Shown: positions 1 through 64,000 of the stretch, in pieces
How positions within the stretch are numbered: position 1 is the first letter of the stretch
Layout: each line of letters begins with the position of its first letter
Assembly (NCBI GenBank): GCA_035759745.1
Contig: DASTUF010000068.1
Span: forward strand, 20,935 to 84,934
Direction of reading: 5' to 3'
Length of the DNA stretch: 64,000 nucleotides
Origin: Gemmatimonadales bacterium
GTDB taxonomy: Bacteria > Gemmatimonadota > Gemmatimonadetes > Gemmatimonadales > GWC2-71-9
Translations under genes and position numbers: made by a program
The notes under the pieces: generated by a model
The model's database searches: none
What the model saw: the letters and a program-made list of their open reading frames with translations, nothing else
Told to the model about the DNA's origin: nothing

Positions 1-721
1 GCGCGGTGTCCCAATCCTCCAGCCGCACCACCACCTCGATCCGCTTCTGCTGTCGCACCGAGCGCACCCCGAAGAGCGACGGAATGTCGATGAGTCCGAT
101 GCCGCGAATTTCCATGTGGTGCGCCGCCAGTTCGTGGCCCTGGCCGATCAGCACCTCGGCGCCGCGGCGGGTGACCTGCACCACGTCGTCGGCTACCAGC
201 CGGTGGCCCCGCTCGACCAGGTCCAGCACGCACTCGCTCTTGCCAATGCCGGAGCGCCCCACGAACAGCAGGCCCACGCCGTACACGTCCGCCAGCGATC
301 CATGCAGGGTCTCGCGCGGAGCAAACGCCTCCTCGAGCAGCGGCTTGACCTGGCGATAAAACTCGGCGGTCTTGAGCTGGGTGCGGATCACCGGGATCCC
401 CCGGCTCCGCGCCAGCGCGAGCATGTCTTCCGGCACGTCCTGTCCCTTGGTGACGAACACCGCCGGCAAGTCGAAGCCGAAGAAGTTCTCCAGGGTACGG
501 CTCCGCTCGCCCTCGGCGAGCGTACCGAGATAGGTGATCTCGGTCTCGCCCAGGACATGGAGGCGCCCCGGCATGAAGCGGCTGGTGAACCCCGCCAGCG
601 CCAGTCCGGGGCTGGCGATCTCCGCCTCGGGTATCGGCCGGTCGAGCCCGACATCGCCGGTAAGCGACTCGAGCTTGAGGGGATCGCCGCGCCGCTGGAG
701 CAGCTCGCGCAGAGTGAGCAT
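1..721 (-). CDS. hprK: HPr kinase/phosphorylase, 3' end cut by the window edge
   Basis: My translation of the minus strand from the ATG at 719-721 gives MLTLRELLQRRGDPLKLESL...GVGLLFVGRSGIGKSECVLDLVERGHRLVADD...HMEIRGIGLIDI. This shows the HprK P-loop GxSGxGKSE and the signature region. The ATG overlaps the hpf stop (ATGA). This ORF is not in the supplied track because it runs off the edge. Confidence 0.85.
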   Translation of the reverse strand, partial: MLTLRELLQRRGDPLKLESLTGDVGLDRPIPEAEIASPGLALAGFTSRFMPGRLHVLGETEITYLGTLAEGERSRTLENFFGFDLPAVFVTKGQDVPEDMLALARSRGIPVIRTQLKTAEFYRQVKPLLEEAFAPRETLHGSLADVYGVGLLFVGRSGIGKSECVLDLVERGHRLVADDVVQVTRRGAEVLIGQGHELAAHHMEIRGIGLIDIPSLFGVRSVRQQKRIEVVVRLEDWDTA

Positions 722-1041
722 CAGATAGGTGCGGAGTCGGTGTGGCGTCCGGCGCGGAACCTTCCGGAATCGCGGCCCGCCTGCCGCCGGAGCCGTTCTT
801 CAGCGCGATCCAGTGCGGTGCGATGGTCGGGCCCGGTGCCGCTTGCCACCAGTAGCTCGCCGTGGGAAAGGTGCATCCGCAATTCCGCGGTGTAGTCGAT
901 GCCGTCCATTCCAAAGACGACGGCCGCATCCACCGGGCGGGACGCCATGAACCCGACCCGCTCGACGGCGGATGCTGCGCGGGCGCGCAGCTCGGGCGAA
1001 ATCTCGACCCGGCGGGCCGTGATGGTGGTTTCCATGGGCAA
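721..1041 (-). CDS. hpf: Ribosome hibernation promoting factor / sigma-54 modulation protein family (short form)
   Basis: 106-aa ORF MPMETTITARRVEISPELRARAASAVERV...YTAELRMHLSHGELLVASGTGPDHRTALDRAEERLRRQ, the typical RaiA/HPF pattern. It sits directly upstream of hprK. Confidence 0.8.
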   Translation of the reverse strand: MPMETTITARRVEISPELRARAASAVERVGFMASRPVDAAVVFGMDGIDYTAELRMHLSHGELLVASGTGPDHRTALDRAEERLRRQAGRDSGRFRAGRHTDSAPI

Positions 1042-1053
1042 CCTCCTCGCGGC

Positions 1054-2170
1054 TCAGCGGGAGCCGCTGATGATGTCGTTGAGGTGGGCCTCGGTCCGGG
1101 AAGCGGCGGCATCCCAGCTCAATCCTTCCGCGAACGCGCGCCCGCCGTCACCCAGACGGTTCACCAGGGCGACGTCGTCCACGAGTTCGAGCATCCGTGC
1201 CGCCAGCGCCGCCACGTCGCCGTGGGGGACCAGAAACCCGGTTCGGCCATCCTGCACCGAGTCACGGAGGCCCGGGCTGTCGGATGCGAGCGACGGCGTC
1301 CCGCAGGCTGCCGCCTCCACCACCGTAATGCCCCAGCCTTCCTTCGGTGAAGGAAATACGTTTGCCCACGCTGAGCGCAACAGGCGGAGCTTTTCGGCCT
1401 CGCTCACGAAGCCGTGGAATCGGACCGCGTCGGCCAGGCCGAGTTCGCGCGCCAGCACCTCGAGATCGGGGCGCGCGTCGCCATTTCCCGCAATATCGAG
1501 CCGGAGGCCCGAGTGCCGCTCGCGCGCCGTCGCCAGTGCCCTGAGCGCAAGGTCCACGCCCTTGTAGCGCTTCAGGCGACCGACGTACAGGAACGACGGC
1601 GGATCGCTGCGCGACACCGCCGGGTCGGGCCGGAAATGATCGGCGTCCACCCCGGGATGGATAACCCGCACCCGATCCCGCGGTACACCGCGCCGAACGA
1701 GGTCGTCCCGGGTGCTCTCGCTGATGGCATGAAACCCGGCGCGGCGGTAACACCACGGCAGTGGCCGCTCGGCCAGCCACACGGTCGCGGCCATGGGCCA
1801 CGACGCCTCCTGGAACGCGGTCTCGCCGAACAGGTGGGGGATGATGGCGCAGAACGGCAGCCGAGTCAGTGAGGGCAGGAACAGCGGGATCTTGTTGATG
1901 TCCTCGACCACGATGTCGGGTCGTTCCGCCTTGAGCGCGGCGCGCACCGCACCCCTGCCGTGGAGCGCGAAGCCGTTCCGGGTGCTGACGCGGGTGACGT
2001 CGAGCCCCTCCACCACGGCGCGCGGAACGCAGCCGGACCAGCCGGAGCAGACCATCCGCACCCGGTGGCCGCGTTCCACCAGCCGGCGGAAGATCTCGAA
2101 GACGTGGATCTCGGCGCCCCCGGCCTGGGGGTTCTCCCGGTCCAGCCAGTTGACGAGAAGAATGTTCACG
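1054..2170 (-). CDS. Glycosyltransferase, GT4/GT1-type (GT-B fold)
   Basis: Body of track ORF 1054..2415. The likely start is the GTG at 2168-2170 (VNILLVNWLDRENPQAGGAEIHVFEI...), just after the nusB stop. The C-terminal EGWGITVVEAAACGTPSLASDSPGLRDSV motif is typical of the family. Confidence 0.8.
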
Positions 2171-2179
2171 GCTGGAAGG

Positions 2180-2593
2180 TCAGAGCCGCCCGAGGTCGCG
2201 CGCCACCCGGTCCAGCACACCGTTGATGAACCCCGGCGCGCGCCGGTCGCCGAACCAGTGGGCCAGCTGCACCGCCTCGTCCAGCACCACCCGCGGCGGG
2301 GTGTGGTTCTCGACCAGCTCCTGGATCGCAAGGCGGAGAATGTTGCGTTCGACCACACCGATGCGGTCCAGCCGCCAGTTCTCGGCAGCGGCAGCGGCGT
2401 GGCGATCGAGTGCACTTCGGTTGGCCACCACGCGCGCGGCGAGGCCTTCAGCGAAATCCAGCACCGCCGGCTCGGGGCCGGTCAGCCGGGCGAGCCCGCT
2501 GGCCACACGGTCCACCGGCAGCCCGGAGCTCATCTCGATGGCGTAGAGCAGTTGCAGGGCCCGCGCGCGGCCCCGGCTTTCGAGTCTACGCAT
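2180..2593 (-). CDS. nusB: Transcription antitermination factor NusB
   Basis: 137 aa. RARALQLLYAIE...ERNILRLAIQEL...PPRVVLDEAVQLA...GFINGVLDRV is the canonical NusB pattern. It follows ribH, as in many bacteria. Confidence 0.9.
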   Translation of the reverse strand: MRRLESRGRARALQLLYAIEMSSGLPVDRVASGLARLTGPEPAVLDFAEGLAARVVANRSALDRHAAAAAENWRLDRIGVVERNILRLAIQELVENHTPPRVVLDEAVQLAHWFGDRRAPGFINGVLDRVARDLGRL

Positions 2594-3059
2594 TTCCGGC
2601 CCGCAGTCGGTTCAGCACGTCGGTGGCGCGAATGGCGGCCTCTGCCGCCTCACGCCCCTTGTTGCCTGCGGCTCCGCCCGCCCGCTCGAGCGCCTGCTCC
2701 ATGGTGTCCACCGTGAGCACGCCGAACGCCACCGGCAGGGCGTAGCGTACCGAAATCTGCATGAGCCCACGCGCGCACTCGCCGGCCACGAACTCGAAGT
2801 GGGGAGTGTCGCCCCGGATCACCGCACCCAGCGCGATCAGCGCCGCATACCGGCCCGACTGGGCCATGGCGCTCGCCACGGCCGGAAGGTCGAAGGCACC
2901 GTCGACCCAGTTGATCTCGAGCTCGGCCTCGGGCGTGCCGGCTTCGCGGCACGCTTCCCGCGCACCATCCAGCAGCCGGCGGGTGATGAGCTCGTTGTAG
3001 CGGCTCACCACCACCCCGATGCGCCCCACATGGAGCAGCTGCCCCTCGCGTTCGATCAC
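2586..3059 (-). CDS. ribH: 6,7-dimethyl-8-ribityllumazine synthase
   Basis: 157 aa. Motifs: IGVVVSRYNELIT, VDGAFDLP, ALGAVIRGDTPHFEFVA, GVLTVDT. Confidence 0.95.
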   Translation of the reverse strand: MIEREGQLLHVGRIGVVVSRYNELITRRLLDGAREACREAGTPEAELEINWVDGAFDLPAVASAMAQSGRYAALIALGAVIRGDTPHFEFVAGECARGLMQISVRYALPVAFGVLTVDTMEQALERAGGAAGNKGREAAEAAIRATDVLNRLRAGNA

Positions 3060-3063
3060 GATA

Positions 3064-4269
3064 TCAGAACGTCAGCAAGTGGCCGAGCTTGTCGCGCTTG
3101 GCGTCGAGGTACAGGCGATTTTCGGCGGTTGGACTGGCGATCAGCGGCACCCGCTCCACGATCTCGAGCCCGTAGCCATCGAGGCCCACGAGCTTGCGCG
3201 GGTTGTTGGTCATGACCCGAATGGTGGAGAGCCCCACATCGCGAAGGATCTGGGCGCCGATGCCGTAATTGCGGAGGTCGGGTGCAAAACCGAGCCGCTG
3301 GTTGGCTTGCACCGTATCGTCGCCCGAGTCCTGAAGTGAATAGGCCTTCAGCTTGTTGAGCAGGCCAATGCCGCGGCCTTCCTGGTCGAGATAGACGATC
3401 ACGCCCGCGCCTGCCTCGCCGATCTTCTCCATGGCCGCGTGCAGCTGGAAGCCGCAGTCGCACCGTTGCGACCCGAACACGTCGCCGGTGAGGCACTTCG
3501 AATGCATCCGGACCAGCACGTCGGGCTTGCCGCGGACATCGCCCATGACCAGCGCCACGTGCTCCGCGCGGTCAACGTCGTTGCGATACCCGAGGACCCT
3601 GAACTCGCCGTAGGGAGTGGGAAGCCTGGCCTCGGCCACCCGATGCACCAGCTGCTCGGTGGCCAGCCGGTGCGCCACCAGCTGGGCCACCGTCACGAAC
3701 GTCAGGCCGTGCCGCTCGGCGAACGCATGCAACTCGGGCACCCGGGCCATCGTGCCATCAGCGTTGAGGATCTCGCAGATCACGCCGGCCGGGTACAGCC
3801 CCGCCATTCGAGCGAGGTCCACTGCCGCCTCCGTGTGCCCTACCCGCTGCAGCACCCCACCGGCGCGCGCGCGCAGCGGCGGGATGTGCCCCGGCCGGCG
3901 CAGGTCGCCCGGACGCGTCTCAGGGTTGATGGCAACATGGATGGTGGACGCGCGATCGCCAGCCGAGATGCCCGTCGTCACCCCGAACCGCCGGTCGGCG
4001 TCGATGGTGATGGTGAAGGCGGTGCCGTGCTCCTCTGTATTGCGTTCCACCTGCTGCGGCAGTCCCAGTTCGTCGCAGCGCTCGGCGGTGAGCGCCAGGC
4101 ACACCAGCCCGCGTCCCTCGGTGGCCATGAAGTTGACCATCTCGGGCGTGACCAGCTCGGCCGCGCAAATGAGGTCACCCTCGTTCTCGCGGTCCTCGTC
4201 GTCCGCCACGACGATCATCCTGCCGTTCCGCAGGTCCTCGATGGCCTGCGTGATGCTGCCGAGCGCCAT
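3064..4269 (-). CDS. ribBA: Bifunctional 3,4-dihydroxy-2-butanone-4-phosphate synthase / GTP cyclohydrolase II
   Basis: 401 aa. RibB-type motifs [16 protein letters not shown] and [14 protein letters not shown], then RibA-type motifs [21 protein letters not shown] and [11 protein letters not shown]. Confidence 0.95.
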
Positions 4270-4295
4270 TCAGTCCGTCCGTTGTTCGCGCCGTG

Positions 4296-4901
4296 TCAGG
4301 CCGGTGTGGCGCCGGGCGTCCGGCGCAGCATGGCCTGCACATACTTGCCGACAAGATCCGCTTCCAGGTGCACCACGTCGCCGGCCTTGCGATCTCCGAG
4401 CGTGGTGTGCTCAAAGGTAAAGGGTATCAGCGATACCTGGACTACACCGGGCGACGGGATGGCATTGACCGTCAGGCTCACGCCGTCCACGGTGATGCTG
4501 CCGAGTGGGACCGTCACGTCCGCCACCGCGTCAGGCACCCGAATGTCGAACAGCCGGGTGTCGTCGCGCTGCGAAGTTCCGACAATCGTGCCGACACCGT
4601 CCACATGCCCCTGCACCAGGTGGCCCCCCAGGGCTTCACCCGCTCGCAGCGCGCGCTCGAGATTGACCCGGTCGCCTGGCGTGAGACTCCCCAGCGTTGT
4701 GCGCTCGAGCGAGGTCTGCACCACGTGCACCTGGAAGCCGCCGGAAATCACCTGCTCCACCGTGAGGCAGGCGCCGTTTACTGCGATGCTCTCGCCCCGC
4801 TCGATGCCGGACCACGGCACCGCAACCCCCAGGTCGCGTCCGCCACCGCGCTCGCCAACCTGCATCACGGTGCCGACAGCACTCACCAATCCGGTGAACA
4901 T
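4296..4901 (-). CDS. ribE: Riboflavin synthase (alpha chain)
   Basis: Internal ATG at 4899-4901 of track ORF 4296..5285 gives [12 protein letters not shown]...NGACLTVE...[12 protein letters not shown]...DGVSLTVN (201 aa). This ATG overlaps the ribD stop. The upstream extension in the track has no homology signal. Confidence 0.9.
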
Positions 4902-5974
4902 CAGGTGCGATCCAGTACCAGGAGAGTGTCCTGACCCAGCGGAGCGCGCTGCACCACGTGCCACCTCGGGGAAGCCTGGAGCGACACGGCGGGCAGGCTC
5001 CATGCAGCGAGCGCGTCCGCGCCAAGGAACAACGGGCTCTGGATCCAGTAGTACCGATCCACCAGGTCGTCGGTTGCCAGGGACGTGGCCAGTCCAGCCC
5101 CCCCTTCCACCAGCAGCGAACGCAGGCCCAGGCTGTGGAGTTCCTTCAACCCCTCCGCGGTGGACCCGGCGTAAACCACGCTGGCTCCGGCGGCCGTCAG
5201 CTCGGCCGCCTTGCTGGTTCCTTCCTGCTCCGGCGCGGCGACAACGATGACCGGCACCTGCTGCGCGCTCTCCACCAGGGCGCAATCGAGAGGCAGCCGA
5301 AGCTTGCGGTCAAAGACTACCCGACGCGGGGCGATGCGGGGAGCGAGCGGCCCACGCACAGTGAGAGACGGGTCATCCCGGAGCGCGGTCGTGCTCCCGA
5401 CCGCGATGGCGTCGAAGCCGGCGCGCAACCAGTGGGCCCACGCGCGGGCCTCGGCGCCGGACACCCACCGGGAGGCACCGCTGCCGTCGGCGATGGCGCC
5501 ATCGACACTGGTGGCCAGCTTCACGGCGATCCAGGGTCGCTGTGCGCCGCTCGCAGCATGCAGGAACGCGGCGTTGAGCCGAGCAGCCTCGGTCTCGAGC
5601 AATCCGGTCGAGACATCCACTCCAGCCGCGCGCAGGCGAACGATCCCGCCCGCCGCAACCGGATTCGGATCGTGAATCGCCGCGACCACCCGGCGCACGC
5701 CCGCACTGATGATCGCGTCGGTGCACGGCGGCTGCCTGCCCTGATGGTTGCACGGCTCCAGCGTCACCACCAGCGTTGCACCACGCACCGCATCAGCGGC
5801 GGCCTCCAGCGCTGCGGGCTCGGCGTGCCGCTCACCGAATTCCGCGTGCCACCCCTCGCCCACGACTCGCTCGCCCTGCAGCACTACGGCGCCGACCATG
5901 GGATTGGGGTGCACCCGGCCCCAGCCTCGTCGGGCCAGTTCCAGTGCCCGCTCCATAGCGCCGCGTTCGTCCAC
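4901..5974 (-). CDS. ribD: Bifunctional diaminohydroxyphosphoribosylaminopyrimidine deaminase / 5-amino-6-(5-phosphoribosylamino)uracil reductase
   Basis: 357 aa. Deaminase zinc motif HAEPAAL...TLEPCNHQGRQPPC, followed by a reductase domain. Confidence 0.95.
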   Translation of the reverse strand: MDERGAMERALELARRGWGRVHPNPMVGAVVLQGERVVGEGWHAEFGERHAEPAALEAAADAVRGATLVVTLEPCNHQGRQPPCTDAIISAGVRRVVAAIHDPNPVAAGGIVRLRAAGVDVSTGLLETEAARLNAAFLHAASGAQRPWIAVKLATSVDGAIADGSGASRWVSGAEARAWAHWLRAGFDAIAVGSTTALRDDPSLTVRGPLAPRIAPRRVVFDRKLRLPLDCALVESAQQVPVIVVAAPEQEGTSKAAELTAAGASVVYAGSTAEGLKELHSLGLRSLLVEGGAGLATSLATDDLVDRYYWIQSPLFLGADALAAWSLPAVSLQASPRWHVVQRAPLGQDTLLVLDRT

Positions 5975-5992
5975 CCGCCGCTCCCGATGGGC

Positions 5993-7024
5993 TCAGGGAC
6001 CGAACGTGACGGCCCGCTCACCGGCGCGGACGTCGCCCATGACCCACGTGTCGACGCCCTGCTTCGAGGCGGCCACCTGGGCTCCCGCTACCGCATCGGC
6101 CGGAAGCACCGCGATGAGGCCGACGCCGAGGTTGAACACCTCGCGCATCTCGGCATCGTCCACCCTACCGGCCTGCTGCAGCAGCTCGAAGAGCGGCGGC
6201 AGTTCCCAGGAGTGCGGGTCGATGAACGCCTGGACTCCTTCGGGCAGCACCCGGACCAGGTTGCCACCGATGCCGCCGCCGGTGATGTGGGCCAGGCCGT
6301 GAATGCTGCCGAGCACGGGAAAGACCGACGCGGCGTAGCTGCGATGCACCGCGAGCAATGCATCGGCGGTCTGCATGCCGGTATCGCCCAGCAGACCCTC
6401 GAGGCTCAGGTGCATCCGATCGAACAGAATGCTCCGCGCCAGCGTGTAGCCATTGGTGTGAAGACCGGTCGAGGCGTAGGCCAGCAGCGCGTCGCCGGCC
6501 ACGATCCTGTCGCCATGGATGGCTTCGCCCTCCTCGACCACGCCAATGATGGTCCCGGCAAGGTCGAAATGGCCCTGCTGGTACAGGCCCGGCATCTGGG
6601 CGGTCTCGCCGCCGGCAAGCGCCATGTCATGGGCACGGCAAGCCCGCGCCACTCCCTCGACGATCCCGGCGACCTCGTCGATGCCGAGCCCGGCGCCGGC
6701 GATGTAGTCCATGAACGCAATGCCGCGCGCACCATGCACCAGGATGTCGTTGACGCTGTGATTGACGAGATCCTCGCCCACGGTGTCGAAGCGCCCGGCC
6801 TGCTGCGCCAGCAGCACCTTGGTGCCCACCCCATCGGTACTCATGACCAGCACCGGCTGCTTCATCCCAGCGGGCACCCGCACCATCCCGCCGAACGCGC
6901 CCACCTCGCCCAGCGACAGCGACGTGCGGGTGCCGGACACCGCAGCGCCAATGCGGGCCTTGGCGGCTTCCGCGCCGGCCAGGTCGACGCCCGCCGACGC
7001 GTACTGGCTGGCGGGCTTGTTCAT
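5993..7024 (-). CDS. purM: Phosphoribosylformylglycinamidine cyclo-ligase (AIR synthetase)
   Basis: 343 aa. Motifs YASAGVDL, STDGVGTK, DLVNHSVNDI and AHITGGG. Confidence 0.95.
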   Translation of the reverse strand: MNKPASQYASAGVDLAGAEAAKARIGAAVSGTRTSLSLGEVGAFGGMVRVPAGMKQPVLVMSTDGVGTKVLLAQQAGRFDTVGEDLVNHSVNDILVHGARGIAFMDYIAGAGLGIDEVAGIVEGVARACRAHDMALAGGETAQMPGLYQQGHFDLAGTIIGVVEEGEAIHGDRIVAGDALLAYASTGLHTNGYTLARSILFDRMHLSLEGLLGDTGMQTADALLAVHRSYAASVFPVLGSIHGLAHITGGGIGGNLVRVLPEGVQAFIDPHSWELPPLFELLQQAGRVDDAEMREVFNLGVGLIAVLPADAVAGAQVAASKQGVDTWVMGDVRAGERAVTFGP

Positions 7025-7941
7025 GTGAGCCGCTCCGCCATGTCCACCTGGGTCAGTTCCCGGAAGGCACGGGCACGGTCCTCGACGTCCGACAGCGTGA
7101 GCGACTCGAAACCGCGGATGCCGAACTGGCTGACCGCGAAGGAACCCATGGTGGCGCCGTAGATCATCGCCCGCCGAAGTTCGACATTCTCGGTGGATCC
7201 GGCTCGCGCGAGATAGGCCATGAAGCCGCCCGCAAACGCGTCGCCGGCGCCGGTCGGGTCGAAGACTTCCTCCAGAGGGTAGGCCGGGACGTAGAAAGTG
7301 TTCTCGTGGTCCATGAGCAGCGCACCGTACTCACCCTGCTTGATGACCACGCGGTCGGGGCCGTGGCGCAGGATCCAGCGCCCCGCGCGGTGGATGTTCC
7401 AGTCACCGGAGAGCTCGCGCGCCTCGCCATCGTTGACCATCAGGACATCCACCTGCTCCAGCAGCCGCATCAGCGACGGCTTCTTGCCCTGGATCCAGTA
7501 ATTCATTGTGTCGCAGGCCACCAGCTTCGGCTGATGCACCTGCTCCAGGACGCGAAGTTGCAGCTCGGGGTCGATGTTTCCCAGGAACACATACTCGGCG
7601 TCGCGAGTGGCCGGCGGCAGCTTGGGCTGGAAGTCGGCGAACACGCCGAGGCGGGTCTCGAGGGTCTCCCGGCTCTGCAGGTCGTAGGAGTACTTCCCCT
7701 TCCAGCGGAAGCTTTCGCCCTTCGCTCGCTCCACCCCGCTCCAGTCGATGCCCCGCGGTGCCAGCTTCTCGAGCAATGGCATCGGATAGTCCTGGCCCAC
7801 GACGCCCACCACGGTCACCGGGTGGAGCAGCGCGCCAGCCACGCTGAAGTACACGGCCGAGCCACCCAGCGCATCAGCCGTCTCGCCGAACGGGGTAAAG
7901 ATCGAATCCAGTGCCACACTGCCAACCACGAGCAGGCTCAT
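7021..7941 (-). CDS. PfkB-family carbohydrate/nucleoside kinase
   Basis: Internal ATG (MSLLVVGSVALDSI...) of track ORF 7021..8055, lying 4 nt after the argS stop. PfkB C-terminal signature DPTGAGDAFAGGF. Substrate unknown. Confidence 0.8.
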   Translation of the reverse strand: MSLLVVGSVALDSIFTPFGETADALGGSAVYFSVAGALLHPVTVVGVVGQDYPMPLLEKLAPRGIDWSGVERAKGESFRWKGKYSYDLQSRETLETRLGVFADFQPKLPPATRDAEYVFLGNIDPELQLRVLEQVHQPKLVACDTMNYWIQGKKPSLMRLLEQVDVLMVNDGEARELSGDWNIHRAGRWILRHGPDRVVIKQGEYGALLMDHENTFYVPAYPLEEVFDPTGAGDAFAGGFMAYLARAGSTENVELRRAMIYGATMGSFAVSQFGIRGFESLTLSDVEDRARAFRELTQVDMAERLT

Positions 7942-7945
7942 CGGG

Positions 7946-9583
7946 TCACATCCGGTCAGGAGCGGAAAGGCCAAGGATGCCGAGCCCGTTGGCGAGCACG
8001 GTACGCGCAGCCCGGGCCAGGAGGAGGCGGTTCTGTTCGATGGGCGCGGCCTCACCCACGGTGCGGGTGTGGTGGTACCAGCCGTGCACCGTGGTGGCGA
8101 GCTCCTCGAGATAGACGCAGACCCGGTGCGGCTCCGACTCGCGCGCCGCCCGCGACACCAGCCCGGGAAACGCCGTGAGCTTCTTGAGCAGCTCGAGGTC
8201 CTGCGGCGCCGGCAGCCCCGCGAGGTCGGGCGTGCCGGTGGCGGCGGATGGATCCATCCCGGCGGTGCGGAAGATGCCCGACAGCCGCGCGTGCGCCATC
8301 TGGACGTAGAACACCGGATTCTCGTCGGTCTGCCGGGTGGCGAGCTCGACGTCGAAGACCAGGTGGCTGTCCGCCTTGCGCATCAGGAAGAAGTATCGCG
8401 CCGCGTCGGTGCCGGTCTCCGTAAAGAGGTCACGCAGGGTGATGAAGGTCCCGGCACGCTTCGACATCTTCACCTCTTCCCCGCTGCGCACCACCTTCAC
8501 CAGCTGGACCATCGCGATCTCGAACTGCCGCTCGTCATGCCCCAGCGCCCGCATGGCGGCGCGCATCCGGGGGATGTAGCCGTGATGGTCGGCACCCCAG
8601 ACGTCGATCAGCCGCTGAAAGCCGCGGCTGAACTTGTCGATGTGATAGGCGATGTCGGGGAGGAAGTAGGTGTAGGTCCCGTCGCTCTTGCGGAGCACCC
8701 GATCCTGGTCGTCGCCAAAGTCGGTGGTGCGGAACCAGAGCGCCCCGTCCTTCTCGAACGTCAGTCCCTTGGCATCGAGTTCGTCCAGGGCGGCCGCCAC
8801 CGCGCCGCGGTCGTACACCGCCTGCTCACTGGAGAAGACATCGAAACGCACCCCGAAGTCGGCGAGGTCGCGGTCCTGCTCCGAGCGCTGCAACGCGATG
8901 CCCCGCGCCCGCGCCCGCGCCATGCCCGCCTCGGGGGCGAGGTCGGCGAAGGTGGCGCCCTCGTCGGCCAGCAGCGTGGCGGCGTTCTCCCGCAGGTACT
9001 CGCCGTGGTACCCGCCCTCGGGCACCTGGCCCTCGCGTCCCACCGCCTCCTGCACCCGGGCCCAGAGGCTCTCGCCCAGGCGGTCGATCTGGGCACCGGC
9101 GTCGTTGACGTAGAACTCGCGCGTCACTTCGTGCCCGGTCCACTCCAGCAGCGAGCTGATCGCGTCACCCAGGGCCGCGCCCCGGCCGTGGCCCACGTGC
9201 AAGGGGCCGGTGGGATTGGCCGAGACGAACTCGACGTTGACCGTGATGCCGCGGCCCTCATCGCTGCGCCCGTACGCGGGGCCGGCGGCGATGATCGAGG
9301 CGAGCGCATCGGTGAGGTGGCTCTCGGAGAGCCAGAAGTTGATAAAGCCGGGACCCGCGACCTCGGTGCGGGCAATGAGGCCGGCCGGCGCGGCGAGGAC
9401 CTTGAGAAGCTCCGCGGCGATCGCGCGCGGATTGGCCCGGCGGGCTTTGGCGACGACCAGCGCGAGGTTGGTGGCGAGGTCCCCGTGGGTGGGGTCGCGG
9501 GGGCGCTCCACAACGAAGTCGGCGCCGGGATGTCCCAGCGCCGCTGCCGCGTCCTCCAGCGCCGAGCGGAGGAGGTCGCTCAC
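7946..9583 (-). CDS. argS: Arginine--tRNA ligase
   Basis: 545 aa. Class I HIGH-type motif PTGPLHVGHGRGA and an MSKRAG (KMSKS-like) motif. C-terminal anticodon-binding region, ending in DRM. Confidence 0.95.
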   Translation of the reverse strand: MSDLLRSALEDAAAALGHPGADFVVERPRDPTHGDLATNLALVVAKARRANPRAIAAELLKVLAAPAGLIARTEVAGPGFINFWLSESHLTDALASIIAAGPAYGRSDEGRGITVNVEFVSANPTGPLHVGHGRGAALGDAISSLLEWTGHEVTREFYVNDAGAQIDRLGESLWARVQEAVGREGQVPEGGYHGEYLRENAATLLADEGATFADLAPEAGMARARARGIALQRSEQDRDLADFGVRFDVFSSEQAVYDRGAVAAALDELDAKGLTFEKDGALWFRTTDFGDDQDRVLRKSDGTYTYFLPDIAYHIDKFSRGFQRLIDVWGADHHGYIPRMRAAMRALGHDERQFEIAMVQLVKVVRSGEEVKMSKRAGTFITLRDLFTETGTDAARYFFLMRKADSHLVFDVELATRQTDENPVFYVQMAHARLSGIFRTAGMDPSAATGTPDLAGLPAPQDLELLKKLTAFPGLVSRAARESEPHRVCVYLEELATTVHGWYHHTRTVGEAAPIEQNRLLLARAARTVLANGLGILGLSAPDRM

Positions 9584-9879
9584 TCGGCGGCCTTCTTCGC
9601 GGGTGGCTTGGTGTCAGGCTTGGTGGACTTGGACTCGCTCTTGGAGTCGGGCTTGCTGTCCGAGCTGGACTCGACCGGTGCCTTGCGCGGGCCCTTGCCG
9701 TCCTTGCCGTAGTCGGTGATGTAGAAACCGGTGCCCTTGAAGACCAGCCCCGCTCCCCCCGAAATCTGCCGGACCGCCGCGCGCTTGCAGACCGGGCACC
9801 GGGCCCCAGGGCGAGCGGACATCTTCTGGAACTTCTCAAACTCGTGCCCCGCCGGGCAGACGTACTCGTAAGTCGGCAT
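9580..9879 (-). CDS. FmdB-family zinc-ribbon protein (CxxC...CxxC) with a Ser/Lys/Pro-rich tail
   Basis: 99 aa. MPTYEYVCPAGHEFEKFQKMS....CPVCK is the FmdB/CxxC_CxxC_SSSS pattern. Overlaps the argS start by 4 nt. Confidence 0.8.
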   Translation of the reverse strand: MPTYEYVCPAGHEFEKFQKMSARPGARCPVCKRAAVRQISGGAGLVFKGTGFYITDYGKDGKGPRKAPVESSSDSKPDSKSESKSTKPDTKPPAKKAAE

Positions 9880-9963
9880 GGATCCTTGAGATGGCTAACC
9901 GTCGATAACACGTAAAGTTAGCCGCTTCCGAAGCGGTCTTCAAGCTGTGCCGGTTTGGAATTC

Positions 9964-9990
9964 AACCACAGAGCCACAGAGATCACAGAG
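9964..9990. repeat. Left arm of the inverted repeat flanking the GxxExxY gene: three CACAGAG units (aaCCACAGAGCCACAGAGATCACAGAG)
   Basis: Read directly. 9964-9981 (aaccacagagccacagag) matches the reverse complement of 10391-10408 at 17 of 18 positions. The gene's stop codon (9983-9985) lies inside this arm. Confidence 0.8.
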
Positions 9991-10411
9991 GCAAAGCGCT
10001 TCGATCATACCCGTTAATCACCCGCTTCAGGCCACCCACCAGCACTGGAACGTTGAAATTGAGGATGAGGCCTACCCGAAGGTTCGCCACCCGAAGATAG
10101 GTGAGAACCTGGGCGAGATGAACACGCTCAAGTCTTTCTACCGCTTTGACTTCAACCAACACGCGGTTATCCACTACCAGGTCGGCACGGAAGCCACAAC
10201 CGACTGGCAAGCCGCGATAGTTGAGCGGCATCGCGACTTGGCGCTGCACCGTGCGGTGACGAAGCTCGAGCTCGATCGCCAAACACCTCTCGTAAATAGA
10301 CTCGAGCAGTCCCGGTCCCAACTCACGATGCACCCGAATCGCCGCGCCGATGATGCACTCGGTCAGCCTCTTCTCGTGAGCCTCCGTGCGCTCTGTGTCT
10401 CTGTGGTTCAT
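9983..10411 (-). CDS. GxxExxY protein (PD-(D/E)XK nuclease-like small protein family)
   Basis: 142 aa. ...IIGAAIRVHRELGPGLLESIYERCLAIEL...GFRADLVVDNRVLVEVKAV...QVLTYLR...GLILNF contains the G-x-x-E-x-x-Y signature (GLLESIY) and a D...E-x-K core (DLVV...VEVK). GC content is visibly lower than in the flanks. Confidence 0.8.
   Translation of the reverse strand: MNHRDTERTEAHEKRLTECIIGAAIRVHRELGPGLLESIYERCLAIELELRHRTVQRQVAMPLNYRGLPVGCGFRADLVVDNRVLVEVKAVERLERVHLAQVLTYLRVANLRVGLILNFNVPVLVGGLKRVINGYDRSALPL
10391..10408. repeat. Right arm of the inverted repeat flanking the GxxExxY gene (ctctgtgtctctgtggtt)
   Basis: Its reverse complement aaccacagagacacagag pairs with 9964-9981. It lies inside the first codons of the gene, encoding the N-terminal NHRDTERTE. 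Confidence 0.8.
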
Positions 10412-10474
10412 GTAACCAAACTACGAAGCACAACGAGCCAGCCAGGTATCGCCCGAGCGCGGTGGGGGGTGAGG

Positions 10475-11974
10475 TTATGCGGAGTAGGTGCCCCACGCGG
10501 TGCGGAAAGTGTCGCTGATCTCGCCCACGGTGGCGCGGGCCCGGACGGCGTCCAGGATCAGCGGCATGAGCGCAGCTTCGCCCGCTGCCGCCTCGCCCAG
10601 CGCCGAGAGCGCGGACTGCACCGCCCGGTCGTTGCGACTCGCGCGCGCCTGTGCCAGCCGCTCCCGCTGCCGCTGCTCCAGCGCCGAGTAGTCGGGCATC
10701 GGCATGATCGGCGGCGGCGCCTCGTCAGTGAACTTGTTGACGCCCACCACCACCTGCTCGCCCGACTCCAGCGCCTGCTGCTGCCGCCAGGCACTGTCGG
10801 CGATCGCCTCCTGGAAGAAGCCTCGCTCGACCGCCGCCGCCGACCCGCCCAGCGCGTCGACCTGCTCCACCAGTTCCCGCGCCTCGGCCTCGAGCCGGTC
10901 GGTGAGCGATTCCACATAGAAGCTCCCGGCGAGCGGATCGACCGCGTCGGCCATCCCGCTCTCGTACGCGAGGACCTGCTGGGTGCGCAGCGCGAGTATC
11001 GCACTCTCGCTCGACGGCAACGCCAAAGCTTCGTCGTAGCCGTTGGTATGAAGTGACTGGGTGCCACCCAGCACCGCCGCCAGCGCCTGCACCGTCACCC
11101 GCACCACGTTGTTGAGCGGCTGCCGGGCCTGCAGCGTCACGCCGCCGGTCTGGGTGTGGAACCGCAGCCGGCAGGCGTTGTCGTCGGCGCCATGCCGCTC
11201 GCGCAGCAACCGGGCCCAGAGCCGCCTTGCCGCGCGGAACTTGGCCACTTCCTCGAAGAGGTTGTTGTGGCTGGCGAAGAAGAATGACAACCTCGGCCCC
11301 AGCAGGTTGACCGGCACCCCGGCTGTCTCCGCAAGGCGCACATACTCGAGCCCGTTGGACAGGGTGAAGCCGATCTCCTGCGCGGCGGTCGCGCCGGCTT
11401 CCCGCATGTGATAGCCGCTGATGGAGATCGGATTGAAGTTCATCCCCTCGTCCGCGACATACCGGAACACCTCTGCCACCAGCCGCAATGACGGCCGCGC
11501 CGGGTAGATGTACGTGCCGCGGGCGATGAACTCCTTGAGCACATCGTTCTGCACCGTGCCGGTGAGCGCCGTGTGCGCAACTCCCTGCTCTTCACCTGCC
11601 ACGACGTACATTGCCAGCAGCACCGCGGCCGTGGCGTTGATGGTCATCGAGGTGCTGACCTGGTCGAGCGGGATGTCGCGAAAGAGGAGCTTGAGGTCGT
11701 CCACCGTGTCGATCGCCACGCCCACGCGGCCAACTTCTCCACGGGCCATGGCGTGGTCCGAGTCGTATCCCATCTGGGTGGGAAGGTCGAATGCGGTGGA
11801 GAGCCCGGTCTGCCCTCGGGCCAGCAGCTGGCGGAACCGGGTGTTGGTTTCCTCAGCGGTGCCGAAGCCGGCGTACTGGCGCATGGTCCAGAGCCGGCTG
11901 GTGTACATCGACGGGTGGATACCGCGGGTGAAGGGCCACGCCCCCGGCTCACCGAGGTCTTGCGGGCCGCTCAC
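10475..11974 (-). CDS. Methylmalonyl-CoA mutase family protein, catalytic (N-terminal TIM-barrel) subunit only
   Basis: 499 aa. Motifs [45 protein letters not shown] and [12 protein letters not shown]. There is no C-terminal B12-binding domain in this ORF. Confidence 0.9.
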
Positions 11975-13017
11975 AGCACCGGGGCCTTCAGCGGCTCGGC
12001 CGGGCGGGCCGGCACCATCTGGCGCCGAAGTGTATCGGCCACGTAGCCCACATCGTTGCGCGAGCCGATCACCAATGGGGTGCGCTGGTGCAGCCCGGTC
12101 GGCTCGATGTCGAGAATACGATTGACGCCATCCGTGGCGGAGCCCTCCGCCTGTTCGGCAATGAACGCCATCGGCGCTGCCTCGTACAGCAGCCGCAGCT
12201 TGCCCCGGGGATTCTTGGTGTCCGCCGGGTAGAGGAACACACCACCCGCGATCAGGTTGCGGTGGAAATCGGCCACCAGCGACCCGATGTAGCGCGAGTT
12301 CTTGCCGGTGATGTCGTCCGGCCGGTCACCGTGCAGCCCCCGCACCACGTGCTGCATCGGGCGGTCCCAGCGGGCGAAGTTGCTCTCGTTGACGCTGTAG
12401 TACTTGCCCACCCGGGGCGTGATGATCCGCGGATGGCTGAGCAGGAATTCTCCGATGGTCGGGTCGAGCGTGAACCCATGTACGCCCTGGCCGGTGGTGT
12501 ACACCATCATCGTGCTGGAGCCGTACATCACGTAGCCGGCCGCGACCTGCTTGCAGCCGGGCTGCAGGATGTCGGCCATGGTGCCGCGGCCCTCGAGCGA
12601 GACCCGGCGGTAGATGCTGAAGATGGTGCCAACGGCGCTGTTGACATCGATGTTGGACGAGCCGTCCAGCGGGTCGAACAGCACCGCGTACTTGCCGGCC
12701 TCGTACTGCTCCGGCACCGGGATGATCTCGTTCTCCTCCTCGGAGCAGAGCACGCAGACCCGTCCGGTGTGGCTGAGCGAGTTCTTGATGATGTCGTTGG
12801 CGAGGACGTCGAGCTTCTGCTGCTCCTCGCCCTGGACATTGTCGGTGCCGTTGCTGCCCAGCACATCCACCAGCCCGGCGCGGCGGATGGCGGCGGCGAT
12901 CATCTTGGTGCCCAGGGCCAGGTCGTACAGCAGGTTGGACAGCTCGCCCGTGGCCTCGGGATAGCGGTCCTCCTGGTCCATGATGAACCGCTCGATGGTG
13001 GTGACCGATGTATTCAC
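11971..13017 (-). CDS. fbp: Fructose-1,6-bisphosphatase class 1
   Basis: 348 aa. Motifs [24 protein letters not shown], and [15 protein letters not shown] near the C-terminus. Confidence 0.95.
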
Positions 13018-15323
13018 GGCGTGCTCTCCTCGAGGTCAACCCGCAGGATCCGGTCGCGGTCTCGGCCGCGCAGATGCATCGTGCTGCCGTCCGTCGTCAC
13101 GGTGATGGTGCCGTCATGGTCCGTGCGCCAGACATCGCTGCCGGCTTCCGCCAGCCGCTCCAGCGCCTCGCGCGAGGGATGGCCGTACCGGTTACGGCCC
13201 ACGCTGATCACCGCAACCGTCGGCTCCAGCTCCGCCAGCCACGACGTGCCGCTCGCGGTGGCGCTCCCATGGTGGCCGACCTTCAGCAGGTCCACCCGGC
13301 CCACCGAGCCCAGCATCCGGCGCTCGGCGTCCCAGCCGGCATCGCCGGGGAAGAGCGCGCGAAACTCGCGGTACTCCACCAGCAGCACCGCGGAGTCCTC
13401 GTTGAGATCGAGCCCCCACTCGGCCCAGGCCGTGTCCGGGTGAATCACCCGAAACGACACGCTATCCACGGCAAATGCTGCACCCGCGCGAATCGGCACC
13501 CACCGCGCGCCGCTGGCCGCCACGGCTCCCAGGAACCCGTCGTACGACGGCTCCGCCACCGCGTCGCCCGGTTCGAGCACGGCATCCACCGGAAACCGCT
13601 GGAGGACGGCATCGACACCGCCCAGGTGATCGAGGTGCGCGTGCGACACCACCACCGCGTCGAGCCGGCGCGCACCGGCGCGCGCCAGGAACGGAGCCAC
13701 CACCCGACGGCCTGCGTCGAACCGTTCGTCCCTCGGGCCGGCATCAATCAGGACCCAGTGCCCACCCGGGGTGCGAATCGCGGCGGCATCGCCCTGCCCT
13801 ACATCGAGAAAATGTAACGTGAGCAGGCTTTCATCGCGGCTTCGCACCGGCAACGCCTGCCCCAGCGTGAGGCAGCTGGCGATCAGCGTTGCGACTGCCA
13901 GGCGCCGCGCGGCGGCAATGCGGGTGTTGCGGGGACCGATGGCCCAGAGCCCCACGGCCAGCAGCACCAGCCACGGAACGGCCGACCGCAGTTCGGCCGG
14001 CACCTCACCGTGTCCCAGCGGGAGCGCTGCTCCCCAGCGGGCGCACCACTCCAGCCCATGAAGCGCCAGCCCGGAACCCGCGGCCAGCGCCGAGGCCAGA
14101 AATGGAACCAGTGACGCCAGGACCAGACTGGCCGCTACACCGGGCACCGCCACTGCGGCGAGCGGGATCGCCGCGATGTTCATGAGAACACCGGCCAGGG
14201 CCACGGTGCCGATACCGGCTGCGGTGATCGGTGCGGTGGCCAGCGTGGCGCCAATGGACGAACCCAGTGTGCGCGGCAGAAAACCCGGCCCGAACGCGCG
14301 GTCGGTCCAGCGCGTGGCGGTGGTGGCGCCCCACAGCGCCGAGACCGAGAGCCACCCGCCCAGATCTACCACCGCCCACGGATCGACCAGCATCACCGCC
14401 AGCGCCGTTGCGGCCAGCAGCGATCCGCTGTCGGTATGCCGCTGCCGCTTGAGGCACAGCGCCAGCACGCAGCAGAGCGCCGCGGCACGGCCGGCCGGGG
14501 CCGGCCAGCCCAGGAAGACGACGTAAGCGGCACCGGCCAACGCGCCGATACCCATGGCACGCTGGCGCGGGAACCCCATCGCGGCCACCGCGAGCACAAC
14601 CCACGCGGAAAGCAGGCCAACGTGAAACCCGCTGATCGAGAGCAGGTGCACCAGGCCCGACCGGGCGAAGTCATCCTTCAGCTCGCGATCCATCCCGCCA
14701 CGCGTACCCAGCACCAACGCATCGACCAGCGGCGATCGCTCGCCATAGAGCTTCAGGCTGGCCGACACGGTGGCATTGCGGAGCCGTTCCGCCGAACCTG
14801 GCGCGACGCCAGTGAGCTCGACGCGGGTGATCAGCAGAGTGCCCCCGCGCCGCCCGAACGCACGCGTCCGGGGCAGCCATCGGCCTTCCACCCGGGCCTC
14901 GGTTCCCGCGCGCACTGGCAGGACGCGCTCAGGCCAGCGCACGTCGATGGTTCCGCGACAGGCTACGTCCGGCAGCGCTGCCCGGGCCGCCGCCGGAAAG
15001 CGCACCGGATCCACCGCGTGCACCGCGAGCTCGAGCTTCCCCGGCGGAAGGCGCGCGGCGCAGCGGCGGCTCTCGCCGGCTTCGGCGAGCCACCCGTGTG
15101 CCAGTGCCGCCACCAGTACGAGAACTCGCACCCGCTGGCGACCCGACACGAGCAGTGTGGCGAGGACCGCGGCGACGAGTGCCGGAGCCCGAAAATGCGA
15201 AAGGCCGGTCGCGAGACCGGCCCCGAACAGCACTGCCACCTGCACCCCGAAACGCGGGGCTCGCACCCTACCCCCTGAACGGCCCGGACGATGGCTTGCG
15301 GCCGCAGCGCGGCGCGAGGTCAA
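13014..15323 (-). CDS. comEC: DNA internalization-related competence protein ComEC/Rec2 (polytopic membrane domain plus C-terminal metallo-beta-lactamase domain)
   Basis: 769 aa. Many TM segments, then [13 protein letters not shown]...[12 protein letters not shown]...KVGHHGS, the MBL-fold motifs. The start is uncertain: a GTG at 15264-15266 would remove the 56-nt overlap with comFB. Confidence 0.85.
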
Positions 15324-15557
15324 CCTTCCTGAGCCCTTCCATGACCAGCACCTCGATCTGGGCGCGGCTCTGGTCCTTCTCCAGGTTGAGTTCGGTCATC
15401 ACGCTTCCGGCCAGGGTGTTGACGTATCGCGCCTGCACCCGGTTGAGGGCGTAGATCAGCACATCACCCCGGCACATGTCGCAGCCACAGAACTGCGGAA
15501 ACGAGGGACGCAGCCGGTCGTACGCGGCAAACACGTGCTCCTCGGAAAGATTCTTGA

Positions 15558-15561
<4 letters not shown>
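15268..15561 (-). CDS. ComFB-family (late competence development protein ComFB-like) small protein
   Basis: 97 aa. NLSEEHVFAAYDRL....FCGCDMCRGDVLIYALNRV.ARY fits the ComFB Cys-cluster pattern as I remember it. Immediately upstream of comEC. Confidence 0.7.
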
Positions 15562-16874
<1,313 letters not shown>

Positions 16875-16905
16875 GCCGGAAGATGCCTTGGTGGGCGATT
16901 GCCTG

Positions 16906-18066
16906 TCAGGGGCGAACACTGAATCCTACACCTATGAGCCACGCGCCCTCGCGGTACCCACCGGCGGCGGAGCGCCAGACGCGCGACAGCGAGAGGTCCA
17001 CCTGCGCCCGAGCCATCCCGCTCTGCGGATCGCGGGCGAAGCCCATCGCCGATCCAAGGCTCAGCCCGAACTCCTTCGGCTGGGCCCCTGATTCGACGGG
17101 AAACGGCAGCGTGCGGTAGTGGGCGCCGACCCGCAGGGGTCGGCTCGCCGGCCGCCGGGGATCGCTGAGCCACTCCGCACCGCCACTCCATTCGAAGGTA
17201 TTGCGCGACCCGGTGCCACCCAGCGCCCGCAGGTCGTCATCCGCGCCCGACCAGCTGCGTCGCGTCACCGACGTGGCCAGGTCCAGGCGAGGCGAAGCGC
17301 GCCAGCGGAGCGCACCACCGAACGTGATCGGCAAGTCCACTGTCCCCACTTCGGTGCTGTCGCGATCGATACGGGCGCTGCCATCGAGCCGGATCATGGC
17401 GCTCGCGGCGAGGCCGCCGCCAAGCGAGCGCGCCGCGCCCACGGAGAAGCCGACCCCGCTGTAGGAAATCTCGGCCCGCTGGCTCACCGGGTTGTAAAGC
17501 GAGTCGTCGAACACTCGCTTGAGCGAGACCCGGGTGCCGCCGGTGATCACATGCATGCCGGCACCCAGCGACCACCCCGGCGGCCGGTAGCCCACCGTGA
17601 GCCGCAGGTCGCTCAATCCACCCAGCGAGGCAAGCGTATCCGTGACCCCCACCGGCGAGCCGTTCAGCTGGATGGTGTCGGACGACGCGAGCAGGAAGTC
17701 ACGGTCGGAGTAATTCGAAAAGTAGGCGCCGAGCGCGAGGCGGCTGCGCGGCACCGCGCCGCCCGCCATGAACTGGGGGAACCGGGTATCGCGGCCCGAC
17801 GCCTCGGCGGAAGGATTGCTGGAGTTGCGGTAGCTGCCAACCATGGCAAACCCGGCGGTCAGCTGCGTCAGCTCATTCACCGATGCAGGATTGAGGCTCG
17901 ACAGCGGATCGAAAAACCCGAACGCGCCGCCGGCACCTGCCGCGCGGATCGAGAGCCCCCGCCCGGGAATGCCCAGTCCGTTGATGCCGAACTGGGATGA
18001 CTGCCCCCATGCCGGGACAGCAGCCAGCACGCCCAGCGCGGCCAGGACGATCAGGGAACGGCGCAC
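16906..18066 (-). CDS. Putative outer-membrane beta-barrel protein (unknown family; FadL/porin-like pattern)
   Basis: 386 aa. Signal peptide MRRSLIVLAALGVLAAVPAWGQ, then alternating hydrophobic/Gly-rich strands throughout. Family not recognised with certainty. Confidence 0.55.
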   Translation of the reverse strand: MRRSLIVLAALGVLAAVPAWGQSSQFGINGLGIPGRGLSIRAAGAGGAFGFFDPLSSLNPASVNELTQLTAGFAMVGSYRNSSNPSAEASGRDTRFPQFMAGGAVPRSRLALGAYFSNYSDRDFLLASSDTIQLNGSPVGVTDTLASLGGLSDLRLTVGYRPPGWSLGAGMHVITGGTRVSLKRVFDDSLYNPVSQRAEISYSGVGFSVGAARSLGGGLAASAMIRLDGSARIDRDSTEVGTVDLPITFGGALRWRASPRLDLATSVTRRSWSGADDDLRALGGTGSRNTFEWSGGAEWLSDPRRPASRPLRVGAHYRTLPFPVESGAQPKEFGLSLGSAMGFARDPQSGMARAQVDLSLSRVWRSAAGGYREGAWLIGVGFSVRP

Positions 18067-18067
18067 G

Positions 18068-19273
18068 TTACTGGACCTCGAACGGATAGGGCATGGCGTA
18101 GGTCAGCCGGAGTCGGGGCTCGAGACCCGGCATCCGGCTCGAGCCGAAGCGGGCAGTCCCGAACGTCGCGGCCTCGGGTGCAATGGTCACCATCAGCACC
18201 GGTGGCACGCCCGAGTTACCGTTCCAGAGCGTGGCAATTCGGGACACTTCAATCGGCACGGGCGCTGTCGACCCGTTGGTGAGGATCCTGGTGTGAATCA
18301 GCGCGCCACCGTTGCCCGAGATCCGGGGCGACTTGGGCCCCAGGTCCGAGAACACCCCACGCACGTCAAGGCGAACGGTATCGCCCGGAAGTGCGGCGAT
18401 CGGCTCGGTCGGGGTGAGCTCGAGCGTTGCGCGAATGATCCGGGCCGTGTCCCGCAGCATGGGCGAGAGTTCGAACCGAAGGATGGCCCGGCGCGACGGC
18501 CATCCACCCAGCGGCAATTCGTCAGGCGACGGAGCGTCCGCCGGCGCGCTGCTGACGAAACTGCCGTACTGTATGGTTCGCGGAATGGTCCGCGAGATGG
18601 TCGTGTCCGGCAGTACCACTCGCATGTACGACACGAAGCCGGGCGCCGTGGCTCCTCCCGCTTGCGAGGCGATGCCGATACCGGTGGGAGTCGGCCCCTG
18701 CAGTCGATACGCCAGCCGCAGCACCTTGTCGTCCTCGGGGGCGAACGCCAGCCGCTCGAGATCGGCTCCAGCCAGGACCACGCCGACTTCGCCGTTGGTG
18801 AGCGTGTCCGGCAGCGGCACCGAGGCGACCAGGCGTTCCGGCACCAGGGCGGCGGCGACTTCGGCATGGGTGGTGCCGGAGTCCGTGGTGACCGCCGGGG
18901 GGAGCTTGTAGAAGTCGAGCGCCAGTCCGGTGGCGGCGGGATCCCTCAGCGTCACCGTCACGAAGAGCAGGACCGAATCGACGATGGCGGGCCGCAGGGT
19001 GTCTTCGATGGTGATTGAATCGACAGCCCGCGCAAACCGGATGATCGGAATCAGGTCGAGACCCGCGTGGCCATTGGCCGCCAGCAGCCTGGAGCCACCG
19101 CCAGCCGGTACGAAGCCGACGTAACCGCTGTCCCGGGTGGCGGTGATCACGGTGTCGCGCACTTCGAGATTGTCGGAGGGGCAGAGGCCGGGACATTCCC
19201 CCGGCGCGGTGAGTTTCTCGGTGCAGGCGCCCAGCAGCAGTGTCGCTGCGAGCAGGCAGAGCACGCGCGTCAT
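18068..19273 (-). CDS. Putative lipoprotein, unknown function
   Basis: Internal ATG at 19271-19273 overlaps the cdd stop and gives [17 protein letters not shown]..., a lipobox (LLGAC). 401 aa. The upstream 89-aa extension in track ORF 18068..19540 is Arg/Gly-rich noise. Confidence 0.6.
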
Positions 19274-19668
19274 GCCAGCGACCCCGGGCCGAACGCGTCC
19301 GGCAGCAGCTGGCCCAGCCGCCACGACCGACGGCCGCTCTTGCCCACCGACTCCACCTGGAGATCGGTGCCGAATTCGGCCAGTACCTGGCGGCACGCGC
19401 CGCACGGCGCCGCCGGTGGCTCGCTGTCGGTCACCACAACCACGCGCCGAAACCGGCGGGCGCCCGCGGTCACCGCGGACGCCAGCGCGGCCCGCTCGGC
19501 GCAGATCGTAAGTCCGTATGAGGCATTCTCCACGTTGCACCCCGTGAACACCGTGCCATCCTCGGCCTCGAGTGCCGCGCCTACCCGGAAATGCGAGTAG
19601 GGGGCCCAGGCCTGCTGCTGCGCTGTCCGCGCCGCCGCTTCGAGGGAATCAGTCAATCCACACCTCAC
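19270..19668 (-). CDS. cdd: Cytidine deaminase
   Basis: 132 aa. Motifs [18 protein letters not shown] and PCGACRQVL (zinc ligands). Confidence 0.9.
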
Positions 19669-20821
19669 GCAGAAACGAAATTCCGCTCGCCAACGGCTCC
19701 ACCCCCAGGAACTCCGCGATCGTCTGGCCCACGTCGGCGAATGTCTGTCGCTGGCCCAGGGCCGCAGGGCGCACCCGGGGACCGGTTACCAGCACCGGCA
19801 CCTGCTCACGGGAATGATCGGTGGAGGGTGTGGTCGGATCGTTGCCGTGGTCCGCGGTAAAGATAACGAGGTCCTCTGGGCGGAGCCCGGCGAGCATCCG
19901 GGGCATCGCCGCGTCGAGTTCGCGCAGGCCCCGGACGAAGCCGGCAACGTCGTTGCGGTGGCCCCAGGACTGGTCGAACTCGATCACATTGGCAAAGAGC
20001 AGCCCCCGCTGCATCGCGCCGAGCGCGGTGCCGATCATGCCGTACGCGATGGCATTGGTGGCGGTGTGCTCCGCCGAGAGATTTCGGCCGGCGAAGAGAT
20101 CGTCCACCTTGCCGACGCCCACCCGCGGTATGTGATGGGCTGCCAGCCGGTCGATGAGCGTGTCACCCGGCGGAGCCAGGCTGAAGTCCTTGCGCCGAGG
20201 GGTCCGCGTCCAGTTGCCGGGCTTCCCGGTGAACGGCCGGGCGATCACCCGCGACACTCCATGCTCGCCGGTGAGCAGCTCACGGGCGACGGTGCATGCC
20301 CGATACAGTTCACCCAGCGGCACCACGTCCTCGTGCGCCGCCACCTGGAAGACGCTGTCGGCCGAGGTGTACACGATCCACGCGCCGCTTGCCATATGCT
20401 CGGCGCCGAGCCGGTCCAGGATGGCTGTGCCGGAGGAGGCGACGTTTCCGATCACCTCCCGACCGGTGCGGCGCGCGAACTCGGTGACGAGTTCGTCCGG
20501 AAAGCCACCGGGGTAGGTAGGAAACGCCTGGGCCAGCCTCAGTCCGCACAACTCCCAGTGGCCGGTGGTGCTGTCCTTGCCGGGGCTCGCCGGAATGGCG
20601 ACGCCATACGCCGCCTCGGGCGCGTCCACCCGCTGAATGCCCGCGAGATCCGCGCAGCAGCCCAGGCCCAGCCGCTCGAGATTCGGGAGCGCCACCCCAC
20701 CCACCGCGCGGGTGACATTGCCCAGCGTGTCGCTGCCGGCATCGCCCCAGTCGGCGGCGTCGGGCGCGGCCCCGATGCCGAGGCCATCGAGTACGATGAG
20801 CGCGGCACGGCGCCGATTCAT
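19649..20821 (-). CDS. deoB: Phosphopentomutase
   Basis: 390 aa. Motifs [34 protein letters not shown]. Confidence 0.95.
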
Positions 20822-21933
20822 GCCGTTCCCTGGTAACGGCGCTCCACCCGGCGGCCGATACTGGTCAGCAGCTGATAGGAGATAGTCCTGCCGCGTTCGG
20901 CCTGCGCATCCAGCGCGAGCGGCCCACCGAAGATCGTCGCGACATCGCCCGGCATCACGTCGTCGGGCACCTCGATCATGGTCATGTCCATGGTGACCCT
21001 CCCCCGTACCGGGACTGCATGGCCGCGGACTGCCATCTGTCCGGCAGTCGCAAACGCGAGCGGCACGCCATCAGCGTAACCGGCCGCGACGGTGGCGATC
21101 CTCGTGGTGCTGTTCGCGCGCCAGGTGGCGGCGTAACTCACCGAATCACCGGCCGGAATCGTCCTGACGCTCACCACGGCCGCCTGAACGTGTGCGACTG
21201 GCGCAGGATCGGCGCCGCCGCTCCCCGCCTGCCCGCCGTACAGGTAGATGCCTGGCCGCACCAGGTCGGCGCCATACCGGGGCCCCAGCAGCGCGGCGGC
21301 GCTATTGGCCGCGTGCACCAGCGGCGGCCGCGGCCCCAGGGCATCTACCGCCTGCTGGAAGGCCCACCACTGCTGGTCCACCGAGCTCGCATCGGCGTCG
21401 GCCGAGTGGAAATGGGTGCAGACGCCCTCGTAGCCCTTCGCAGCACTGAGCCGTTCCCGCAGCGCCAGCAGCAGCTCCGGGTCGGTCACTGATGCCCCGG
21501 CCCGATTCATCCCGGTGTCGAGCCCGATGTGAAATCGCAGGTCGCGGCCCAACGAGATCCATGCGTCCAACGACTCGACCGCCCCGATGACCGGGGTCAG
21601 CTGTGCTGCAGCCATGACCGGCGCCCACGCCGGCAGGAACGGGGTGAACACCACGATCGGCAACGTGATCCCCGCATCGCGCAGCTCGCGCCCTTCGGCG
21701 AGGGTGGCGACGCCGAAGCCCCATGGGTCGGCGGCGGCGAGCGCGCGCGCTACGGGAATGGCGCCGAGGCCGTAGGCGTTAGCTTTGACCATCGGCAGCA
21801 GCCGGCTCACGGAGACCTGCGCCACACGTCGCGCATTGGCGACTATGGCGTCGAGATCCACATCGACCCAGGCGTGCGAGGCGGCGGCAGTATCAGTCAC
21901 GGCGGCGCGAATGATAGGGGTTCCGAAAGTCAT
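20818..21933 (-). CDS. alr: Alanine racemase
   Basis: 371 aa. PLP-lysine motif MVKANAYGLG and a C-terminal beta domain. An alternative GTG start lies at 21898-21900. Confidence 0.9.
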   Translation of the reverse strand: MTFGTPIIRAAVTDTAAASHAWVDVDLDAIVANARRVAQVSVSRLLPMVKANAYGLGAIPVARALAAADPWGFGVATLAEGRELRDAGITLPIVVFTPFLPAWAPVMAAAQLTPVIGAVESLDAWISLGRDLRFHIGLDTGMNRAGASVTDPELLLALRERLSAAKGYEGVCTHFHSADADASSVDQQWWAFQQAVDALGPRPPLVHAANSAAALLGPRYGADLVRPGIYLYGGQAGSGGADPAPVAHVQAAVVSVRTIPAGDSVSYAATWRANSTTRIATVAAGYADGVPLAFATAGQMAVRGHAVPVRGRVTMDMTMIEVPDDVMPGDVATIFGGPLALDAQAERGRTISYQLLTSIGRRVERRYQGTA

Positions 21934-22669
21934 GAAGCAAGACGATGCACCGCTGGAACGGGTGATGGCGCTGGTGCGCGACCTGCGGGTCCGCTGCAGC
22001 TGGGACCGGGTGCAGACCCGCGAGACGCTGCGACCCTACCTGGTGGAGGAAGTGCTCGAGCTGGACCATGCCATCGCCGAGGCGGACCGCGACGCGATGC
22101 CGGACGAACTGGGCGACATGCTGCTTCACCTGGCCTGGCAGCTGGTGCTGGCGGAGGAGGATGGGCTGGGCACGCCGGATGCCCTGGCCGACCGGGTTGT
22201 CCGCAAGATGCAGCGGCGGCATCCCCACCTCTTCGACCTGGGGCCCCCTGAACCCTGGGAAGTGCTCAAGCGGAGGGAACGCACCGGCGGGACGCTGGAT
22301 GGATTGCCGCGCGAGCTCCCCGCCCTGCGCGCGGCCATGCGGCTGCAGGAGCGCGCGGCGTCGGTGGGCTTCGACTGGCCTGACGTGAACGGGCCGCAGG
22401 AAAAGGTGCGCGAAGAAGCCGACGAAGTCACCGAGGCCCTCACCGGCGGCGAGATAGAAGCAATACAGGAAGAGGTGGGCGACCTGCTGTTCGCGGCGGT
22501 GAACCTCGCGCGGAAAGCGAGTGTGGACCCGACCGCCGCGCTCGAGGGCGCCAACCGGAAGTTCACCGAGCGATTCCGTGAGATGGAGGCGCTGGCCGCC
22601 GAGCGCGGCATCGTGCTCCACGAAGCCGGCCTGGAAGCGCTGGACCGGCTGTGGGACGAGATCAAGTAG
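21932..22669 (+). CDS. mazG: Nucleoside triphosphate pyrophosphohydrolase MazG
   Basis: Internal ATG (MKQDDAPLERVMALVRDLRVRCSWDRVQTRETLRPYLVEEVLEL...) of track ORF 21785..22669. Tandem MazG domains with EExGDLLF-type motifs (DELGDMLLHL, EEVGDLLFAAVNL). Confidence 0.85.
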   Translation: MKQDDAPLERVMALVRDLRVRCSWDRVQTRETLRPYLVEEVLELDHAIAEADRDAMPDELGDMLLHLAWQLVLAEEDGLGTPDALADRVVRKMQRRHPHLFDLGPPEPWEVLKRRERTGGTLDGLPRELPALRAAMRLQERAASVGFDWPDVNGPQEKVREEADEVTEALTGGEIEAIQEEVGDLLFAAVNLARKASVDPTAALEGANRKFTERFREMEALAAERGIVLHEAGLEALDRLWDEIK

Positions 22670-22673
22670 GAAA

Positions 22674-22692
22674 GGGCGGACCGCGTCCGCCC
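22674..22692. terminator. GC-rich hairpin between the convergent mazG and asnS genes (possible bidirectional terminator)
   Basis: gggcgga-ccgcg-tccgccc is a 7-bp perfect stem with a 5-nt loop. It is flanked by aaa on the left and att on the right, and sits 4 nt after the mazG stop and 1 nt before the asnS stop. Confidence 0.5.
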
Positions 22693-22693
22693 A

Positions 22694-23989
22694 TTACGGC
22701 GTGAGGCGATGAATCTGCCGCGGAAAGGCGATCGCCTCGCGGATGTGGGGGAGGCCGCAGATCCAGGCCACGGTGCGCTCGATCCCCAGCCCGAATCCCG
22801 AGTGGACGAAAGTGCCGTACTTCCGGAGGTCGAGATACCATCCATAGGCGGCGGGGTCGAGCCCCTGCTCCTTGATCCGCGCCAGCAGCCGGTCGTGGTC
22901 GTCCTCGCGCTGTGAGCCGCCGATGATCTCGCCATACCCTTCGGGCGCGAGGCAGTCGTTGTTGAGCACGGTCCGCGCATCGTCAGGGTTTTCCTTCATG
23001 TAGAACGCCTTGACCTCGCGCGGATAGTTGTAGACAAATACCGGGCGGTCGAATTCCTTCGCCAGCAGCGTTTCGTCGTCACCACCCAGGTCCTTGCCCC
23101 AGGTAATGTCGGAGCCCAGCTGGTTGAGCCGGGCCACTGCATCGGTGTAGGAAATCCGGGGGAACGGCCCCGTGACCCGTTCCAGCGGCGCCGTGTCGCG
23201 CTCCAGCTCGGCGAGTTCCGCCTTGCGTTCGGTGAGGGCTCGTCCCACGACGTAGCTTACGAACTCCTCCTGCAACTGCATGTTGGCGTCGGAGTCATTG
23301 AAGGCCACCTCCGGCTCCACCATCCAGAACTCGGTCAGGTGGCGCCGGGTCTTCGACTTCTCGGCCCGGAAAGTCGGCCCGAAGCAGTACACCTGGCCCA
23401 GTGCCGCGGCCGCTGCTTCGACGTATAGCTGCCCGGTCTGGGCCAGGTAGGCAGTGCCCAGATCGAAGTACTCGGTGGCAAAGAGATTGCCCGCTTCCTC
23501 GCCTATCGCTCCGGTCAGGATCGGGGTGTCCACCAGGGTGAAGTCGCGCGAAAAGAAGAAGTCGCGGATCGCCTGCACGACCTCATTCCGCACCTTGGCG
23601 ATGGCCACCTGGCGGCGGCTCCGGAGCCAGAGGTGTCTATGCTCGAAGAGGAAGGACGTCCCATGTTCCTTGGGGGAGATAGGGAACTCGGCACTGGCCC
23701 CCAGGATCACCAGGTCCCGGATTCCGAGCTCGACGCCGCCGGGCGAACGGGCATCGGCCCGCACCTCGCCGGTCAACTCGACGCTGGTCTCCTGGGTGAT
23801 ACCGCCGAAGCGCTCCCACACTTCCGGCGCCACTTCCTTCTGCGAGACGACACCCTGCAGATAGCCCGAGCCGTCGCGGATGACAATGAACGCCACCTTT
23901 CCGCTGGAACGGGTGGTGACTGCCCAGCCGCGCACCGTGACCACCTGCCCCACTCGGCCGCCCAGCTCGCCGATCCTCGCATGCGTCAT
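22694..23989 (-). CDS. asnS: Asparagine--tRNA ligase
   Basis: 431 aa. Class II motifs; FRAEKSKTRRHLTEFWMVEPE and GFGLGIERTV are typical of AsnRS. Confidence 0.95.
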   Translation of the reverse strand: MTHARIGELGGRVGQVVTVRGWAVTTRSSGKVAFIVIRDGSGYLQGVVSQKEVAPEVWERFGGITQETSVELTGEVRADARSPGGVELGIRDLVILGASAEFPISPKEHGTSFLFEHRHLWLRSRRQVAIAKVRNEVVQAIRDFFFSRDFTLVDTPILTGAIGEEAGNLFATEYFDLGTAYLAQTGQLYVEAAAAALGQVYCFGPTFRAEKSKTRRHLTEFWMVEPEVAFNDSDANMQLQEEFVSYVVGRALTERKAELAELERDTAPLERVTGPFPRISYTDAVARLNQLGSDITWGKDLGGDDETLLAKEFDRPVFVYNYPREVKAFYMKENPDDARTVLNNDCLAPEGYGEIIGGSQREDDHDRLLARIKEQGLDPAAYGWYLDLRKYGTFVHSGFGLGIERTVAWICGLPHIREAIAFPRQIHRLTP

Positions 23990-23998
23990 GCTACATCC

Positions 23999-25081
23999 AT
24001 GGTGCTGAAGGGTTTGCGCTACGGAGGGTGGAGTCTAGCGGTGCTCGCCATGAGCGTCAACGCGAGCTGCATCAATTTCAGCCCGCCTCCACCGCCGGTG
24101 AGCGAGGAGTACTCCGCCGGGGCACCGGCCGAACAGTGGATGCTGCGAACCGGTCGCGGCATCACCGGCCCGATCGCGGCCACTGGCTCGATGGCGCTGG
24201 TGGCCTCCGCCAACCGCAACCTCGAGGCGGTGAGCCTCGCCACCGGCGAGTCGCTCTGGAACCGGCGCCTGCCGGGTGCGCTGATGGGCGGCGTGCTGGT
24301 GCGCAACTCGATGCTCTACGCCGGCACCGGCCGGCCCGACGGCCGGGTGGATGCGATCGACTTTCGGGGCCGCCGGATCTGGCGCGCCCGTTCGGGTGAG
24401 GTCACCGCCCCGCTCGCGGCTGCGGCCGACATGATCATCGCGCTCAACCGGGACGGATACGCGGTGGCGCTCAACGCCGCTACCGGGAAGATCCGGTGGC
24501 GGCGAGCAGTTGGCCGGGCCCGGGCTCCGGCCATCGAAAGCGAAGGCGCCATCGTGGTCACCACCCTGGACTCGCTCTTCCAGCTCGATTTCGAGGCCGG
24601 GCGGGTGCTGGCCCGGCGGCCGGCACCCGGTGTCGTCCTGGGCGGATGGATCCCGGCCGGCGGAATGCTGGTGGCAGGGATGGCCGATACCGGCGTGGTG
24701 GCGATCGATCCACGCACGCTGGAGACGCTGTGGAGGGTGCGGACCGACGCGCCGGTCATCGGCGACCTGGCCGCCGAAGGCGACACCATCTGGGCCGCGT
24801 CACGCATCGGGACCATCTACCGGCTGGTGCTGGGAGAAGGAGCACCCAACGTTACGACGGTGGCCAGGCTGGAGCGTTCGCTCACGTCCGGCGTCTCGCG
24901 AATGGGCAACTTGCTGCTGGTGGGTAGTGCCGACGGCCGTATTCACGCGCTGGCCGATAACGGCGAGGAGCGCTGGCGGCTCCGGGTGTGGCCCCCGGCC
25001 GACGTCACGCCGGTGGCGGTCGAGGGCGGGGTGCTGGCGGCGGGCGGCGATGGCGATGTCCACTTCTTTCGCGGCGAGTGA
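23999..25081 (+). CDS. PQQ-like beta-propeller repeat protein (BamB-like fold), probably exported
   Basis: Start taken at the ATG at 23999 (MVLKGLRYGGWSLAVLAMSVNASC...). Repeated ...A.DA.TG...W... blades (ATGESLWNRRL, ATGKIRWRR, RTLETLWRV, GEERWRLRV). The upstream part of track ORF 23633..25081 is antisense to asnS. Confidence 0.7.
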   Translation: MVLKGLRYGGWSLAVLAMSVNASCINFSPPPPPVSEEYSAGAPAEQWMLRTGRGITGPIAATGSMALVASANRNLEAVSLATGESLWNRRLPGALMGGVLVRNSMLYAGTGRPDGRVDAIDFRGRRIWRARSGEVTAPLAAAADMIIALNRDGYAVALNAATGKIRWRRAVGRARAPAIESEGAIVVTTLDSLFQLDFEAGRVLARRPAPGVVLGGWIPAGGMLVAGMADTGVVAIDPRTLETLWRVRTDAPVIGDLAAEGDTIWAASRIGTIYRLVLGEGAPNVTTVARLERSLTSGVSRMGNLLLVGSADGRIHALADNGEERWRLRVWPPADVTPVAVEGGVLAAGGDGDVHFFRGE

Positions 25082-25085
25082 GCCG

Positions 25086-25553
25086 ATGCGCGCACTGCTT
25101 CTCTGCATCATGCTGGCGCTCGTGGCCCAGCCGCTCGCGACCAAGCCCCTCGCCGCGCAGCGGAGCAGCCCGGCGCCGATCAAGTTCGGCAAGTGGGCGC
25201 TGCTGGCGGGGGCGATCGGGCTCAACTTTGCGGCGTCGCGCGAGCACGAGCGGGCTGACTCGGTGTTCGGCGACCTGACGGCGCGCTGCGTGCCGGACCC
25301 GACGCTGTGCGACGTGGGAGACGACGGCTCGTATCTGGACGCCGAGAGCGAGTTCCTCTACCAGACCTCGCTGGCGTACGACCGCCGCGCCCGCAACTTC
25401 CTCTTCGGAGGGCAGGGCGCGCTGCTGGGTGCGGCGGTGCTGTTCGTCTGGGAGTTCAGCCGGCCCAAGGACGACCCGGAGAACATTCCCTTCGAGCCGA
25501 CGGTGAACTTTCTGCCGCACTCGACGGAGATTGGGGTGCGGGTGGCGTGGTAA
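25086..25553 (+). CDS. Hypothetical exported/membrane protein
   Basis: In-frame ATG inside track ORF 24510..25553 gives MRALLLCIMLALVAQPLATKPLAAQ... (signal peptide) plus a C-proximal hydrophobic segment GALLGAAVLFVW. 155 aa. No family recognised. Confidence 0.5.
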   Translation: MRALLLCIMLALVAQPLATKPLAAQRSSPAPIKFGKWALLAGAIGLNFAASREHERADSVFGDLTARCVPDPTLCDVGDDGSYLDAESEFLYQTSLAYDRRARNFLFGGQGALLGAAVLFVWEFSRPKDDPENIPFEPTVNFLPHSTEIGVRVAW

Positions 25554-25555
25554 CT

Positions 25556-25627
25556 AGTGGGGAGTGGGAAGGAAGTGGGAAGTGGAACGGCCCCTCACCA
25601 CTTCCCACTTCCAACTTGCTACTTGCG
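25556..25627. repeat. G-rich GGGAAGTGG-type intergenic repeat, copy 1, containing a perfect 15-bp hairpin
   Basis: agtggggagtgggaaggaagtgggaagtgg aacggcccctca ccacttcccacttcc aacttgc. The stem 25571-25585 / 25598-25612 is perfectly complementary, with a 12-nt loop. It lies between two convergent genes. Confidence 0.75.
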
Positions 25628-25987
25628 ATGCCCTATCGCCCCGCCCGCCAGCCCGGCGATCACCGACGCGATCGTCGCCACGCCGATGGTCGGACCCGGG
25701 ACGTCGCCCATGATGGCGCTGAGGCCCGAGCCGAGGAAGCCGCTCACCCCGCCGGCGATGGCGCCGCCGCTGGCCGACGCCATCCGGGCCGGCCGCATCG
25801 CTCCCTTGCTGAACATGAGCCCGGTGAACGCCGCGATCAGTGATCCCACGATCGGGTAGCTGCTCTGGATCGCGGGCATGAAGTGCCCCAGCACCACCAT
25901 CGCCACCTGCAACAGCGTACCAACCAGCGTCGCCTTCGTGAGCGCGCCCTGCCCAAGGGCGCTCTGACCTGCCATTCGGCTCTCCAT
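25619..25987 (-). CDS. Small Gly/Ala-rich integral membrane protein, unknown function
   Basis: Start taken at MESRMAGQSALGQGALTKATLVGTLLQVAMVVLGHF...; three or four hydrophobic segments. The first 21 codons of track ORF 25619..26050 are encoded by the G-rich repeat and are probably not translated. Confidence 0.5.
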   Translation of the reverse strand: MESRMAGQSALGQGALTKATLVGTLLQVAMVVLGHFMPAIQSSYPIVGSLIAAFTGLMFSKGAMRPARMASASGGAIAGGVSGFLGSGLSAIMGDVPGPTIGVATIASVIAGLAGGAIGHRK

Positions 25988-26010
25988 GGATCTCTCCGCG
26001 GTGAAAGATG

Positions 26011-26043
26011 ATCCCCACTCCCCACTTCCCACTCCCCACTTGG
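26011..26043. repeat. G-rich repeat, copy 2 (single arm; G-rich on the minus strand)
   Basis: The plus strand reads tccccactccccacttcccactccccacttgg. The minus strand therefore reads CCAAGTGGGGAGTGGGAAGTGGGGAGTGGGGA, with four G3-4 tracts. Coordinates are +/-2 nt (see the rejected notes). Confidence 0.65.
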
Positions 26044-26046
26044 CTG

Positions 26047-28116
26047 TCATCCGGTCCTGAAGAAATCCACCGCCCGCGGGTATCGCGCAAGGACCCGGGC
26101 CCGGAGCGGCTGGTTGGCGCTGCGCTGCAACGCGCTATCGCCCGCCAGGATCCGCTCCGCCTGTACCCGGGCTTCGGCCAGCAGGTCCTCGTCGTCCGGA
26201 AGCCGAGCCTGGCGCAACTCGAAGCCTCCTGACTGACGGGCCCCGATGAGGTCGCCCATCCCGCGCTCCCGCAGGTCCAGCTCCGCGATCTCGAAACCGT
26301 CATCGGTGGCGGCGAAGGCGCGCAGCCGCTCCGCCGGACGGTCGCCGGTCATCAGGATGCAGAAGCTCTCGTTGCCGCCTCGCCCCACTCGGCCTCGCAG
26401 CTGGTGCAGCTGCGCCAGCCCGAAGCGCTCGGGATGCTCGATCAGCATGACGGTGGCATTGGGCACGTCGATGCCCACTTCGATGACCGTCGTCGCCACC
26501 AGCACGTGGACCCCGCCCTCGCGGAACGCACGCATGGTGCGGTCGCGCTCATCGGTCTTGAGCCTGCCGTGCACCAGCCCCACCGTGAGCCCGGGCCAGC
26601 GCTGCGCCAGTTCCTCGGCCATGGTCGTGGCCGCCCGCAGATCCGCCCGCTCCGACTCCTCGATGACTGGCAGCACCACGTACGCCTGCCGTCCCGTCTC
26701 GCATTGCTCCCGCATGAAGTCGAGCACCCGCTCGCGCTGCGCCGCGGTCCGGAGCGCGGTGCGGACGCTGCCCCGTCCGGGAGGCCGCTGGCGCAGCACC
26801 GAAACATCGAGGTCGCCGTAGCGGGTGAGCGCGAGCGACCGCGGAATCGGCGTGGCGCTGAGCAGCAGGACGTCGGGCGCTGCTCCCTTCCCCACCAGCG
26901 CCGAGCGCTGCTCCACACCGAAGCGGTGCTGCTCATCGATGATCACCAGGCCCAGCCTCCGGAACTCGACGCTCTCCTGCACCAGCGCATGGGTACCGAC
27001 CACGATGCGTGCGGCACCCTCGCGAATGCGCCGACGGGCGGCGCTCTTGGAGGAAGCGGTGAGCTTGCCCAGCAGCACCTCGGGCTTGATGCGGAGCGGC
27101 TGGAGCAACCGCTCCACGGTGCGCGCGTGTTGCTCCGACAGCAGCTCGGTGGGCGCCATGAGCGCCGCCTGATGATCGTTCTCCAGTGCCAGCAGCATGG
27201 CGAAGAGCGCGACCACGGTCTTGCCGGTGCCCACGTCGCCCATCAGCAGGCGATGCATCCGCCGCTCGGACGTCATGTCGCCCACGATCTCGTTGAGGGC
27301 GGTGCGCTGGTCACGGGTGAGCGTCCAGGGCAGCGACGCGCCCAGTGCGGTCGTGAGCTCCCCCGGCGGCTGATACAAGATGCCGCCGGAACGGGTGCGG
27401 CGGGCCAGCGCCCGGGCTCGCGACAGGGTGAGCTGAAGATCGAAGAGCTCGTCGAAGGCGAGTCGCCGCCGGCCATGCTCCGCCTCTTCCTGCGTGGCCG
27501 GCCGATGCACCAGGCGGTACGCCTCGGCCAGTCCCGGAAGGCGCAGTGATTGCCGAACAGATGCAGGCAGCTCGTCAGTCACCAGCGCGAGCGCCTGGTC
27601 GAGGTGGCGATCCACCAGCCCTCGAATCGCGCGGTGGCTCAGTCCCTCGGTGGCGGGATACACCGGCAGCACCCGGCCCGGCTCCAGCGGTGCCTCGGCG
27701 CCCGCGTCCGACAGGATCACATATTCGCGCGGCGCCATCTGCTTGCCGTGGTAGTGGCGGATCGGCCCCGACACCAGCAGCGTCTGTCCCACCGCGATGC
27801 TGCGGTCGAGAAACGCCTGACCCGGCCAGACGCACTCGAGCGCCCCGCTGGCGTCGCGGATCACTGCGCTGAAGATGCGAAGGCCCTTGCGGGTGGGCGT
27901 CACCGCCTTGGTGATGACGATGCCGGCGCAAGCAACCTCATCGCCCACCCGCACCCGTGCGAGTGGGGTGACGCTGGAGGCATCGACGTAGCGGTGCGGG
28001 ATGTGGCGGAGCAGATCGCCGGCGGTGTGCACACCCAGCCGGGAGAAGGCGTCAGCTCGGCGCTCGCCCACGCCCTTGAGGAACTTGACCGGGGTATCCA
28101 GCCGGAGCGGCGGCAT
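26047..28116 (-). CDS. recG: ATP-dependent DNA helicase RecG
   Basis: Start taken at MPPLRLDTPVKFLKGVGERRADAFSRLGV... (internal ATG of track ORF 26047..28257). Wedge domain, helicase motif I GDVGTGKT, DEQHRFGV, and a C-terminal TRG-type region. Confidence 0.95.
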   Translation of the reverse strand: MPPLRLDTPVKFLKGVGERRADAFSRLGVHTAGDLLRHIPHRYVDASSVTPLARVRVGDEVACAGIVITKAVTPTRKGLRIFSAVIRDASGALECVWPGQAFLDRSIAVGQTLLVSGPIRHYHGKQMAPREYVILSDAGAEAPLEPGRVLPVYPATEGLSHRAIRGLVDRHLDQALALVTDELPASVRQSLRLPGLAEAYRLVHRPATQEEAEHGRRRLAFDELFDLQLTLSRARALARRTRSGGILYQPPGELTTALGASLPWTLTRDQRTALNEIVGDMTSERRMHRLLMGDVGTGKTVVALFAMLLALENDHQAALMAPTELLSEQHARTVERLLQPLRIKPEVLLGKLTASSKSAARRRIREGAARIVVGTHALVQESVEFRRLGLVIIDEQHRFGVEQRSALVGKGAAPDVLLLSATPIPRSLALTRYGDLDVSVLRQRPPGRGSVRTALRTAAQRERVLDFMREQCETGRQAYVVLPVIEESERADLRAATTMAEELAQRWPGLTVGLVHGRLKTDERDRTMRAFREGGVHVLVATTVIEVGIDVPNATVMLIEHPERFGLAQLHQLRGRVGRGGNESFCILMTGDRPAERLRAFAATDDGFEIAELDLRERGMGDLIGARQSGGFELRQARLPDDEDLLAEARVQAERILAGDSALQRSANQPLRARVLARYPRAVDFFRTG

Positions 28117-28129
28117 GGTCCGGCGTCGC

Positions 28130-29056
28130 TCAGGCGCCGTCGAGGAGTTGTTCGGCGTAGCGGGCGGCGTCGAAGGGCGCCAGGTCGTCGAGCGACTCGC
28201 CGGTGCCGACGAAGCGAATGGGAAGTCCCAGTTCGGTGCGGAGTGCCGCCACTGCACCGCCTCGCGCGCTGCCGTCGAGCTTGGTGACGATCACGCCGGT
28301 GGGGGAGACCGCCGCCTGGAAGAGCCGACCCTGCTGCACCGCGTTCTGGCCCACCGTGCCGTCGAGCACCAGCAGCGTCTCCTGCGGTGCGCCGGGGAGC
28401 CGGCGAGCGATGACGCGCACCACCTTGCGGAGCTCGTCCATCAGCCCTTCCTGGGTGTGGAGCCGCCCGGCGGTGTCGATCAGCACCGTATCGACGCCCC
28501 GTGCCACCGCGGCGTCGATGGCGTCGAACGCCACCGCTGCCGGGTCGCCGCCCGGTGCACCTGCCACCGCGGGCACGCCGAGCCGTTCGGCCCAGATCTC
28601 CAGCTGGCGAATGGCGCCTGCGCGATAGGTGTCGGCCGCCGCCAGCAGCACCGTGCGTCCCTCCTGCTGCTGGAGCCGCCGGGCCAGCTTGGCCACCGTG
28701 GTGGTCTTGCCCACACCGTTCACGCCCACGATCAGGTACACACTCGGCCCCGACTCGGCGCGCTCCAGTCCGCCAGGGTTGCCGGGCGATGACAGGAGGT
28801 CGCTGAGCCGAGTCACCAGGGCGGCGCGGAGGTCGACATCGGTCTTGACCTTGCCGTCACGGATCGCATTCTCGAGCGCCTGCACCAGCGCCATCGTGGC
28901 GGGCACGCCGAAATCGGCCTCCAGCAGCAGACGCTCGATCTCCTCGAGCTCATCGCCCTTGAGCCCGCGCACCAGCGCACCCACATCGGTGAGCGCAAAG
29001 CGCTTGATGCGCTGCCAGACGGAGAGCTGCTCGGAAGTGATTCTGAAAGAGGTCAC
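28130..29056 (-). CDS. ftsY: Signal recognition particle receptor FtsY (short N-terminus, NG domain)
   Basis: Motifs GVNGVGKTTTVAKLA, DTAGRLH and TKLDGSARGG. Start uncertain: the GTG at 29054-29056 (VTSFRITSEQLSVWQRIKRF...) is preferred. An ATG at 29120-29122 lies in the loop of the upstream palindrome and would add a repeat-encoded HFPLPTSHFPLPT peptide. Confidence 0.85.
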   Translation of the reverse strand: MTSFRITSEQLSVWQRIKRFALTDVGALVRGLKGDELEEIERLLLEADFGVPATMALVQALENAIRDGKVKTDVDLRAALVTRLSDLLSSPGNPGGLERAESGPSVYLIVGVNGVGKTTTVAKLARRLQQQEGRTVLLAAADTYRAGAIRQLEIWAERLGVPAVAGAPGGDPAAVAFDAIDAAVARGVDTVLIDTAGRLHTQEGLMDELRKVVRVIARRLPGAPQETLLVLDGTVGQNAVQQGRLFQAAVSPTGVIVTKLDGSARGGAVAALRTELGLPIRFVGTGESLDDLAPFDAARYAEQLLDGA

Positions 29057-29063
29057 GACATCA

Positions 29064-29154
29064 GTGGGGAGAGGGAAGTGGGAAGTGGGGAGTGGGAAGT
29101 GGGTGGAAGAATATAATTCCATCCACTCCCCACTCCCCACTTTCCACTTCCCAC
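29064..29154. repeat. G-rich repeat, copy 3: a ~90-bp imperfect palindrome (two ~40-nt arms around an AT-rich centre)
   Basis: gtggggagagggaagtgggaagtggggagtgggaagtgggtggaa GAATATAA ttccatccactccccactccccactttccacttcccac. The inner 22 nt of the arms pair at 20 of 22 positions. It fills the whole gap between the upstream gene's stop (29155) and ftsY. Confidence 0.8.
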
Positions 29155-30957
29155 TCAGCGAAGCCCCATCCTACGCCGCCACCACCATTCCACCGCAAGG
29201 GCGGCGAGCGCCAGGCCGAAGAGCCAGAACTGCTCCCGCACCGATTCGCGAGGCGATGGCCTCGGCGCGCGGGCGGCGCGAGCGGCGATGGTGACCGGCC
29301 GCGGCAGGTACTCGCTGGAAAACGTCTCGACCGCCACCACCCCGGTGCCGCCCTCGCCCAGGCGATAGCGGTACTCCCCCGGCGGGAGCAGCACCTCGGC
29401 GCGGCCGGCGCCGTCGAAGCGCAGGGTGTCGGCTCGGCTCGAGTCTCCAAAGCTCCAGACCAGCGGCGCATCGCGCGGACTACCCTGCCCGGCCCACTCG
29501 AACACCAGCGGCCGGCCGCGCTCCACCACCGGTCTCGGCACGCGGGCGACGCCCCGCACCGAGTCAGTGCCGGCCAGCAGCCAGGTGGTGGTTGCCGCCA
29601 CCCACGCGCGATACGCGTCCTCGCTGGCACCTCCGCGAAAGGCCCAGCGCCAGAACCCGTCCGCCGCGACCAGCGCACGCCGACGCCGGCCGTCGTCGCG
29701 AACAGTAACCACCGGGCGTTCCGCGCCACGCCGCCGCTCCTGGCCCTGCAGCACCACCACGTCTCCCTCGACGGGCTGGATCGGGGTGATCCTGGTGGCA
29801 GGCGGAAATGAGTCGAGCGGAAGACCCAGGAAGGCGGACGCGACCGGCGACACTTCGGCTGCGCCCAGGTACCAGTCGCCCGGCAGCAGCGCCTCGCCGT
29901 TCTCGCCACTGGGCCAGAGCCAGAGTCCGCGGGCACTGCTGCCTTCTGCCCAGCTGCCCTGCCGTCCCTTGAGCACCAGCAGGTCAGCGCCGCGCGCACT
30001 TCGCCGAACGGCTGCCTCGTCCACCGGCGCCAGCGATTCCATGGACCGCCACTGGTTGCGCTCCAGCTGCACGTATCCGCGCACCGGCAACTGCGCCACG
30101 TCGCGCAGGGCACGATAGAGTGTGCGCGCGTCCCAGTCGCCGGGAGAGGCGATGAGCACCACGCCAGGCGATTCCGTGACGATTACGCGATGGAGGCGCA
30201 CGTCGGTGGCCGGCTCCGCGTCCGCCGCACCGGTGCGCCGCAGCGTGAGGACATGCTCTCCCGCCGAGAGGGCGCCCGAAGCCAGCGCAATCCGCGCGCG
30301 GCCGGAGCCACCCTGGTCCACGGCGGCGCGGCCGCGGGCGAGCACCCGTTCGCCCAGGGCCGCTTCGATCGGGATGCTGGTGGTATCGCCGCTGTGAAAT
30401 CGCCGGACATCGATCTCCAGCACGATCGAGTCGCCGGCGGTTACGCGATCGGGGCCCGAGACCAGGGTCAGCGCGTCGTCGGCAACGCTGTCGCGGGGAA
30501 AGACGCGAACAGTGACGCGATCGACCAGGTCGGCGGGAAGGTCTCGCGCGTCCTCGAGCTCGCCATCGGTGAGCACCTCCACCGGTCGGTCGGACGCCGC
30601 CACGGCAACCAGCGCAGGACGCAGCAGCGAGCGGCCGAGGGTAGGCACCGAATCGCCCGGCTGGGCGCCGCCGTCGCCGAAGAACATCACTTCGCCAGTG
30701 GCGGCCGCGGAGTCCCGGGCCGTGGCCCACTGCCCGCCGGCGGCCTGCATCGAGAGCGAGCCGTCGAGCAGCACCAGCGGCGTCAGCCGTTCAGCCGGCG
30801 TGGGACAGGAGATGTTGAAGACGAGGAGAAGGAGCAGGGCCCACGCGAGCGCGCGGGCGATGAGCGGAACGCCGGCTCGGGGGCCGGCGCGCTCGAAGTA
30901 GAGATACGTGACTGCCGCGAGCGCGAGCCCGAGCAGTGCCGCCAGCAGGATCAGCAT
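29155..30957 (-). CDS. Hypothetical membrane protein (N-terminal double-TM region, large extracytoplasmic part, C-terminal TM anchor)
   Basis: 600 aa. MLILLAALLGLALAAVTYLYF...ALAWALLLLLVFNI at the N-terminus and WLFGLALAALAVEWWWRRR at the C-terminus. This is reminiscent of BatA-like N-terminal domains, but the family is not established. Confidence 0.55.
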   Translation of the reverse strand: MLILLAALLGLALAAVTYLYFERAGPRAGVPLIARALAWALLLLLVFNISCPTPAERLTPLVLLDGSLSMQAAGGQWATARDSAAATGEVMFFGDGGAQPGDSVPTLGRSLLRPALVAVAASDRPVEVLTDGELEDARDLPADLVDRVTVRVFPRDSVADDALTLVSGPDRVTAGDSIVLEIDVRRFHSGDTTSIPIEAALGERVLARGRAAVDQGGSGRARIALASGALSAGEHVLTLRRTGAADAEPATDVRLHRVIVTESPGVVLIASPGDWDARTLYRALRDVAQLPVRGYVQLERNQWRSMESLAPVDEAAVRRSARGADLLVLKGRQGSWAEGSSARGLWLWPSGENGEALLPGDWYLGAAEVSPVASAFLGLPLDSFPPATRITPIQPVEGDVVVLQGQERRRGAERPVVTVRDDGRRRRALVAADGFWRWAFRGGASEDAYRAWVAATTTWLLAGTDSVRGVARVPRPVVERGRPLVFEWAGQGSPRDAPLVWSFGDSSRADTLRFDGAGRAEVLLPPGEYRYRLGEGGTGVVAVETFSSEYLPRPVTIAARAARAPRPSPRESVREQFWLFGLALAALAVEWWWRRRMGLR

Positions 30958-30989
30958 GCTCTTGAGCTACGGCCTCGCTGCCAGGCGTT

Positions 30990-32252
30990 TCAGGTCCGGC
31001 TCGCCGCCTGTGCCACGAGGGCGGGCTGGGCAGTGTCCGGCGCCGGCGACCCATCCAGCAGCCGCTGCAGCACCTCGCGCTCGGCCTCGAACGCGCCCCG
31101 CTTCGACTTCTCGACCGGAGCGCCGTTGCCGAGGTCCACCCGGCGCGAATCCTTGGCCACACCATTGACCCGGAACTCGTAGTGGAGGTGCGGCCCGCTG
31201 GCTAGGCCCGTGGATCCTACTTTGCCTATCTGCTGCCCCTGGGTCACCCGCGCGCCGACCCGGGTCTGGATCCGGCTCAGGTGGGCGTAGCGGGTGGTGA
31301 TGCCATTGCGGTGGCGGATTTCCACCATGTTGCCGTAGCCGCCGTTGCGGCCAGCGCGGATCACGGTGCCGTCGCCCGCGGCCATCACCGGCGTGCCGGT
31401 GTTGGCGGCGTAATCGGTGCCCTCGTGCTTCCGGGTCCGGCCCAGCACCGGGTGGAACCGCGCCCGGGAGAAGTTGGACGAGATCCGGCGGAACTCCACG
31501 GGCGCACGCAGGAACGCGCGCTTCAGGGAATTGCCCTCGTCATCGAAGAAGTGGCCGTCAAAGCGGTAGGCCGGCAGGTCGCGCCCGTTGATGCTCAGCT
31601 CGCTGGCCAGCACCCGGCCGAACCGCACATCGCCTTCCTCCGACACCAGCCGCTCCATCACGACGTTGAAATGGTCGCCCGTGCGAGTGTCGCGAGTGAA
31701 GTCCACGGCCCACTGGTATACCTCGGCCAGGGCCCACGCGAGGTGTTCGCGCGCGCCGCCGCCCAGGATCGAATCGCCGACCTGGCGATCGAGAGCCTCA
31801 TAGAGCGAGTGGTTGATAGTGCCCGAGACGGTGAACACCTGGGGCTCCCAGGCGATGGTCTCGACTTCAGTGTCCCATCCGCTCGCTGCCCGCACCATCA
31901 GCACCCGCTGTTCCGGGCTGGTCCGCACCGTCATGCGGTCGGGGATGGAGTCGGCGATGGGCTTCCGGAAATTGAACACCAGCCCTGCCCGGAGCCGCCG
32001 GGGGTCGAGCGCATCGGCGAGGCCGCTGAGATCAGCGGCGATGATGCCATTGCGTCCCAGCAATTCCGAGAGCGTCTCGCCGCGATGCAGCGTATCGGCT
32101 GATTCCACGTGGGTTGGCGGCGGAGGCGGCGGAGCCTCGGCGACGTGCACTACTTCGCGCACGCGCGGCCATGGCCAATTGCCCGACAATGAGAACATCG
32201 CGGCAGCGGCAACGACGGCCCCCGCCACCAGGATCCGGACCCGTGGCATCAA
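30990..32252 (-). CDS. M23-family peptidoglycan metalloendopeptidase
   Basis: 420 aa. Signal/TM segment, then HEGTDYAA...GYGNMVEIRH...HLS...GSTGLASGPHLHYE, the M23 zinc motifs. Overlaps the ftsZ stop by 4 nt. Confidence 0.85.
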   Translation of the reverse strand: MMPRVRILVAGAVVAAAAMFSLSGNWPWPRVREVVHVAEAPPPPPPTHVESADTLHRGETLSELLGRNGIIAADLSGLADALDPRRLRAGLVFNFRKPIADSIPDRMTVRTSPEQRVLMVRAASGWDTEVETIAWEPQVFTVSGTINHSLYEALDRQVGDSILGGGAREHLAWALAEVYQWAVDFTRDTRTGDHFNVVMERLVSEEGDVRFGRVLASELSINGRDLPAYRFDGHFFDDEGNSLKRAFLRAPVEFRRISSNFSRARFHPVLGRTRKHEGTDYAANTGTPVMAAGDGTVIRAGRNGGYGNMVEIRHRNGITTRYAHLSRIQTRVGARVTQGQQIGKVGSTGLASGPHLHYEFRVNGVAKDSRRVDLGNGAPVEKSKRGAFEAEREVLQRLLDGSPAPDTAQPALVAQAASRT

Positions 32253-33445
32253 TCCATCTGCCTGCGGATGAAGGTGGGAATTTCCATCTCGGGCATCTCG
32301 TGCGAAGTCGTGGAAGGAGTTACGCCGCCAGCCGGTGTGGACATCGGTGGGGCCTGCCGGGCCACGTTGCGCGCCGGAACTGGCGTCGGCGTGGTGATCA
32401 CCGGCTGCGAAGCACGCTTCGTGCCAGGGAACGGCAGAACACTGGAGCCCGACGGACGCATCTGCGGCGTGTCGCTGCCGGTGACGATGCGGTCGAATCC
32501 GGTGGCGATGACAGTGACCCGTACCTCGCCGTGCATGGCGGGGTCGCGGCCGGCGCCGAAGATGATCTCGGCCTCATCGCCCACGGCGTCGTGGATGATG
32601 TCATTGATCTGGGTGACCTCGCCCAGGGTGAGGTCGTCACCGCCGATGATGTTGATCAGCACGCCGGTGGCGCCGGTGATCGAGACGTTGTCGAGCAGCG
32701 GGCTCGAGATGGCCTGCTGGGCCGCCTCCAGCGCGCGGGTCTCGCCCCGGCCGATGCCGGTGCCCATCAGCGCCGCGCCGCCGTTCTGCATGACGGTCCG
32801 CACGTCGGCGAAGTCGACGTTGATGATGCCGGTGGCGGTGATCAGGCTGGCAATGCCCTGAGTGGCGTGCAGCAGCACTTCATCGGCCTTCTTGAGCGCA
32901 TCCTGGAAGGGGATGCCCTTCCCAACCACCGCGAGCAGCCGCTCGTTGGGCACCACGATCATGGTGTCCACGCTCTTCCGCAGCTCGCTGATGCCGGTCT
33001 CGGCCTGGCGCATCCGCTTCCGTCCCTCGAACAGGAACGGCTTGGTGACGATGCCCACGGTGAGGGCCCCGGCCTCGCGCGCCATCTGGGCGATGATCGG
33101 CGCCGCACCGGTGCCAGTGCCGCCGCCCATGCCGCAGGTCACGAACACCATGTCGGCGCCGGTGATGTGCGGCAGGACCTCATCCCGGTTCTCGTCGATC
33201 GCCTGGCGGCCGATCTCGGGCCGGGCCCCTGCGCCCAGGCCGCGGGTCAGCTTCTTGCCGATCTGGACCTTCACGTCGGAGCGGGACGTGACCAGGGCCT
33301 GGGAGTCGGTGTTCACCGAGATGAACTCGACCCCGGTGAGCCCGTCCTCGATCATGCGATTCACTGCGTTGCCGCCGCCGCCGCCGACGCCGACGACCTT
33401 CATCCGCGCGGTCTGCGCGCCACTTTCTTCGAGCTCAAATATCAT
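32249..33445 (-). CDS. ftsZ: Cell division GTPase FtsZ
   Basis: 398 aa. Tubulin signature GGGTGTGAAPIIA, plus NTDSQAL and the C-terminal peptide EIPTFIRRQMD. Confidence 0.97.
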   Translation of the reverse strand: MIFELEESGAQTARMKVVGVGGGGGNAVNRMIEDGLTGVEFISVNTDSQALVTSRSDVKVQIGKKLTRGLGAGARPEIGRQAIDENRDEVLPHITGADMVFVTCGMGGGTGTGAAPIIAQMAREAGALTVGIVTKPFLFEGRKRMRQAETGISELRKSVDTMIVVPNERLLAVVGKGIPFQDALKKADEVLLHATQGIASLITATGIINVDFADVRTVMQNGGAALMGTGIGRGETRALEAAQQAISSPLLDNVSITGATGVLINIIGGDDLTLGEVTQINDIIHDAVGDEAEIIFGAGRDPAMHGEVRVTVIATGFDRIVTGSDTPQMRPSGSSVLPFPGTKRASQPVITTPTPVPARNVARQAPPMSTPAGGVTPSTTSHEMPEMEIPTFIRRQMD

Positions 33446-33467
33446 TGGGTTCCCCCTCCTGCCACGA

Positions 33468-34718
33468 TCAGAAGAAGTCCTGAAGCCAGCGTTTCACGGG
33501 CGCTATGTATTTGTCCACGCCGAGGCCGCGACGGCTCCCGACGCCAAAGCCACTGGTCCTGACCTGCCGAGCCCCGTAGAGCACCAGCCCCACGGGCACC
33601 GCGAACAGGGGTGATTCGACGCTGTCGGCCAGCCCCCGGAGGTGCTCGCCCGGGACGCCGGTCCGGGCCGGCATCGCGAAAACATCCCGGGCCAGCTCGA
33701 CGATTCCGGGGGCCTGAGCGCCTCCCCCGGTCAGGACCACACCTGCCGGCAATTGCTGCCCGTAACCGGCCCGGGTGATCTCATCCAGCGCATACTCGAG
33801 GATTTCCTGCATGCGCATATGCATGATATGCGAAAGTACCCGACGATGCGCGTTGCGGGGTCCCTGGCCCGGTGTACTCGGGAGATCGATGAGGTCGGTA
33901 TCGGGCACCAGCGGCTCGTAGGCGCTGCCGTAGCGCTCCTTGAGCCGCTCCGCCTCGATCTGGGTGACCTGGAGCCCGTGGACCAGGTCGCCGGTGACAT
34001 GACCGCCGGCGCAGAGCAGCGAGGCGGTGTGACGGATCTTGCCGGCCTGGAACACCGAGACGTTGGTGGAGCCCCCGCCCAGCTCCACGATGGCGCAGCC
34101 CAGCTCGCGCTCGTCGGGCGTGAGTACCGCGAGCGACGCCGCCAGCGGCTCCAGCACGAACTCGCCCACATGGAAGCCGGCCCGCTCAACGCACTTGCGG
34201 AGGTTCTGTACCGCGCTGGTGAGGACGGTGACCAGGTACACCTCGGCCTCGAGCCGGGAGCCGGTCATGCCGATCGGATCGCTGATGCCGGCCTGCTGGT
34301 CGATCAGGTAGTCCTGGGGAATGGCGTGCAGCAGCTCGTGATCGCGGCCGAACGAGATGTTGCTGGCCATGTCGTTGACCCGGGCCACATCGCTGGTGCG
34401 GATCTCGTCGCCGGTGACGCTGACCATGCCATGCGAGCTGCGCCCCGCCACGTGCTCGCCCGCGATGCCGCAGTACACGGTGCCGACCTCGACGCCCGCC
34501 ATCCGCTGGGCATCGCGCATCGCCTTGGCGATGGCGCGCGTGGTCTCCTCGATGTCGCGCACCACGCCCCGCCGGACGCCAGTGCTGCGCTCCAGGCCGA
34601 CACCGAGGATCTTGGCGGCGGGATTGCGGGAGTCACCGGTCACTTCCGCGATGAGGGCGACGACCTTGCCCGAGCCGATGTCGAGCGCGGCAACGAGATT
34701 GTCAGGCGAAACGCTCAT
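33468..34718 (-). CDS. ftsA: Cell division protein FtsA
   Basis: 416 aa. Actin-fold motifs ALDIGSGKV, VELGGGSTNVSV and VLTGGGAQ. Confidence 0.95.
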   Translation of the reverse strand: MSVSPDNLVAALDIGSGKVVALIAEVTGDSRNPAAKILGVGLERSTGVRRGVVRDIEETTRAIAKAMRDAQRMAGVEVGTVYCGIAGEHVAGRSSHGMVSVTGDEIRTSDVARVNDMASNISFGRDHELLHAIPQDYLIDQQAGISDPIGMTGSRLEAEVYLVTVLTSAVQNLRKCVERAGFHVGEFVLEPLAASLAVLTPDERELGCAIVELGGGSTNVSVFQAGKIRHTASLLCAGGHVTGDLVHGLQVTQIEAERLKERYGSAYEPLVPDTDLIDLPSTPGQGPRNAHRRVLSHIMHMRMQEILEYALDEITRAGYGQQLPAGVVLTGGGAQAPGIVELARDVFAMPARTGVPGEHLRGLADSVESPLFAVPVGLVLYGARQVRTSGFGVGSRRGLGVDKYIAPVKRWLQDFF

Positions 34719-35389
34719 GCGTCCATCCCCCGCACCACCACGGTGCCGGGAAAACGGCCGTCCAGCTCGCTGAAATGCGCGCCCTTGCGCACGAGATCCG
34801 CCGCGACCGCTTGCACCGCTCGCATATCCTCCAGAGTGGCATCTGGCCGGAAGAGATACCGGCGTCCTCCCACGATGAGCATCACGTCCCCGTCCACCGC
34901 ACGCGCCTCGGTGATGGCCCCGAACAGTCCCGGTGCGAATCGCTGCACCCGTCCCAGCAACCGGCCGGTGCCCGGATCGGCCGAGTCGGCGACCGGAAGA
35001 TCGGCCGCGGCCCGTGATGGATCATACGGCAGCACCCGGCCCGCCGAATCCATGTATGCCAGCCGCCCTCGCACCGGCACCACAGCCACCGGCAGGCGTT
35101 CGGTCACATGCAGCACCAGCGTGCCCGGCAACCGCCGTTCCGCCCGGGCCGCAGTCACGCCGGGGATGCGGAGCGCCCGCTCGGCGATAGGGTCCAGCTC
35201 ATCGAACACCGTGAACCGCTCGGGCAGGTGCAGCGAATCGAGCGCTGGGCCCGGGGCGCCGTACCGGAGCCCGACAAACTCGACTCGCCGCACCTGGAAG
35301 AACTCGATCCGCCGCCCCAGGGCCGGGAGGCCGAACCAGAGCGCTGCGCCGACCGCGACTGCCGCCGGCACCTGCCAGCGCCGCTTCAT
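34715..35389 (-). CDS. ftsQ: Cell division protein FtsQ (POTRA-containing)
   Basis: 224 aa. N-terminal TM segment (WQVPAAVAVGAALWFGL), then a POTRA-like VRRVEFVGLRY. Its position between murC and ftsA supports the call. Confidence 0.8.
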   Translation of the reverse strand: MKRRWQVPAAVAVGAALWFGLPALGRRIEFFQVRRVEFVGLRYGAPGPALDSLHLPERFTVFDELDPIAERALRIPGVTAARAERRLPGTLVLHVTERLPVAVVPVRGRLAYMDSAGRVLPYDPSRAAADLPVADSADPGTGRLLGRVQRFAPGLFGAITEARAVDGDVMLIVGGRRYLFRPDATLEDMRAVQAVAADLVRKGAHFSELDGRFPGTVVVRGMDA

Positions 35390-36762
35390 CGTTCCGCCAG
35401 GCTCTGCAGCAGCTCCGGACCGACTCGGGTGACATCGCCGGCGCCCAGGGTGATCACCACATCGCCCGGCTCGAGCAGCGAGGCCACGCGGCCGGTGAGA
35501 TCGGCCCGCTCGGGGACGTAGTACACCAGCGACCGGCCGCCTGCGGCGGCATCCGCCACCAGCTTGCCGGTGACGCCCGCCACCGGCGACTCCCGCGCGG
35601 CATAGACATCCGTGACCACCACGATGTCGGCTGCCGCCAGGGCTTCACCCATGGCCGCTCCATGTTGTGCCGTGCGCGAATACAGATGCGGTTGAAAGAC
35701 CGCCACCAGCCGACGCCCCGGGTACGCCTGCCGTGCCGCCGCCAAGGTGGCGACGAGTTCGGAGGGATGATGGGCGTAGTCGTCCACGATCGCCACGCCT
35801 CCGGCCTGACCCAGCCGCTCGAACCGCCGGCCGACGCCAGTGAACTGGTCCAGCGCGTCGAGCGCCCGCTCGACGGACCCACCCAGCGCCACCACCGCTC
35901 CAAGTGCGCCGGTGGCGTTGAGCACGTTGTGGCGACCCGGCACCCGAAGGCGCAGCGTCACCTGGCGGCCATCCGGCAGCGCGAGTTCTGCGCGACTGCC
36001 ATCGGCATCGCCGTCAAACCGGCTCAGGCGCAGGTCGGCATCGTCGGCAAACCCGAACCGCCAGACCCGCGTGCTGCCCAGCCGGGACGCCAACTGCCGG
36101 GCGCCGGCGTCGTCCACCCCCACGAGAGCGGTCTCGGCCCGGCCGGCAAACTCCGCAAAGGCTGCTTCGAGGTTGGTGACCGACCCGTAGCACTCCAGGT
36201 GATCGGCCTCGACATTGTTGACGATGGCGACTGTCGGCTCGAGCGTCAGGAAGGCCTTGTCGTACTCGTCGGCCTCAACCACGAACAGCGCGTCGCCGTC
36301 CAGGCGGGCATTGCCGCCCCAGAGCCCCACCCTGCCGCCGGCCAGTCCTGTCGGTGCCAGCCCGGCGCCCGCCAGCGCCTGGGTGGCCATGACCGTTGTG
36401 GTGGTCTTGCCGTGGGTTCCGGCGGCGGCCACGACCGTGCGGCCATTGACCAGCGCCGCGAGCGCGTCCTTGCGCGGAATGACTGGAATGCCCAGCCGTC
36501 GCGCGTCTGCCAGTTCGGGATGGTCCGGCTTGATGGCCGCCGTGACCACCACTGCCCTGGCGCCCTGCACGTGGGCCGGGTCGTGACCCGCTACCACCAG
36601 CCCGCCGGCGGTTGCCACGTCGACCGTGCCGGCGAGATCGGTGTCGCATCCTGTGACAGCGACGCCACGCCTCAACGCCAGCAGCGCCAGCGCGCTCATG
36701 CCCGCGCCACCGACGCCCATGAAGTGGATCGGTCTCGGGTCGGCGGCTGTGAGAAAGTCCAT
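35386..36762 (-). CDS. murC: UDP-N-acetylmuramate--L-alanine ligase
   Basis: 458 aa. Motifs HFMGVGGAGMSALA, GTHGKTTTT, DDYAHHP. Confidence 0.95.
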   Translation of the reverse strand: MDFLTAADPRPIHFMGVGGAGMSALALLALRRGVAVTGCDTDLAGTVDVATAGGLVVAGHDPAHVQGARAVVVTAAIKPDHPELADARRLGIPVIPRKDALAALVNGRTVVAAAGTHGKTTTTVMATQALAGAGLAPTGLAGGRVGLWGGNARLDGDALFVVEADEYDKAFLTLEPTVAIVNNVEADHLECYGSVTNLEAAFAEFAGRAETALVGVDDAGARQLASRLGSTRVWRFGFADDADLRLSRFDGDADGSRAELALPDGRQVTLRLRVPGRHNVLNATGALGAVVALGGSVERALDALDQFTGVGRRFERLGQAGGVAIVDDYAHHPSELVATLAAARQAYPGRRLVAVFQPHLYSRTAQHGAAMGEALAAADIVVVTDVYAARESPVAGVTGKLVADAAAGGRSLVYYVPERADLTGRVASLLEPGDVVITLGAGDVTRVGPELLQSLAER

Positions 36763-36805
36763 CGGGCTCGGCTAATGTAAATAATTGCTTGGTGTTGGAA
36801 AAGCC
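36763..36805 (-). promoter_or_regulatory. AT-rich spacer between murG and murC; candidate internal promoter of the distal dcw genes
   Basis: This is the only real gap inside the dcw cluster. The core taatgtaaataattgcttggtgttggaaaa is strikingly AT-rich for this genome. On the minus strand it reads TTTTCCAACACCAAGCAATTATTTACATTAGCC, with a weak TTTTCC-N17-TACATT arrangement. No experimental support. Confidence 0.3.
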
Positions 36806-37966
36806 TCAGCGATCCGGAAGCAGGGTCAGGAGGCGTTCCACGATGCTGTCCACGGCATCGGGCCGCCCCCGGCTCAAGGCGGCCGACGCCAGTCGCTGGC
36901 GCTGGCCGCCGTCAAGCATCAAGGGACCCAGGCTGGGGGCCAATCCATCGGTCACCAGCACCGATTGGGGCAGCATCCGGGCAGCGCCGGCCCGCTCCAT
37001 CACCCTGGCGTTCCCGGTCTGGTGGTCGGCCGCGGCTGTGGGCAACGGCACCAGCACGCTGGGCAGGCCCCAGGCGCATATCTCGGCTACGGTCATCATC
37101 CCGGCGCGCGACACCACCAATTCGGCCACCGCATAACCGTCGGCCATCGGATCGAGGAAGTCGAGAACCTGAACGTGGGGCGGACGGTGCCGCCCGACAA
37201 ACTCGCGATGGCTGCCCCGCCCCGTCACCCACAGCACCGTCCACCCCGAGGCACCACCGCCATCGAGCCACGCAGCCACCGCCCGGTTGAGCGCCAGCGA
37301 GCCCTGGCTGCCTCCGGTCACCAGCAGCACTCGTTCGGCTCCGTCGAGCCCGAACCGCGCCTGCGCCGCGATCCGACGTTCGGGATCGGGCCGCACTATC
37401 GGATTGCCGGTGTCGAAGACTTGGGTCTGGCGACCAGGGCGGAGACGTCCTGCCGCTTCCGGCACGCCGAGGTAGATGTGGCGCACGCGTCCGGCGAGCA
37501 ACCGACTGGCAAGCCCGGGAAAGGCATTCTGCTCCTGGATCGCGCCGGGTAGCCCGCGTCGCACTCCCGCCCACACCACTGGTCCCGAGGCGTAGCCGCC
37601 GGTGCCGAGCACGGCCACCGGAGACTCCCGCTGGAAGAGCCGGTGGAGTTCCCGGAGCAGGCGCACGCCAACCACCGGCCAGCGGGCGTTGCGCCACCAC
37701 TGTCGGCGGTAGATCGGCTCGCTGGGCAGGAGGTGGAAGCGAAAGTCCCGCGTGGGAAGCAGCCGCGCCTCGACGCCGCGCGCTGCACCAACCATGACCG
37801 GCTCCACGTCCGGCGCAGCGCGCCGGAGCGCGTCGGCGATGGCCAGCGCTGGCATGAGGTGCCCGCCGGTGCCGCCGCCGGCGATGAGCACGCGCCTCGG
37901 GCGCGTGGTCGCAGGGGTACGGTGCAAGGCGGATTGGGTTGCCGGCGCTGCCACCGGAGCGCTCAT
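36806..37966 (-). CDS. murG: UDP-N-acetylglucosamine--N-acetylmuramyl-(pentapeptide) pyrophosphoryl-undecaprenol GlcNAc transferase
   Basis: Internal ATG at 37964-37966 (MSAPVAAP...RRVLIAGGGTGGHLMPALAIA...) overlaps the ftsW stop. The 112-aa upstream extension in the track is antisense noise. Confidence 0.9.
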   Translation of the reverse strand: MSAPVAAPATQSALHRTPATTRPRRVLIAGGGTGGHLMPALAIADALRRAAPDVEPVMVGAARGVEARLLPTRDFRFHLLPSEPIYRRQWWRNARWPVVGVRLLRELHRLFQRESPVAVLGTGGYASGPVVWAGVRRGLPGAIQEQNAFPGLASRLLAGRVRHIYLGVPEAAGRLRPGRQTQVFDTGNPIVRPDPERRIAAQARFGLDGAERVLLVTGGSQGSLALNRAVAAWLDGGGASGWTVLWVTGRGSHREFVGRHRPPHVQVLDFLDPMADGYAVAELVVSRAGMMTVAEICAWGLPSVLVPLPTAAADHQTGNARVMERAGAARMLPQSVLVTDGLAPSLGPLMLDGGQRQRLASAALSRGRPDAVDSIVERLLTLLPDR

Positions 37967-39141
37967 GCCGATGCCCTGCGCGACCGGGGCTGCTGCCGGG
38001 TGGACGGCACCGCACGAGGACGCCCCCGCATCCGCCCGATATTGATGAGGATCCCGGCGGCGAGCATGGCGATGACCTGGCTGGAGCGGCCCCACGACAC
38101 GAAGGGAAGCGTGATGCCGGTGGTCGGCATCAGCTTGGTGTTCACCGCCATGTGGAGCACCGCCGACACCCCCACCAGCGCGGTAATCCCCACCGCGAGG
38201 TATTGGCCGAACGGCTCGGCGGCGGTCCGCGCGATCCTGAACCCCAGCCAGCAGAAGACGGCAAAGAGGGCCACGATGAAGCAGACGCCGATGAACCCCC
38301 ACTCTTCGCCTATATGGCTGAACAGGAAGTCGGAGTAGGCGTAGGGCGTAAATCCCATCTTCTGCGAACCCTCACCCAGTCCCACCCCCACCAGCTGGCC
38401 CGAGCCGAAGCCGATCATCGCGTTGGTGATCTGCCAGGCGGCTTCGGACTGGTCGCCCCCGTTGAGGAAGGTGGTGAGCCGCGCCAGCCGGTAGGGCGCG
38501 CTCTGAATGAGCGTGAGCCCCAGCAGCAACCCGGCGCCGGTGAGCAGCACGAAGTGGCCCAGCTTGGCGCCAGCCACGAACAGCACGATCCCCCCCAGCA
38601 TCACGAGCAGCACGGCCATCGACATGTTGGGCTCGAGCAGGACCAGCAGGAACACCAGCCCCAGGACCACGATGAACGGCATCACGCCCTTCTTGAACCC
38701 GCGTACCAGCTCACCCTTCTTGCTGGCCAGCATGGCGCACCACACCACCACCGACAGCCGCGCCAGTTCCGACGGCTGGAAATTGACCGGTCCCAGGTCG
38801 ATCCACCGGCGGGCGCCGTTCCTGGTTGGAGCGATCGCTTCGGTGCCCGGCAGGACCGTGATGAGCAGCAGGACGAGCGTGCCCAGCAGCAGTGGCCACG
38901 CCATCTTGCGCCAGAGGTAGTAGTCCACCCGCGACGCGATAATGAGGAAGATGCCGCCGATGGCCGCCCCGGAGACCTGGGTGAGCGCGAAGGCGTAGTC
39001 CACATAGCGCCCATCCTTCGTGAGCATGCTGGACGCGCCGTACACCGCCACGATGCCGAACACCGCCAGCACCGCCACGATCATCAGCAGGAGGCGGGTT
39101 TCCCAGCGCATCTCGCCGGGATGGCGAATCGGTGGCGGCAT
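37963..39141 (-). CDS. ftsW: Peptidoglycan glycosyltransferase FtsW (SEDS family)
   Basis: 392 aa, about 10 TM segments. Motifs RWIDLGPVNFQPSELA, and LPFVSWGRSS near the C-terminus. Confidence 0.9.
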   Translation of the reverse strand: MPPPIRHPGEMRWETRLLLMIVAVLAVFGIVAVYGASSMLTKDGRYVDYAFALTQVSGAAIGGIFLIIASRVDYYLWRKMAWPLLLGTLVLLLITVLPGTEAIAPTRNGARRWIDLGPVNFQPSELARLSVVVWCAMLASKKGELVRGFKKGVMPFIVVLGLVFLLVLLEPNMSMAVLLVMLGGIVLFVAGAKLGHFVLLTGAGLLLGLTLIQSAPYRLARLTTFLNGGDQSEAAWQITNAMIGFGSGQLVGVGLGEGSQKMGFTPYAYSDFLFSHIGEEWGFIGVCFIVALFAVFCWLGFRIARTAAEPFGQYLAVGITALVGVSAVLHMAVNTKLMPTTGITLPFVSWGRSSQVIAMLAAGILINIGRMRGRPRAVPSTRQQPRSRRASA

Positions 39142-40490
39142 TACATCTCCTCCACCAGCTGGCGGAAAGTGGTGCCCCGCTCTTCGTAGTTGTTGAACAT
39201 GTCGTAGCTGGAGCAGGCGGGTGACAGCAGCACCGCATCGCCCGGCTGGGCCTCCCGCCTGGCCGCCGCGATCACATCCGTGAAGGTGTCGGCCCCGACC
39301 AGGCGGACCTGGCCATCGAGATCCTGCTCGATGATCGAGCGCGCCTCGCCGTACGCCACCACCGCGCGACAGCGATCCCTGAGCAGCGGCGCCAGCCTGC
39401 TGTACGGCTCACCCTTGTGCCGCCCGCCCAGCAGCAGCACGTAGGGCCGGTCGATGGCGGCGAGCGCCACCTCGGTCGAGGTGATGTTGGTGGACTTGGA
39501 GTCGTTGATCCAGAGCACGCCGCCCACTTCCCGGATCGGTTCGACCCGGTGCGGGATCGCCTCGAAGCTCGCCATCCCTCCGGCGACGGCGTCGAGGTCC
39601 ACCCCCAGGGTGTCGGCCACGAGCAACACGGTCAGCGCATTGGCGACGTTGTGGTCGCCCAGCAGCGGCAGGTCATCCCGCGCGAGGATCGCGCGGTCTC
39701 CCAGCATCAGTCGGCCACCCAGCCGGTCGAACCAGGCGTCGGCGCGCCGCTGCAGCGAAAACCTGAGCACGCGCCCGGGCACCTCGGCGGCCAGCGCCAG
39801 CAACGGTTCGTCATCGCCATTCAGCACCGTGACCGAATCCGCACCGGCATTGCGCAGGAGCAGCATCTTGTCGCCGTAGTATTCGGCGAGACTGGCGTAC
39901 CGGTCGAGGTGATTGGGCGCGAGGTTGGTGATGACGCCCACCGCCGGGCGCACCCGCGGCATGTCATGCAGCTGGAAACTCGAGAGCTCCAGCGCCAGCC
40001 ACGCGGGGGCGCGCTCCGCCAGGGCAACGTCACAGACGGGCACTCCGATGTTGCCGGCCGGCTGGATATCGAGCCCTGCGTGCGCCAGCGCGCGCGCGGC
40101 AAGCGAGGTCGTGGTGGTCTTGCCATTGGTGCCGGTGATCGCGACGTACTCCGTGTGGGGCAGCTCGGTCAGTCCGAGTTCGGCCTCGGCGACAATCTCC
40201 CTGCCGCTGGTGCGGGCGTGCGCGAGCGGCGGCACGTCCGGCGGCACGCCTGGCGCCACCACCACGGCGGTGGCAGCACCGATGCGGGAAAGATCATGCC
40301 CGCCGAGCATCACGTCCGCGCCCGCCGCGCGCGCCGTCGAGGCCCACCGCTGGTGGGCGTCGGAGGTGCCGGTGTCCGAGACGTACACCGCAAGGCCACG
40401 GGCGCGGAGCAGGCGCGCGGCACTGACGCCGCTCCGGCCCAGGCCCACCACTGCGATTTCGCCTCCCCGGGCCCGCCACTCGCCGATCAT
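39141..40490 (-). CDS. murD: UDP-N-acetylmuramoylalanine--D-glutamate ligase
   Basis: 449 aa. Motifs VVGLGRSGVSAARLL, GTNGKTTTT, NDSKSTN. Confidence 0.95.
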   Translation of the reverse strand: MIGEWRARGGEIAVVGLGRSGVSAARLLRARGLAVYVSDTGTSDAHQRWASTARAAGADVMLGGHDLSRIGAATAVVVAPGVPPDVPPLAHARTSGREIVAEAELGLTELPHTEYVAITGTNGKTTTTSLAARALAHAGLDIQPAGNIGVPVCDVALAERAPAWLALELSSFQLHDMPRVRPAVGVITNLAPNHLDRYASLAEYYGDKMLLLRNAGADSVTVLNGDDEPLLALAAEVPGRVLRFSLQRRADAWFDRLGGRLMLGDRAILARDDLPLLGDHNVANALTVLLVADTLGVDLDAVAGGMASFEAIPHRVEPIREVGGVLWINDSKSTNITSTEVALAAIDRPYVLLLGGRHKGEPYSRLAPLLRDRCRAVVAYGEARSIIEQDLDGQVRLVGADTFTDVIAAARREAQPGDAVLLSPACSSYDMFNNYEERGTTFRQLVEEM

Positions 40491-41618
40491 TCAGCGCACC
40501 TTGAGTGTCGCGAATGCGACCAGCGCGCAGAGGATCCCGATGATGTAGAATCGGGTCACGACCGTCGTCTCGGCCCAGCCGAGCTTCTCGAAGTGGTGAT
40601 GCAGTGGCGCCATCCGGAAGACCCGGTGCGCATCGGCGTATTCCTTGCCGCGGGTACGCTTGCGCCACCGGTACACCGACGTCTGCATCATCACCGACGT
40701 CGCCTCCGCCGCGAAGACGCCGCCGATGATCAGCAGCAGGAACTCCGCCTTGAGCACGATCGCCACTGTGCCGAGCGCGCCGCCGATGGCCAGGCTCCCC
40801 GTGTCACCCATGAAGACCTGGGCCGGATGGGCGTTGAACCAGAGGAAACCCAGACATGCCCCCATGAGCGCGGCACAGAAGATCGACAACTCTCCGGCGC
40901 CGGGCAGGTGAAACAGGAACAGGTATTCGGTCAGGTCCACCCGGCCCAGCAGGTAGGCAAACACCGCGAAGGCCAGCGCCGCGACGGCAGCCAGTCCGGC
41001 GGCGAGCCCGTCCAGTCCGTCGGTGAGGTTCACGGCGTTGCTGCTGCCGGTGATCACCAGCGTCACGAAGAGCACGAACAGCCACGGCGCGAAGTTGACC
41101 ACGAGGTACTTGAAGAATGGCAGGGTCGTCGCCGTCGCCGGAAGGATCGTCTCCGGCGCCACTGGCCGGGCCAGCAGCAGCAGGCCGAGGCACAGGCCGA
41201 AGCCGCACTGCCCCGCCAGCTTCCACTTCGCGACCAGTCCGCGCGACTTGCCCTGCACGATCTTGAGATAATCGTCCAGAAAACCGATCGCTCCCATCCA
41301 CAGGAGCGCCAGCAGCGCCACCAGCACGAAGCGGTTGTCGAGCTGGGCCCAGAGCAACGTCGGAATGACGGTGGCGAGCAGGATGATCAGCCCGCCCATG
41401 GTGGGCGTGCCCCGCTTGGCCTGGTGGCTGGCCGGTCCCTCGGCGCGAATCACCTGTCCCACCTTGTGCGCCCGCAGCCGGCGGATGACGCCCGGTCCCG
41501 CGATGAACGCGATCAGCAACGCCGTCACCACCGCGCCGGCCGCACGGAAGCTGATGTAGTTGAACAGATTGAAGAAGATGTGATTCTTGCCGAGCGGGGC
41601 GAGCAGGTAATAGAACAT
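40491..41618 (-). CDS. mraY: Phospho-N-acetylmuramoyl-pentapeptide transferase
   Basis: 375 aa. Motifs KRGTPTMGGL, NAVNLTDGLDGLA, HHHFE. Confidence 0.97.
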   Translation of the reverse strand: MFYYLLAPLGKNHIFFNLFNYISFRAAGAVVTALLIAFIAGPGVIRRLRAHKVGQVIRAEGPASHQAKRGTPTMGGLIILLATVIPTLLWAQLDNRFVLVALLALLWMGAIGFLDDYLKIVQGKSRGLVAKWKLAGQCGFGLCLGLLLLARPVAPETILPATATTLPFFKYLVVNFAPWLFVLFVTLVITGSSNAVNLTDGLDGLAAGLAAVAALAFAVFAYLLGRVDLTEYLFLFHLPGAGELSIFCAALMGACLGFLWFNAHPAQVFMGDTGSLAIGGALGTVAIVLKAEFLLLIIGGVFAAEATSVMMQTSVYRWRKRTRGKEYADAHRVFRMAPLHHHFEKLGWAETTVVTRFYIIGILCALVAFATLKVR

Positions 41619-42973
41619 CAGGCCTCGGCGGCTGGGAGCGCGCGGTCGCGAAGGAGCGGAAGTATACGTTCGAGCGCCACGCCACGGGATGCCTTGAGCA
41701 CGATCAGTTCGTCACCCGCGAGGTGGGGCGTGAGCACCGGCCCAAGTGCCGGCGGATCAGCGGCGGTGAGAAGCTCGCCGGTCAGCGCCTCGCGGCGGGC
41801 CTCGAGCGGTGCCACGAACGCGCCCACCGCCGCCAGCAGGTCCGGCTTGAGCGCGATCAGCTGCTCCGCCACCTCGGCATGGAGCACCGCGGACTCGTCG
41901 CCCAGTTCCCGCATCGTGCCGGCCACGAAGACCAGCCGGCGCCCCTCACGCATCGCTTTCGCGGTGGCGATGGCCGACGCGAACGATTGCGGGTTGGCGT
42001 TGTAGCAGTCATTGAGCACGGTCATCAGGCCCAGCTGGGTCAGCTCGGTCCGCCCAGGGGGCAGTTCGACCGCGCCCAGCGCGCGCGCAGCAGCATGCAG
42101 GTCGAGTCCGAGCTCCTCCGCCACCGCCCACGCCAGCATCGCGTTGGCGGCAAGGTGGCGGCCAGGATAGGGCAGCTGGACTGCCTCGTTGCCGGCCATG
42201 AAGCTGGCCCGCCCCCGCTGGTCGAGCGTGAGATCGCGCGCCTTGCGCTCGGCGGCGGAGATTCCGGCGGTGAGTACCCGGCGGGCCAGCTGGCGGGCGC
42301 CGTCCGCCAGCGCGGGCGGATCGGTCCCCACAATGGCGAGCGGCACGTCGCGCGCCAGTGCCAGCTTCTCCTGCAGCACGCCTTCGAGCGAACCGAATCC
42401 TTCGAGATGCCCGGCTCCGGCGTTGGTGATGACGGTGATGTCGGGCGCGATGATCTCGCGGTAACGCGCCACTTCGCCCGGCAGGTTGGCGCCGGCCTCG
42501 ACCACGAGCGCCTCGGTGTCGGCCGGTGCCGACAGGATGGTGTACGGCACCCCCACCAGGTTGTTGAGATTGGCGTGAGTGGCGTGCACCTGGAACCGGG
42601 TCGCGAGCACCGCGCGGAGCATCTCCTTGGTGCTGGTCTTGCCGTTGGTGCCGGTGACCGCAACCACCGGCCCGCTGATCTCCTTGCGTCGAGCATGCGC
42701 CAGCGCACCATACGCCTCGAGCGGGGCCCCTACTTCGAACGTTGCCAGTCCGGGAATGGTCGGCGTTCCCCGCCGCACGAGCGCGGCGGCCGCACCGCGC
42801 GCCCGGGCGTCGGCCAGGTGATCGTGGCCGTCAAAGCGGTCGCCTGCCAGGGCGACGAACAGCGCCCCCGGCTGGAGCGTGCGGGTGTCGGTGGAGATCG
42901 ACGTGAAGTCCTTGCCCTCAGGCAGCGCAATCCCAAGGGCATCCCGCACGAAGGGGCGGCTCCAGTGCCTCAT
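41618..42973 (-). CDS. murF: UDP-N-acetylmuramoyl-tripeptide--D-alanyl-D-alanine ligase
   Basis: 451 aa. Motifs GTNGKTSTKEM, NDCYNANP. Confidence 0.9.
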   Translation of the reverse strand: MRHWSRPFVRDALGIALPEGKDFTSISTDTRTLQPGALFVALAGDRFDGHDHLADARARGAAAALVRRGTPTIPGLATFEVGAPLEAYGALAHARRKEISGPVVAVTGTNGKTSTKEMLRAVLATRFQVHATHANLNNLVGVPYTILSAPADTEALVVEAGANLPGEVARYREIIAPDITVITNAGAGHLEGFGSLEGVLQEKLALARDVPLAIVGTDPPALADGARQLARRVLTAGISAAERKARDLTLDQRGRASFMAGNEAVQLPYPGRHLAANAMLAWAVAEELGLDLHAAARALGAVELPPGRTELTQLGLMTVLNDCYNANPQSFASAIATAKAMREGRRLVFVAGTMRELGDESAVLHAEVAEQLIALKPDLLAAVGAFVAPLEARREALTGELLTAADPPALGPVLTPHLAGDELIVLKASRGVALERILPLLRDRALPAAEA

Positions 42974-44424
42974 TCGGCACCCGCCGCGCGGACGATCTCG
43001 CGCTCGTCGAACGGCTGCCTCTCGGTGCCGATGACCTGGTACGTCTCATGGCCCTTGCCGGCCAGGAGAATGGTGTCGCCCTCTCGTGCCTCTCCCAGCG
43101 CGCGCTCGATCGCCTCGCGCCGATCCACGATCGCAACCCGCGGCGCCGAGCCCATGCCCGCCTCGATGTCGGCGATGATCTGCGCCGGGTCCTCGGTGCG
43201 GGGATTGTCGCTGGTCACGATGGCGACGTCGGCATGCTCGGCGGCCACCCGCCCCATGATGGGCCGCTTGCCGCGATCCCGGTCTCCGCCGCAGCCGAAC
43301 ACCACGATCAGCCGGCGCGAGGTAAGCGGGTCGAGCGTGAGCAGCGCACGCTCCAGAGCGTCGGGTGTGTGGGCATAGTCGCGCAGGACCACGCATGGCC
43401 GCGTGGCGATGCGCTCCATGCGGCCCGGAACCTGGGGCGACTCGGAGAGCCGTGCGGCGATGGTGGACAGCGGAAGGTCGAGTGCCAGGCCCGCGCCGGC
43501 GGCCGCCAGCGCGTTGGCCACGTTGAAGTCGCCGAGCAGCGGCAGCGCTACCTCTGCGTTGCCGAAGCGCCCCGCGAGGCGGAATCTGCTTCCGCCGGCC
43601 TCGAGGCTGAGGTCGGCCGCACGCAGGTCGGCCGCGGCGGTGATGCCGAAGGTGATCGTCCGCGGTGCTCCCGCGCGGCTCCAGGCGGGATCGTCGGCGT
43701 TCAGCACGGCGGTGCCGCGAAGCCCGAGATAGTCGACCAGCCGCAGCTTCGCGTCACGGTAGCGGTCCATGGTCTCGTGATAGTCGAGGTGGTCGCGCGT
43801 GAGGTTGGTGAAGACGCCGGCTGCGAAGGTCAGGCCGTCCAGCCGGCGCTGGTCCAGCGAGTGCGAAGAGGCTTCCATCGCCACGTGGGTCGTGCCACGG
43901 TGCCGCAGCTCTGCCAGGGTCGCCATGAGGTCCACCGGGCCCGGTGTGGTGAGCGACCCGGCGGTCGAGGCCACGGCCGCGCCGGTGCCATCGAAGGCGC
44001 CCAGCGTTCCCAGACTGGCTGCGGTTCCGGACTGGTTCAGGATGTGCCGCACCAGGCCGGTCGTCGTGGTCTTGCCGTTGGTGCCCGTGATCCCGACCAG
44101 CACCAGGCTGGCGGCCGGGTTGCCGAACCACTCGCGTGCGAGCGTGACGGCAGCGCGAAAGCCGTCACGCACGATGAGTTCCGGCGCTCCCGACTCCATG
44201 GCGGTCTCGCCTGCGACCAGCACCGCACCGCGCTGGACTGCATCTGCGGCGAAGCGGTGCCCATCGAACTGGGTGCCACGCACCGCGATGTACAGGTCGC
44301 CCGGACGCACCATGCGGCTGTCCGTGCTGATGCCGCGGGGTTCGGGGCGCTGGTCCGGTGCACTGGCCAGCAGGTCCGCACGGGCGAGCGCTGCCAGCAG
44401 CTGATTGAGGGAAGGCGTGGACAT
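42970..44424 (-). CDS. murE: UDP-N-acetylmuramoyl-L-alanyl-D-glutamate--2,6-diaminopimelate ligase
   Basis: Internal ATG at 44422-44424 (MSTPSLNQLL...ISTDSRMVRPGDLYIAVRG) abuts the ftsI stop. Motifs GTNGKTTTT and DYAHTPDAL, plus a DNPR motif (SDNPRTEDP) suggesting meso-DAP specificity. Confidence 0.9.
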   Translation of the reverse strand: MSTPSLNQLLAALARADLLASAPDQRPEPRGISTDSRMVRPGDLYIAVRGTQFDGHRFAADAVQRGAVLVAGETAMESGAPELIVRDGFRAAVTLAREWFGNPAASLVLVGITGTNGKTTTTGLVRHILNQSGTAASLGTLGAFDGTGAAVASTAGSLTTPGPVDLMATLAELRHRGTTHVAMEASSHSLDQRRLDGLTFAAGVFTNLTRDHLDYHETMDRYRDAKLRLVDYLGLRGTAVLNADDPAWSRAGAPRTITFGITAAADLRAADLSLEAGGSRFRLAGRFGNAEVALPLLGDFNVANALAAAGAGLALDLPLSTIAARLSESPQVPGRMERIATRPCVVLRDYAHTPDALERALLTLDPLTSRRLIVVFGCGGDRDRGKRPIMGRVAAEHADVAIVTSDNPRTEDPAQIIADIEAGMGSAPRVAIVDRREAIERALGEAREGDTILLAGKGHETYQVIGTERQPFDEREIVRAAGAE

Positions 44425-46394
44425 CAGTCGTCGGCGTTGCCGAGGAGAAGCTCGACTGTGCTGCCCCGCGCTACCTGTCGGCCCGCTTCCGGTGACGTGC
44501 GAAGCGCCGATCCACCCCTGCCGCGCAGCCGTACCCGCAAGCCGTTCTGATGCAGCAACGCGACAGCCGCACGCACGCCCCTGCCGCCAACCTCGGGCAC
44601 GACCGGACGCGACGGAGTGCTGTCGGTGGCGCGCTGCGGCCACGGAAGACCGACAATCACCGGCGGCTCGGGCGGCGGCGCCGGTGGATCCGGCAGCCGC
44701 ACCACACCAGTGGATGCCAGCCGGTTCAGCTGCAGGGCATCATTGCGGGAGGCGAGCGCCTCTTCCAGGATCTCGCGGGTCAGCGGTGCCGCCGTCAGCC
44801 CGCCGAAGTAGCTGCCTTCACTGGGATTGTCGATCTTCACCACCGCCACCAGTTGGGGATCGTCGGCCGGCCAGATCGAGGCGAACGAGGCGGTATACTC
44901 GCCCGGCACGTAGCTGCCGCCCCGCGCTACCTGGGCCGTGCCGGTCTTGCCGATCAGTTCGTAGTTCTGGATCTGTCCCAGCTCGCCGGTGCCAGCCTCA
45001 CCCACCGCGCCGCGCAGGTAGCGCCGCAGCGTCTGCGCCACCTCCACCGGGATGACGCGGCGCACCGGCTCGGGGTCGTGGCGGTACACCACCCGCCCGC
45101 CGGGCGCCTCGATCCGCTTCACCAGCGTCGGTGCGTACAGCGTGCCGCCATTGGCGATGACAGCGTACGCCGAGGCCAGCTGGACCGCGGTCACTGAAAA
45201 GCTATAGCCCCGCGACAGGCTCTCGAGGGTCAGCTCGGGCTCCCACGCAGCCGGCATCGGCAAGCTGCCCCGGGACTCCGCACCGGCGGGCACCACGCCG
45301 GTGTAGGTGCCGAAGCCGAAGTCCCGGAGCGCGGCGTACAGCTCCCTGGGCTCGAGTCGCCTGGCAAACTTGGCCATCCCGATATTGCTCGAGACTTCCA
45401 CCGCGTGCGCCAGTGTGAGCGGCTCTTCCGACACGTGTTCGTCGGTGATGGTGTACGGCACCGCCAAGGGCGGGTCGATCCGCCACGTGCCGTTCTCGGC
45501 CGAGACGGTATCGGTGCTGTCCACCCTGTCCTCCCGAAGCAGCGCCGCGGCGGTGAAGAGCTTCACGGTGGAGCCTGGCTCGAACGGCGCGCTGAACGCG
45601 GCCGAACTGGGGCGCTCGCCCTCCTGCCGCGATGCCACCGCGAGCAGCTCGCCGCTGTTGGGGTCGAGAAAGACTATGTCGCCTGCCCTGGCATCCATCT
45701 GCACCAGCGCCTCGTCGAGCGCCCGCTCGGCAATCTCCTGCAGCCGTGCATCAATGGTGAGGTACACGTCGTGGCCGGGCACCGGATGACTGACCAGGCG
45801 CGAAGGCGACTCGAACCGCTGACCCCCGATGTCGCGCAGCACCACGGCCTCGCCCGGCGTTCCCCGGAGCAGCGAATCGAGTGCGCTCTCTATACCGGAC
45901 TTGCCGATCTCCGCCTCGGGGTCGAAGACGCCCAGCATCGGCGCGGCGAAGTCGCCACCATAGCGCAGCCGCCGCTGCAGCGGCTCGAGATGCACGCCCG
46001 CGACGTCGCGCAAGGGCTGCACCTGCGATGCCGTGTACGGGCCGTGGCGATATACCGAGAGCCGTCCCGACGCGAGTTCGCGGGCGAGCCCCGCGGGCGC
46101 CTCCCCCAGTGCGCGGCCCACCACGCGCGCCGTGGCACGCGGGTCACGCACCTGTTCCGGCGCGATGGAGAGATGATACTGCTCCTGCGATACCACCAGC
46201 GGCTCGCCCGACCGGTCGTAGATGGTGCCGCGGCGGGCAGGCATGACCACGGTGGTGGTGCGCTGGCGTGCCGCGCGCTCGGCGAACTCGTCCCCGCGCA
46301 CCAGCTGCAGCTGCGCGGCCCGGGCGAGGATGCTGAGCATGCCGAGACCGAGGCAGAACTGGATGAATCCGGTGCGAACGGCAGGCTTGGCCAT
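44424..46394 (-). CDS. ftsI: Peptidoglycan D,D-transpeptidase FtsI (class B PBP) with a C-terminal PASTA domain
   Basis: 656 aa. N-terminal TM segment, SxxK (GSTVK), SxN and KTG (GKTGTA). The last ~59 aa (VVPEVGGRGVRAAVALLHQNGLRVRLRGRG...GSTVELLLG) fit the PASTA pattern. Confidence 0.9.
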   Translation of the reverse strand: MAKPAVRTGFIQFCLGLGMLSILARAAQLQLVRGDEFAERAARQRTTTVVMPARRGTIYDRSGEPLVVSQEQYHLSIAPEQVRDPRATARVVGRALGEAPAGLARELASGRLSVYRHGPYTASQVQPLRDVAGVHLEPLQRRLRYGGDFAAPMLGVFDPEAEIGKSGIESALDSLLRGTPGEAVVLRDIGGQRFESPSRLVSHPVPGHDVYLTIDARLQEIAERALDEALVQMDARAGDIVFLDPNSGELLAVASRQEGERPSSAAFSAPFEPGSTVKLFTAAALLREDRVDSTDTVSAENGTWRIDPPLAVPYTITDEHVSEEPLTLAHAVEVSSNIGMAKFARRLEPRELYAALRDFGFGTYTGVVPAGAESRGSLPMPAAWEPELTLESLSRGYSFSVTAVQLASAYAVIANGGTLYAPTLVKRIEAPGGRVVYRHDPEPVRRVIPVEVAQTLRRYLRGAVGEAGTGELGQIQNYELIGKTGTAQVARGGSYVPGEYTASFASIWPADDPQLVAVVKIDNPSEGSYFGGLTAAPLTREILEEALASRNDALQLNRLASTGVVRLPDPPAPPPEPPVIVGLPWPQRATDSTPSRPVVPEVGGRGVRAAVALLHQNGLRVRLRGRGGSALRTSPEAGRQVARGSTVELLLGNADD

Positions 46395-46690
46395 CAGCGG
46401 GGCCGCGTGGTGTCGGGAGCGGGCAGTGGCAGGAAGGTTATCTCGGCGCCAGTGGCCGGGCGGAGCCCCAGGCGTTCGGCGGCACGGCCGATGGCCGCGC
46501 GCCCCGCAGCTTCGTTGATGCCACGCTGCAGGTCGGCGGCCACCGCCTCGAGCGCCTCACGGTCGCTCCGGGCGTTGTCGAGCTCGCGGGCGAGCTGATA
46601 CGACCTGGTGCCGCGCGACAGGATGATCGTCGCGACCGCGAGGAACGCGAAGAGCCACAGCACCAGCCAGTGTCTACCCCTGATCTGCAT
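46394..46690 (-). CDS. ftsL: Cell division protein FtsL-like (single TM plus coiled coil)
   Basis: MQIRGRHWLVLWLFAFLAVATIILSRG..., then a coiled-coil-like region. Its position between rsmH and ftsI supports the call. The start could also be the GTG at 46720. Confidence 0.6.
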   Translation of the reverse strand: MQIRGRHWLVLWLFAFLAVATIILSRGTRSYQLARELDNARSDREALEAVAADLQRGINEAAGRAAIGRAAERLGLRPATGAEITFLPLPAPDTTRPR

Positions 46691-47591
46691 CGGCTTTCCT
46701 GAAGATCCGAAGCCGGGCACTGCGCGCCCGGGGGTTGGCCGCGATCTCGTCGTCGCCCGCGGTGATGGCCTTGTGGGGTCGAGCCCGGCCCAGCGGCTTC
46801 CGGCCGCAGGTGCAGACCGGCTGGCGCGGGGGACAGATGCAACCCCGCTCCCATTCGCGGAAAAGTGTCTTGACGAGGCGGTCCTCGCCTGAATGATAGC
46901 TGATCACGGCCAGAGAACCGCCTGGCACAAGCGCCTCGAACATCGCTGGAAGCGCCCGGGCCAGGCCACCCAGCTCGTCGTTGACTGCGATGCGGAGAGC
47001 CTGGAACAGGCGGGCGAAATCACCGGGGCCCGATCGCGGCCCCAGCACGGCACGGATCGCATTCACGAAGTCGTCGCTGATCCGGTACTCGCCTCGCGCC
47101 CGGCGGCGTACCACTTCTCGGGCGAGACGGCGCGCGCGCCGTTCGTCGCCGTACTCCCGGAACACCCGCTCCAGCTCCGGCTCAGGAGCCGCGTTGAGCA
47201 GCTCGGCTGCGGTCTCGCCGGCCCGGCTCATGCGCATGTCGAGCATGGCACCGGGCCGGAAGGTGAAGCCGCGATCCTCCTGGTCCAGCTGTGCGCTGCT
47301 GACACCGAGGTCGAGCAGGACCAAGTCGGGACGGAAGTCAGCGATGGCCTCGAGCGCGCGGTCGGCGGCGTACGGCGATTCGAGGAAGGTCACGTTGCCG
47401 CCGCCCAGCCTGGCGCCGGCACGCTGCAGTGCCGACGGGTCGCGATCAATGGCCAGCAGCGTCACTCCGCGACCGAGCAGCGCCTCGGCGTGGCCGCCGT
47501 CGCCCACGGTGGCGTCCACTACGCGCGTGGCCCCCTGCGCTGCCGCGAGGACGGCGTCGAGCAGCACCGGGACGTGATAGGCGAGGGTCAT
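46674..47591 (-). CDS. rsmH: 16S rRNA (cytosine1402-N4)-methyltransferase
   Basis: Start taken at the ATG at 47589-47591 (MTLAYHVPVLLDAVL...DATVGDGGHAEALL). Motifs DLGVSSAQLD and SYHSGEDRLVK. Confidence 0.95.
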   Translation of the reverse strand: MTLAYHVPVLLDAVLAAAQGATRVVDATVGDGGHAEALLGRGVTLLAIDRDPSALQRAGARLGGGNVTFLESPYAADRALEAIADFRPDLVLLDLGVSSAQLDQEDRGFTFRPGAMLDMRMSRAGETAAELLNAAPEPELERVFREYGDERRARRLAREVVRRRARGEYRISDDFVNAIRAVLGPRSGPGDFARLFQALRIAVNDELGGLARALPAMFEALVPGGSLAVISYHSGEDRLVKTLFREWERGCICPPRQPVCTCGRKPLGRARPHKAITAGDDEIAANPRARSARLRIFRKADADQG

Positions 47592-47608
47592 GGCAGGTCC
47601 GGGATGCT

Positions 47609-47643
47609 GGAAACACAACACCCCGTCCGGCAGGGACGGGGTG
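47609..47643 (-). terminator. Intrinsic-terminator-like hairpin downstream of tRNA-Asp, immediately upstream of rsmH
   Basis: The minus strand reads CACCCCGTCC-CTGCC-GGACGGGGTG followed by TTGTGTTTCC. This is a 10-bp perfect GC-rich stem with a 5-nt loop and a U-rich tail. Confidence 0.6.
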
Positions 47644-47662
47644 AGGCGTTCATCGAGATGAA

Positions 47663-47737
47663 CGGGGCTGACGGGGCTCGAACCCGCGACCTCCGCAGTG
47701 ACAGTGCGGCACTCTAACCAAGCTGAGCTACAGCCCC
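47663..47737 (-). tRNA. tRNA-Asp (anticodon GTC)
   Basis: Hand-folded: acceptor GGGGCTG/CAGCCCC, D arm GCTC..GAGT, anticodon stem CCGCA/TGCGG with loop CTGTCAC, T arm GCGGG-TTCGAGC-CCCGT, discriminator G. 75 nt. No encoded CCA. Confidence 0.93.
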
Positions 47738-47799
47738 AGCAAACAGGCGCGCAATGTAACTGCCGGGCGCGGGGGGCGGTAGCCCCCGCACCCCGGCGT

Positions 47800-49545
47800 T
47801 CAACCGCAGAAGGACGTAACCAGGGCCGTCGTGCGTTCCTTGTACTGGACGATGCTTCCTTCCAGCCTGCCCGCCTCCTCGGGACGCCCGGTCTTGGCCT
47901 TCTGAATGGACGGACCGGCCTCGGTCATCAGCGCGTCCATGCGGCGTGCAGTCTCGCACGACTTGCCGGCCACCGCCTGGTCATCCAGTTGCGCCGTCAG
48001 TTGCAGGTTTGCCACCGCGAGCAGGTACGCCATCGTCGGCGAGAACGGAGCGTCAGGCGCCAGCTCGACTCCCTTGCGGAGCATCTCGCCTGCCAGCTCG
48101 AAGTTGGCCGTGTCGCCCACGGCAGTGTCGGGCTGGATGTACTTCAGCGCCCCATTGGTCAGAATGCCGGCGGCCTGCGGCTTGGAAAAGTCGTCGCCGT
48201 TCCGGCTCACCACGTCGATGAACGGCATGGCTTCCTCGCCACGCCGGGCATTCACCAGCGCCTGGGCCGCCGACAGCGCGGCCGTGACGTTGGTGGAGTC
48301 GATGGCCAGCAACCGCTGCGCGGCGGCCAGCGTGCTGTCGGCCTGCCCGGTGTAGGTGTACCCCTTGATCACGTTGGCCAGCATCGTCGGGTTGTTGGGA
48401 AACTTCTGCGCCCCGATGGCCGCCCACTTGGCGAAGGTCGCTGTGTCAGCTGCCGTCGGCGCCGGCATCGTGTCCGAGAGCCGCTGCTCGGCTGCCGCCG
48501 CGATCTTGGCGAAGAACAGCGTGTCGGCGCGGAGCGAATCGACCGCGTACGCCTGTTCCAGCGCCTGCACCGCGCACTGGTAGTTGCCGGCGAAGAGACA
48601 CGCGCTGCTCTTCAAGTCGTAGAGCTCGGCGTTGGTGGGATCGAGGCGCAGGCCCTCGTCCGCAACCTGAACGGCGGCATCGGACCGGCCGGCCGAGAGG
48701 AAGTAGCGGAACGCGCTCTGGCGCAGCTCCTGGTCGGTGGGCGCCGCCCGCAGCATGCTCTGCAGCATCGCCACCGCCTGCGTGGTGTCACCCTGCACCT
48801 CATGGATCGAGGCCAGCTGCCGCATGGCGATGACGCTGAGCGAATCGCCGGCGACCGCCGCCGAGAGATGCTCAACCTTCTGGGCGGTGTCGGTGGCAAG
48901 CTGGGCCAGGCAATAGTGCGCCAGGCCATTGGTCGGCATCCCCTTGAGAACCGATTCGGCCTTCTTGCGGGCATCAGCGGGCTTCTGGGCGCGAAGATTC
49001 ATGCATTCGCGGGCGTCGGCCAGGTTCTCCAGGGCCGGCCTCAGCGCATCCGCTGCGGCCTCACCCATCGCCTGCGGCGTGCCGCTCTGCTGAATGCGCA
49101 CCGTCACGCCGGCGTCATCGTTGGTGCCAGTCAGACGGGCCACCATGCTCCACTGGCCACTGGCCGGCTTCGACATCTGCGAGGTAACCAGCACCCGCCC
49201 GGCGATCTGCTGTGCCAGGGCGCGAGACAGCGCCGGCGTCAGCAACTGGTGCGGGTCATAGCCAAACTGCTCCAGCGCGGCGCTCATCATCGAGTCGCTG
49301 ATGACGGAATAGGTGTTTCGGGGCGCAACCCGGGCCACACGATCACGCATGGCCTGGCCCACACCCACCGCCAGCGCACTGTCGGCGGTGGTGAAGACGT
49401 AGGGGGTCGCCACCATGATCCGGGTCAACGGTGTGGCGGATCGTCCGCCCCCGATGCGGGCACCCGAAGGGATGCCCTGCGCTACGACCGGCGCCGCGCC
49501 CAGCACCATCAGCATCGAAGCCAGTCCGAATTGGCGAATCTTCAT
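47800..49545 (-). CDS. Exported TPR-repeat protein
   Basis: Start taken at the ATG at 49543-49545 (MKIRQFGLASMLMVLGAAPVVAQG...), because the track start at 49599 would overlap tRNA-Val. There are multiple A/L/Y-rich helical repeats of TPR type and a C-terminal Cys (SFCG). Confidence 0.7.
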   Translation of the reverse strand: MKIRQFGLASMLMVLGAAPVVAQGIPSGARIGGGRSATPLTRIMVATPYVFTTADSALAVGVGQAMRDRVARVAPRNTYSVISDSMMSAALEQFGYDPHQLLTPALSRALAQQIAGRVLVTSQMSKPASGQWSMVARLTGTNDDAGVTVRIQQSGTPQAMGEAAADALRPALENLADARECMNLRAQKPADARKKAESVLKGMPTNGLAHYCLAQLATDTAQKVEHLSAAVAGDSLSVIAMRQLASIHEVQGDTTQAVAMLQSMLRAAPTDQELRQSAFRYFLSAGRSDAAVQVADEGLRLDPTNAELYDLKSSACLFAGNYQCAVQALEQAYAVDSLRADTLFFAKIAAAAEQRLSDTMPAPTAADTATFAKWAAIGAQKFPNNPTMLANVIKGYTYTGQADSTLAAAQRLLAIDSTNVTAALSAAQALVNARRGEEAMPFIDVVSRNGDDFSKPQAAGILTNGALKYIQPDTAVGDTANFELAGEMLRKGVELAPDAPFSPTMAYLLAVANLQLTAQLDDQAVAGKSCETARRMDALMTEAGPSIQKAKTGRPEEAGRLEGSIVQYKERTTALVTSFCG

Positions 49546-49598
49546 TCCCTGTCCTCCAAGGCGTGGAGGGCCGAACCCGGCCCGATTGACTCGCTGCA

Positions 49599-49673
49599 TG
49601 GGCGAAGAGGGATTCGAACCCCCGACATCCTGCGTGTAAGGCAGGCGCTCTGAACCAGCTGAGCTATTCGCCC
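49599..49673 (-). tRNA. tRNA-Val (anticodon TAC)
   Basis: Hand-folded: acceptor GGGCGAA/TTCGCCC, anticodon stem CCTGC/GCAGG with loop CTTACAC, T arm GGGGG-TTCGAAT-CCCTC, discriminator A. 75 nt. No encoded CCA. Confidence 0.93.
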
Positions 49674-49742
49674 GTCTGGCGCCTCATCCTCACTGAAATT
49701 ACCCCAGGATGCAGGCTCCGTGCCGTGGTCCGTATCACGCTG

Positions 49743-49934
49743 TTACAATGCGATGGCCAACGGAAATAGCACGCAGTAGCCCACAACCAGCAGGACCGCC
49801 GCAGCCGACGGATGGCCCGCATTGAGGACGGCGTAACCCGCCACCAGCGTCAACGTGGCGATGGCCAGCAGCACGAGATTGCGGCGCCCGAAGAGCGCCG
49901 AGCGGCCCCGCGTAGTCACAGATGTACCTGTCAT
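49743..49934 (-). CDS. Small two-TM membrane protein, unknown function
   Basis: 63 aa. FGRRNLVLLAIATLTLVAGYAVL...AAAVLLVVGYCVLFPLAIAL. It is the last ORF of the long minus-strand gene run. Family not established. Confidence 0.45.
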   Translation of the reverse strand: MTGTSVTTRGRSALFGRRNLVLLAIATLTLVAGYAVLNAGHPSAAAVLLVVGYCVLFPLAIAL

Positions 49935-49946
49935 AAGGGCATCACG

Positions 49947-50951
49947 CTACTCACTCGGCGGGACTCGGTCAAGTTCTGCAAGGGCTTCCGGGGACGGTAT
50001 TTCCCAGCCCTCGTCGAGCGCCTCCCGGCGCGGAAGGTCCTGGCGCCGCCGGAACCAGGCTGCTGCCATCACGGCTGCCGCCATCACCACCCAGAAGCCG
50101 CCGGCCACCATCCAGGTAAGCAGCCCATAGCGTCGGCGCACGTCTCGCCGCCAGGCTGCCGCAAACTGGCCCGGGTTGAGCCCGGTGCTGCGCCGGACAG
50201 CATCGCGCCAAGGTACACCCTGCCGCAACAGCTCCAGCAGTGGAGCCAGCGACCCCGTCGGGTGCCGTCGCGCCAGGTCGAGTACGGCGCTGGTCGCCAG
50301 TGCGTACGACGCCTCGGCAGCAGCGGGCCCGGCGCGGAGCGTGGAATCAAGCTGGTCGAGCTCGGGGACTGCGCCACGGAGTACCGAGACGTTGAGCGCG
50401 AGCCCGTCGAGGCGGGACCACTCTCCCGCCGCGTACGAGGCGTATCCCTCCTCGAACCAGCGAGGCATCCGGGTGCGGACCGCACGCCGGAGCGCAAGGT
50501 GGGCCAGTTCGTGGCGCAGGGTACCCGCGGGATCGCCGGCGTCGGTGCGGATGACTATCGTCCTGCTCCCCGGCAGGGCGACGCCCGCGCCCCATGCTGG
50601 CGCCCGGCCCCCGGTCATCCGCTGCAGCGCGTCTACATCCGGCACCACGATCAGCCGAATCGGGCCCGGGTCCTGGCGCCCCAGGCCGGGCCAGGTGGCG
50701 GGCATATCCGCGATTTCGCCGAGGGTGGTGGCCAGGCTCATTTGTTCGGGCCAGGCCACCACCGTTACCTGTCCTACGATGGCAACGTCCGGCCGGCCAG
50801 GATCGGTTCCCTGCAAGCCCAGCAGGAACAGGAGTAGGGTCAGGCGGACTGACGTCGCGGTATGTCCCCTCCGCTGGCGACCAGATCCAGCATCTCCTTG
50901 CAGCGCTTGCCATGGGGGCTGAGCCGGTTGGCCCGCCAGCCCTCGCCCCAC
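49947..50951 (-). CDS. Putative zinc metallopeptidase (HExxH) with a C-terminal TM segment
   Basis: 334 aa. HELAHLAL followed 17 residues later by EEGYASY (a gluzincin-like third ligand). Hydrophobic LTLLLFLLGL near the N-terminus, and WMVAGGFWVVMAAAVMAAAW near the C-terminus. The only in-frame start upstream of the first hydrophobic segment is the GTG at 50951, which overlaps the upstream gene by 112 nt. Confidence 0.6.
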   Translation of the reverse strand: MGRGLAGQPAQPPWQALQGDAGSGRQRRGHTATSVRLTLLLFLLGLQGTDPGRPDVAIVGQVTVVAWPEQMSLATTLGEIADMPATWPGLGRQDPGPIRLIVVPDVDALQRMTGGRAPAWGAGVALPGSRTIVIRTDAGDPAGTLRHELAHLALRRAVRTRMPRWFEEGYASYAAGEWSRLDGLALNVSVLRGAVPELDQLDSTLRAGPAAAEASYALATSAVLDLARRHPTGSLAPLLELLRQGVPWRDAVRRSTGLNPGQFAAAWRRDVRRRYGLLTWMVAGGFWVVMAAAVMAAAWFRRRQDLPRREALDEGWEIPSPEALAELDRVPPSE

Positions 50952-51712
50952 GACTCGAGCGCTGCATCGCGGTCATCGGCGAGCCACTGGGCTCGCCCCA
51001 GTTCGTACCAGGCCTCGATCATGTTGGGCCCCAGCGCCAGCGTCTTCCGGAAGAAGCTCTGCGCATCGACGTACATCTCGCGCTCCAGATAGACCAGCCC
51101 GAGGTAGAAATGAGCGTATAGTGTGGCCTTGCGGTCGTTGTCCAGGCGGATGGCGCGCGAAAGGTGCTCGATGGCCTCGCCGAAGATCCGCTTCTTGAGG
51201 CAGATGTAGCCAACGTTGATCCGGGCGAGCGCGTTGGACGGCTCGCGCATGAGGACGCGGGAGAAGGTGGAGAGTGCCTCGTCGTACTGCTCCGCGTGCA
51301 TCTGGGCCCAGCCAAGGAGCGATTGGGCCTCGGTTGCGTCGGGAGAGAGCGCCAGCGCCTTCTCCAGCACCTGGATGGCCGAGGCGTACTCGCCCAGCGA
51401 AATCAGGCTCCAGCCCTTCTCGATGAAGGTGGAGGCCCCGATATGGTCGGCATGCACCGCTGGAGCCGAGCCCGGGAGTCGCGGGCCGGCGTCGGCATCC
51501 GCGGCCGCCATGGTCTGCTTGTACCCGTCCACCAGCGTTCGGATGCTCTCCTTGATCTCGCCCATCTCGACCAGCGTCGCATCCACGTCCTTGAACAGGG
51601 CGATGATGTCGCGCTTCACCGCTTCGCGATCGGCCGCGCTCGCCGTCGCGGCCAGCCGGGTCTCGATGTCGGCGTAGCGCCGGCGGAAGTCGGCTGCGGC
51701 AGGCTCGGTCAT
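50840..51712 (-). CDS. TPR-repeat protein with an N-terminal coiled-coil region
   Basis: 290 aa. TPR-like units (EYASAIQVLEKALALSPDATEAQSLLGWAQMHAEQYDEALSTFSRVLMREPSN...). Overlaps the cheW stop by 4 nt. Confidence 0.7.
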   Translation of the reverse strand: MTEPAAADFRRRYADIETRLAATASAADREAVKRDIIALFKDVDATLVEMGEIKESIRTLVDGYKQTMAAADADAGPRLPGSAPAVHADHIGASTFIEKGWSLISLGEYASAIQVLEKALALSPDATEAQSLLGWAQMHAEQYDEALSTFSRVLMREPSNALARINVGYICLKKRIFGEAIEHLSRAIRLDNDRKATLYAHFYLGLVYLEREMYVDAQSFFRKTLALGPNMIEAWYELGRAQWLADDRDAALESWGEGWRANRLSPHGKRCKEMLDLVASGGDIPRRQSA

Positions 51713-52173
51713 CGGGCCAGCCGCTCCAGCTCGACCCGCTCGGTCGAGTTGAACAATCGGCGGGCGTTGAGCAGCAGCAGCACCCGCTCGCCCACGGTGG
51801 CAATTCCGGTGATGAACTCCGCCGCCAGGCCCCTCACCATCTCTGGCGGTGCGGCGATGACGCCGGCATCCACGCGCATCACCTCGCGCACTTCGTCCAC
51901 GACGACCCCCACGCCTTCCCCACCCATGGTGATGACGACGATCCGGGTGTCGTCATCCACGGTGGCCGGCAGGCCGAGGCGCTTGCGGAGGTCCACCACC
52001 GGCAGGGCGGATCCATCGTGCTGGACCATCCCCTCGAGGAAGCCGGGAGCACCGGGCAGCGCCGACGGCTGCTGCCACCGGAGGATGCGCTCCACCTGCA
52101 GGATATCGAACGCGAACTCCTGGGTGCCGGTGCGGAACGCGACCAGCTGCACATCATCGCCCGTCATCGTCAC
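51709..52173 (-). CDS. cheW: Chemotaxis coupling protein CheW
   Basis: 154 aa. QLVAFRTGTQEFAFDILQVERIL...PGAPGFLEGMVQHDGSALPVVDLRKRLG...GVVVDEVREV, the canonical CheW pattern. Confidence 0.9.
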   Translation of the reverse strand: MTMTGDDVQLVAFRTGTQEFAFDILQVERILRWQQPSALPGAPGFLEGMVQHDGSALPVVDLRKRLGLPATVDDDTRIVVITMGGEGVGVVVDEVREVMRVDAGVIAAPPEMVRGLAAEFITGIATVGERVLLLLNARRLFNSTERVELERLAR

Positions 52174-52592
52174 AGCATTCCCTCCTCGGCCAGCCTGGCG
52201 CCGAGCAGTGAGAGGTCCAGCAGGGGGATGAGTGAGTCCTCGTACCGCAGCACCGCTCGCGACCAGGGCACTGCCCGGTCAACCGGCACCGCCATCGGGT
52301 CGCCCTCGATCACCAGGTCGGCGTGATCCACCTCGAGGCAGATTCGGCGGCCGTCGGCGTTCAGCACCACGGCCATGGGCGCCGTCGCGGGTTCGGCTCC
52401 GCCGGGCGCCAGCATCCGGGCGAGCGACAACACCGGCACCAACTGGCCCCGGAAGGTCGCGACGCCGACCAGCGACGCCTCTCGGGCCGGGACCGGCGCG
52501 ACGCTGCCGGCGTCCGCCACCAGCTCGAGCTCGCGCACGGGAAGCCCGAAGGCACGGCCACCCGCATGGACCAGGAGGAACGATTCACTCAC
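52170..52592 (-). CDS. CheW-like domain protein (second, divergent)
   Basis: 140 aa. [21 protein letters not shown]...[27 protein letters not shown]... Confidence 0.75.
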
Positions 52593-53668
52593 GCGGCCGC
52601 CATGCGGCTGAGCCGCTCGGCGAGAAACTCGCCGATCCCGGTGATCGACAACTGCACGTCAGCGCCGCCGGCGACCCGGGCGGCGTTGGGCATGCCGTAC
52701 ACTACCGACGTCTCGCGGTCCTGGGCCACGCCAAGTCCGCCCGCTTCACGGACGGCGCGCATGCCTTCCGCACCATCCTTGCCGATTCCGGTCAGCACCA
52801 CCGCGATGGCGTGCCGTCCATAGCTGGCGGCGACACTGCGGAACAGCGGATCCGCTGCGGGGCGCACTCCCCAGACCGGCGCCGAGCGGTCGAGCAGGAG
52901 CGCCGGGCCGTCGCTCCGGCGCGCCACCGTCATATGGTAGTCACCAGGCGCCACGTATGCCGTGTCCTCCAGCAGCGGGGTCGCGTGCTCGGCTTCCACC
53001 ACCCGAACCATGCTCTGCGCGGCGAGCCGCTCGGCGAGGGTGCGGGTGAACCGGGGTGGCATGTGCTGCACGATGAGCACCGCGGCGCCCAGGCCCGTGG
53101 GCAGCCGAGGCACCACCTCCATAAGGGCGCGGGGCCCGCCGGTAGAGGCAGCGATCGCTACCACCCGGCGAGCGCGGTCCGGCAGGACGCCAAAACCGCC
53201 CGACTGCATCGGCGGCCGATGGGGGCGCGCGAGCGGGGCCAGGCGGAAGAGTTCGGCATGCTGGGCCGCGCGCAGCGCCGTGAGCACCCGCTGCCCCAGC
53301 CGCTCGACATTCTCCCGGCTCCGTCCCTCATCCTTGGCGACGAGGTCAACGGCACCGAGTTCAAGCGCCCGAATGGCACCGGCGGTGCCCGGCCCCGCGT
53401 ACGCGCTGACCACCACCACCGGCCGGGGGGCTTCGGACATGATGTACCCGATGGCAGCGAGCCCGTCGAGCTCCGGCATCTCGAGGTCCATCAGCACCAG
53501 GTCCGGCGCGAGCGCGTGCACCTTCTCGATCGCGTCCTGGCCGTTCCGCGCGGTGCCCGCGACGGTGAAGTCGCCCGACTGCTGCACCGCCTCCGCCAGC
53601 AGCCGGCGAAAGAACGGGCTGTCGTCGACGATCAGGACCGTGCGGGGGCTAGAGTTCGCGGTTGCCAT
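52589..53668 (-). CDS. cheB: Chemotaxis response regulator protein-glutamate methylesterase CheB
   Basis: 359 aa. Receiver domain ([14 protein letters not shown]...[14 protein letters not shown]), then the methylesterase domain ([26 protein letters not shown]). Confidence 0.95.
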
Positions 53669-54134
53669 GCGCCACCGAAGAGACTATCACGCTCCCGTCC
53701 GCAATGGTGAATGTTACCGTCCGGCCGAAGTCACCGCCTACCGCCTCGCCCATGATCGGAATCTCGTGCTGCAGCAGCACGGTGCGGGTAGCGACCAGAT
53801 TGCGCTCGCCCATCTGGATGGTCCCGGGTGACGCCAGGTTGGCGAACATGCTCGCCCCACCGGCGAGCCGGGCCTGGATCCGGCGGCGGTCGGCGCCGAG
53901 CTCGGTCATCGCGGCGAGCATCGCCGGGATCGCGGTCTGCGGCACCCGCGCCGGGCGATGCGTGGTGGATCGTGCCAGCGCCGGCGTCGGGAGCAGCACA
54001 TGCGCCAGGCCGCCCACGCGCGACACCGCATCGTGCAGCACGATGGCCACGCAGCTCCCCAGGCCGACCGTGACCAGCGTGGTGCCGGCGGTCGCGGCGC
54101 GAAGTTCGGCCACGCGCACGAAGAGCTTGCTCAC
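53649..54134 (-). CDS. cheD: Chemoreceptor glutamine deamidase CheD
   Basis: 161 aa. [14 protein letters not shown]...GLAHVLLP...KLAGGASMF-type pattern ([10 protein letters not shown] here). Confidence 0.9.
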
Positions 54135-54949
54135 GCGGCCCGCCGGTAGATGCGCTCGCGGGTGTCGATCAGGGTGAGCCGTTCGCGGGCGCTGCCGAGC
54201 AGGGTTTCCACTTTCCCCAGTACCAGCAGTCCCCCGGGCGAGAGGTGACCGGCAAAGGTCTCGAACAGACGCTCCTGCATCGGCCGATCGAAATAGATGA
54301 CGACATTGCGGCAGCAGATGAGATCGTACACCGGCCGCAGCGGCTGCTCGCGGGCGAGGTCAAGCCGGGTCACATGCACCAGCCGCCGAAGTTCGGCTCG
54401 GACCTGTCGGCCGGTCGGTGTCTCGACGGTCCACCGCGTCACGAAGGCAGGTGGCGTCTCCTGGAATGCCTCGGCCCGGTACTCACCAGCTGCGGCGCGC
54501 TCCAGCGACGCGCGGTCGACATCGGTGGCGTCAATCTCCAGCCGCCCCAGCCAGTCGGCGTGCCCCGCGTTCGCCGCCAGCTCGGCGACGATCATCGCGA
54601 TGGTGTATGGCTCTTCCCCCGATGCGCAGCCCGCGCTCCACACCCGCAGGGCGCCCTCGCGCCCCGACCACAATGCCGGCAGCGGACCGGTGCGAAGTGC
54701 GTCCCAGGTCTCCGGGTTCCGGTAGAAGCGGGTGACATTGATGGTGAGGGCATCCTGCAACCGGTGCAGCTCGTCCGCGTTCCGGTCCAGGAAGTCGAGA
54801 TACTCGTCGTAGCTGGCCGCACCGCAGGCGCGCATCCGCACGGCGATGCGCCGGCGGAGGCACTTGTCCTTGTACACCTCGAGGGACATGCCCGACGCGG
54901 CGGAGAGGCGGCGGGTGAGCCGCTCGAACTCGACATCGCGGTCGGTCAC
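54131..54949 (-). CDS. cheR: Chemotaxis protein-glutamate O-methyltransferase CheR
   Basis: 272 aa. Motifs TINVTRFYRNPETWDAL, RVWSAGCASGEEPYTIAM and LICCRNVVIYFD. Confidence 0.95.
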   Translation of the reverse strand: MTDRDVEFERLTRRLSAASGMSLEVYKDKCLRRRIAVRMRACGAASYDEYLDFLDRNADELHRLQDALTINVTRFYRNPETWDALRTGPLPALWSGREGALRVWSAGCASGEEPYTIAMIVAELAANAGHADWLGRLEIDATDVDRASLERAAAGEYRAEAFQETPPAFVTRWTVETPTGRQVRAELRRLVHVTRLDLAREQPLRPVYDLICCRNVVIYFDRPMQERLFETFAGHLSPGGLLVLGKVETLLGSARERLTLIDTRERIYRRAA

Positions 54950-56565
54950 GAGGCAGCATCCAGCAGGTCGAGATTGGCACGGGCCAGCTGATGGGCCGGG
55001 TTGAGTTCGGTGGCCCGGAGCCAGCGTTCGCGGGCGCGCACCGTCTCGCGCCGCTTGAAGGCGATGTTGCCCAGCTTGAAGTAGACGTCGTCGCCCAGGT
55101 CCGGCGCGAGCTTCAGCGCCCGCTCGTACGCGTCGGACGCCTCATCGTAGCGGCCCGAGCGATAGCAGATGTCGGCGAGGTTCTTCCACAGCTGCGGCAA
55201 GGCTGGCTCATCCTCGAGCGCGGCGCGCAGCAGGCGTTCCGCCTCCTCGACATGGCCGCCGGCCTCCAGCAATACAGCCAGCGCGTTCCTGAGGATGGCA
55301 CTGCCCGGATGGGCCTCGACTCCGGCGCGGGCGGTCTCGCGTGCGGCGTCGGACCGGTCCGCAACCGCATGCGCCAACGAGGCGGCCCAGAACCAGACGG
55401 CCGGCACCGGGCGCTGTCCCAGGAGCTCCCGGGCGCGCTGCAGCCGCTCCAGCGCCTGGGCATGGTCACCGCGCTTGAGGGCAATGATGCCCCAGCCCAG
55501 CTGGATGCGCGGCTCGTCCCGGGCCCGGGCCGCCGCATCGGCATAGGCGGCCTCGGCCTCCTCCAGCCGGTCGAGACGTTCGAGCGCGTAGGCCAGGTTG
55601 TGAAGCGCCGCGGGCCGGGGGCCTCCCTTCTCGATCACCTCGCGCAGGATGTCGACCGCATCGGTCCAGCGCGCCTGGCACAGCGCGATCAGCCCCAGGT
55701 GAAAGGGCGCAGCGGCCTCAGAGGGGCGCAGGTCGGCCACCCGCCGGAACTCGCGTTCGGCTTCGTCCAGCATTCCGGTGCGGAAGAAGGCCACGCCGAG
55801 GTTGCGGTGCTCTTCGACCCTCGCATCGGTGGCACGCGGCGCGGACGACGCGGTCGATGAGCCGACCCGGTGCGCGAAGCCGGCGGTGATGAGGCCGTAC
55901 AGGGCCTTGCCGGTCTCGAACTCCACCAGGCCCGACTCCTCCATGACCTGCCGGACATCGCGGGTGCCATCGAGCAGCGGCAGTATCTGGCTCTGCGCGG
56001 CGCTCAACGTGACATCCGACTCGGCCATCCGGTCGGGCTCGACCCGGAACTGCAAGTCAAAGGACGGAATCTTCCGCGTGATCAGTTCCCACTCGTCCAC
56101 CCGTCGGGCTCCTTCGAGCAGCAGGCTCTCCGGGTTGATGGACACGAGGAAGTCCTCGCGTTCGGGCCGCACGCCGGCTTCGAAGTTGAAGGTCCCGCTG
56201 TTCCAGGTGAAGAGGAAATACACCGCCTCCTCGATCTGGACCCGCATGTAGTCCTCGAGCTCCTGGCGAGTGAGCGCGCCTGCTTCCACCAGCAGCTCGC
56301 CGATCTTCTGCTCCGGGGACTGCGCCTGCGCGTCCACGGCCCGCTGCAGCACCTCCGGCGCGAGCCGGCCGCTTCGCACCAGCAGGTCACCCAGGCGGTC
56401 GCGCCGGTTGACGATCGAGGCGTAGATCAGCCGGCCCTCATCGAAGTAGATGTAGCCGAAGTTCTGGCGATCGGCGATCGACAGGCATCCCGAGCGGCGC
56501 CCCAGCGTGAGCAGCTGGATGACGTCCGGCAAGCTGGCTTCCTTGAGGCTGCCCTTGATGGCCAT
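54946..56565 (-). CDS. PATAN/DUF4388-domain protein with a helical insert and a C-terminal TPR array
   Basis: Start at the ATG at 56563-56565 ([50 protein letters not shown]...), abutting the upstream stop. The G.L...SL.DV.QLL...SG.L...G.IYF..G pattern is the DUF4388 signature as I recall it. The C-terminal ~300 aa are TPR repeats. Confidence 0.75.
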   Translation of the reverse strand: MAIKGSLKEASLPDVIQLLTLGRRSGCLSIADRQNFGYIYFDEGRLIYASIVNRRDRLGDLLVRSGRLAPEVLQRAVDAQAQSPEQKIGELLVEAGALTRQELEDYMRVQIEEAVYFLFTWNSGTFNFEAGVRPEREDFLVSINPESLLLEGARRVDEWELITRKIPSFDLQFRVEPDRMAESDVTLSAAQSQILPLLDGTRDVRQVMEESGLVEFETGKALYGLITAGFAHRVGSSTASSAPRATDARVEEHRNLGVAFFRTGMLDEAEREFRRVADLRPSEAAAPFHLGLIALCQARWTDAVDILREVIEKGGPRPAALHNLAYALERLDRLEEAEAAYADAAARARDEPRIQLGWGIIALKRGDHAQALERLQRARELLGQRPVPAVWFWAASLAHAVADRSDAARETARAGVEAHPGSAILRNALAVLLEAGGHVEEAERLLRAALEDEPALPQLWKNLADICYRSGRYDEASDAYERALKLAPDLGDDVYFKLGNIAFKRRETVRARERWLRATELNPAHQLARANLDLLDAAS

Positions 56566-58550
56566 CAGCGCCACTCCTCGATCAGGCGCGCCGGCACCTC
56601 GGGCCACTCCCAGACCATCTTCTCCCGGCTGCGTATGCCACCGGCCACCAGCGGCGTGACGCCATTGGTGCGGGGCTGCACCGTGCGACGGGCGGCGCCG
56701 GTGGAGGAGCCATCGAGCACCTCACGCGCCAGCACCGCGCTCGCTGCCACACCCTTCGCCTCGGCTGCCTGAAGTACGCGCTGGACCGTGCCAAGCGCCG
56801 CGCGGAACGACTCGGCCGGGCGGCTGCCGATAACCCCCGGCAGCTCGGGGTCCACCTGCTCGAGCCGGGCCGACAGGTGTCGCTCGGCAACGCGCTGGCG
56901 CAGGTCGCGGTCCGGCTGCGGCAACTCGACCACCAGGCCCCCCTCGAACCGGGTCAGCAGCCGAGGCGCCATGCCGGACAGCTCGGCCAGCGGCACGCCG
57001 GTGGTGAACACCATCTGCCGGCCGTGGTCATGGAACTCGTTGAACAGCAGGAAGAGTTCCTCCTGCGAGCGTTCCTTGTCCGCGAGCAGGTGGACATCGT
57101 CGATCAGCAGCGCATCGGCCCGGCGCCAGCGCGCCCGCCAGCGGGGGACCGCGTCCTGGTCGATCGCCGCGATCAGCTCCTCCACGAATTCGTGCGCCCC
57201 AACGCACGCGACCGTTAATCCCGCGGCCGCAAGCGCGTTGCCCACGCCATGCAGGACATGGGTCTTGCCATTGCCGCTGGCGGCGCTGATCAGCAGCGGG
57301 TTGTAGCGGGTGCCGGGCTCGGCCGCGACCGCGCGTGCGGCGCGCACCGCCACACGATTGGCCGGGCTTTCGAGCAGATCATCGAGCAGCCAGTGGGGTG
57401 ACGGCGGCGAGGGCGGTTCGAGGCCCTCGCGCGCACGCTCCAGCAGGGAGGCGGCGGCCTCGACCCGGTCCGGGTCCCGCAGCGCCTGATCGCCAGCGAG
57501 GTCGGGTGCCACCCGCTCGAGGTCCTCCGCGATCTGCTGCAGCCGCCTCACGTCCGTCGCGAATGCGGCGAGCGCTCCGTCCGGATCCTGCGGCAGCGCG
57601 CCATTGTCCAGCAGTTTCTCGAGCCGGGTGGTGCGGAAGCCTTCGCCGCTCCAGCGCAGCACCGCTTCGGCCACGCGCGACCGCCACGACTCGACCTGCT
57701 GCGTCACCGTGCTCGCGATCTCCTGCAGGAAGTCGGTGAACTCATCCGTCCCGCCTTCCGCATCGTCGGCCGGCGCGCCTCCGCCCGCCGTGCCCTCGAT
57801 AGCCTCGCCGGCCCGGCTCGCAGCGACATCCGCGATGCCCGCGAGCTCGGCCCGCGCCTCCGCCACCGAGAGCGGCCGGCCCGCGGCGGCCTGGGCGGCG
57901 CTGACCCGGTTCAAGGCGCCGAGCAGCTCGCGCACATTGTCGAGCGGGATCTCCGCAGCGGCCTCGAGCACGCCCGGCGCGAGCTCAAGGCCGCGCGCCT
58001 CGGCCTTGCGGCGGAGGATGGCTACGCGGGTTTCGTAGTCCGGCGCGCCGACGTCCACCACCAGCCCGCCACCGAAGCGGCGCAGCAGCCGGTCGTCCAG
58101 CGCCTCGATGTCGGCCGGGGGACGGTCGCTGGCGAGCACGATCTGGCCGCCCGAGGCCTGCATCGCATCCACCACGCGCAGCAACTCGCTCTGCATTTCG
58201 CGGCGACGCGCCAGTGCCTGGACGTCGTCCAGCAGCAGCAGGCCAAGCTCGGAGTAGCGACGGCGGTAGGCATCACCCTGCCCTGCGGTGATGGCCGCAT
58301 GGAAAGCCTCGACGAAGTCGTCGAGTGTCAGGTAGCCGACGGCGAGGCCGGGATTGATGGCGAGTGCCGAGTGGCCGATGGCCGTGAGCAGGTGCGTCTT
58401 GCCCAGCCCCGGTGTGGCATAAATGAAGAGGGGGTTGTAGACCGCACCGGGAGACTCCGCCACGGCACGGGCAGCGGTGGCCGCCAGGCGGTTGCCGGAG
58501 CCGACCACGAACTCCTCGAAGCGGAGCCCCGGATGCAGCTTCTGGTTCAC
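56565..58550 (-). CDS. Tandem DnaA-type AAA+ ATPase (two DnaA domain-III-like modules; no DnaA domains I, II or IV)
   Basis: 661 aa with a GTG start overlapping the mglA stop (GTGA).
- Module 1: [81 protein letters not shown].
- Module 2: [61 protein letters not shown].
No DNA-binding HTH region was seen. Confidence 0.8.
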
Positions 58551-59146
58551 GCCGGCGCCCCTGCCGCGAGGCGACGAAGCACCGACTCGGAGATGCCCTT
58601 CAGCGTCTCGAAGACGCCGCTCCCGTGCAGGGCATCGGCGCCGAAGCTTTGCACGCCGCGGAAGTTCAGCGCCTCATCGAGCGCGTCGCTGGAGAGCACC
58701 AGGTCGGCCGGCAGGTCCTGCTTGTTGTACTGCAGCACGACCGGGAGGTCACGCACATCGACGCCCTGTTCCAGCAGGTTTTCCTGGAGATTCTGGAGGC
58801 TCTCGAGATTGTCGTCGAAGCGGCGGGCCTGGCTGTCGGCCACGAACACCACCCCGTCGGCTCCCTGGAGCACCAGCTTCCGGGTGGCGTTGTAGTAGCT
58901 CTGGCCCGGCACGGTGTACAGCTGGAACCTGGTGGTGAACCCCGAGATCGAGCCGAGGTCGAGGGGCAGGAAATCGAAGAAGAGCGTGCGGTCGCCGTGG
59001 GTCGCGAGCGAGACCATGCGGCCACGCCGGTTCTCCGGCACCCGCCCGAAGATGTACTGCAAGTTGGTCGTCTTGCCGGACCTGCCCGGGCCGTAATAGA
59101 CGATCTTGCAGGTGATCTCGCGGGTGGTGAAGTTGACGAGCGACAT
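58547..59146 (-). CDS. mglA: MglA-family small Ras-like GTPase
   Basis: ATG at 59144-59146 gives [33 protein letters not shown]...[11 protein letters not shown]...[10 protein letters not shown]...VLQYNKQDL. This is near-collinear with Myxococcus MglA as I remember it (P-loop, intrinsic Arg in [13 protein letters not shown], NKxD). Confidence 0.9.
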
Positions 59147-59147
59147 G

Positions 59148-59609
59148 TCAGCGTCCAAAGAGCGCGTGGAGGCTGGCGTTCAGCTCCCGCTCGAAGTTCT
59201 CGGCCAGCACCGGCGCCTGGGTGGTCTCGGGCGGCGCGACGGCCACAAGTTCGCGCACCAGTTCGTCCCAGAAGAGCTGCACCAGCCCGACGCTGGTCTC
59301 GCTGCCGAATACGACCAGGCCGACCCACCGGCCACGTGGCGTGTCGAATCCCGACAGCAGCATGCCCTGCTCACTGCCCTGGTGCACCAGCGCACCGAAA
59401 CCCCGCTGGTCCATGAGCCGGGCCACCTCGGTGGTCGAGGCGACGATGCCAGCACCGAGCGCCGCCGCCGCCATCACGTCCAGCGAGCGGGTGAATCCGT
59501 GCTGGGCCACCACCTGCCCCGCCGACGTCATCAACAGCACCACACGGGCTTCGCTCTCCGCGAGGAAGTGTTCCAGCGGCGGACCCACCCAGGGCTCGAG
59601 GGTGCGCAT
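59148..59609 (-). CDS. mglB: Roadblock/LC7-domain protein, MglB-like (putative GAP of MglA)
   Basis: Internal ATG at 59607-59609 of track ORF 59148..60209 gives 153 aa: [39 protein letters not shown]...[12 protein letters not shown]..., a Roadblock fold pattern. It sits directly upstream of mglA, as in the mglBA operon. Confidence 0.75.
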
Positions 59610-59959
59610 CAGCCGAGCCCCTGCGCGACGTCGAGCATTTCCAGCCGGGCCAGGCCCAGGTTGGCATCGGCCTGGGTCACTGCGACCACCAGCAGTTCTG
59701 CGGCGGCGGCAGGCACGGCGAGCAGGTTGCCGCGCTCCGCATGCAGGTGCAGCACCCGTGGTGCCTCCAGCCCGGCTTCGGCGGTGGTGCGCGCCAGTCG
59801 ACCCGCAAGACTCGCCGCCAGCGCTGCGACTGCCCGGCCATCCACGCCATCCATCAGCGACTCGGCCACAACCAGTCCGTCGGCCATGGAGACGAGCATC
59901 GCGCCCCGCACGCCGCGCACCGCGCTGATACGCCCAAGTTCGGTTTCGTAGCGACTCAC
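59609..59959 (-). CDS. Roadblock/LC7-domain protein (second paralog)
   Basis: GTG at 59957-59959 overlaps the upstream stop (GTGA). 116 aa: VSRYETELGRISAVRGVRGAMLVSMADGLVVAESL...AALAASLAGRL...NLLAVPAAAAELLVVAVTQADANLG. Confidence 0.7.
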   Translation of the reverse strand: MSRYETELGRISAVRGVRGAMLVSMADGLVVAESLMDGVDGRAVAALAASLAGRLARTTAEAGLEAPRVLHLHAERGNLLAVPAAAAELLVVAVTQADANLGLARLEMLDVAQGLG

Positions 59960-60852
59960 GAGGCCCGCTCCAGCCAGCGTCGCGCAGCAGCAGCGGCGCG
60001 ATCGGCGATGACGGCCAGCCGGCCGGCGGTGACGCTCGCATCGCGCGCCGCGAGGAGTACAGTGTCGGGTGATGGCGCCGCGAGGTGCAGGTTGCCAGGC
60101 CCGCACTCGGCCGACAATCGCTGCCAGTTGCCGAGATCCAGCAGGCGCGCGGCCCGCACCGCCTCTCGCGACACACCGGAGAGGTGCGCCGCCACAGCAT
60201 CGGCGACATCGCGACCGTCGCGATCGCGCAGGCCGCCGCCCAACCGCAGCCCGTTCACGTCGAGCAGCAGGAGACCGTCACGGGCGCCCTCGAATCCCTC
60301 GAACAGTTCTGACTCGGCCGGCAAGTCGTCGTCGGCCTCCTCCTCGAGCTCGAACGGCAGCCCTTTGCGCTGCCGGGGCATCGGCGCGCGGGGCTCGCTG
60401 GAGCGGGCGGACACGGGCGCCGGCGTCTCCTCGGCGCCCGTGGGGGCCGCACCATCCAGCGTGGCGCGCACGGTGGCGATTGCCCGGGCGAGTCCCGGCT
60501 CGTCGCTGCGTGCGCGGGCCATCTCCAGGTGACGCAGCGCGCGGGGCAGGTCACCCGCACGGTAGTAGAGGAATCCGAGGCCCTTGTGGGCGCCGAGATG
60601 GCTGGGATCCCGCTGCAACGCATCCATCCACGCATCGAACGCCGCTTCACCGTCGCCGAGGTCGCTATGGATCCTGGCCGCAAGATCGCGGGCATCGGCG
60701 AGTTCGGGATAACGCGCCATGCCGGACTCGGCCACACGCAGTGCGGCCTGGAACTGTCCCCGCCGGCGCAGAGTCTCCCCCAGGTCGAGGAAGACCAGGC
60801 TCGCCGGATCGGCAACCAGTTCCGCGGTCATGGCGCGGATCGATTCACTCAT
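59956..60852 (-). CDS. TPR N-terminal domain fused to a C-terminal Roadblock/LC7-like domain
   Basis: 298 aa. TPR units at the N-terminus, an acidic linker (PFELEEEADDDLPAESELFEGFE), then GLLLLDVNGLRLGGG...VADAVAAHLSGVSREAVRAARLLDLG..., which resembles Roadblock. The Roadblock assignment is by pattern only. Confidence 0.6.
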   Translation of the reverse strand: MSESIRAMTAELVADPASLVFLDLGETLRRRGQFQAALRVAESGMARYPELADARDLAARIHSDLGDGEAAFDAWMDALQRDPSHLGAHKGLGFLYYRAGDLPRALRHLEMARARSDEPGLARAIATVRATLDGAAPTGAEETPAPVSARSSEPRAPMPRQRKGLPFELEEEADDDLPAESELFEGFEGARDGLLLLDVNGLRLGGGLRDRDGRDVADAVAAHLSGVSREAVRAARLLDLGNWQRLSAECGPGNLHLAAPSPDTVLLAARDASVTAGRLAVIADRAAAAARRWLERAS

Positions 60853-61999
60853 GCGCGTTCCTCATGGCTCGGCCCAGCATCCGCGCCGCCGCGCGGAGTT
60901 CGCTGACCCAGCCCCCCTTCGCATCTTCATCGGCAGGCCGCATCGGCAGCCTGCTCCACGCATCCCAACTGTCCACCGCTTCCTCGAAGCGTCCGTCGCC
61001 GGCCAGCGCCATGCCAAGCAGGCGGCGCGAAGTGGCATCGCCGGGCGCCAGCCGAAGCGCCTGCTCGAGGGCCGCCGCGGCATCGGCCGGCCGGCCGGCC
61101 GCGAGCAGCACCCGTCCCAGCATCAGGTACAGCGACGGGTGCTCGCCCACCGACATGGCAGCGGCCTCCTGCACGGCTGCAAGGGCCTGCTGGGTATTGT
61201 CGGCGATCAGGTACGCTTCCGCCCGCGCCAGCAGGTCGGCCACGTCGCCGCTCTCCGCCTCGGGTTCCGGCAGTGCCCTGGGATCGTCGACCGCCACCAC
61301 GCCTGCGGCGGCGAGGCCGAACAGGGTCCGCGCCACCTCGAACTCGGAACGCGCGACGTGCTCGGCCACCGCGCGGATGTTGCGCTCGCCATCCACCGCC
61401 GCGAGCACTTCCCATTCGGCCGGGAGCAGGTCCATCGGTGCGGCATCGTGCTCGTCCGGCGCAATCAGGCGGGGCACCACATCGAGGTGGGGAATGCGGG
61501 CCTCGATCCGGCTCCACTCGTCGATGCGCCGGGCCGCTTCCATCAGCAGCGCCTCGGTGGGAATGCGCACCACCGCCTGCGCCGGCACATCCTCCAACGG
61601 CGCTTCGCTGAATGAGAAGTGGCCTTCGGCCCAGTTCATCAGCTCGAAGATCACTTCCTCCACCTGCCCCCGGACGTGGCGGTCCAGGTCGCGCTGGCTG
61701 ATGGCACCGATGCTCACCAGCACCTCACCCAGCCGGCGCCCGTCGCCGGTGGCCTGCATGTCGCGAGCCCGCGCGAGGTCCGAGTCGGAAACCTTGCCGA
61801 CCCGCAGCAGCAGCGCGCCGAGCGGGTGCGGATTGCTCTCGATCTCGGCGGCGACCACCTTGCCGCCATCGAAGTACACGGTGCCGCCATTCTGTCGCAG
61901 CTCGGAGCGCACCCGCAGGATGCCCGACTTCCGCGCCAGGTCGAGCAGCTGGAACACATCGTGAATGCCGAGCTCGCGAAGCGGTCCCTCGATCGGCAT
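60845..61999 (-). CDS. PATAN/DUF4388-domain protein with a helical insert and a C-terminal TPR region (second paralog)
   Basis: 384 aa. MPIEGPLRELGIHDVFQLLDLARKSGILRVRSELRQNGGTVYFDGGKVVAAE..., then a winged-helix-like region and TPR-like helices. Confidence 0.75.
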   Translation of the reverse strand: MPIEGPLRELGIHDVFQLLDLARKSGILRVRSELRQNGGTVYFDGGKVVAAEIESNPHPLGALLLRVGKVSDSDLARARDMQATGDGRRLGEVLVSIGAISQRDLDRHVRGQVEEVIFELMNWAEGHFSFSEAPLEDVPAQAVVRIPTEALLMEAARRIDEWSRIEARIPHLDVVPRLIAPDEHDAAPMDLLPAEWEVLAAVDGERNIRAVAEHVARSEFEVARTLFGLAAAGVVAVDDPRALPEPEAESGDVADLLARAEAYLIADNTQQALAAVQEAAAMSVGEHPSLYLMLGRVLLAAGRPADAAAALEQALRLAPGDATSRRLLGMALAGDGRFEEAVDSWDAWSRLPMRPADEDAKGGWVSELRAAARMLGRAMRNAHE

Positions 62000-62002
62000 G
62001 GC

Positions 62003-63934
62003 TCAGGCCTCCCGATCAGCGAGGATGTGCTCGAGGTCGCGGGCTGAACGCGCACGCGAGCGCGCCTCGCCCGCCAGTGCCCCGCCCGGCTCCAGCTGGA
62101 TCACGCGGTCCCAGGCTTCGACCGCCGCACGAAACTGGCGCACCCGGGCCAGCGCCGCCGCGCGATGGAAGAGCGCCAGCACATGGTCGGGCACGAAACG
62201 GAGCACCCGATCGAACGCCTCGAGCGCCGGGCCGGTGCGACCGTCGTCGAGCAGCGCGCGCCCCAGCAGCGCGAGGGCGTCGAAGTCGTAGGGATCGGTC
62301 TCGAGCACCGGCACCAGGAATGACACCGCTGCCCTGGGCGACTCGGTGCGGCGCAGCAGGTCGCCCAGCGACAGCTGCGCGGGCGAGTAGGTCGGCAGCA
62401 GCTGCAACGAGCGCTCGTAGGCCGCTCGCGCTGCGGTAAAGTTCTCCCGGGTCTCCTCCAGCCCGCCCAGTTCGCGCCACACCTGCACCAGGCCGGCATC
62501 GATCCGCAACGCCAGCTGGCATGCCTCGAGCGCGGCTTCGGTGTCGCCCATGCGCGCAGCGATGGTGGCCTGCAGCTGATAGAGCTCCGGCCGTCCCGGC
62601 GCCACTTCCAGCGCATGGCGAACCAGCCGAAGCGCGCTTCGCTCGTCATCGACCGCGAGATGCGCCCGGGCGCAGGCCACCAGCGCCTCCGGATCACGCG
62701 GCCGCAGCCGCTCCAGGCGCGCGGCGAGTTCCACGGCCTCCGCTCCCCGATCGAGCGCGGCCAGCGACCGGATCTCACCCAGCAGCGCGTCGCCGTCGTC
62801 GGGAAGGGCCGCCCGTGCATCGCGGAATCGCTCCAGTGCCTCCCCGTGGAGCCCGCGCCGGGCAAAGATGTCGCCCATGAGGGTTGCCACCCGCCCTGGA
62901 TCGGCACCGCGGGCACGCGCGCGCCCAAGTTCTGCCGTCGCCAGCTCGAGCAGTCCCTTGGCGACATAGTCGCGCGCCAGCGCGAGCGGGTCGTCGGCCG
63001 ACACCTCGGCCGATGCGGGCCGGGCCGCGGGCGCGAGGTCAGTGAACAACTCCTCCAGCGCTTCGGGGTCAAACGCAAACTCGCCTGCCAGCTGCTCTCC
63101 CCCGACGTCGCCCGCCAATTCCGGCATCACGCCGATGGTGGGATCCTCGTACTGCAAGTCGAGCGCGAGCGTGTACTTCTGGGCGACATAGAACGGCTCC
63201 AGCTCGAGTGCCCGGCGGGTCTCCCGCAGCGCGCCGTCGTAGTCGCCGACCTGGCTCAGGGTGAAGCTCAGGTTGTAATGCGCGGACGCGAGGTCGCCGT
63301 CCGCCTCGACCGCGCGCTGGAACGCGGTGCGTGCTTCGGCGTAGCGCTGCAGCTCCATGAGCACGAGACCGACGCCGTTCCAGGCCAGGGCATTCGCCGG
63401 CTGGTCGGCCAGCACCCCACGGTAGTGCTCCAGCGCCGCCTGCAGTTCGTGGCGCTGGAGGTGGAGCAACGCGACGTTGAGCCGCACCGCGGGCGGCAGC
63501 CGCCCGGCCTGCAGCGCCCGACGGAAGGTCGCCAGCGCGAGGTCGCCCTCGCCGTGCGCGGCATGCAGCACGGCCAGGTTGTTCCACGCGATGGCATAGC
63601 CGGGATCCAGATCCACCGCGCGCAGGTATGACTCCTCGGCCGCCTCGCGCTGGCCCAGCTGCTGGAGGCAGACGCCGCGCTCGCTCCAGAGCTTGGGGGA
63701 ATCGGGATCCTGGCGCGTCAGTTCGTCGTAGCGCTCCAGGGCGGAGGGCAGTTCGCGCCGGAGCAGCTCGACCTCGGCCATGGCCTGCAGCACCAGACGG
63801 CGGTCCTCGCCCGCGTCCAGCGCGAGCCGATACTCGCGCAGCGCCTCGACCAGGTAGCCCTTCTGGCGGAAGGCGAGCCCGAGGTTGAAGTGCGCGAGTG
63901 CCGCATCCGGCACCGGCAGCGGCGCGTCACCCAC
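62003..63934 (-). CDS. Large TPR-repeat protein (about 14+ TPR units); possibly 5'-incomplete
   Basis: 643 aa from the GTG at 63934. TPR consensus is repeated throughout (AHFNLGLAFRQKGYLVEALREYRLALD..., AWNNLAVLHAAHGE..., AHYNLSFTLSQVGDYDGALRETRRALELEP...). The frame stays open upstream to position 64000, so the true start may lie outside the window. Confidence 0.7.
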   Translation of the reverse strand: MGDAPLPVPDAALAHFNLGLAFRQKGYLVEALREYRLALDAGEDRRLVLQAMAEVELLRRELPSALERYDELTRQDPDSPKLWSERGVCLQQLGQREAAEESYLRAVDLDPGYAIAWNNLAVLHAAHGEGDLALATFRRALQAGRLPPAVRLNVALLHLQRHELQAALEHYRGVLADQPANALAWNGVGLVLMELQRYAEARTAFQRAVEADGDLASAHYNLSFTLSQVGDYDGALRETRRALELEPFYVAQKYTLALDLQYEDPTIGVMPELAGDVGGEQLAGEFAFDPEALEELFTDLAPAARPASAEVSADDPLALARDYVAKGLLELATAELGRARARGADPGRVATLMGDIFARRGLHGEALERFRDARAALPDDGDALLGEIRSLAALDRGAEAVELAARLERLRPRDPEALVACARAHLAVDDERSALRLVRHALEVAPGRPELYQLQATIAARMGDTEAALEACQLALRIDAGLVQVWRELGGLEETRENFTAARAAYERSLQLLPTYSPAQLSLGDLLRRTESPRAAVSFLVPVLETDPYDFDALALLGRALLDDGRTGPALEAFDRVLRFVPDHVLALFHRAAALARVRQFRAAVEAWDRVIQLEPGGALAGEARSRARSARDLEHILADREA

Positions 63935-64000
63935 CGAGTCGCTGTCGTCGCGCGGGTGGGACAGTGAGCCGAGCGACAGGTTGGCTTGCGCACGGCTGAG

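Follow-up and report, generated by a model that had tools for sequence, protein, structure and literature searches.

Three intergenic gaps within 3.6 kb of a Gemmatimonadales genome (~70% G+C) carry heptanucleotide simple-sequence repeats (SSRs) with the unit GGGRAGT, which are not REP or MITE elements. The lineage was assigned through FtsY, whose relatives bear the name Gemmatimonadales. In the window, i.e., the whole 64-kb stretch of DNA analysed, Tandem Repeats Finder (TRF) returned head-to-tail arrays of period 7 at all three loci, where the earlier note had placed GGGAAGT/GGGGAGT units. The pattern GGGRAGTGGG was found exactly 10 times (0.54 ± 0.70 expected from shuffles), and two GGGRAGT units with at most two mismatches were found 18 times (1.61 expected), which bears out the reality of the family. 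Nine of the ten exact matches fall within the three gaps. The remaining one (39523) is a lone intragenic 10-mer, and no further GGGRAGT array was detected in the window by exact and mismatch pattern searches, as had been claimed.

The arrays abut the stop codons of the upstream gene or genes, and at loci 1 and 3 they form convergent pairs, the G-rich arm first and the C-rich arm second, which fold into very stable hairpins. The gene context described before (two converging genes; recG and then a small membrane gene; a membrane-protein gene and then ftsY) and the spurious HFPLPT and WGVGSGEWG reading frames were also recovered. Two earlier suggestions had to be abandoned. A REP/MITE-like element does not fit copies without a fixed length, without terminal inverted repeats and target duplication, and without common flanks. 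Nor do the arrays lack a named family, since they fit the heptanucleotide SSRs, the cyanobacterial STRR repeats and, most closely, the G-rich heptamers known from Xanthomonas and Nostoc (PMC4692102).

The three arrays and their quadruplex potential

Locus 1 takes up the whole 65-nt gap between two convergent stop codons. Its G-rich array (25556–25585, plus strand; GGGGAGT GGGAAGG AAGT GGGAAGT GG, TRF period 7) begins 3 nt past the TAA stop of a 147-aa gene (25110–25553, plus strand), the orthologue of which is called at 151–171 aa in relatives. The C-rich inverted array (25598–25617 on the plus strand; CCACTTC × 2.9, found by TRF and by the inverted-repeat search) stops 1 nt short of the TAG (25619–25621) of a small membrane protein gene (122 aa; 25619–25987, minus strand), which is bordered 5′ by locus 2 and 3′ by locus 1. 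The exact 122-aa protein was found on 14 metagenomic contigs. The perfect 15-bp hairpin reported for 25556–25627 is present as a core at 25571–25612 (25571–25585 paired with 25598–25612, 12-nt loop), and the extended fold spans 25556–25623. The predicted RNA fold reached −44.0 kcal/mol (z −4.5) on the plus strand and −34.4 (z −2.5) on the minus strand, and the DNA fold −19.5 (z −3.2); G4-aware folding predicted a G-quadruplex (G4) in neither arm.

The longest inverted repeat of the whole window is locus 3 (29063–29156), previously noted as a palindrome of about 90 bp at 29064–29154. Its arms (29069–29108 and 29117–29156) are 40 nt each, 90% complementary and separated by an 8-nt spacer. The first arm (TRF 29063–29103) carries on the plus strand the six tracts of at least three G that had been counted before, and it is the C-rich 3′ arm when read on the transcribed minus strand; its base lies ~9–13 nt upstream of the GTG start (29056) of ftsY, which encodes the signal recognition particle receptor (28130–29056, minus strand; Pfam SRP54, 1.2e-71). 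The second arm (plus-strand coordinates 29117–29156, TRF 29123–29156) forms the G-rich 5′ arm on the sense (minus) strand, has only three such tracts, and starts at the TGA stop (29155–29157) of a 600-aa membrane-protein gene (29155–30957, minus strand). This protein has two N-terminal hydrophobic segments and one C-terminal one and matched no Pfam family, and its gene is kept at the same position in relatives. Predicted folds were −74.9 kcal/mol (z −9.2) for minus-strand RNA, −80.4 (z −10.2) for plus-strand RNA and −41.5 (z −9.9) for DNA. The loop (29109–29116) is AT-rich (GAATATAA), and a TATAAT string is found in the loop region at 29112–29117 on the plus strand. One metagenomic contig of the same species (L237) begins at 29102, within the palindrome.

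Locus 2 is a single-arm array (26012–26040, minus strand; GGGGAGT GGGAAGT GGGGAGT GGGG, TRF period 7), G-rich on the sense strand and with no complementary partner arm. It lies 6 nt past the stop of recG (689-aa helicase; 26047–28116, minus strand; Pfam RecG_wedge, DEAD, Helicase_C and RecG_dom3_C), the length of which is the same in relatives, and 24 nt ahead of the small membrane gene's ATG (25987). As a hairpin it is unstructured (z +2.0 for RNA, +2.6 for DNA).

It had been claimed that every G-rich arm contains at least four tracts of three or more G. This is true of only two of the five arms, which carry the canonical G3+N1–7 motif: locus 2 (26013–26037, minus strand; G4Hunter −2.40, the highest in the window) and the first arm of locus 3 (29066–29090, plus strand; G4Hunter +2.12). 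The other three arms (two at locus 1, the minus-strand one at locus 3) show just two or three tracts and miss the motif. G4Hunter scoring, which had been proposed as a check, puts the two canonical arms at the top of the window. In G4-aware folding, only 26012–26040 kept a quadruplex in the full-length fold: the minimum-free-energy structure of its sense RNA contains one (−26.4 vs. −20.3), whereas the full sense fold of locus 3 (−75 kcal/mol) is a hairpin without G4. Of the hairpin and G4 potential ascribed to the family, that for hairpins stands at two loci and that for G4 at one locus and one arm elsewhere, and toggling between duplex, hairpin and quadruplex, proposed for each site, may apply at most to 26012–26040 and the locus 3 plus-strand arm. 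Across the window, G4 motifs are depleted (4 vs. 9.4 ± 3.1 expected). G4 as the purpose of the element is not supported, because the units found in the relatives' orthologous gaps are A-rich or mixed and incapable of G4 and because period-7 units with a GGG or CCC tract occur at chance level in the phylum sample (16 of 48, 33% vs. 32%).

Heptamer arrays in related genomes

In the phylum sample, which comprised the window and 84 related loci (541 kb), heptamer arrays occur generally in intergenic DNA. Among tandem repeats scoring at least 50, 26 had period 7, and periods 5, 6 and 8–11 had no more than one each. Period-7 arrays scoring at least 40 were intergenic in 41 cases and coding in 7, with intergenic DNA making up 11.6% of the sample, while repeats of periods 12, 15 and 18 were nearly all coding. 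Autocorrelation peaks were found at lags 7, 14, 21 and 28 in intergenic DNA and only at multiples of 3 in coding DNA. Within one genome, the gaps tend to have a unit in common: arrays from different gaps shared it (at most one mismatch) in 16 of 42 within-locus pairs, against 5.6% between loci. This sharing could alternatively mean active dispersal. Two features lie beyond the present explanation, namely, the genome-specific sharing of units and the purine-first polarity of the arms (62 vs. 24, and 43 vs. 7).

In the closest (sister) species (FtsY 94–95% identical, 83.5% nucleotide identity), gap 1 contains (GGGGAGT)3 with an inverted arm and gap 3 a GTGAGAA/GTGAAAA hairpin; gap 2 is array-free, and the comparison indicates replacement of the whole gap with no clean insertion. 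More distant relatives have hairpins of GTGAACA, GTGAAAA, GTCGTAC, GGTCAAC, GCGGAAC or GATAAGG units in the same gaps, and each time the 3′ arm carries the matching reverse-complement unit. The flanking genes are 80–97% identical and the gaps 33–57%, and lineages with 57–100% FtsY identity repeatedly have arrays at these positions. Since the relatives' gaps often hold hairpins of GTGAAAA, GTGAACA, GTCGTAC and GGTCAAC units, G-richness is not conserved. No array indels were found among 10 sister-species contigs at least 99.8% identical, and 10 contigs of the window's own species showed no differences in gaps 1 and 2.

Upstream of ftsY, 36 co-directional gaps of 20–260 nt were scored among relatives with a measurable gap; 15 showed 7-nt periodicity and 8 a strong hairpin. 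About 18 further relative loci have a gap of less than 20 nt or none, with nothing inside. Among relatives' gaps of at least 60 nt, about half are 7-nt periodic (lag-7 of at least 0.45). On this comparison, the hairpin upstream of ftsY is dispensable. As a test of RNA-level selection, G-U-compatible mismatches were counted, and the excess on the sense strand (29 vs. 17 antisense) was not significant (p = 0.10).

Known heptamer and palindromic repeats

REP and BIME elements of enterobacteria and pseudomonads are post-stop intergenic palindromes, often in inverted pairs and of species-specific sequence, and REP palindromes can guard the transcript of the upstream gene against 3′ exonucleases. 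A REP is a single imperfect palindrome of ~20–40 nt with a conserved 5′ tetranucleotide, mobilised by RAYT transposases. As post-stop intergenic palindromes, the present loci may work in a similar way to REP/BIME; however, they are variable-length tandem 7-nt arrays without the REP signature. The original unit of the cyanobacterial repeat STRR1, which we take to be CCCCAGT, is one base off the CCCCACT found here.

The closest known class is that of the G-rich heptameric SSRs of Xanthomonas and Nostoc (Rehm et al. 2015, PLoS One; PMC4692102), with units GGGAATC in Xanthomonas and GGGGA(C/T)T in Nostoc PCC 7120, together with cyanobacterial STRR. The Xanthomonas/Nostoc heptamers average 28 nt from the upstream ORF, keep the repeat type but vary in length between species, and already include convergent inverted pairs near stop codons and in vitro G4 (PMC4692102). 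The present arrays resemble them in the tandem 7-nt unit with a G3–4 tract, the strongly intergenic position near the ORF upstream, the G-rich strand being sense after the stop, the many convergent stem-loop-capable pairs (70–75 per genome in Xanthomonas), the preference for ~4 units, the change of length and sequence in the same gaps of sister species, and the lack of association with mobile elements or surface genes (PMC4692102). They differ in the Gemmatimonadales host and in the unit GGGRAGT, which is not mentioned in PMC4692102. In addition, the G-rich unit is here one among many heptamers in the same gaps, so G4 potential is no class property in this lineage. GGGRAGT arrays are abundant in Nostocales, and 74 of the 117 stretches returned by a genome scan were cyanobacterial by record title.

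The STRR repeats are likewise intergenic 7-bp tandem units, hairpin-capable within operons; for those between hupS and hupL, transcript stabilisation or translational coupling was proposed (PMC2670836). Their name, however, was coined for heterocystous cyanobacteria, and the present host is not cyanobacterial. The census of long SSRs (5–11 nt) by Mrazek et al. (2007), as summarised in PMC4679880 and PMC4692102, found heptanucleotides to be the most abundant class in prokaryotes, in large high-G+C genomes, and proposed polymerase slippage; the excess of period 7 over 5, 6 and 8–11 seen here agrees with it. In those summaries it is a statistical census, without inverted pairing, orthologous-gap persistence with unit turnover, or arm polarity. 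The TAACTGA direct repeats of marine Beggiatoaceae, which occur in several phyla and are suspected of a post-transcriptional role (MacGregor 2015, PMC4679880), are also heptamers in intergenic DNA whose unit is specific to the genome. Unlike them, nearly all in a single orientation (169 direct sets, one indirect) and just upstream of starts (PMC4679880), two of the three present loci are inverted pairs at stop codons.

Origin and role of the arrays

We moderately favour a reading in which these heptamer SSRs originate by slippage and template switching and act as structured hairpins at gene ends or between cistrons. Replication slippage in 7-nt steps, a published conjecture (Mrazek et al. 2007, as summarised in PMC4679880 and PMC4692102), would lengthen and shorten the arrays, and template switching or gene conversion would keep the arms complementary and homogenise neighbouring gaps; a transposase would not be the mover. 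It should be noted that arm complementarity is no proof of selection, because template switching is by itself able to preserve it. Once transcribed, the hairpins would probably act as folded elements at gene ends or between cistrons that lack a U-tract. Locus 1 may serve as a bidirectional end or insulator for the convergent genes. Between the membrane-protein gene and ftsY, locus 3 may be a 3′-exonuclease barrier or a site of RNase III-type processing, and the base of its stem would bring the stop of the former close to the start of the latter, so that co-translation would not be disrupted. An efficient terminator at this locus is unlikely, since upstream transcription would then no longer reach ftsY and recG, barring an internal promoter. 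Only at the partnerless locus 2 would the stable post-stop fold come from a G-quadruplex instead of a hairpin.

Alternatively, and in our judgement rather doubtfully, the arrays are neutral or selfish, i.e., functionless by-products of a 7-nt slippage bias, palindromic through template switching and tolerated in gaps because a self-folding insert leaves the stop and the next start unseparated. The short, empty ftsY-upstream gap of many relatives, the periodicity of about half of the relatives' ftsY-upstream gaps of at least 60 nt, the free turnover of units between species and the non-significant wobble-pair excess are consistent with this, and no role could be assigned to the equivalent Xanthomonas/Nostoc repeats by Rehm et al. 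(PMC4692102). However, symmetric neutral processes do not predict the strong purine-first polarity, and the position of the arrays against stop codons and their recurrence in the same gaps across lineages speak against it. Moreover, canonical terminators are essentially absent from the window (a T-rich run after 2 of 60 genes; one consensus match vs. 3.3 expected), and relatives often have an ordinary hairpin directly after recG, where the window has the locus 2 array. A switch in which the G-rich arms form DNA or RNA quadruplexes, toggle with hairpin or duplex and regulate transcription or translation is improbable. The canonical motifs and top scores of locus 2 and the locus 3 plus-strand arm, the predicted quadruplex in the locus 2 sense RNA, the start codon 24 nt downstream of it, the G-arm-first polarity, which lets G4 form ahead of transcription of the C-rich arm, and the in vitro G4 of related heptamer oligonucleotides (PMC4692102) point to it. 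Nevertheless, neither arm of locus 1 nor the sense-strand one of locus 3 has the motif, the hairpin wins widely where a partner arm is present, relatives' orthologous units are incapable of G4, G3/C3 tracts are at chance frequency, and the window is poor in G4 motifs overall.

Transposase-driven spread of a REP/BIME (RAYT-mobilised) or MITE-type hairpin to post-stop sites seems very improbable, in spite of the inverted-pair hairpins directly past stop codons, the genome-specific sequence common to several gaps, the different sequences in orthologous gaps of other species and the three copies close together. These copies differ in length and unit order and have only the 7-nt unit in common; there are no array-independent terminal inverted repeats and no target-site duplication, gap 2 of the sister species points to whole-gap replacement, and the remaining 60 kb hold no further copy. 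The constancy of period 7 across unrelated units indicates a length-dependent rather than a sequence-specific process, and viral contigs seldom carry the pattern (24 stretches among 2.9 million). Short tandem repeats near gene starts are the classic substrate of phase variation, and locus 2 does sit in a 5′ untranslated region. Contingency loci, whose hypermutable copy number would switch the neighbouring genes on and off, are nevertheless barely credible here: copy number is constant in the 10 own-species and 10 sister-species contigs, the neighbours are housekeeping genes (ftsY, recG), and the arrays lie after stop codons, not in promoters or reading frames. Rehm et al. were likewise negative on this point for the Xanthomonas/Nostoc repeats (PMC4692102).

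For the slippage-derived gene-end hairpins that we favour, the kind of repeat has itself already been described in bacteria; Gemmatimonadales are a new lineage for it, and GGGRAGT is a new unit.

Tandem heptamers at the end of a cell-division cluster

Based on reading of the sequence and on Tandem Repeats Finder (TRF), tandem units of GGGRAGT form at three loci, which are packed within 3.6 kb and occur nowhere else in the 64 kb. Locus 1 consists of a first array (25556-25585) and an inverted array (25598-25617), both listed on the plus strand. Locus 2 is a single array (26012-26040) that is G-rich on the minus strand, with the G-rich sequence GGGGAGTGGGAAGTGGGGAGTGGGG. Locus 3 includes a first array (29063-29103) and an inverted one (29123-29156). 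TRF assigned period 7 to each array, with 2.9-5.9 unit copies per array. The copies are 62, 29 and 94 nt long for loci 1, 2 and 3, with 20-41 nt per arm (one array of an inverted pair) and a varying order of units. Loci 1 and 3 are convergent array pairs, and locus 2 lacks any palindrome.

The pattern GGGRAGTGGG was matched 10 times in the window, versus 0.54 ± 0.70 times in dinucleotide-preserving shuffles, and two units with up to two mismatches were matched 18 times versus 1.61. Among the 17 window gaps of at least 30 nt, 7-nt periodicity was found in three, namely those holding the loci; identity at lag 7 was 0.47-0.62 there and did not exceed 0.34 in the remaining gaps. All three loci are intergenic and consist of head-to-tail 7-nt units, at least two to three in number and above chance expectation, which is what defines heptanucleotide simple sequence repeats. 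The sequence, TRF and the shuffle counts show that the three-locus 7-nt repeat described in the earlier note is real and its description largely correct. No further copy exists in the rest of the window, where the sole exact match to GGGRAGTGGG is a lone 10-mer within a gene (position 39523). The third site is indeed a full palindrome, with two 40-nt arms that are 90% complementary across an 8-nt spacer; no inverted repeat in the 64 kb is longer. The spurious peptide reading frames named in that note are present.

According to Pfam and a codon-usage gene caller, the loci sit at the end of a minus-strand cell-division cluster. The gene order is ftsA, ftsZ, an M23 peptidase gene, the gene of a 600-aa membrane protein (29155-30957, minus strand), locus 3, ftsY (28130-29056, minus), recG (26047-28116, minus), locus 2, the gene of a 122-aa membrane protein (25619-25987, minus), locus 1 and a convergent gene for 147 aa (25110-25553). 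Stop codons lie 3, 1, 6 and 0 nt from the arrays. Locus 1 takes up all of the 65 nt that separate two convergent stop codons; locus 2 begins 6 nt past the recG stop codon and ends 24 nt ahead of the next ATG; and locus 3 starts at the TGA of the 600-aa gene, with its stem base about 9-13 nt before the ftsY GTG. The 600-aa protein has two N-terminal hydrophobic segments and one at the C-terminus, has no Pfam family match, and keeps its place between ftsY and the M23 peptidase gene in all Gemmatimonadales relatives that were examined. An exact-protein look-up found the 122-aa protein and returned no record for the AsnRS and FtsY of the window.

Hairpins, quadruplex potential and terminators

On its sense strand, locus 3 has a predicted RNA fold of -74.9 kcal/mol (z -9.2), and the opposite strand reaches -80.4 kcal/mol; the fold of locus 1 reaches -44.0 kcal/mol (z -4.5). 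At locus 2, shuffled sequence folds more strongly than the actual RNA (z +2.0). DNA folding parameters left the ranking of the three loci unchanged.

The earlier note treated every G-rich arm as a canonical G-quadruplex (G4) motif. The motif (G3+N1-7)x3 G3+ is present in two of the five G-rich arms, at 26013-26037 (minus) and 29066-29090 (plus), and is absent from both arms of locus 1 and from the sense-strand arm of locus 3; the generalization over all arms is not supported. The top G4Hunter scores of the window (-2.40, +2.12 and -1.92) all fall in the three loci, and the window as a whole is depleted of canonical motifs (4, versus 9.4 ± 3.1 predicted by a first-order Markov model). When G4 formation was allowed in folding, it entered the minimum-energy structure only in locus 2 and in the plus-strand arm of locus 3 taken alone; when that arm had its partner, the hairpin beat the G4 outright.

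An intrinsic terminator is a G+C-rich hairpin followed by a U-tract. None of the three loci is followed by a T-run, so none has the form of a canonical intrinsic terminator. T-rich runs follow 2 of the 60 called genes in the window, and a consensus terminator scan of the 11 kb from 22000 to 33000 returned one site versus 3.3 expected, which is fewer than in shuffles. Hairpin-plus-U-tract terminators are essentially absent in the window, so gene ends here must be signalled otherwise.

The loop of locus 3 carries a perfect TATAAT on the plus strand (29112-29117), which reads TATATT on the gene strand; no matching -35 element was seen, in a scan that does not cover the promoter types of this phylum. 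At curated thresholds, Rfam found only two tRNAs in the window. The two tRNA genes lie on the minus strand at 47663-47737 and 49599-49673, within longer gaps (47592-47799 and 49429-49742). At permissive thresholds, eukaryotic microRNA-precursor models matched far under their cut-offs (for example, 50.8 versus 100 bits), and this reading was rejected as a generic long-hairpin artefact.

Unit turnover in orthologous gaps and a phylum-wide period of seven

The best FtsY relatives carry names within Gemmatimonadales. In the closest relative (hereafter the sister species), FtsY is 94-95% identical, nucleotide identity is 83.5% across 12.3 kb, and the gene order is unchanged; genes flanking the loci are 80-97% identical and the gaps 33-57%. 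Gap 1 of the sister species (the equivalent of the gap holding locus 1; gaps 2 and 3 likewise) contains (GGGGAGT)3 and an imperfect inverted arm. Gap 2 lacks heptamers and has a small G+C-rich hairpin only. In gap 3, a hairpin at the same place is built from GTGAGAA, GTGAAAA and GGTGAAT, with TTTCAC-type units in the opposite arm. Relatives at 76-77% FtsY identity form hairpins in the same three gaps from (GTCGTAC)n, (CCCCATG)3, (GGTCAAC)n and (CTGTCAA)n. Locus 3 retains a GTGGAAA unit, intermediate between the GTGAAAA of relatives and the GTGGGAA of this species, which hints at drift of gap 3 in place.

Another 80 Gemmatimonadota loci came from a metagenome scan with FtsY. In relatives, the gap upstream of ftsY contains GTGAACA, GTGAAAA, GCGGAAC, GATAAGG, GGGAACA and other units, and most of these arrays have a reverse-complement array as the 3' arm. 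For the 36 co-directional cases in which this gap measures 20-260 nt, 7-nt periodicity was seen in 15 and strong folding in 8; in about 18 further loci the gap is shorter than 20 nt or missing. A hairpin follows recG in several relatives, at the place where the window has the locus 2 array. In the test of this position, 30 of 41 loci fold at -20 kcal/mol or below and 6 reach z <= -2, a z from mononucleotide shuffles that discriminates poorly at 70% G+C. An apparent 266-nt insertion within recG in two relatives (L118 and L120) was discarded, being a run of N in a scaffold gap.

Three or four distinct heptamer units lie adjacent in one gap in some relatives (L159, 4841-4994 and 5910-5940; L150, 264-332 and 2140-2343); in one example, GTGAACN is followed by GCGGATA and then by GCTGATG. 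Such side-by-side units form no hairpin. These gaps indicate that pairing is common in this class of arrays and not obligatory.

To place the loci in the phylum, the window was combined with 84 non-redundant related loci (541 kb in total). Among tandem repeats scoring at least 50 in this sample, period 7 accounted for 26, and periods 5, 6 and 8-11 for at most one each. Of the 48 period-7 arrays scoring at least 40, 41 are intergenic and 7 coding, and intergenic DNA makes up 11.6% of the sample; repeats with periods 12, 15 and 18 are nearly all coding. Base autocorrelation peaks at lags 7, 14, 21 and 28 in gaps and at multiples of 3 only in genes. The units contained GGG or CCC in 16 of 48 cases, and random heptamers matched in composition would do so in 32%. 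As this is chance frequency, G4 potential is incidental to the unit of this species and is not a property of the class. Counting units as shared at one mismatch or fewer in any rotation or strand, 16 of 42 array pairs from different gaps of one locus share a unit, compared with 5.6% between different loci. The window obeys this genome-specific pattern, with GGGRAGT in all three gaps.

A pattern scan with one genome per species gave at least 117 stretches. Among the stretches listed, 74 are cyanobacterial by record title and 43 belong to other groups, including Gemmatimonadota, Thermoanaerobaculia and other Acidobacteriota, Chloroflexota and Planctomycetota. Viral contigs carried the pattern in only 24 stretches, which is uninformative on mobility. 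The 127 arrays of the listed matches have a C-rich inverted partner downstream in 43 cases and upstream in 7, and for listed arrays of at least three units the counts are 33 and 1. Among the intergenic hairpins of the unbiased Gemmatimonadota sample, 62 have a purine-rich and 24 a pyrimidine-rich 5' arm (p = 5e-5), with 29 versus 6 in the heptamer-periodic subset. Both hairpins of the window are purine-first. Composite arrays containing GGGRAGT were also seen in Thiobacillus, Anaerolineales, Thermoanaerobaculia, Vicinamibacterales, Chloroflexia, Verrucomicrobia and Streptomyces, hosts of unrelated phyla (L021, 7805-7984; L043, 1982-2002 and flanks; L045, L057, L092, L093 and L109). Their unit drifts along the array (GGTGAGGC to GGGGAGC to GGGGAGT, or CGGAGCC to GGGGAGC to GGGGAGT) at a constant period of 7-8 nt. 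Taken together, the comparison shows that intergenic sequence of this kind recurs throughout the phylum and evolves fast, and that the arrays of the window are one variant of it, specific to their species.

Within species, 10 sister-species contigs with identities of 99.8% or more show no array indels, and gaps 1 and 2 are identical across 10 contigs of the window's own species. It should be noted that the look-up for the latter required an identical small protein and that these contigs hardly differ anywhere between 25491 and about 27800. The identity of these gaps therefore shows only that they are not hypervariable, and purifying selection on them was not accepted as a reading. Strains of the window's species diverge at 24600-25490 by up to 42 mismatches per 200 nt, mainly at third codon positions; this divergence is limited to two plus-strand genes and ends at 25490, which leaves 64 nt to the locus 1 hairpin. 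Several metagenomic contigs are interrupted at 25431, and the start of another (29102) falls within the locus 3 palindrome. The divergence edge and the breaks could mark a recombination boundary beside the hairpin or could be coincidental.

Class, origin and possible role of the arrays

The earlier note's label, a REP/MITE-like element, is not supported for these arrays. The copies of a REP/BIME are all alike, a single imperfect palindrome (about 20-40 nt) that carries a conserved tetranucleotide at its 5' end, and the repeats flank a cognate RAYT (Y1 transposase) gene; here the copies are built of 20-41-nt arms with differing unit order, one has no palindrome, and Pfam found no transposase domain in the 9 ORFs around the loci. 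MITEs have a defined length, terminal inverted repeats, target-site duplications and clean empty sites. The sister-species alignment instead shows whole-gap replacement with neither clean boundaries nor duplications, and copies range from 29 to 94 nt. A phase-variable contingency locus is defined by copy numbers that vary within populations, and the arrays did not differ within either species among 10 + 10 metagenomic contigs, albeit a small sample. These three readings were rejected since each fails at least one testable defining feature. CRISPR was likewise rejected, as spacers are absent and the units are only 7 nt. Sites of SARP-type regulators are spaced heptamers; they were set aside, the heptamers of the window being contiguous.

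The loci are heptanucleotide simple-sequence arrays of an already described class, with a new unit in a new phylum. According to Mrazek et al. (2007), as cited in PMC4679880 and PMC4692102, heptanucleotides are the most abundant prokaryotic repeats of 5-11 nt, and polymerase slippage was proposed. TAACTGA arrays lie upstream of start codons in Beggiatoaceae (MacGregor 2015, PMC4679880). The cyanobacterial STRR are 7-bp units capable of forming a hairpin between hupS and hupL, with proposed roles in stabilizing transcripts or in translational coupling (PMC2670836). The window loci share with them the 7-bp tandem layout and the intergenic hairpin, but the STRR host is a heterocystous cyanobacterium, whereas the FtsY relatives here are Gemmatimonadales.

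The closest match is provided by the intergenic repeats of Rehm et al. (2015), GGGAATC in Xanthomonas and GGGGA(C/T)T in Nostoc (PMC4692102). Their average distance to the upstream ORF is 28 nt, and the sense strand after stop codons is the G-rich one; they form 70-75 convergent inverted pairs per Xanthomonas genome, form G4 in vitro, and had no function found. In sister species they occupy the same gaps, altered in length and sequence, with the single or paired type kept (PMC4692102). The window loci match this description point by point, with a nearby upstream ORF, a G-rich sense strand after the stop codon and convergent pairs; the unit GGGRAGT is absent from PMC4692102, and the phylum differs. 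Described species carry about 90-190 heptamer-repeat copies per genome, spread genome-wide; the 64 kb analysed here contain the three loci. A literature search by heptamer strings returned unrelated eukaryotic papers only.

We suggest that the arrays arise via slippage with a 7-nt step, and that template switching or gene conversion would preserve the complementarity of arms and spread the unit among nearby gaps. Such an origin fits the unit sharing, the residual GTGGAAA and the lack of clean insertion boundaries. As to role, the hairpins are probably gene-end or intercistronic RNA structures without U-tracts. Locus 1 would be a bidirectional end or an insulator. An efficient terminator at locus 3 is unlikely because ftsY directly follows the upstream gene in many relatives; a stability barrier or processing site is more plausible, and translational coupling would be left intact, since the hairpin joins the stop and start codons at its stem base. 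Locus 2 would be the single place where a quadruplex could stand in for the post-recG hairpin of several relatives. The main rival to an RNA role is that the arrays are tolerated by-products devoid of function. It stays alive because the hairpin upstream of ftsY is dispensable in relatives and because the test for selection at the RNA level, which counted 29 wobble pairs in sense versus 17 in antisense, was not significant (p = 0.10).

Taken alone, the loci add a new phylum and a new unit to a repeat class that was already described. This is relevant mainly to annotation, as such arrays give rise to false ORFs and assemblies break at the palindrome. A broader proposal is that hairpin arrays across Gemmatimonadota, and perhaps many phyla, are actively maintained by a previously unknown copying process with a 7-nt step and a polarity, and serve as U-tract-less bidirectional transcript-end or insulator signals; we regard it as improbable. 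If it were true, copying between gaps at a fixed 7-nt step would explain both the genome-specific units and the turnover in orthologous gaps, and the purine-first polarity would be imposed by the copying or kept by selection. The polarity, the 7-nt period and the within-genome sharing of units are the parts worth following up. That 7-nt tandem repeats are overrepresented in bacteria has been on record since 2007, and no cause has found general acceptance. Gemmatimonadota offer many orthologous gaps in which units replace each other and the 7-nt period persists, as do the layout of the hairpin and its purine-first polarity. Comparing such gaps could thus show whether replication mechanics or selection sets the period, and whether the hairpins serve as gene-end signals in a lineage without ordinary terminators.

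Follow-up and report, generated by a model that had tools for sequence, protein, structure and literature searches.

A chemotaxis gene cluster of Gemmatimonadales that encloses MglA/MglB, PATAN-TPR and tandem DnaA-like ATPase genes

A run of minus-strand genes in a 64,000-nt stretch of DNA (the window) from a soil bacterium of the Gemmatimonadales (Gemmatimonadota) sets an MglA/MglB GTPase module, PATAN-TPR proteins and a double DnaA-like ATPase beside chemotaxis genes, raising the question of whether these parts form one system and what such a system would control. The initial annotation described 16 genes over ~14 kb and proposed a polarity or motility switch under chemosensory control, a reading that draws on what is known of the protein families. 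Recomputed open reading frames and translations match that description for all 16 genes (49743-64000), and every domain call holds in Pfam, PDB and hhalign comparisons. The genes and their downstream neighbour are as follows.

g1, 62003..64000, minus strand: large TPR protein (Pfam TPR families); C-terminal ~665 of ~893 residues in the window, frame open to 64000; the full gene in the relative L001 encodes 893 aa, and it is within this gene that the collinear blastn HSP stops.
g2, 60845..61999, minus strand: PATAN (DUF4388/PatA_N) + TPR, 384 aa; Pfam DUF4388 107.8 bits, 4.8e-31; MshEN-like tandem motif at residues 59-112 (61664-61825).
g3, 59956..60852, minus strand: TPR + C-terminal Roadblock/LC7, 298 aa; Pfam TPR; Robl_LC7 22.2 bits, just below the threshold (23); matched to the g4 Roadblock profile by hhalign with probability 87%, E 4e-6.
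g4, 59609..59959, minus strand: stand-alone Roadblock/LC7, 116 aa; Pfam Robl_LC7 34.3 bits; matches Robl_LC7 protein 7f8m, E 8.6e-7.
g5, 59148..59609, minus strand: MglB, 153 aa, directly upstream of mglA; matches M. xanthus MglB structures 6hjm, 6h5b and 6izw at E 8e-10 to 2e-9, and also T. thermophilus MglB.
g6, 58547..59146, minus strand: group-1 MglA small GTPase, 199 aa; matches M. xanthus MglA 5ymx, E 4.3e-70 over 196 residues.
g7, 56565..58550, minus strand: tandem DnaA-domain-III AAA+ ATPase, 661 aa; Pfam Bac_DnaA twice; PDB DnaA domain III, E 2.4e-54.
g8, 54946..56565, minus strand: PATAN (DUF4388) + long TPR region, 539 aa; Pfam DUF4388 121.4 bits, 2.9e-35, and TPR; MshEN-like tandem motif at residues 57-110 (56236-56397).
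g9, 54131..54949, minus strand: CheR methyltransferase; Pfam CheR 1.4e-46, CheR_N 1.4e-12.
g10, 53649..54134, minus strand: CheD; Pfam CheD 2.4e-25.
g11, 52589..53668, minus strand: CheB (REC + methylesterase); Pfam CheB_methylest 6e-61, Response_reg 2.8e-21.
g12, 52170..52592, minus strand: divergent CheW; Pfam CheW 1e-17, 64.5 bits.
g13, 51709..52173, minus strand: CheW; Pfam CheW 1.1e-32, 113 bits.
g14, 50840..51712, minus strand: TPR protein, 290 aa; Pfam TPR; by junction statistics the final gene of the tightly overlapping run.
g15, 49947..50762, minus strand: Peptidase_MA_2 (HExxH) protein with a C-terminal hydrophobic helix; Pfam Peptidase_MA_2 4.2e-10; kept in the cluster of relatives.
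g16, 49743..49934, minus strand: 63-aa protein (ORF) with two hydrophobic stretches by reading; no match in the Pfam search; homologue at the same position in most loci.
d1, 47800..49599, minus strand: 599-aa TPR protein; weak TPR matches in NCBIfam; conserved downstream neighbour after a gap of ~145-170 nt.

The window edge cuts the cluster inside g1, leaving ~228 codons of this gene beyond position 64000. CheW-CheY-CheA-CheC lie directly upstream of g1 in L001 (86% nucleotide identity), in ~50 further genomes and in L002, a 60%-identity relative. Because relatives carry these four genes there, the full unit would comprise ~20 genes over ~18 kb, of which the window holds the downstream three quarters; the 16 genes first described are all present, but the cluster is larger. 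Its full order, as read across relatives, would be cheW-cheY-cheA-cheC, large TPR, PATAN-TPR, TPR-Roadblock, Roadblock, mglB, mglA, tandem DnaA-like AAA+ ATPase, PATAN-TPR, cheR-cheD-cheB-cheW-cheW and TPR, followed after short gaps by a membrane-anchored MA-type peptidase-like protein and a small membrane protein. The upstream extension called for at the outset yielded CheA and CheY in all relatives, but no MCP gene in the cluster, the 64-kb window or 87 related loci.

Recomputation of the junctions from g1 to g14 gave +3, -8, -4, -1, +1, -4, -1, -4, -4, -20, -4, -4 and -4 nt, with +12 nt between g15 and g16, and upheld the operon-like organisation, whose junctions, of the kind seen in translational coupling, are conserved across the order. 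The 112-nt overlap first assigned to g15 was rejected as a longest-ORF artefact; comparison with L001 and L002 makes GTG 50762 the most likely start, with a 77-nt gap to g14 (median +62 nt in 47 genomes). No promoter-like or terminator-like site inside the cluster exceeded shuffled expectation. Since it is separated by ~145-170 nt, d1 probably does not belong to the coupled unit; downstream of it come rsmH and the dcw operon, and a hairpin occurs nearby at 47643-47619. From this gene layout we infer a single transcription and translation unit typical of the Gemmatimonadales.

Sequence comparison identifies g6 as a bona fide group-1 MglA. Alignment to M. xanthus MglA matches the P-loop GPGxx[12 protein letters not shown] (intrinsic Arg) and YTVPGQ, with the catalytic residues aligned. 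MglB reaches only 18.6 bits against Pfam Robl_LC7, yet matches solved MglB at E 8e-10, and both proteins carry the sequence features of their Myxococcus and Thermus counterparts. Coupling of MglA to Frz is established in Myxococcus (PMC3441718, PMC4316618). Wuichet & Sogaard-Andersen (2014) noted a general PATAN-MglA/MglB linkage, crediting Makarova et al. (2006) for PATAN-MglB, and their Table S2 lists a PATAN>MglA>-PATAN> neighbourhood in Gemmatimonas aurantiaca. The initial view that no such system had been described is therefore too broad for the PATAN-MglA-x-PATAN part, but our literature search found no paper on the embedding among che genes or on the DnaA-like ATPase gene.

The PATAN inserts of g2 and g8 contain the MshEN-like motif from which a c-di-GMP input had been proposed. 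The second 24-mer of each fits the relaxed MshEN pattern at 11/11 positions, but the first does so at 10/11 (g8) and 9/11 (g2), and the spacer has one residue more than that of MshEN. It is on this motif match that the c-di-GMP input, unproven, is founded. An AF2 model of g8 residues 1-240 has pLDDT 80.

Inspection of the chemotaxis proteins bears on the organelle that the cluster would serve. CheY shares 63% of its residues with the T. maritima protein and 32% with that of E. coli, and 1TMY is its best PDB match (E 5e-50), which places it by sequence in the Thermotoga/Bacillus motility (flagellar) type. This contrasts with the PATAN and MglA precedents, which point to type IV pili. Because CheY is of this type, an ordinary pathway for swimming chemotaxis to which a positioning module has been added is as plausible as a Frz-like reversal switch. 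We favour, with moderate confidence, the reading that a chemosensory pathway is coupled to a polarity or positioning module. An alternative that we regard as possible although unlikely overlaps with it in part and differs in the role of the module: the cluster would be an ordinary flagellar (F1-like) chemotaxis operon, and the embedded block a placement and inheritance system for the chemoreceptor array or flagellum rather than a signalling output. Such a system would be analogous in function to ParC/ParP or PpfA, or to FlhF/FlhG, and built from MglA/MglB, TPR/PATAN adaptors and the DnaA-derived ATPase. The CheY affinities are in keeping with it, as are a CheA closest to that of T. maritima, three CheW genes in the full cluster, the presence of CheC and CheD, and the flagellar genes reported for Gemmatimonadales (PMC7203096). 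In relatives an AAA_22 ATPase and a long CheW protein are also added, either where g12 would stand or behind cheA, recalling ATPase and CheW-domain positioning pairs. However, a ParA/MinD-type ATPase is absent, and MglA has to our knowledge never been linked to flagella or chemoreceptor arrays. The PATAN precedents, moreover, involve type IV pilus motors, the Synechocystis PATAN domain being an output element that binds PilB/PilC (preprint 10.1101/2021.06.11.447907).

Gene order speaks to whether the parts belong together at all, and the initial annotation had made its proposal depend on it. A collinear 22-gene order was found in essentially every sufficiently long locus across 80 GTDB species genomes of Gemmatimonadales, near gene-for-gene in >70 species. 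The cheY-to-g14 junctions overlap or measure <=10 nt in 62-100% of 48-80 genomes (>=80% everywhere except cheA-cheC), and larger gaps occur only after g14 (+62), g16 (+168) and d1 (+198). The arrangement exceeds chance, since the same order and overlap lengths recur in ~50-80 species-level genomes whose DnaA-like proteins show 43-92% identity. Among the products of the cluster, CheY and MglA have diverged least.

It is nonetheless conceivable, if improbable, that this adjacency is conserved synteny, with two or three separate modules (cheWYAC; MglA/Roadblock/PATAN/TPR/DnaA-like; cheRDBWW) packed in a compact, rearrangement-poor region. Synteny across the order extends equally to the unrelated rsmH, dcw operon and pseudouridine synthase gene, so conserved order alone is weak evidence. 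Tight junctions alone are likewise weak evidence here, because start/stop overlaps are frequent in this genome, the dcw operon next door has the same junction style, and in relatives the first cheW shares 8 nt with the pseudouridine synthase gene. Block content also varies. Gemmatimonas clusters keep MglA, the DnaA-like gene and both PATAN genes but lack all three Roadblock genes and cheR, with a separate mglB-mglA pair elsewhere; the stoichiometric co-assembly once read from the junctions, conserved as these are, is therefore not obligatory. Against separate modules, the block has che genes of one pathway on both sides, so that an independent neighbour operon would split CheA/W/Y/C from CheR/B/D/W, an odd place to keep an unrelated insertion in >70 species. 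Overlap lengths (-8, -4, -1, -4 and so on) are conserved from CheY to g14, including each junction from g2 onwards. The cluster also recurs independently, with different flanks, in L086 and, away from dcw, in L085 (TPR-PATAN-Robl-Robl-MglB-MglA-DnaA2-PATAN-CheR-CheB-CheW-peptidase; DnaA2, the tandem DnaA-like gene). In L003 and L087, from a lineage that shares just ~30% identity and whose flanking genes differ altogether, the order is CheW-CheY-CheA-AAA_22-CheW-CheC-TPR-PATAN-DnaA2, with no MglA. MglA, absent from these distant clusters, is thus an addition to a TPR/PATAN/DnaA2/che association and not its core.

The large TPR protein and the tandem DnaA-like ATPase form the invariant core. L004 has TPR-DnaA2 alone, and g7 belongs to a wider family whose genes always have that of a large TPR protein as a neighbour and in most cases PATAN and che genes too, even where MglA is lacking, as in the distant lineage with PATAN and cheW/Y/A/C. 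Pfam detects two Bac_DnaA domains in g7 (295 bits), whose halves are 36% identical, and neither DnaA_N nor Bac_DnaA_C. Module 1 (~5-245) is followed by a disordered linker, a helical middle domain (~283-376), module 2 (~390-613), a second disordered linker (AF2 pLDDT <50) and a conserved C-terminal peptide formed by the last 19 residues (56568-56624). Across 63 distinct sequences this tail, EK[MV][VI]W[ED]WP..R..E[ED][WLF]R-COOH, shows almost no variation. Foldseek matches the AF2 model (pLDDT 82.6) to 8bv3_A with TMt 0.93; in the Foldseek alignment module 1 has 44% identity to domain III of B. subtilis DnaA, and its rmsd to 8bv3 is 1.6 A. Both modules keep Walker A/B, the box VII arginines and the sensor-2 arginine, and the ATPase motifs are invariant in 38 relatives; unlike DnaA, g7 lacks the origin-binding domain IV and domains I/II. 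An action on chromosome replication or the cell cycle, perhaps as an Hda-like hetero-oligomer with DnaA through which replication or division would respond to polarity and chemosensory state, would suit this likeness with its intact ATPase and arginine-finger motifs, the position directly upstream of the dcw division operon in Gemmatimonadales and the bactofilin genes near L004. Such an action is very improbable, however, as the DNA-binding and first domains are missing, no Hda-type clamp-binding motif was seen by reading in the N-terminus ([14 protein letters not shown]...), and the constant partner is a TPR protein and not a replication gene. In L085, L003, L087 and L004, moreover, the genes no longer adjoin dcw, whereas their association with TPR, PATAN and che persists.

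Under the favoured coupling of a chemosensory pathway to a polarity or positioning module, a Thermotoga/Bacillus-type CheA-CheY pathway would be assembled together with that module, and CheR, CheB, CheD and CheC would act in adaptation on MCPs encoded elsewhere. The pole would be defined by MglA-GTP as the on state, with MglB and two further Roadblock proteins as GAP or co-GAP by analogy to MglB/MglC/RomY. The TPR and PATAN-TPR proteins would serve as adaptors, PATAN possibly contacting the motility motor, as cyanobacterial PATAN does with PilB/PilC, and possibly binding c-di-GMP. For the tandem DnaA-like ATPase we infer a role as an ATP-dependent switch or oligomeric scaffold that would dock onto one TPR protein of the set by way of its tethered C-terminal peptide. 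As its output, such a system would set the position or direction either of the signalling array itself or of a motility organelle at the pole.

The 16 minus-strand open reading frames that the initial annotation placed at 49743-64000 are all present with translations as described. The window as a whole has a G+C content of about 69-70%, nearly all of its genes lie on the minus strand, and its proteins have homologues that carry the label Gemmatimonadales or Gemmatimonadota. In minus-strand order, the 16 genes encode a TPR protein (g1), a PATAN (DUF4388/PatA_N)-TPR protein (g2), a TPR-Roadblock fusion (g3), a Roadblock protein (g4), MglB (g5), MglA (g6), a 661-aa tandem DnaA-domain-III AAA+ ATPase (g7, here DnaA2; 56565-58550), a second PATAN-TPR protein (g8), CheR (g9), CheD (g10), CheB (g11), a divergent CheW (g12), CheW (g13), a TPR protein (g14), a peptidase (g15) and a 63-aa protein (g16). 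Pfam backs the domain calls for g1, g2, g3 (Roadblock borderline), g4, g7, g8 and g9-g15, including TPR in g1 and g14, Peptidase_MA_2 in g15, CheR, CheD, REC-CheB and two CheW domains. Downstream of the cluster lie a 599-aa TPR gene (TPR599) and then rsmH, ftsI, murE, mraY, ftsW, ftsA and ftsZ of the cell-division (dcw) operon, and the remainder of the 64-kb window holds housekeeping genes. Two other features of the window were recorded:

13014-15323, minus strand: ComEC-type competence channel gene (Competence + Lactamase_B).
18068-19540, minus strand: 490-aa open reading frame with no Pfam match at E <= 1e-5.

Recomputed gene junctions were identical to those first listed, apart from the 112-nt overlap of g14 and g15. 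Comparison of start sites in two related loci, L001 and L002, indicates that the peptidase most likely begins at GTG 50762, so that this overlap disappears; the L001 peptidase starts at an ATG that reads ATC in the window, and the L002 peptidase starts MAVAWP. L001 (contig JAICQR010000006.1, Gemmatimonadales MAG GCA_025937755.1) aligns with window 46500-64000 as a single 17.5-kb segment at 86.4% nucleotide identity, and L002 is a 3.48-Mb contig whose DnaA2 is 60% identical. Inspection of both loci reveals that full-length g1 is a TPR protein of ~893 aa, preceded in order by a pseudouridine synthase gene, CheW, a single-domain CheY, CheA and CheC. The unit therefore comprises about 20 genes and about 18.3 kb. 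The search for CheA and CheY upstream of 64000 was thereby answered, with CheW, CheY and CheA found there in L001 and in all complete loci. A promoter and terminator scan of 46500-64000 found no site above shuffled expectation inside the cluster, which says little either way. The scan region also contains one hairpin:

47619-47643, minus strand: 10-bp G+C-rich hairpin with a T-rich tail in the interval from TPR599 to rsmH, extending over the start of rsmH; it may act as a terminator parting TPR599 from dcw, such sites being not above shuffled expectation.

To survey conservation, one genome per GTDB species was queried with the single DnaA2 protein, which gave 80 loci whose DnaA-like proteins are 43-92% identical; six-frame open reading frames of each locus were searched with the proteins of the window and filtered by domain coordinates. 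Gene order proved conserved, with collinear CheW, CheY, CheA, CheC, g1 to g16, TPR599 and RsmH in every sufficiently long locus among the 80. The parts of the cluster, their order and their conservation are direct observations. From cheY to g14, junctions are of 10 nt or less or overlapping in 62-100% of genomes, and in at least 80% everywhere except cheA-cheC. Gap statistics, which cover 41-80 genomes, are as follows (negative values are overlaps):

g2 to g14, successive junctions: typically -8, -4, -1, +4, -4, -1, -4, -4, -17/-20, -4, -4 and -4 nt.
After g14: median +62 nt.
After g15: median +20 nt.
After g16: median +168 nt.
After TPR599: median +198 nt.

Two cautions apply to these measures. 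The adjoining dcw operon is just as syntenic and just as tightly packed, and in L001 and L002 cheW shares an 8-nt overlap with the pseudouridine synthase gene, which is unrelated. A functional link between the che genes and the MglA/DnaA-like block is nonetheless argued independently of regional synteny, because the block splits the genes of one pathway, because the association recurs with different flanks and, for the TPR/PATAN/DnaA2 part, because it recurs with che genes but without MglA in a lineage of ~30% identity. The best-supported reading is a single chemosensory supercluster that would co-express two things: a CheA/CheY pathway, including methylation adaptation, and a module of MglA/MglB, extra Roadblock proteins, TPR and PATAN-TPR adaptors and an ATP-dependent DnaA-derived protein. 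We infer both the coupling of the che pathway to this module and its output.

The single-protein scan gave Gemmatimonadota-type loci only, and distant relatives were reached through a 50%-representative search and a second homologue search. In Gemmatimonadales, rsmH and dcw lie directly downstream on the same strand (window 26000-47621; downstream ends of L001 and L002); this adjacency is conserved across the order and lost in four loci, L085, L003, L087 and L004. Loci L078-L083 (Gemmatimonas sp. and relatives) carry a reduced variant that keeps g1, g2, MglA, the DnaA-like gene, g8, CheD, CheB and g14-g16, with all three Roadblock genes (g3, g4 and mglB) and cheR missing together. This variant agrees with the entry 'PATAN>MglA>-PATAN>' for GAU_1409 of G. 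aurantiaca T-27 (Wuichet & Sogaard-Andersen 2014, Table S2), a locus of the same type in which an unnamed '-' gene holds the position of the DnaA-like gene. The entry gives PATAN and MglA alone, without the che genes on either side, the TPR partner or the DnaA-like ATPase, and it does not include the fuller variant of the window, which has MglB plus a further two Roadblock proteins. Also in Table S2 is an 'MglB>MglA>' pair located separately, at GAU_1115.

Among more divergent loci, L085 (a divergent Gemmatimonadota MAG) has the order TPR-PATAN-TPR/Robl-Robl-MglB-MglA-DnaA2-PATAN-CheR-CheB-CheW-peptidase, away from dcw, and L086 has an AAA_22 ATPase and a long CheW in place of g12. Of the relatives whose context could be recovered, L003 (labelled Ca. 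Cloacimonetes bacterium 4572_55) and L087 are the most distant; they share the order CheW-CheY-CheA-AAA_22-CheW-CheC-TPR(~820 aa)-PATAN(~245 aa)-DnaA2 and contain no MglA, Roadblock, CheR or CheB. In L004, a g1-like TPR gene lies directly upstream of DnaA2 and the rest of the cluster is absent. From the gene content of L003, L087 and L004, the invariant association is that of the large TPR protein with DnaA2, usually accompanied by PATAN and che genes. MglA, MglB and the Roadblock proteins are an addition, seen in Gemmatimonadales. Further features of these loci are:

L003, 3743-5493; L087, 4339-6011; L086, 7074-8902: gene for a ~270-aa AAA_22-type ATPase followed by one for a 284-343-aa CheW protein, which might be another ATPase and CheW accessory pair in the che part of some relatives.
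L004 (divergent Gemmatimonadota MAG), 3765-4667: two bactofilin genes, a few kb upstream of the minimal TPR and DnaA-like pair.

Gemmatimonadota-type clusters of ~54-63% identity were also met on short contigs (L010, L013, L066, P0430 and P0489) of MAGs labelled Bacillota, Ca. Limnocylindria, Acidimicrobiia and Vicinamibacteria, which are most likely binning errors.

The chemosensory part has the components of a complete pathway. Two CheW proteins are encoded in the window (Pfam), while CheW, CheY and CheA are placed upstream by synteny with L001 and the complete loci. The adaptation enzymes CheR and CheB, together with CheD and CheC, are all present (Pfam; CheC upstream in relatives). In L001 and L002, CheA consists of Hpt, (P2), dimerisation, HATPase_c and CheW domains and nothing else, and it is closest to T. 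maritima CheA. CheY shares 63% identity with T. maritima CheY and 32% with the E. coli protein, and its best PDB match is 1TMY (E 5e-50). The likeness of CheY and CheA, together with the occurrence of CheC and CheD, makes the pathway look like a Thermotoga/Bacillus (F1-like) motility pathway. A chemoreceptor had also been sought upstream of 64000 and was not encountered: phmmer with an MCP query (validated as MCPsignal, 3e-63) found no MCP signalling domain in the window or in 87 related loci (1.46 Mb). Receptor genes presumably lie in other parts of the genome. Neither flagellar nor type IV pilus genes were found in the 64-kb window; flagellar genes have been reported in Gemmatimonadales (PMC7203096).

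For the MglA protein g6, matches to MglA of M. xanthus and T. thermophilus have E-values of 1e-67 to 4e-70. Its P-loop fits GxxxxGK[ST] (GPGRSGKTT versus GPGLCGKTT in M. xanthus MglA), and alignment shows YTVPGQ and DRTLFFDF to be identical to M. xanthus MglA, with the catalytic residues conserved. In the G3 region (TxxGQ), Thr replaces the Asp of Ras and the catalytic Gln is present, and the intrinsic arginine finger, R53 in M. xanthus MglA, is kept (residue roles from PMC3199381 and PMC3000849). The MglB gene g5 lies 1 nt upstream of g6, and its product matches MglB structures at E 8e-10. By the criteria of Wuichet & Sogaard-Andersen 2014, the sequence of g6 classes it as a group 1 MglA, for which MglB-stimulated GTPase function is predicted. 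Against the Robl_LC7 cut-off of 23 bits, g4 scores above it at 34.3 bits, and g3 and g5 score below it at 22.2 and 18.6 bits; by hhalign, the C-terminus of g3 and the Roadblock profile of g4 align with a probability of 87%.

Both PATAN-TPR proteins score well above the Pfam DUF4388 (PF14332) cut-off of 25 bits (g2, 107.8; g8, 121.4), with the 122-position profile spanning ~160 residues in each. They are not PatA-type response regulators, which join PATAN to a C-terminal REC domain, as neither has a Response_reg match and both carry TPR repeats instead. An AF2 model of g8 residues 1-240 (55846-56565; pLDDT 80) depicts a beta-meander and a C-terminal part resembling a winged helix, with an insert of four helices at residues 57-120. 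The PDB folds that it matches best, though weakly (E 5e-3, TMq 0.32-0.35), belong to chains of GATOR1 and SEA, complexes that act as regulators of Rag GTPases. If the likeness is real, PATAN would serve small GTPases as a platform domain. A relationship between PATAN and Roadblock found no support in sequence profiles. In Synechocystis, PATAN acts as an output domain that binds PilB1 and PilC (preprint 10.1101/2021.06.11.447907).

The helical insert of each PATAN domain also contains two MshEN-like 24-mers. MshEN is defined by two 24-residue RLGxx(L/V/I)(L/V/I)xxG(L/V/I)(L/V/I)xxxxLxxxLxxQ motifs with a 5-residue spacer (Wang et al. 2016). Under a relaxed form of the motif, the second 24-mer agrees at 11/11 positions in both g2 and g8 and the first at 10/11 (g8) and 9/11 (g2); none fits the strict motif, and the spacer is 6 residues rather than 5. 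The key R/L/G/L/Q positions are conserved in the family, and neither protein has a Pfam match to T2SSE_N. These sequences are compatible with putative c-di-GMP binding by the PATAN domains of g2 and g8.

DnaA2 comprises two Bac_DnaA (domain III) ATPase domains that are 36% identical to each other. Module 1 matches domain III of B. subtilis DnaA at E 2.4e-54, and in the AF2 model (pLDDT 82.6) its superposition on 8bv3 gives a TMt of 0.93 and an rmsd of 1.6 A (44% identity over aligned columns). Across 38 relatives, the Walker A (G48-L54, GLGKTHL), Walker B (D108/D109), two box VII arginines (R154/R158) and sensor-2 arginine (R207) of module 1 are invariant. Module 2 has D485, R530 and R534 as invariant residues, and its Walker A G-K-T (G428/K429/T430) and D484 are conserved in at least 90%; this second module is degenerate in some distant relatives. 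Judged by these motifs, DnaA2 is predicted to be a catalytically competent AAA+ ATPase.

A disordered linker and a family-specific helical domain lie between the modules, and AF2 predicts a second disordered linker of ~30 residues (616-645) after module 2. The protein ends in a peptide encoded by its last 19 codons:

56568-56624, minus strand: C-terminal peptide EK[MV][VI]W[ED]WP[DE]hxxR[LV][IL]E[ED][WLF]R-COOH.

This peptide is near-invariant in 63 distinct sequences, always at the protein end and with its spacing from the C-terminus constant, and also occurs in L001-L084. It looks like a tethered docking motif, in principle recalling the EEVD tails bound by TPR clamps or the NWETF tail of MCPs bound by CheR and CheB.

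DnaA2 is not the DnaA replication initiator, since it has domain III only, twice, and no Pfam match to DnaA_N (PF11638) or to the DNA-binding Bac_DnaA_C (PF08299), the domains I and IV that true DnaA proteins carry. Nor is it Hda, which has one domain III and, at its N-terminus, a clamp-binding motif of the QL[SP]LPL type; DnaA2 has two modules and 661 aa, and its N-terminus (14 residues, by reading) shows no such motif. Each module shares the domain III fold and motifs with DnaA, Hda and DnaC/IstB of the AAA+ initiator clade. DnaA2 differs from all of these in having two modules in one chain joined by the helical domain, in lacking domains I, II and IV, in its conserved tethered peptide and in a context of signalling and polarity rather than replication. 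A role for DnaA2 in replication or the cell cycle, to which its kinship with DnaA and its place beside dcw might speak, is the least supported reading, since the adjacency to dcw does not extend beyond Gemmatimonadales and it is TPR, PATAN and che genes that constantly accompany DnaA2. Full-length relatives down to about 31% identity were recovered when 1.8 billion cluster representatives were searched exhaustively. Family members widely bear the database name 'chromosomal replication initiator protein DnaA' or 'DnaA/Hda family protein' despite having no DNA-binding domain, and these labels are a systematic mis-annotation.

Comparison with known systems places the supercluster nearest to several partial precedents. 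Like M. xanthus Frz with MglA/MglB/RomR(-MglC, RomX/Y), it combines a Che-type pathway, a group 1 MglA with its Roadblock GAP MglB, and extra Roadblock proteins. Frz is characterised by the CheA-REC fusion FrzE, the dual-REC protein FrzZ, the cytoplasmic receptor FrzCD and the CheR-TPR protein FrzF. In contrast, the supercluster has no FrzE-type fusion, FrzZ, or FrzCD-type or other MCP, its CheR has no TPR, and it possesses CheC, CheD, PATAN-TPR proteins and a DnaA-like ATPase. It is therefore not a Frz system, and no RomR-type gene was recognised among the Pfam matches of the cluster. The mglBA genes lie inside the che operon here, whereas in Myxococcus they are unlinked from frz (PMC4316618).

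Cyanobacterial PATAN systems (Tax/Pix/Hmp; PatA-type regulators) likewise have PATAN with an alpha-helical insert within a che-like operon. In the supercluster, however, PATAN is fused to TPR rather than REC and is present as two paralogues, CheY is stand-alone and of the Thermotoga type, and MglA/MglB, Roadblock proteins and the DnaA-like ATPase are added. Actinobacterial conservons (CvnA-D), which hold a sensor kinase, a Roadblock protein and an MglA-family GTPase in one conserved operon, are a precedent for an MglA-like switch hard-wired to a phosphorelay. Their GTPase is of group 2, their kinase is a membrane histidine kinase and not CheA, and they have no adaptation system, PATAN, TPR or AAA+ protein. 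Thermotoga/Bacillus (F1-type) chemotaxis shares CheA, CheW, CheY, CheC, CheD, CheR and CheB, from which the supercluster differs in its lack of an MCP and its eight-gene non-che block in mid-operon. Positioning systems of the ParC/ParP or PpfA type, which pair a ParA/MinD-type ATPase with a CheW partner, find no counterpart, as no ParA-like protein occurs among the 16 genes; the AAA_22 ATPase and long CheW of relatives are not of the ParA type.

As to output, the module may drive a Frz-like polarity reversal or may serve to place a polar organelle or an array, and the organelle under control may be a flagellum or type IV pilus. On a further and rather tentative reading, which we think possible but would not yet favour, the large TPR protein and DnaA2 would form, in Gemmatimonadota and their relatives in the FCB group, a previously unrecognised ATP-driven core component of chemosensory or polarity signalling that predates the MglA module and does not depend on it. 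That is to say, an initiator-clade AAA+ protein would have been recruited from DNA replication as a nucleotide-dependent scaffold or switch joining CheA/CheY to PATAN adaptors and, in Gemmatimonadales, to MglA/MglB.

The initial annotation knew of no described system of this kind, a claim that holds in part. The general linkage of PATAN with MglA/MglB, including the 2014 table entry, is already known, as are PATAN in cyanobacterial che operons and the functional link of Frz with MglA. In contrast, the literature yielded nothing on mglBA and three Roadblock genes embedded in a complete che operon, on order-wide conservation of that arrangement, or on the family of tandem DnaA-like ATPases with their TPR partner and tethered peptide. 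Searches for DnaA paralogues in motility, or for a che-MglA-DnaA-like system in Gemmatimonadota, found nothing relevant beyond the 2014 table entry.

The supercluster provides a first biological context for a widespread family of tandem DnaA-like ATPases and for non-cyanobacterial PATAN-TPR proteins, and it corrects a systematic mis-annotation in Gemmatimonadota genomes. Experiments are feasible, since Gemmatimonas aurantiaca is cultivable and carries the reduced cluster. To our knowledge, Myxococcus is the only case in which genetics has clarified how chemosensory pathways communicate with the MglA polarity switch, and the connectors there were hard to find. Here, a whole bacterial order has che and MglA systems in a single, probably translationally coupled gene string together with candidate connectors, of which the TPR proteins, the PATAN-TPR proteins, the extra Roadblock proteins and the DnaA-derived ATPase can be named for contact tests.

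Follow-up and report, generated by a model that had tools for sequence, protein, structure and literature searches.

The 64,000-nucleotide stretch of DNA analysed here (the window) comes from a Gemmatimonadota bacterium and carries on its minus strand a gene for a 539-aa protein, PATAN-TPR protein 1 (PATAN-TPR1; 54946..56565, from the ATG at 56565, stop codon included), identified as an open reading frame and by Pfam. The Pfam DUF4388 model (PF14332, DUF4388/PatA_N) matches residues 4-160 with an E-value of 3e-35 and 121.4 bits against a cut-off of 25, which identifies the protein as a PATAN family member. According to Pfam and the AF2 model, the PATAN domain with its helical insertion occupies 56086..56556, and multiple Pfam TPR families match a repeat region at 54949..55818 (about residues 250-539). 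The ATG at 56565 is the N-terminus in all orthologues and overlaps the upstream stop codon as TGATG, and we therefore take it as the right start. A GTG at 56607, which would give 553 aa, was rejected on the same two grounds. With the ATG start, the residue numbering used in a first-pass annotation of this DNA (57-80 and 87-110 for the motifs described below) holds. An identical copy of PATAN-TPR1, with CheR downstream, is present on two metagenome contigs.

PATAN-TPR1 belongs to a cluster of genes that all lie on the minus strand. Upstream, and coupled to it through the TGATG, is a gene for a 661-aa AAA+ protein with two DnaA-type modules (56565..58550; Pfam Bac_DnaA, E 2e-88, two stretches). 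This is preceded by a gene for a 203-aa MglA/Arf-like small GTPase (58547..59158; Pfam Arf, E 3e-7), which occupies the same position in a related contig (L003). Three further genes span 59148..60852 in an order that is conserved in the related contig: a 141-aa ORF without a Pfam match (59151-59573), a Roadblock/LC7 gene (about 59612-60000) and a TPR-Roadblock gene (59956-60852), the latter two assigned by Pfam. The next gene encodes a 384-aa paralogue, PATAN-TPR protein 2 (PATAN-TPR2; 60845..61999), in which DUF4388 matches residues 4-163 (E 5e-31) and is accompanied by TPR repeats. Downstream of PATAN-TPR1, chemotaxis genes for CheR, CheD, CheB (REC plus methylesterase), CheW and a second CheW occupy 51709..54949, and the CheR start overlaps the PATAN-TPR1 stop codon by 4 nt. 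The related contig has the same gene order, with CheA, CheW and CheC upstream. These data show that the PATAN-TPR1 gene is part of a translationally coupled cluster of a Gemmatimonadota bacterium that encodes an MglA-like GTPase, Roadblock proteins, a double AAA+ protein, PATAN-TPR2 and CheR/D/B/W. Makarova and colleagues reportedly predicted in 2006 that PATAN is associated with small GTPases, Roadblock/LC7 proteins and chemotaxis gene neighbourhoods, and the PATAN-TPR1 cluster contains each of these.

Within the PATAN domain, residues 57-110 (56236..56397, minus strand) form a nested MshEN_N/GSPII N-subdomain ('alpha-clip'), which is a predicted site for one molecule of c-di-GMP. Translation of this segment gives RLGDLLVRSGRLAPEVLQRAVDAQ-AQSPEQ-KIGELLVEAGALTRQELEDYMRVQ. 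Motif 1, RLGDLLVRSGRLAPEVLQRAVDAQ, covers residues 57-80 (56326..56397), the spacer AQSPEQ residues 81-86 (56308..56325), and motif 2, KIGELLVEAGALTRQELEDYMRVQ, residues 87-110 (56236..56307). The translation thus confirms the first-pass annotation, which had described two 24-residue MshEN-like motifs separated by a 6-residue spacer at 56236-56397, and all of its residue-level claims are correct (R11 and V21 in motif 1; K1, I2 and M21 in motif 2). It had also quoted correctly from Wang et al. 2016 the consensus RLGxx(L/V/I)(L/V/I)xxG(L/V/I)(L/V/I)xxxxLxxxLxxQ. In its extended form, (R/K/L)LGxx(L/V/I)(L/V/I)xxG(L/V/I)(L/V/I)xxxxLxxxLxxQ, with two copies in tandem and a short spacer, the consensus describes c-di-GMP-binding motifs and accommodates the K at position 1 of motif 2. 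Both motifs depart from the strict and from the extended consensus (R11, V21/M21 and I2), and motif 1 also fails the relaxed pattern of Wang et al. 2016 at position 11. All 12 ligand-contact and 8 structural positions nevertheless hold the consensus residue or a conservative equivalent, as expected of an MshEN_N motif pair, and the contact-position score is 6/6 for each motif. When contact and turn positions were combined into one pattern, it had only three occurrences among all of the window's six-frame ORFs, each of them in one of the two PATAN proteins. The equivalent module of PATAN-TPR2, PLGALLLRVGKVSDSDLARARDMQ-ATGDGR-RLGEVLVSIGAISQRDLDRHVRGQ (residues 59-112; 61664..61825, minus strand), belongs to a domain that is 42% identical to that of PATAN-TPR1. 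Its first half-site is degenerate (P1 and R21), and its motif 2 alone passes the contact-position pattern.

Sequence comparison links the module to proven c-di-GMP-binding domains. A phmmer search of the PDB with a 63-aa segment matched T. thermophilus PilF (E 4.4e-11), Geobacter PilB (E 1.7e-4) and V. cholerae MshE (5htl; E 2e-4). All three alignments are in register, with R57 opposite MshE R9, and the best sequence match of the segment is PilF GSPII-C, residues 302-358. A profile built from 56 diverse PATAN inserts matched PilF at 5.8e-35, Geobacter PilB at 3.6e-16, MshE at 3e-15 and c-di-GMP-bound PilF GSPII-B at about 1e-9. The significant matches of this profile (5.8e-35 to 5.8e-8) were MshEN/GSPII chains only, and the next, unrelated match had an E-value of 0.48. 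Judged by sequence, residues 57-110 significantly resemble proven c-di-GMP-binding MshEN/GSPII domains and are genuinely homologous to the MshEN_N subdomain, which also goes by the names GSPII N-subdomain and PATAN "alpha-clip".

The predicted fold agrees with this assignment. In the AF2 model of the PATAN domain (pLDDT 85.6), strands at 27-32, 35-42, 45-51 and 124-128 and helices at 12-25 and 145-165 flank the insert, whose own helices (58-64, 70-82, 88-94 and 100-118) lie between strands 45-51 and 124-128. Together with the DUF4388 match to residues 4-160, this bears out the earlier placement of the motif pair inside the helical insertion of PATAN. Among PDB structures, the PATAN model is closest to 5htl_B (MshE bound to c-di-GMP; probability 1.0, rmsd 1.2 Å over 56 columns) and then to ligand-bound PilF GSPII-B structures at 1.3 Å. 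A model of the insert alone (pLDDT 86.7) reached query-normalised TM-scores (TMq) of 0.75 to 5htl_B and 0.69 to 8pfa_A, and its top 12 structural matches were all MshEN/GSPII domains. Foldseek E-values were weak (0.05-0.8) because the module is short. Overall, the AF models superpose on c-di-GMP-bound MshE and PilF GSPII-B with rmsd values of 1.2-2.0 Å. The predicted helices thus reproduce the MshEN four-helix arrangement, a comparison that had been proposed as a check, and the module is modelled as two helix-turn-helix hairpins that form a small four-helix bundle nested between PATAN strands. In the AF2 model helix 1 begins at residue 58, after a non-helical stretch (52-57), and helix 3 at residue 88; an additional capped turn such as the one that blocks PilF GSPII-A is absent from the model. 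The nesting within PATAN could bury the predicted binding face.

A search with the T2SSE_N/MshEN profile had been suggested as a further check. Pfam T2SSE_N (PF05157) matched neither whole PATAN-TPR1 nor the isolated insert at E-values up to 10, but residues 1-79 of V. cholerae MshE, used as a positive control, also miss this model and instead match DUF4388 at 25.6 bits. The negative result is therefore uninformative. In the 2016 alignment, the Pfam05157 model does not begin until late in motif 2 (Wang et al. 2016, PMC5013675); the T2SSE_N model misses the ligand-binding part of MshEN. The current DUF4388 model, on the other hand, includes one MshEN motif, and therefore MshE itself scores above the DUF4388 threshold. 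The C-terminal alpha/beta subdomain (MshEN_C/T2SSE_N1) is absent after the four helices of PATAN-TPR1, where the chain re-enters the PATAN core at strand 124-128 in the AF2 model. Proteins that have MshEN_N without this second subdomain are among the architectures in Supplementary Table 4 of Wang et al. 2016 (PMC5013675), so its absence excludes only the full-domain label.

The predicted contact positions are strongly conserved. Among 122 orthologue-level sequences (121 orthologues and PATAN-TPR2, the paralogue in the window), G59, L103 and Q110 do not vary, and R57, L58, L73, Q80 and G89 are at least 90% conserved. We also compared 144 PATAN domains, which are 50%-identity cluster representatives and form a sample biased toward PATAN-TPR1 relatives. 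The contact positions (R/K1, L/I2, G3, L17, h21 and Q24) are kept across both the orthologues and this more diverse sample, in which they are among the least variable. At least 5 of the 6 contact positions are present in both motifs of 106 of these 144 domains, again with the bias toward PATAN-TPR1 relatives. A 6-residue spacer, as in PATAN-TPR1, is the commonest (84 domains), followed by spacers of 5 (24) and 7 residues (21). Homology, fold and conservation are the computational tests able to refute a c-di-GMP module; all three came out in its favour, and the reading is supported.

In V. cholerae MshE (5HTL; Wang et al. 2016, PMC5013675), the MshEN_N subdomain likewise consists of two tandem 24-residue motifs in a four-helix unit. 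In its register, R57/L58/G59...Q80 of motif 1 correspond to R9/L10/G11...Q32 (R9-Q32), and K87/I88/G89...Q110 of motif 2 to R38/L39/G40...Q61 (R38-Q61). Unlike the MshE subdomain, the PATAN-TPR1 module is not N-terminal but lies inside PATAN, has no MshEN_C or ATPase after it and is a predicted binder. It also has a spacer of 6 rather than 5 residues, R11, V21/M21, and K1 and I2 in motif 2. The worrying deviations (position 11, K1 and the spacer) have similar counterparts in proven binders. PilF GSPII-C binds c-di-GMP with a Kd of about 0.3-0.5 µM with a 7-residue spacer and K11, and PilF GSPII-B binds at nanomolar levels despite K at position 1 (PMC11731258). K/R at position 11 and a longer spacer are thus common to PATAN-TPR1 and GSPII-C (structures 6F8L and 8PDK for PilF GSPII-C/B). 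The PilF GSPII domains differ in that they stand in tandem at the N-terminus of a pilus ATPase and each is paired with a C-terminal subdomain of its own, which touches the ligand; in PATAN-TPR1 the PATAN core takes this place. PilF GSPII-A, although homologous, fails to bind c-di-GMP, and restoring its consensus did not bring binding back. This shows that close motif similarity is not sufficient for c-di-GMP binding.

A connection between PATAN and these ATPases is known already, and PATAN proteins have been listed as MshEN proteins. Makarova, Koonin, Haselkorn & Galperin linked the PATAN "alpha-clip" to the N-termini of secretion and pilus ATPases in 2006, as cited by Han et al. 2021 (bioRxiv 10.1101/2021.06.11.447907). 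The alpha-clip, two repeats of two antiparallel helices as described there, is the same feature as the PATAN-TPR1 insert, and its 2006 description is older than the discovery of c-di-GMP binding by MshEN. We found no statement or test of c-di-GMP binding by a PATAN insert or an isolated PATAN domain in the open-access literature. The closest case is Bd2402 of B. bacteriovorus, which Wang et al. 2016 (PMC5013675) cite as a tight c-di-GMP binder and which is labelled there "REC-MshEN_N-UNK", with PATAN unrecognised. Our analysis shows that Bd2402 consists of REC, PATAN (164-287) and a TPR-like tail, with the same nested motif pair. Its gene was recovered from genome contigs; the 77-aa fragment given in the 2016 supplement yielded no match against the protein collection. 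Compared with PATAN-TPR1, Bd2402 has an extra receiver domain and a poorer pair, with F1, a 3-residue spacer and N10 in motif 2. No mapping of its binding to the motif pair was found in the accessible literature. MXAN_3211 of M. xanthus, a predicted binder in the same study (PMC5013675), is also a PATAN protein. In both proteins the motif pair begins ~50 residues into PATAN, as in PATAN-TPR1; neither protein lies in the Gemmatimonadota gene cluster of PATAN-TPR1. The cyanobacterial PatA-type regulators PixG, PixE and LsiR combine PATAN and the alpha-clip with control of motility or polarity, often beside chemotaxis-like systems. They are PATAN-REC proteins whose known outputs are PilB1 and PilC binding, whereas PATAN-TPR1 is a PATAN-TPR protein. 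We therefore regard the PATAN-TPR1 module as a credible candidate c-di-GMP sensor, belonging to a type that published work has already half recognised.

The explanation that we favour, and consider probable, is that the MshEN_N homologue in PATAN binds one c-di-GMP and that its occupancy alters how the PATAN-TPR scaffold engages its partners. The module would bind a single extended c-di-GMP monomer, like MshE and PilF GSPII-B/C, with one guanine per 24-residue motif. The side chain at position 1 (R57, K87) would stack on the base, and a hydrophobic triad common to both motifs would be formed by L58 with L103/M107 and by I88 with L73/V77. The base would also be contacted by backbone amides left free where the helices begin (G59-D60, G89-E90), and Q80 and Q110 would reach the ribose and phosphate. 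The site would lie at the two points at which the insert joins the PATAN core, and because of this position ligand occupancy would change PATAN-TPR partner engagement. The scaffold partners may be the GTPase/Roadblock/AAA+ proteins or a motility machine, and c-di-GMP levels would in this way reach polarity and chemosensory output.

An alternative that we regard as rather unlikely is that the MshEN_N fold was kept while nucleotide binding was lost, so that the insert is a rigid protein-protein surface for a pilus or secretion motor, the GTPase or the AAA+ protein, like the non-binding N-termini of XpsE, P. aeruginosa PilB and PilF GSPII-A. The lack of binding by the homologous GSPII-A fits such a surface, as do the many MshEN domains that are predicted non-binders. 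No ligand is known to be required when cyanobacterial PATAN regulators bind PilB1 and PilC, and in that setting the shared alpha-clip has been proposed as a common interaction module. R11 is also one of the XpsE changes listed as deleterious; however, the binder PilF GSPII-C has K at this position. Against a purely structural role, R/K1, Q24 and the G3 that sits at the free N-terminus of the helix are as strongly conserved in both motifs as the structural core is. These residues make sense only for ligand contact, and the contact positions are lost in the characterised non-binders XpsE and PilF GSPII-A. Bd2402, with its poorer pair in the same PATAN context, is moreover a reported tight binder.

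The window itself offers some support for a non-binding insert, as it lacks c-di-GMP turnover gene motifs. No GGDEF, EAL or HD-GYP motif was found in its real genes by a six-frame regular-expression scan, which returned off-frame or trivial matches only; this is a weak negative, as Pfam was not run on the genes at 1-37 kb. The first-pass annotation had gone on to predict that the operon senses c-di-GMP. With no cyclase or phosphodiesterase motif in the window and a degenerate first half-site in PATAN-TPR2, this prediction exceeds the data.

A different identity of the ligand and a chance origin of the motifs carry less weight. MshEN can bind cGAMP too, according to Wang et al. 2016 (PMC5013675), and because the contacts are mostly hydrophobic or to backbone amides, ligand specificity could drift. 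We nonetheless consider it very improbable that the physiological ligand is another cyclic dinucleotide such as 3'3'-cGAMP, since the characterised MshEN/GSPII family members are all c-di-GMP receptors and backbone-amide contacts to guanine O6/N7 favour guanine. Among the genes annotated here, none in the window suggests a cGAMP synthase. That an amphipathic, Leu/Gly/Gln-rich helical segment merely resembles a loose consensus by chance is scarcely credible. The strict consensus is not exactly matched and T2SSE_N gives no match at E up to 10, but the MshE 1-79 control and the late start of Pfam05157 deprive the latter of force. A chance match is refuted by the E-values (4e-11 for the single sequence; 6e-35 to 3e-15 for the profile, with bona fide MshEN only), by the in-register alignment across both motifs and by the structural superposition.

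Binding of c-di-GMP by PATAN-TPR1, a good receptor candidate in an MglA-like GTPase/Roadblock/Che cluster, would tie the messenger to a cluster of polarity GTPase and chemotaxis genes. PATAN proteins control polarity in cyanobacterial phototaxis and are neighbours of MglA-like GTPases in many phyla. It is possible, and we put this forward tentatively, that the PATAN domain as a class is a c-di-GMP-gated adaptor, in which the nested MshEN_N senses the ligand and the PATAN core, together with TPR or REC parts, provides the output. If so, PATAN proteins with an intact pair would be a large, under-counted family of c-di-GMP receptors, and would form a direct link from the messenger to chemosensory arrays and to polarity modules built on MglA-type GTPases. 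PF14332 comprises 12,283 50%-identity cluster representatives at E-values up to 1e-3. Such an under-count would arise because motif 1 with R or K at position 11, found in 62 of the 144 inserts, fails the published search pattern. Published c-di-GMP counts (2025) list one MshEN protein in Nostoc and three in Synechocystis; the latter has six PatA-type PATAN regulators, which therefore appear to be uncounted as MshEN proteins. Gemmatimonadota have many cyclases and few known receptors, and confirmed binding would narrow this gap. On the class-wide reading, intact-pair PATAN proteins would be principal effectors in phyla of this kind, with many cyclases and no PilZ. For Gemmatimonas aurantiaca, 22 c-di-GMP turnover proteins are listed alongside no PilZ protein and only 2 MshEN proteins.

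PATAN-TPR1 is a 539-aa protein encoded on the minus strand. We take the ATG at 56565 as its real start because every orthologue has an N-terminus matching that position, this ATG and the stop codon of the preceding gene overlap in TGATG, and two metagenome contigs carry a 539-aa product with exactly this start. A GTG start (ORF 54946-56607, minus strand, 553 aa) was rejected. Pfam places DUF4388 (now PatA_N, the PATAN domain) at residues 4-160 (E = 3e-35) and TPR repeats in the C-terminal half. At 56236-56397 on the minus strand, the translation reads RLGDLLVRSGRLAPEVLQRAVDAQ (motif 1), AQSPEQ (spacer) and KIGELLVEAGALTRQELEDYMRVQ (motif 2), residues 57-110. The first-pass annotation had predicted a c-di-GMP site here from two 24-residue MshEN-like motifs. 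Its residue numbering holds with the ATG start, the consensus that it used is the one printed in Wang et al. 2016 (PMC5013675), and the matches and deviations that it listed are all accurate.

When a 63-residue segment containing the motif pair was searched against all PDB sequences, the only significant matches were MshEN/GSPII domains. These were T. thermophilus PilF (E = 4.4e-11, best stretch PilF 302-357), Geobacter PilB (1.7e-4), V. cholerae MshE (5HTL, 2e-4) and M. xanthus PilB (4e-3). Each alignment is in register over both motifs. We also ran a profile built from 56 inserts of diverse PATAN proteins against the PDB. This profile recovered PilF (5.8e-35), Geobacter PilB (3.6e-16), MshE (3e-15) and c-di-GMP-bound PilF GSPII-B constructs (1e-9 to 6e-8); the next match after the MshEN/GSPII set was unrelated (E = 0.48). 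A search of every six-frame ORF in the window for the ligand-contact and turn positions alone gave three occurrences, namely both PATAN-TPR1 motifs and motif 2 of PATAN-TPR2, a 384-aa paralogue. The PATAN-TPR1 motif pair is more than a chance match.

An AlphaFold2 model of residues 1-166, based on 122 aligned sequences (pLDDT 85.6, pTM 0.78), has four helices (58-64, 70-82, 88-94 and 100-118) between strands 45-51 and 124-128. Its top PDB match in Foldseek was 5htl_B, MshE with c-di-GMP (rmsd 1.2 Å over 56 columns, probability 1.0), and ligand-bound PilF GSPII-B ranked next (rmsd 1.3 Å). A model of the insert only (pLDDT 86.7) gave query-normalised TM-scores of 0.75 to 5htl_B and 0.69 to 8pfa_A, and its top twelve Foldseek matches were all MshEN/GSPII domains. 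The Foldseek E-values are weak (0.05-0.8) because the unit has only about 55 residues, and the structures compared are predicted models. The earlier prediction depended on the helices adopting the MshEN arrangement, and the predicted fold, with its matches to MshE and PilF, appears to have it. Residues 57-110 almost certainly form an MshEN_N homologue that is nested within the PATAN domain.

The Pfam model T2SSE_N (PF05157), proposed as a check by the first-pass annotation, matched neither PATAN-TPR1 nor the isolated insert at E values up to 10. This negative result is uninformative, since V. cholerae MshE 1-79, the positive control, also lacks a PF05157 match and the model covers motif 2 from its second half onward, with nothing before it (2016 supplementary alignment; Wang et al. 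2016, PMC5013675). MshE 1-79 instead scores 25.6 bits on DUF4388 (PF14332), over that model's cut-off of 25, with both MshE motifs aligning to profile positions 49-74. Therefore, one 24-residue motif is already built into the DUF4388 model, and the ligand-binding part is missing from T2SSE_N. This coverage invites mis-annotation in both directions.

The contact residues are dispensable for the fold: XpsE and PilF GSPII-A retain it after losing these residues and do not bind c-di-GMP. Conservation of the contact residues therefore matters. Among 122 orthologue-level sequences (121 orthologues at 66-81% identity plus PATAN-TPR2), G59, L103 and Q110 are invariant, and R57, L58, L73, Q80 and G89 are conserved at 90% or more. 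An exhaustive search found 12,283 relatives among 50%-identity cluster representatives, and the best 150 of these yielded 144 complete PATAN domains. Counts in this sample were R 118, L 113, G 132, L6 136, G10 114, L17 119 and Q24 107 for motif 1, and R/K 94, L/I/V 132, G 124, L6 133, G10 115, L17 113 and Q24 131 for motif 2. The spacer has 6 residues in 84 inserts, 5 in 24 and 7 in 21. With conservative classes allowed, 57 of the 144 domains keep all twelve contact positions, and 106 have five or six of the six in each motif; PATAN-TPR1 scores 6/6 and 6/6. Some relatives of about 1,450-1,490 aa (P0128, P0135 and P0147) carry five PATAN domains per chain, each matching the whole 166-aa query, insert included.

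We consider it probable that PATAN-TPR1 residues 57-110 bind c-di-GMP in the MshE manner. The main rival explanation, which seems possible though rather unlikely, is that the module serves for interaction and does not bind, like PilF GSPII-A. That domain has one near-perfect motif and yet no c-di-GMP binding. This was attributed to degeneration of its second motif, to an additional N-cap-stabilised turn in helix 1 and to inter-subdomain contacts; restoring the consensus alone did not rescue binding (PMC12002112). However, the contact positions lost in non-binding XpsE and PilF GSPII-A are conserved in PATAN inserts. In the AlphaFold2 model, residues 52-57 are non-helical and helix 1 begins at residue 58, which would be favourable when set against the extra turn of GSPII-A.

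Some deviations of PATAN-TPR1 from the consensus have counterparts in binding domains. K87 fits because the PilF work widened position 1 to (R/K/L)LG... (PMC11731258). PilF GSPII-C (residues 304-476), which includes the best PDB sequence match to the insert (PilF 302-358), binds c-di-GMP with a Kd of about 0.3-0.5 µM; it carries K11, and its spacer is 7 residues long. These PilF findings answer concerns over R67 (position 11) and the 6-residue spacer of PATAN-TPR1. At position 11 of motif 1, 62 of the 144 aligned PATAN inserts have R or K, residues that the relaxed PHI-BLAST pattern of the published MshEN census does not accept (Wang et al. 2016, PMC5013675). Because these inserts fail the pattern, yet GSPII-C binds with K11, counts of c-di-GMP receptors may systematically leave out PATAN proteins. 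A 2025 census co-authored by Galperin gives just one MshEN protein for Nostoc and three for Synechocystis, although Synechocystis has six PatA-type regulators.

In kind, such a module is already known, both from MshEN_N modules across many architectures and from the homology of the PATAN insertion. Han et al. 2021 (bioRxiv 10.1101/2021.06.11.447907), who refer to Makarova et al. 2006, call this insertion an "alpha-clip" made up of two repeats of antiparallel helices; on that account, the homology is older than the discovery of c-di-GMP binding. In Supplementary Table 3 of Wang et al. 2016 (PMC5013675), MXAN_3211, whose motif starts at residue 50, is among the predicted binders and MXAN_1145 among the predicted non-binders. 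The Sogaard-Andersen laboratory calls MXAN_3211 a PATAN-domain protein, and its fragment has a weak DUF4388 match in Pfam. The architecture table of Wang et al. 2016 (PMC5013675) leaves the PATAN-nested form unnamed and has only a separate MshEN-HD-GYP-REC-DUF4388 fusion. In the open-access literature, we found no statement or assay of c-di-GMP binding by a PATAN domain. The PATAN-TPR1 module offers a sharp, cheap handle on PATAN domain function.

A precedent comes from B. bacteriovorus Bd2402, labelled "REC-MshEN_N-UNK" in Wang et al. 2016 (PMC5013675), where tight binding of c-di-GMP is credited to it on the basis of Rotem et al. 2016. Its orthologue from a B. bacteriovorus genome (L004:2386-4311, 642 aa) is 100% identical over the published fragment. 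Pfam gives REC at residues 8-122, DUF4388 at 164-287 (E = 1.9e-5, 25.1 bits on the isolated region) and weak TPR matches C-terminally. BLASTP against the window's PATAN domain (E = 6e-6) aligns from the N-terminal strands directly into the motifs, and an hhalign comparison with the orthologue alignment spans 98 columns at E = 4.5e-5 (probability 69%). Bd2402 is thus in fact REC plus PATAN (164-287) with a nested motif pair and a TPR-like tail, paralleling PATAN-TPR1. Its motifs are poorer than those of PATAN-TPR1: position 1 is F, the spacer is 3 residues long and motif 2 has N at position 10. That it is nevertheless a reported binder raises confidence that the nested context permits binding.

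In the proposed MshE-like mode, the module would hold one extended c-di-GMP monomer, with one guanine per motif. R57 and K87 would stack on the guanine bases, and L58/L103/M107 and I88/L73/V77 would form hydrophobic triads; the backbone amides of G59-D60 and G89-E90 would contact the ligand, and Q80 and Q110 would reach ribose and phosphate. Because the C-terminal subdomain abuts the ligand in MshE, the predicted site is placed by analogy at the junction with the PATAN core. A site there would be well placed to link ligand occupancy with how the PATAN-TPR scaffold binds its partners.

PATAN-TPR2 carries its nested module at 61664-61825 (minus strand). The first motif, PLGALLLRVGKVSDSDLARARDMQ, has P at position 1 and R at position 21, a pattern that recurs in PATAN-TPR2 relatives; the second is canonical. 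R at position 21 resembles the XpsE L29R change, and the site is possibly half-degenerate. PATAN-TPR2 is a weaker candidate for c-di-GMP binding and a useful natural control.

PATAN-TPR1 belongs to a minus-strand run of 16 genes with overlapping stops and starts. In transcription order, these encode a TPR protein (643 aa), PATAN-TPR2, TPR-Roadblock, Roadblock, a 141-aa protein without a Pfam match, an Arf/MglA-like GTPase, a protein with two DnaA-type AAA+ modules, PATAN-TPR1, CheR, CheD, CheB, CheW, CheW, a TPR protein (290 aa), a peptidase-MA-like protein and a TPR protein (599 aa). Next comes the cell-division (dcw) cluster (37963-47621, minus strand; MraW/RsmH, FtsI-like PBP, MurE, MraY, MurD and FtsW). 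A related metagenome-assembled contig (L003) keeps the same gene order, with CheA, CheW and CheC upstream, past the end of the window. A motif scan found no GGDEF, EAL or HD-GYP motifs in real genes of the window. Named matches place the source bacterium in the Gemmatimonadota (Gemmatimonadales). For Gemmatimonas aurantiaca, Wang et al. 2016 (PMC5013675) count 8 GGDEF, 5 GGDEF+EAL, 2 EAL and 7 HD-GYP proteins, together with just 2 MshEN proteins and none with PilZ; therefore, the phylum makes c-di-GMP and has few known receptors.

The AAA+ protein (56565-58550, minus strand, 661 aa) has DnaA-type ATPase modules and no Pfam match to the DnaA DNA-binding domain; its gene is flanked by those for the MglA-like GTPase and PATAN-TPR1, shows translational coupling to the PATAN-TPR1 gene and is conserved in L003. 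The 141-aa ORF between the Roadblock and GTPase genes (59151-59573, minus strand) could be a divergent MglB/Roadblock-like partner, and a 153-aa gene, also without a Pfam match, takes its place in L003 (6903-7364). The chemotaxis/GTPase/PATAN cluster directly adjoins the dcw cluster, an adjacency kept in L003. Between two TPR genes, a 334-aa ORF (49947-50951, minus strand), which has a HELAH motif of the zinc-peptidase type and ends in a hydrophobic C-terminal segment, occupies the position of the Peptidase_MA_2 gene in L003.
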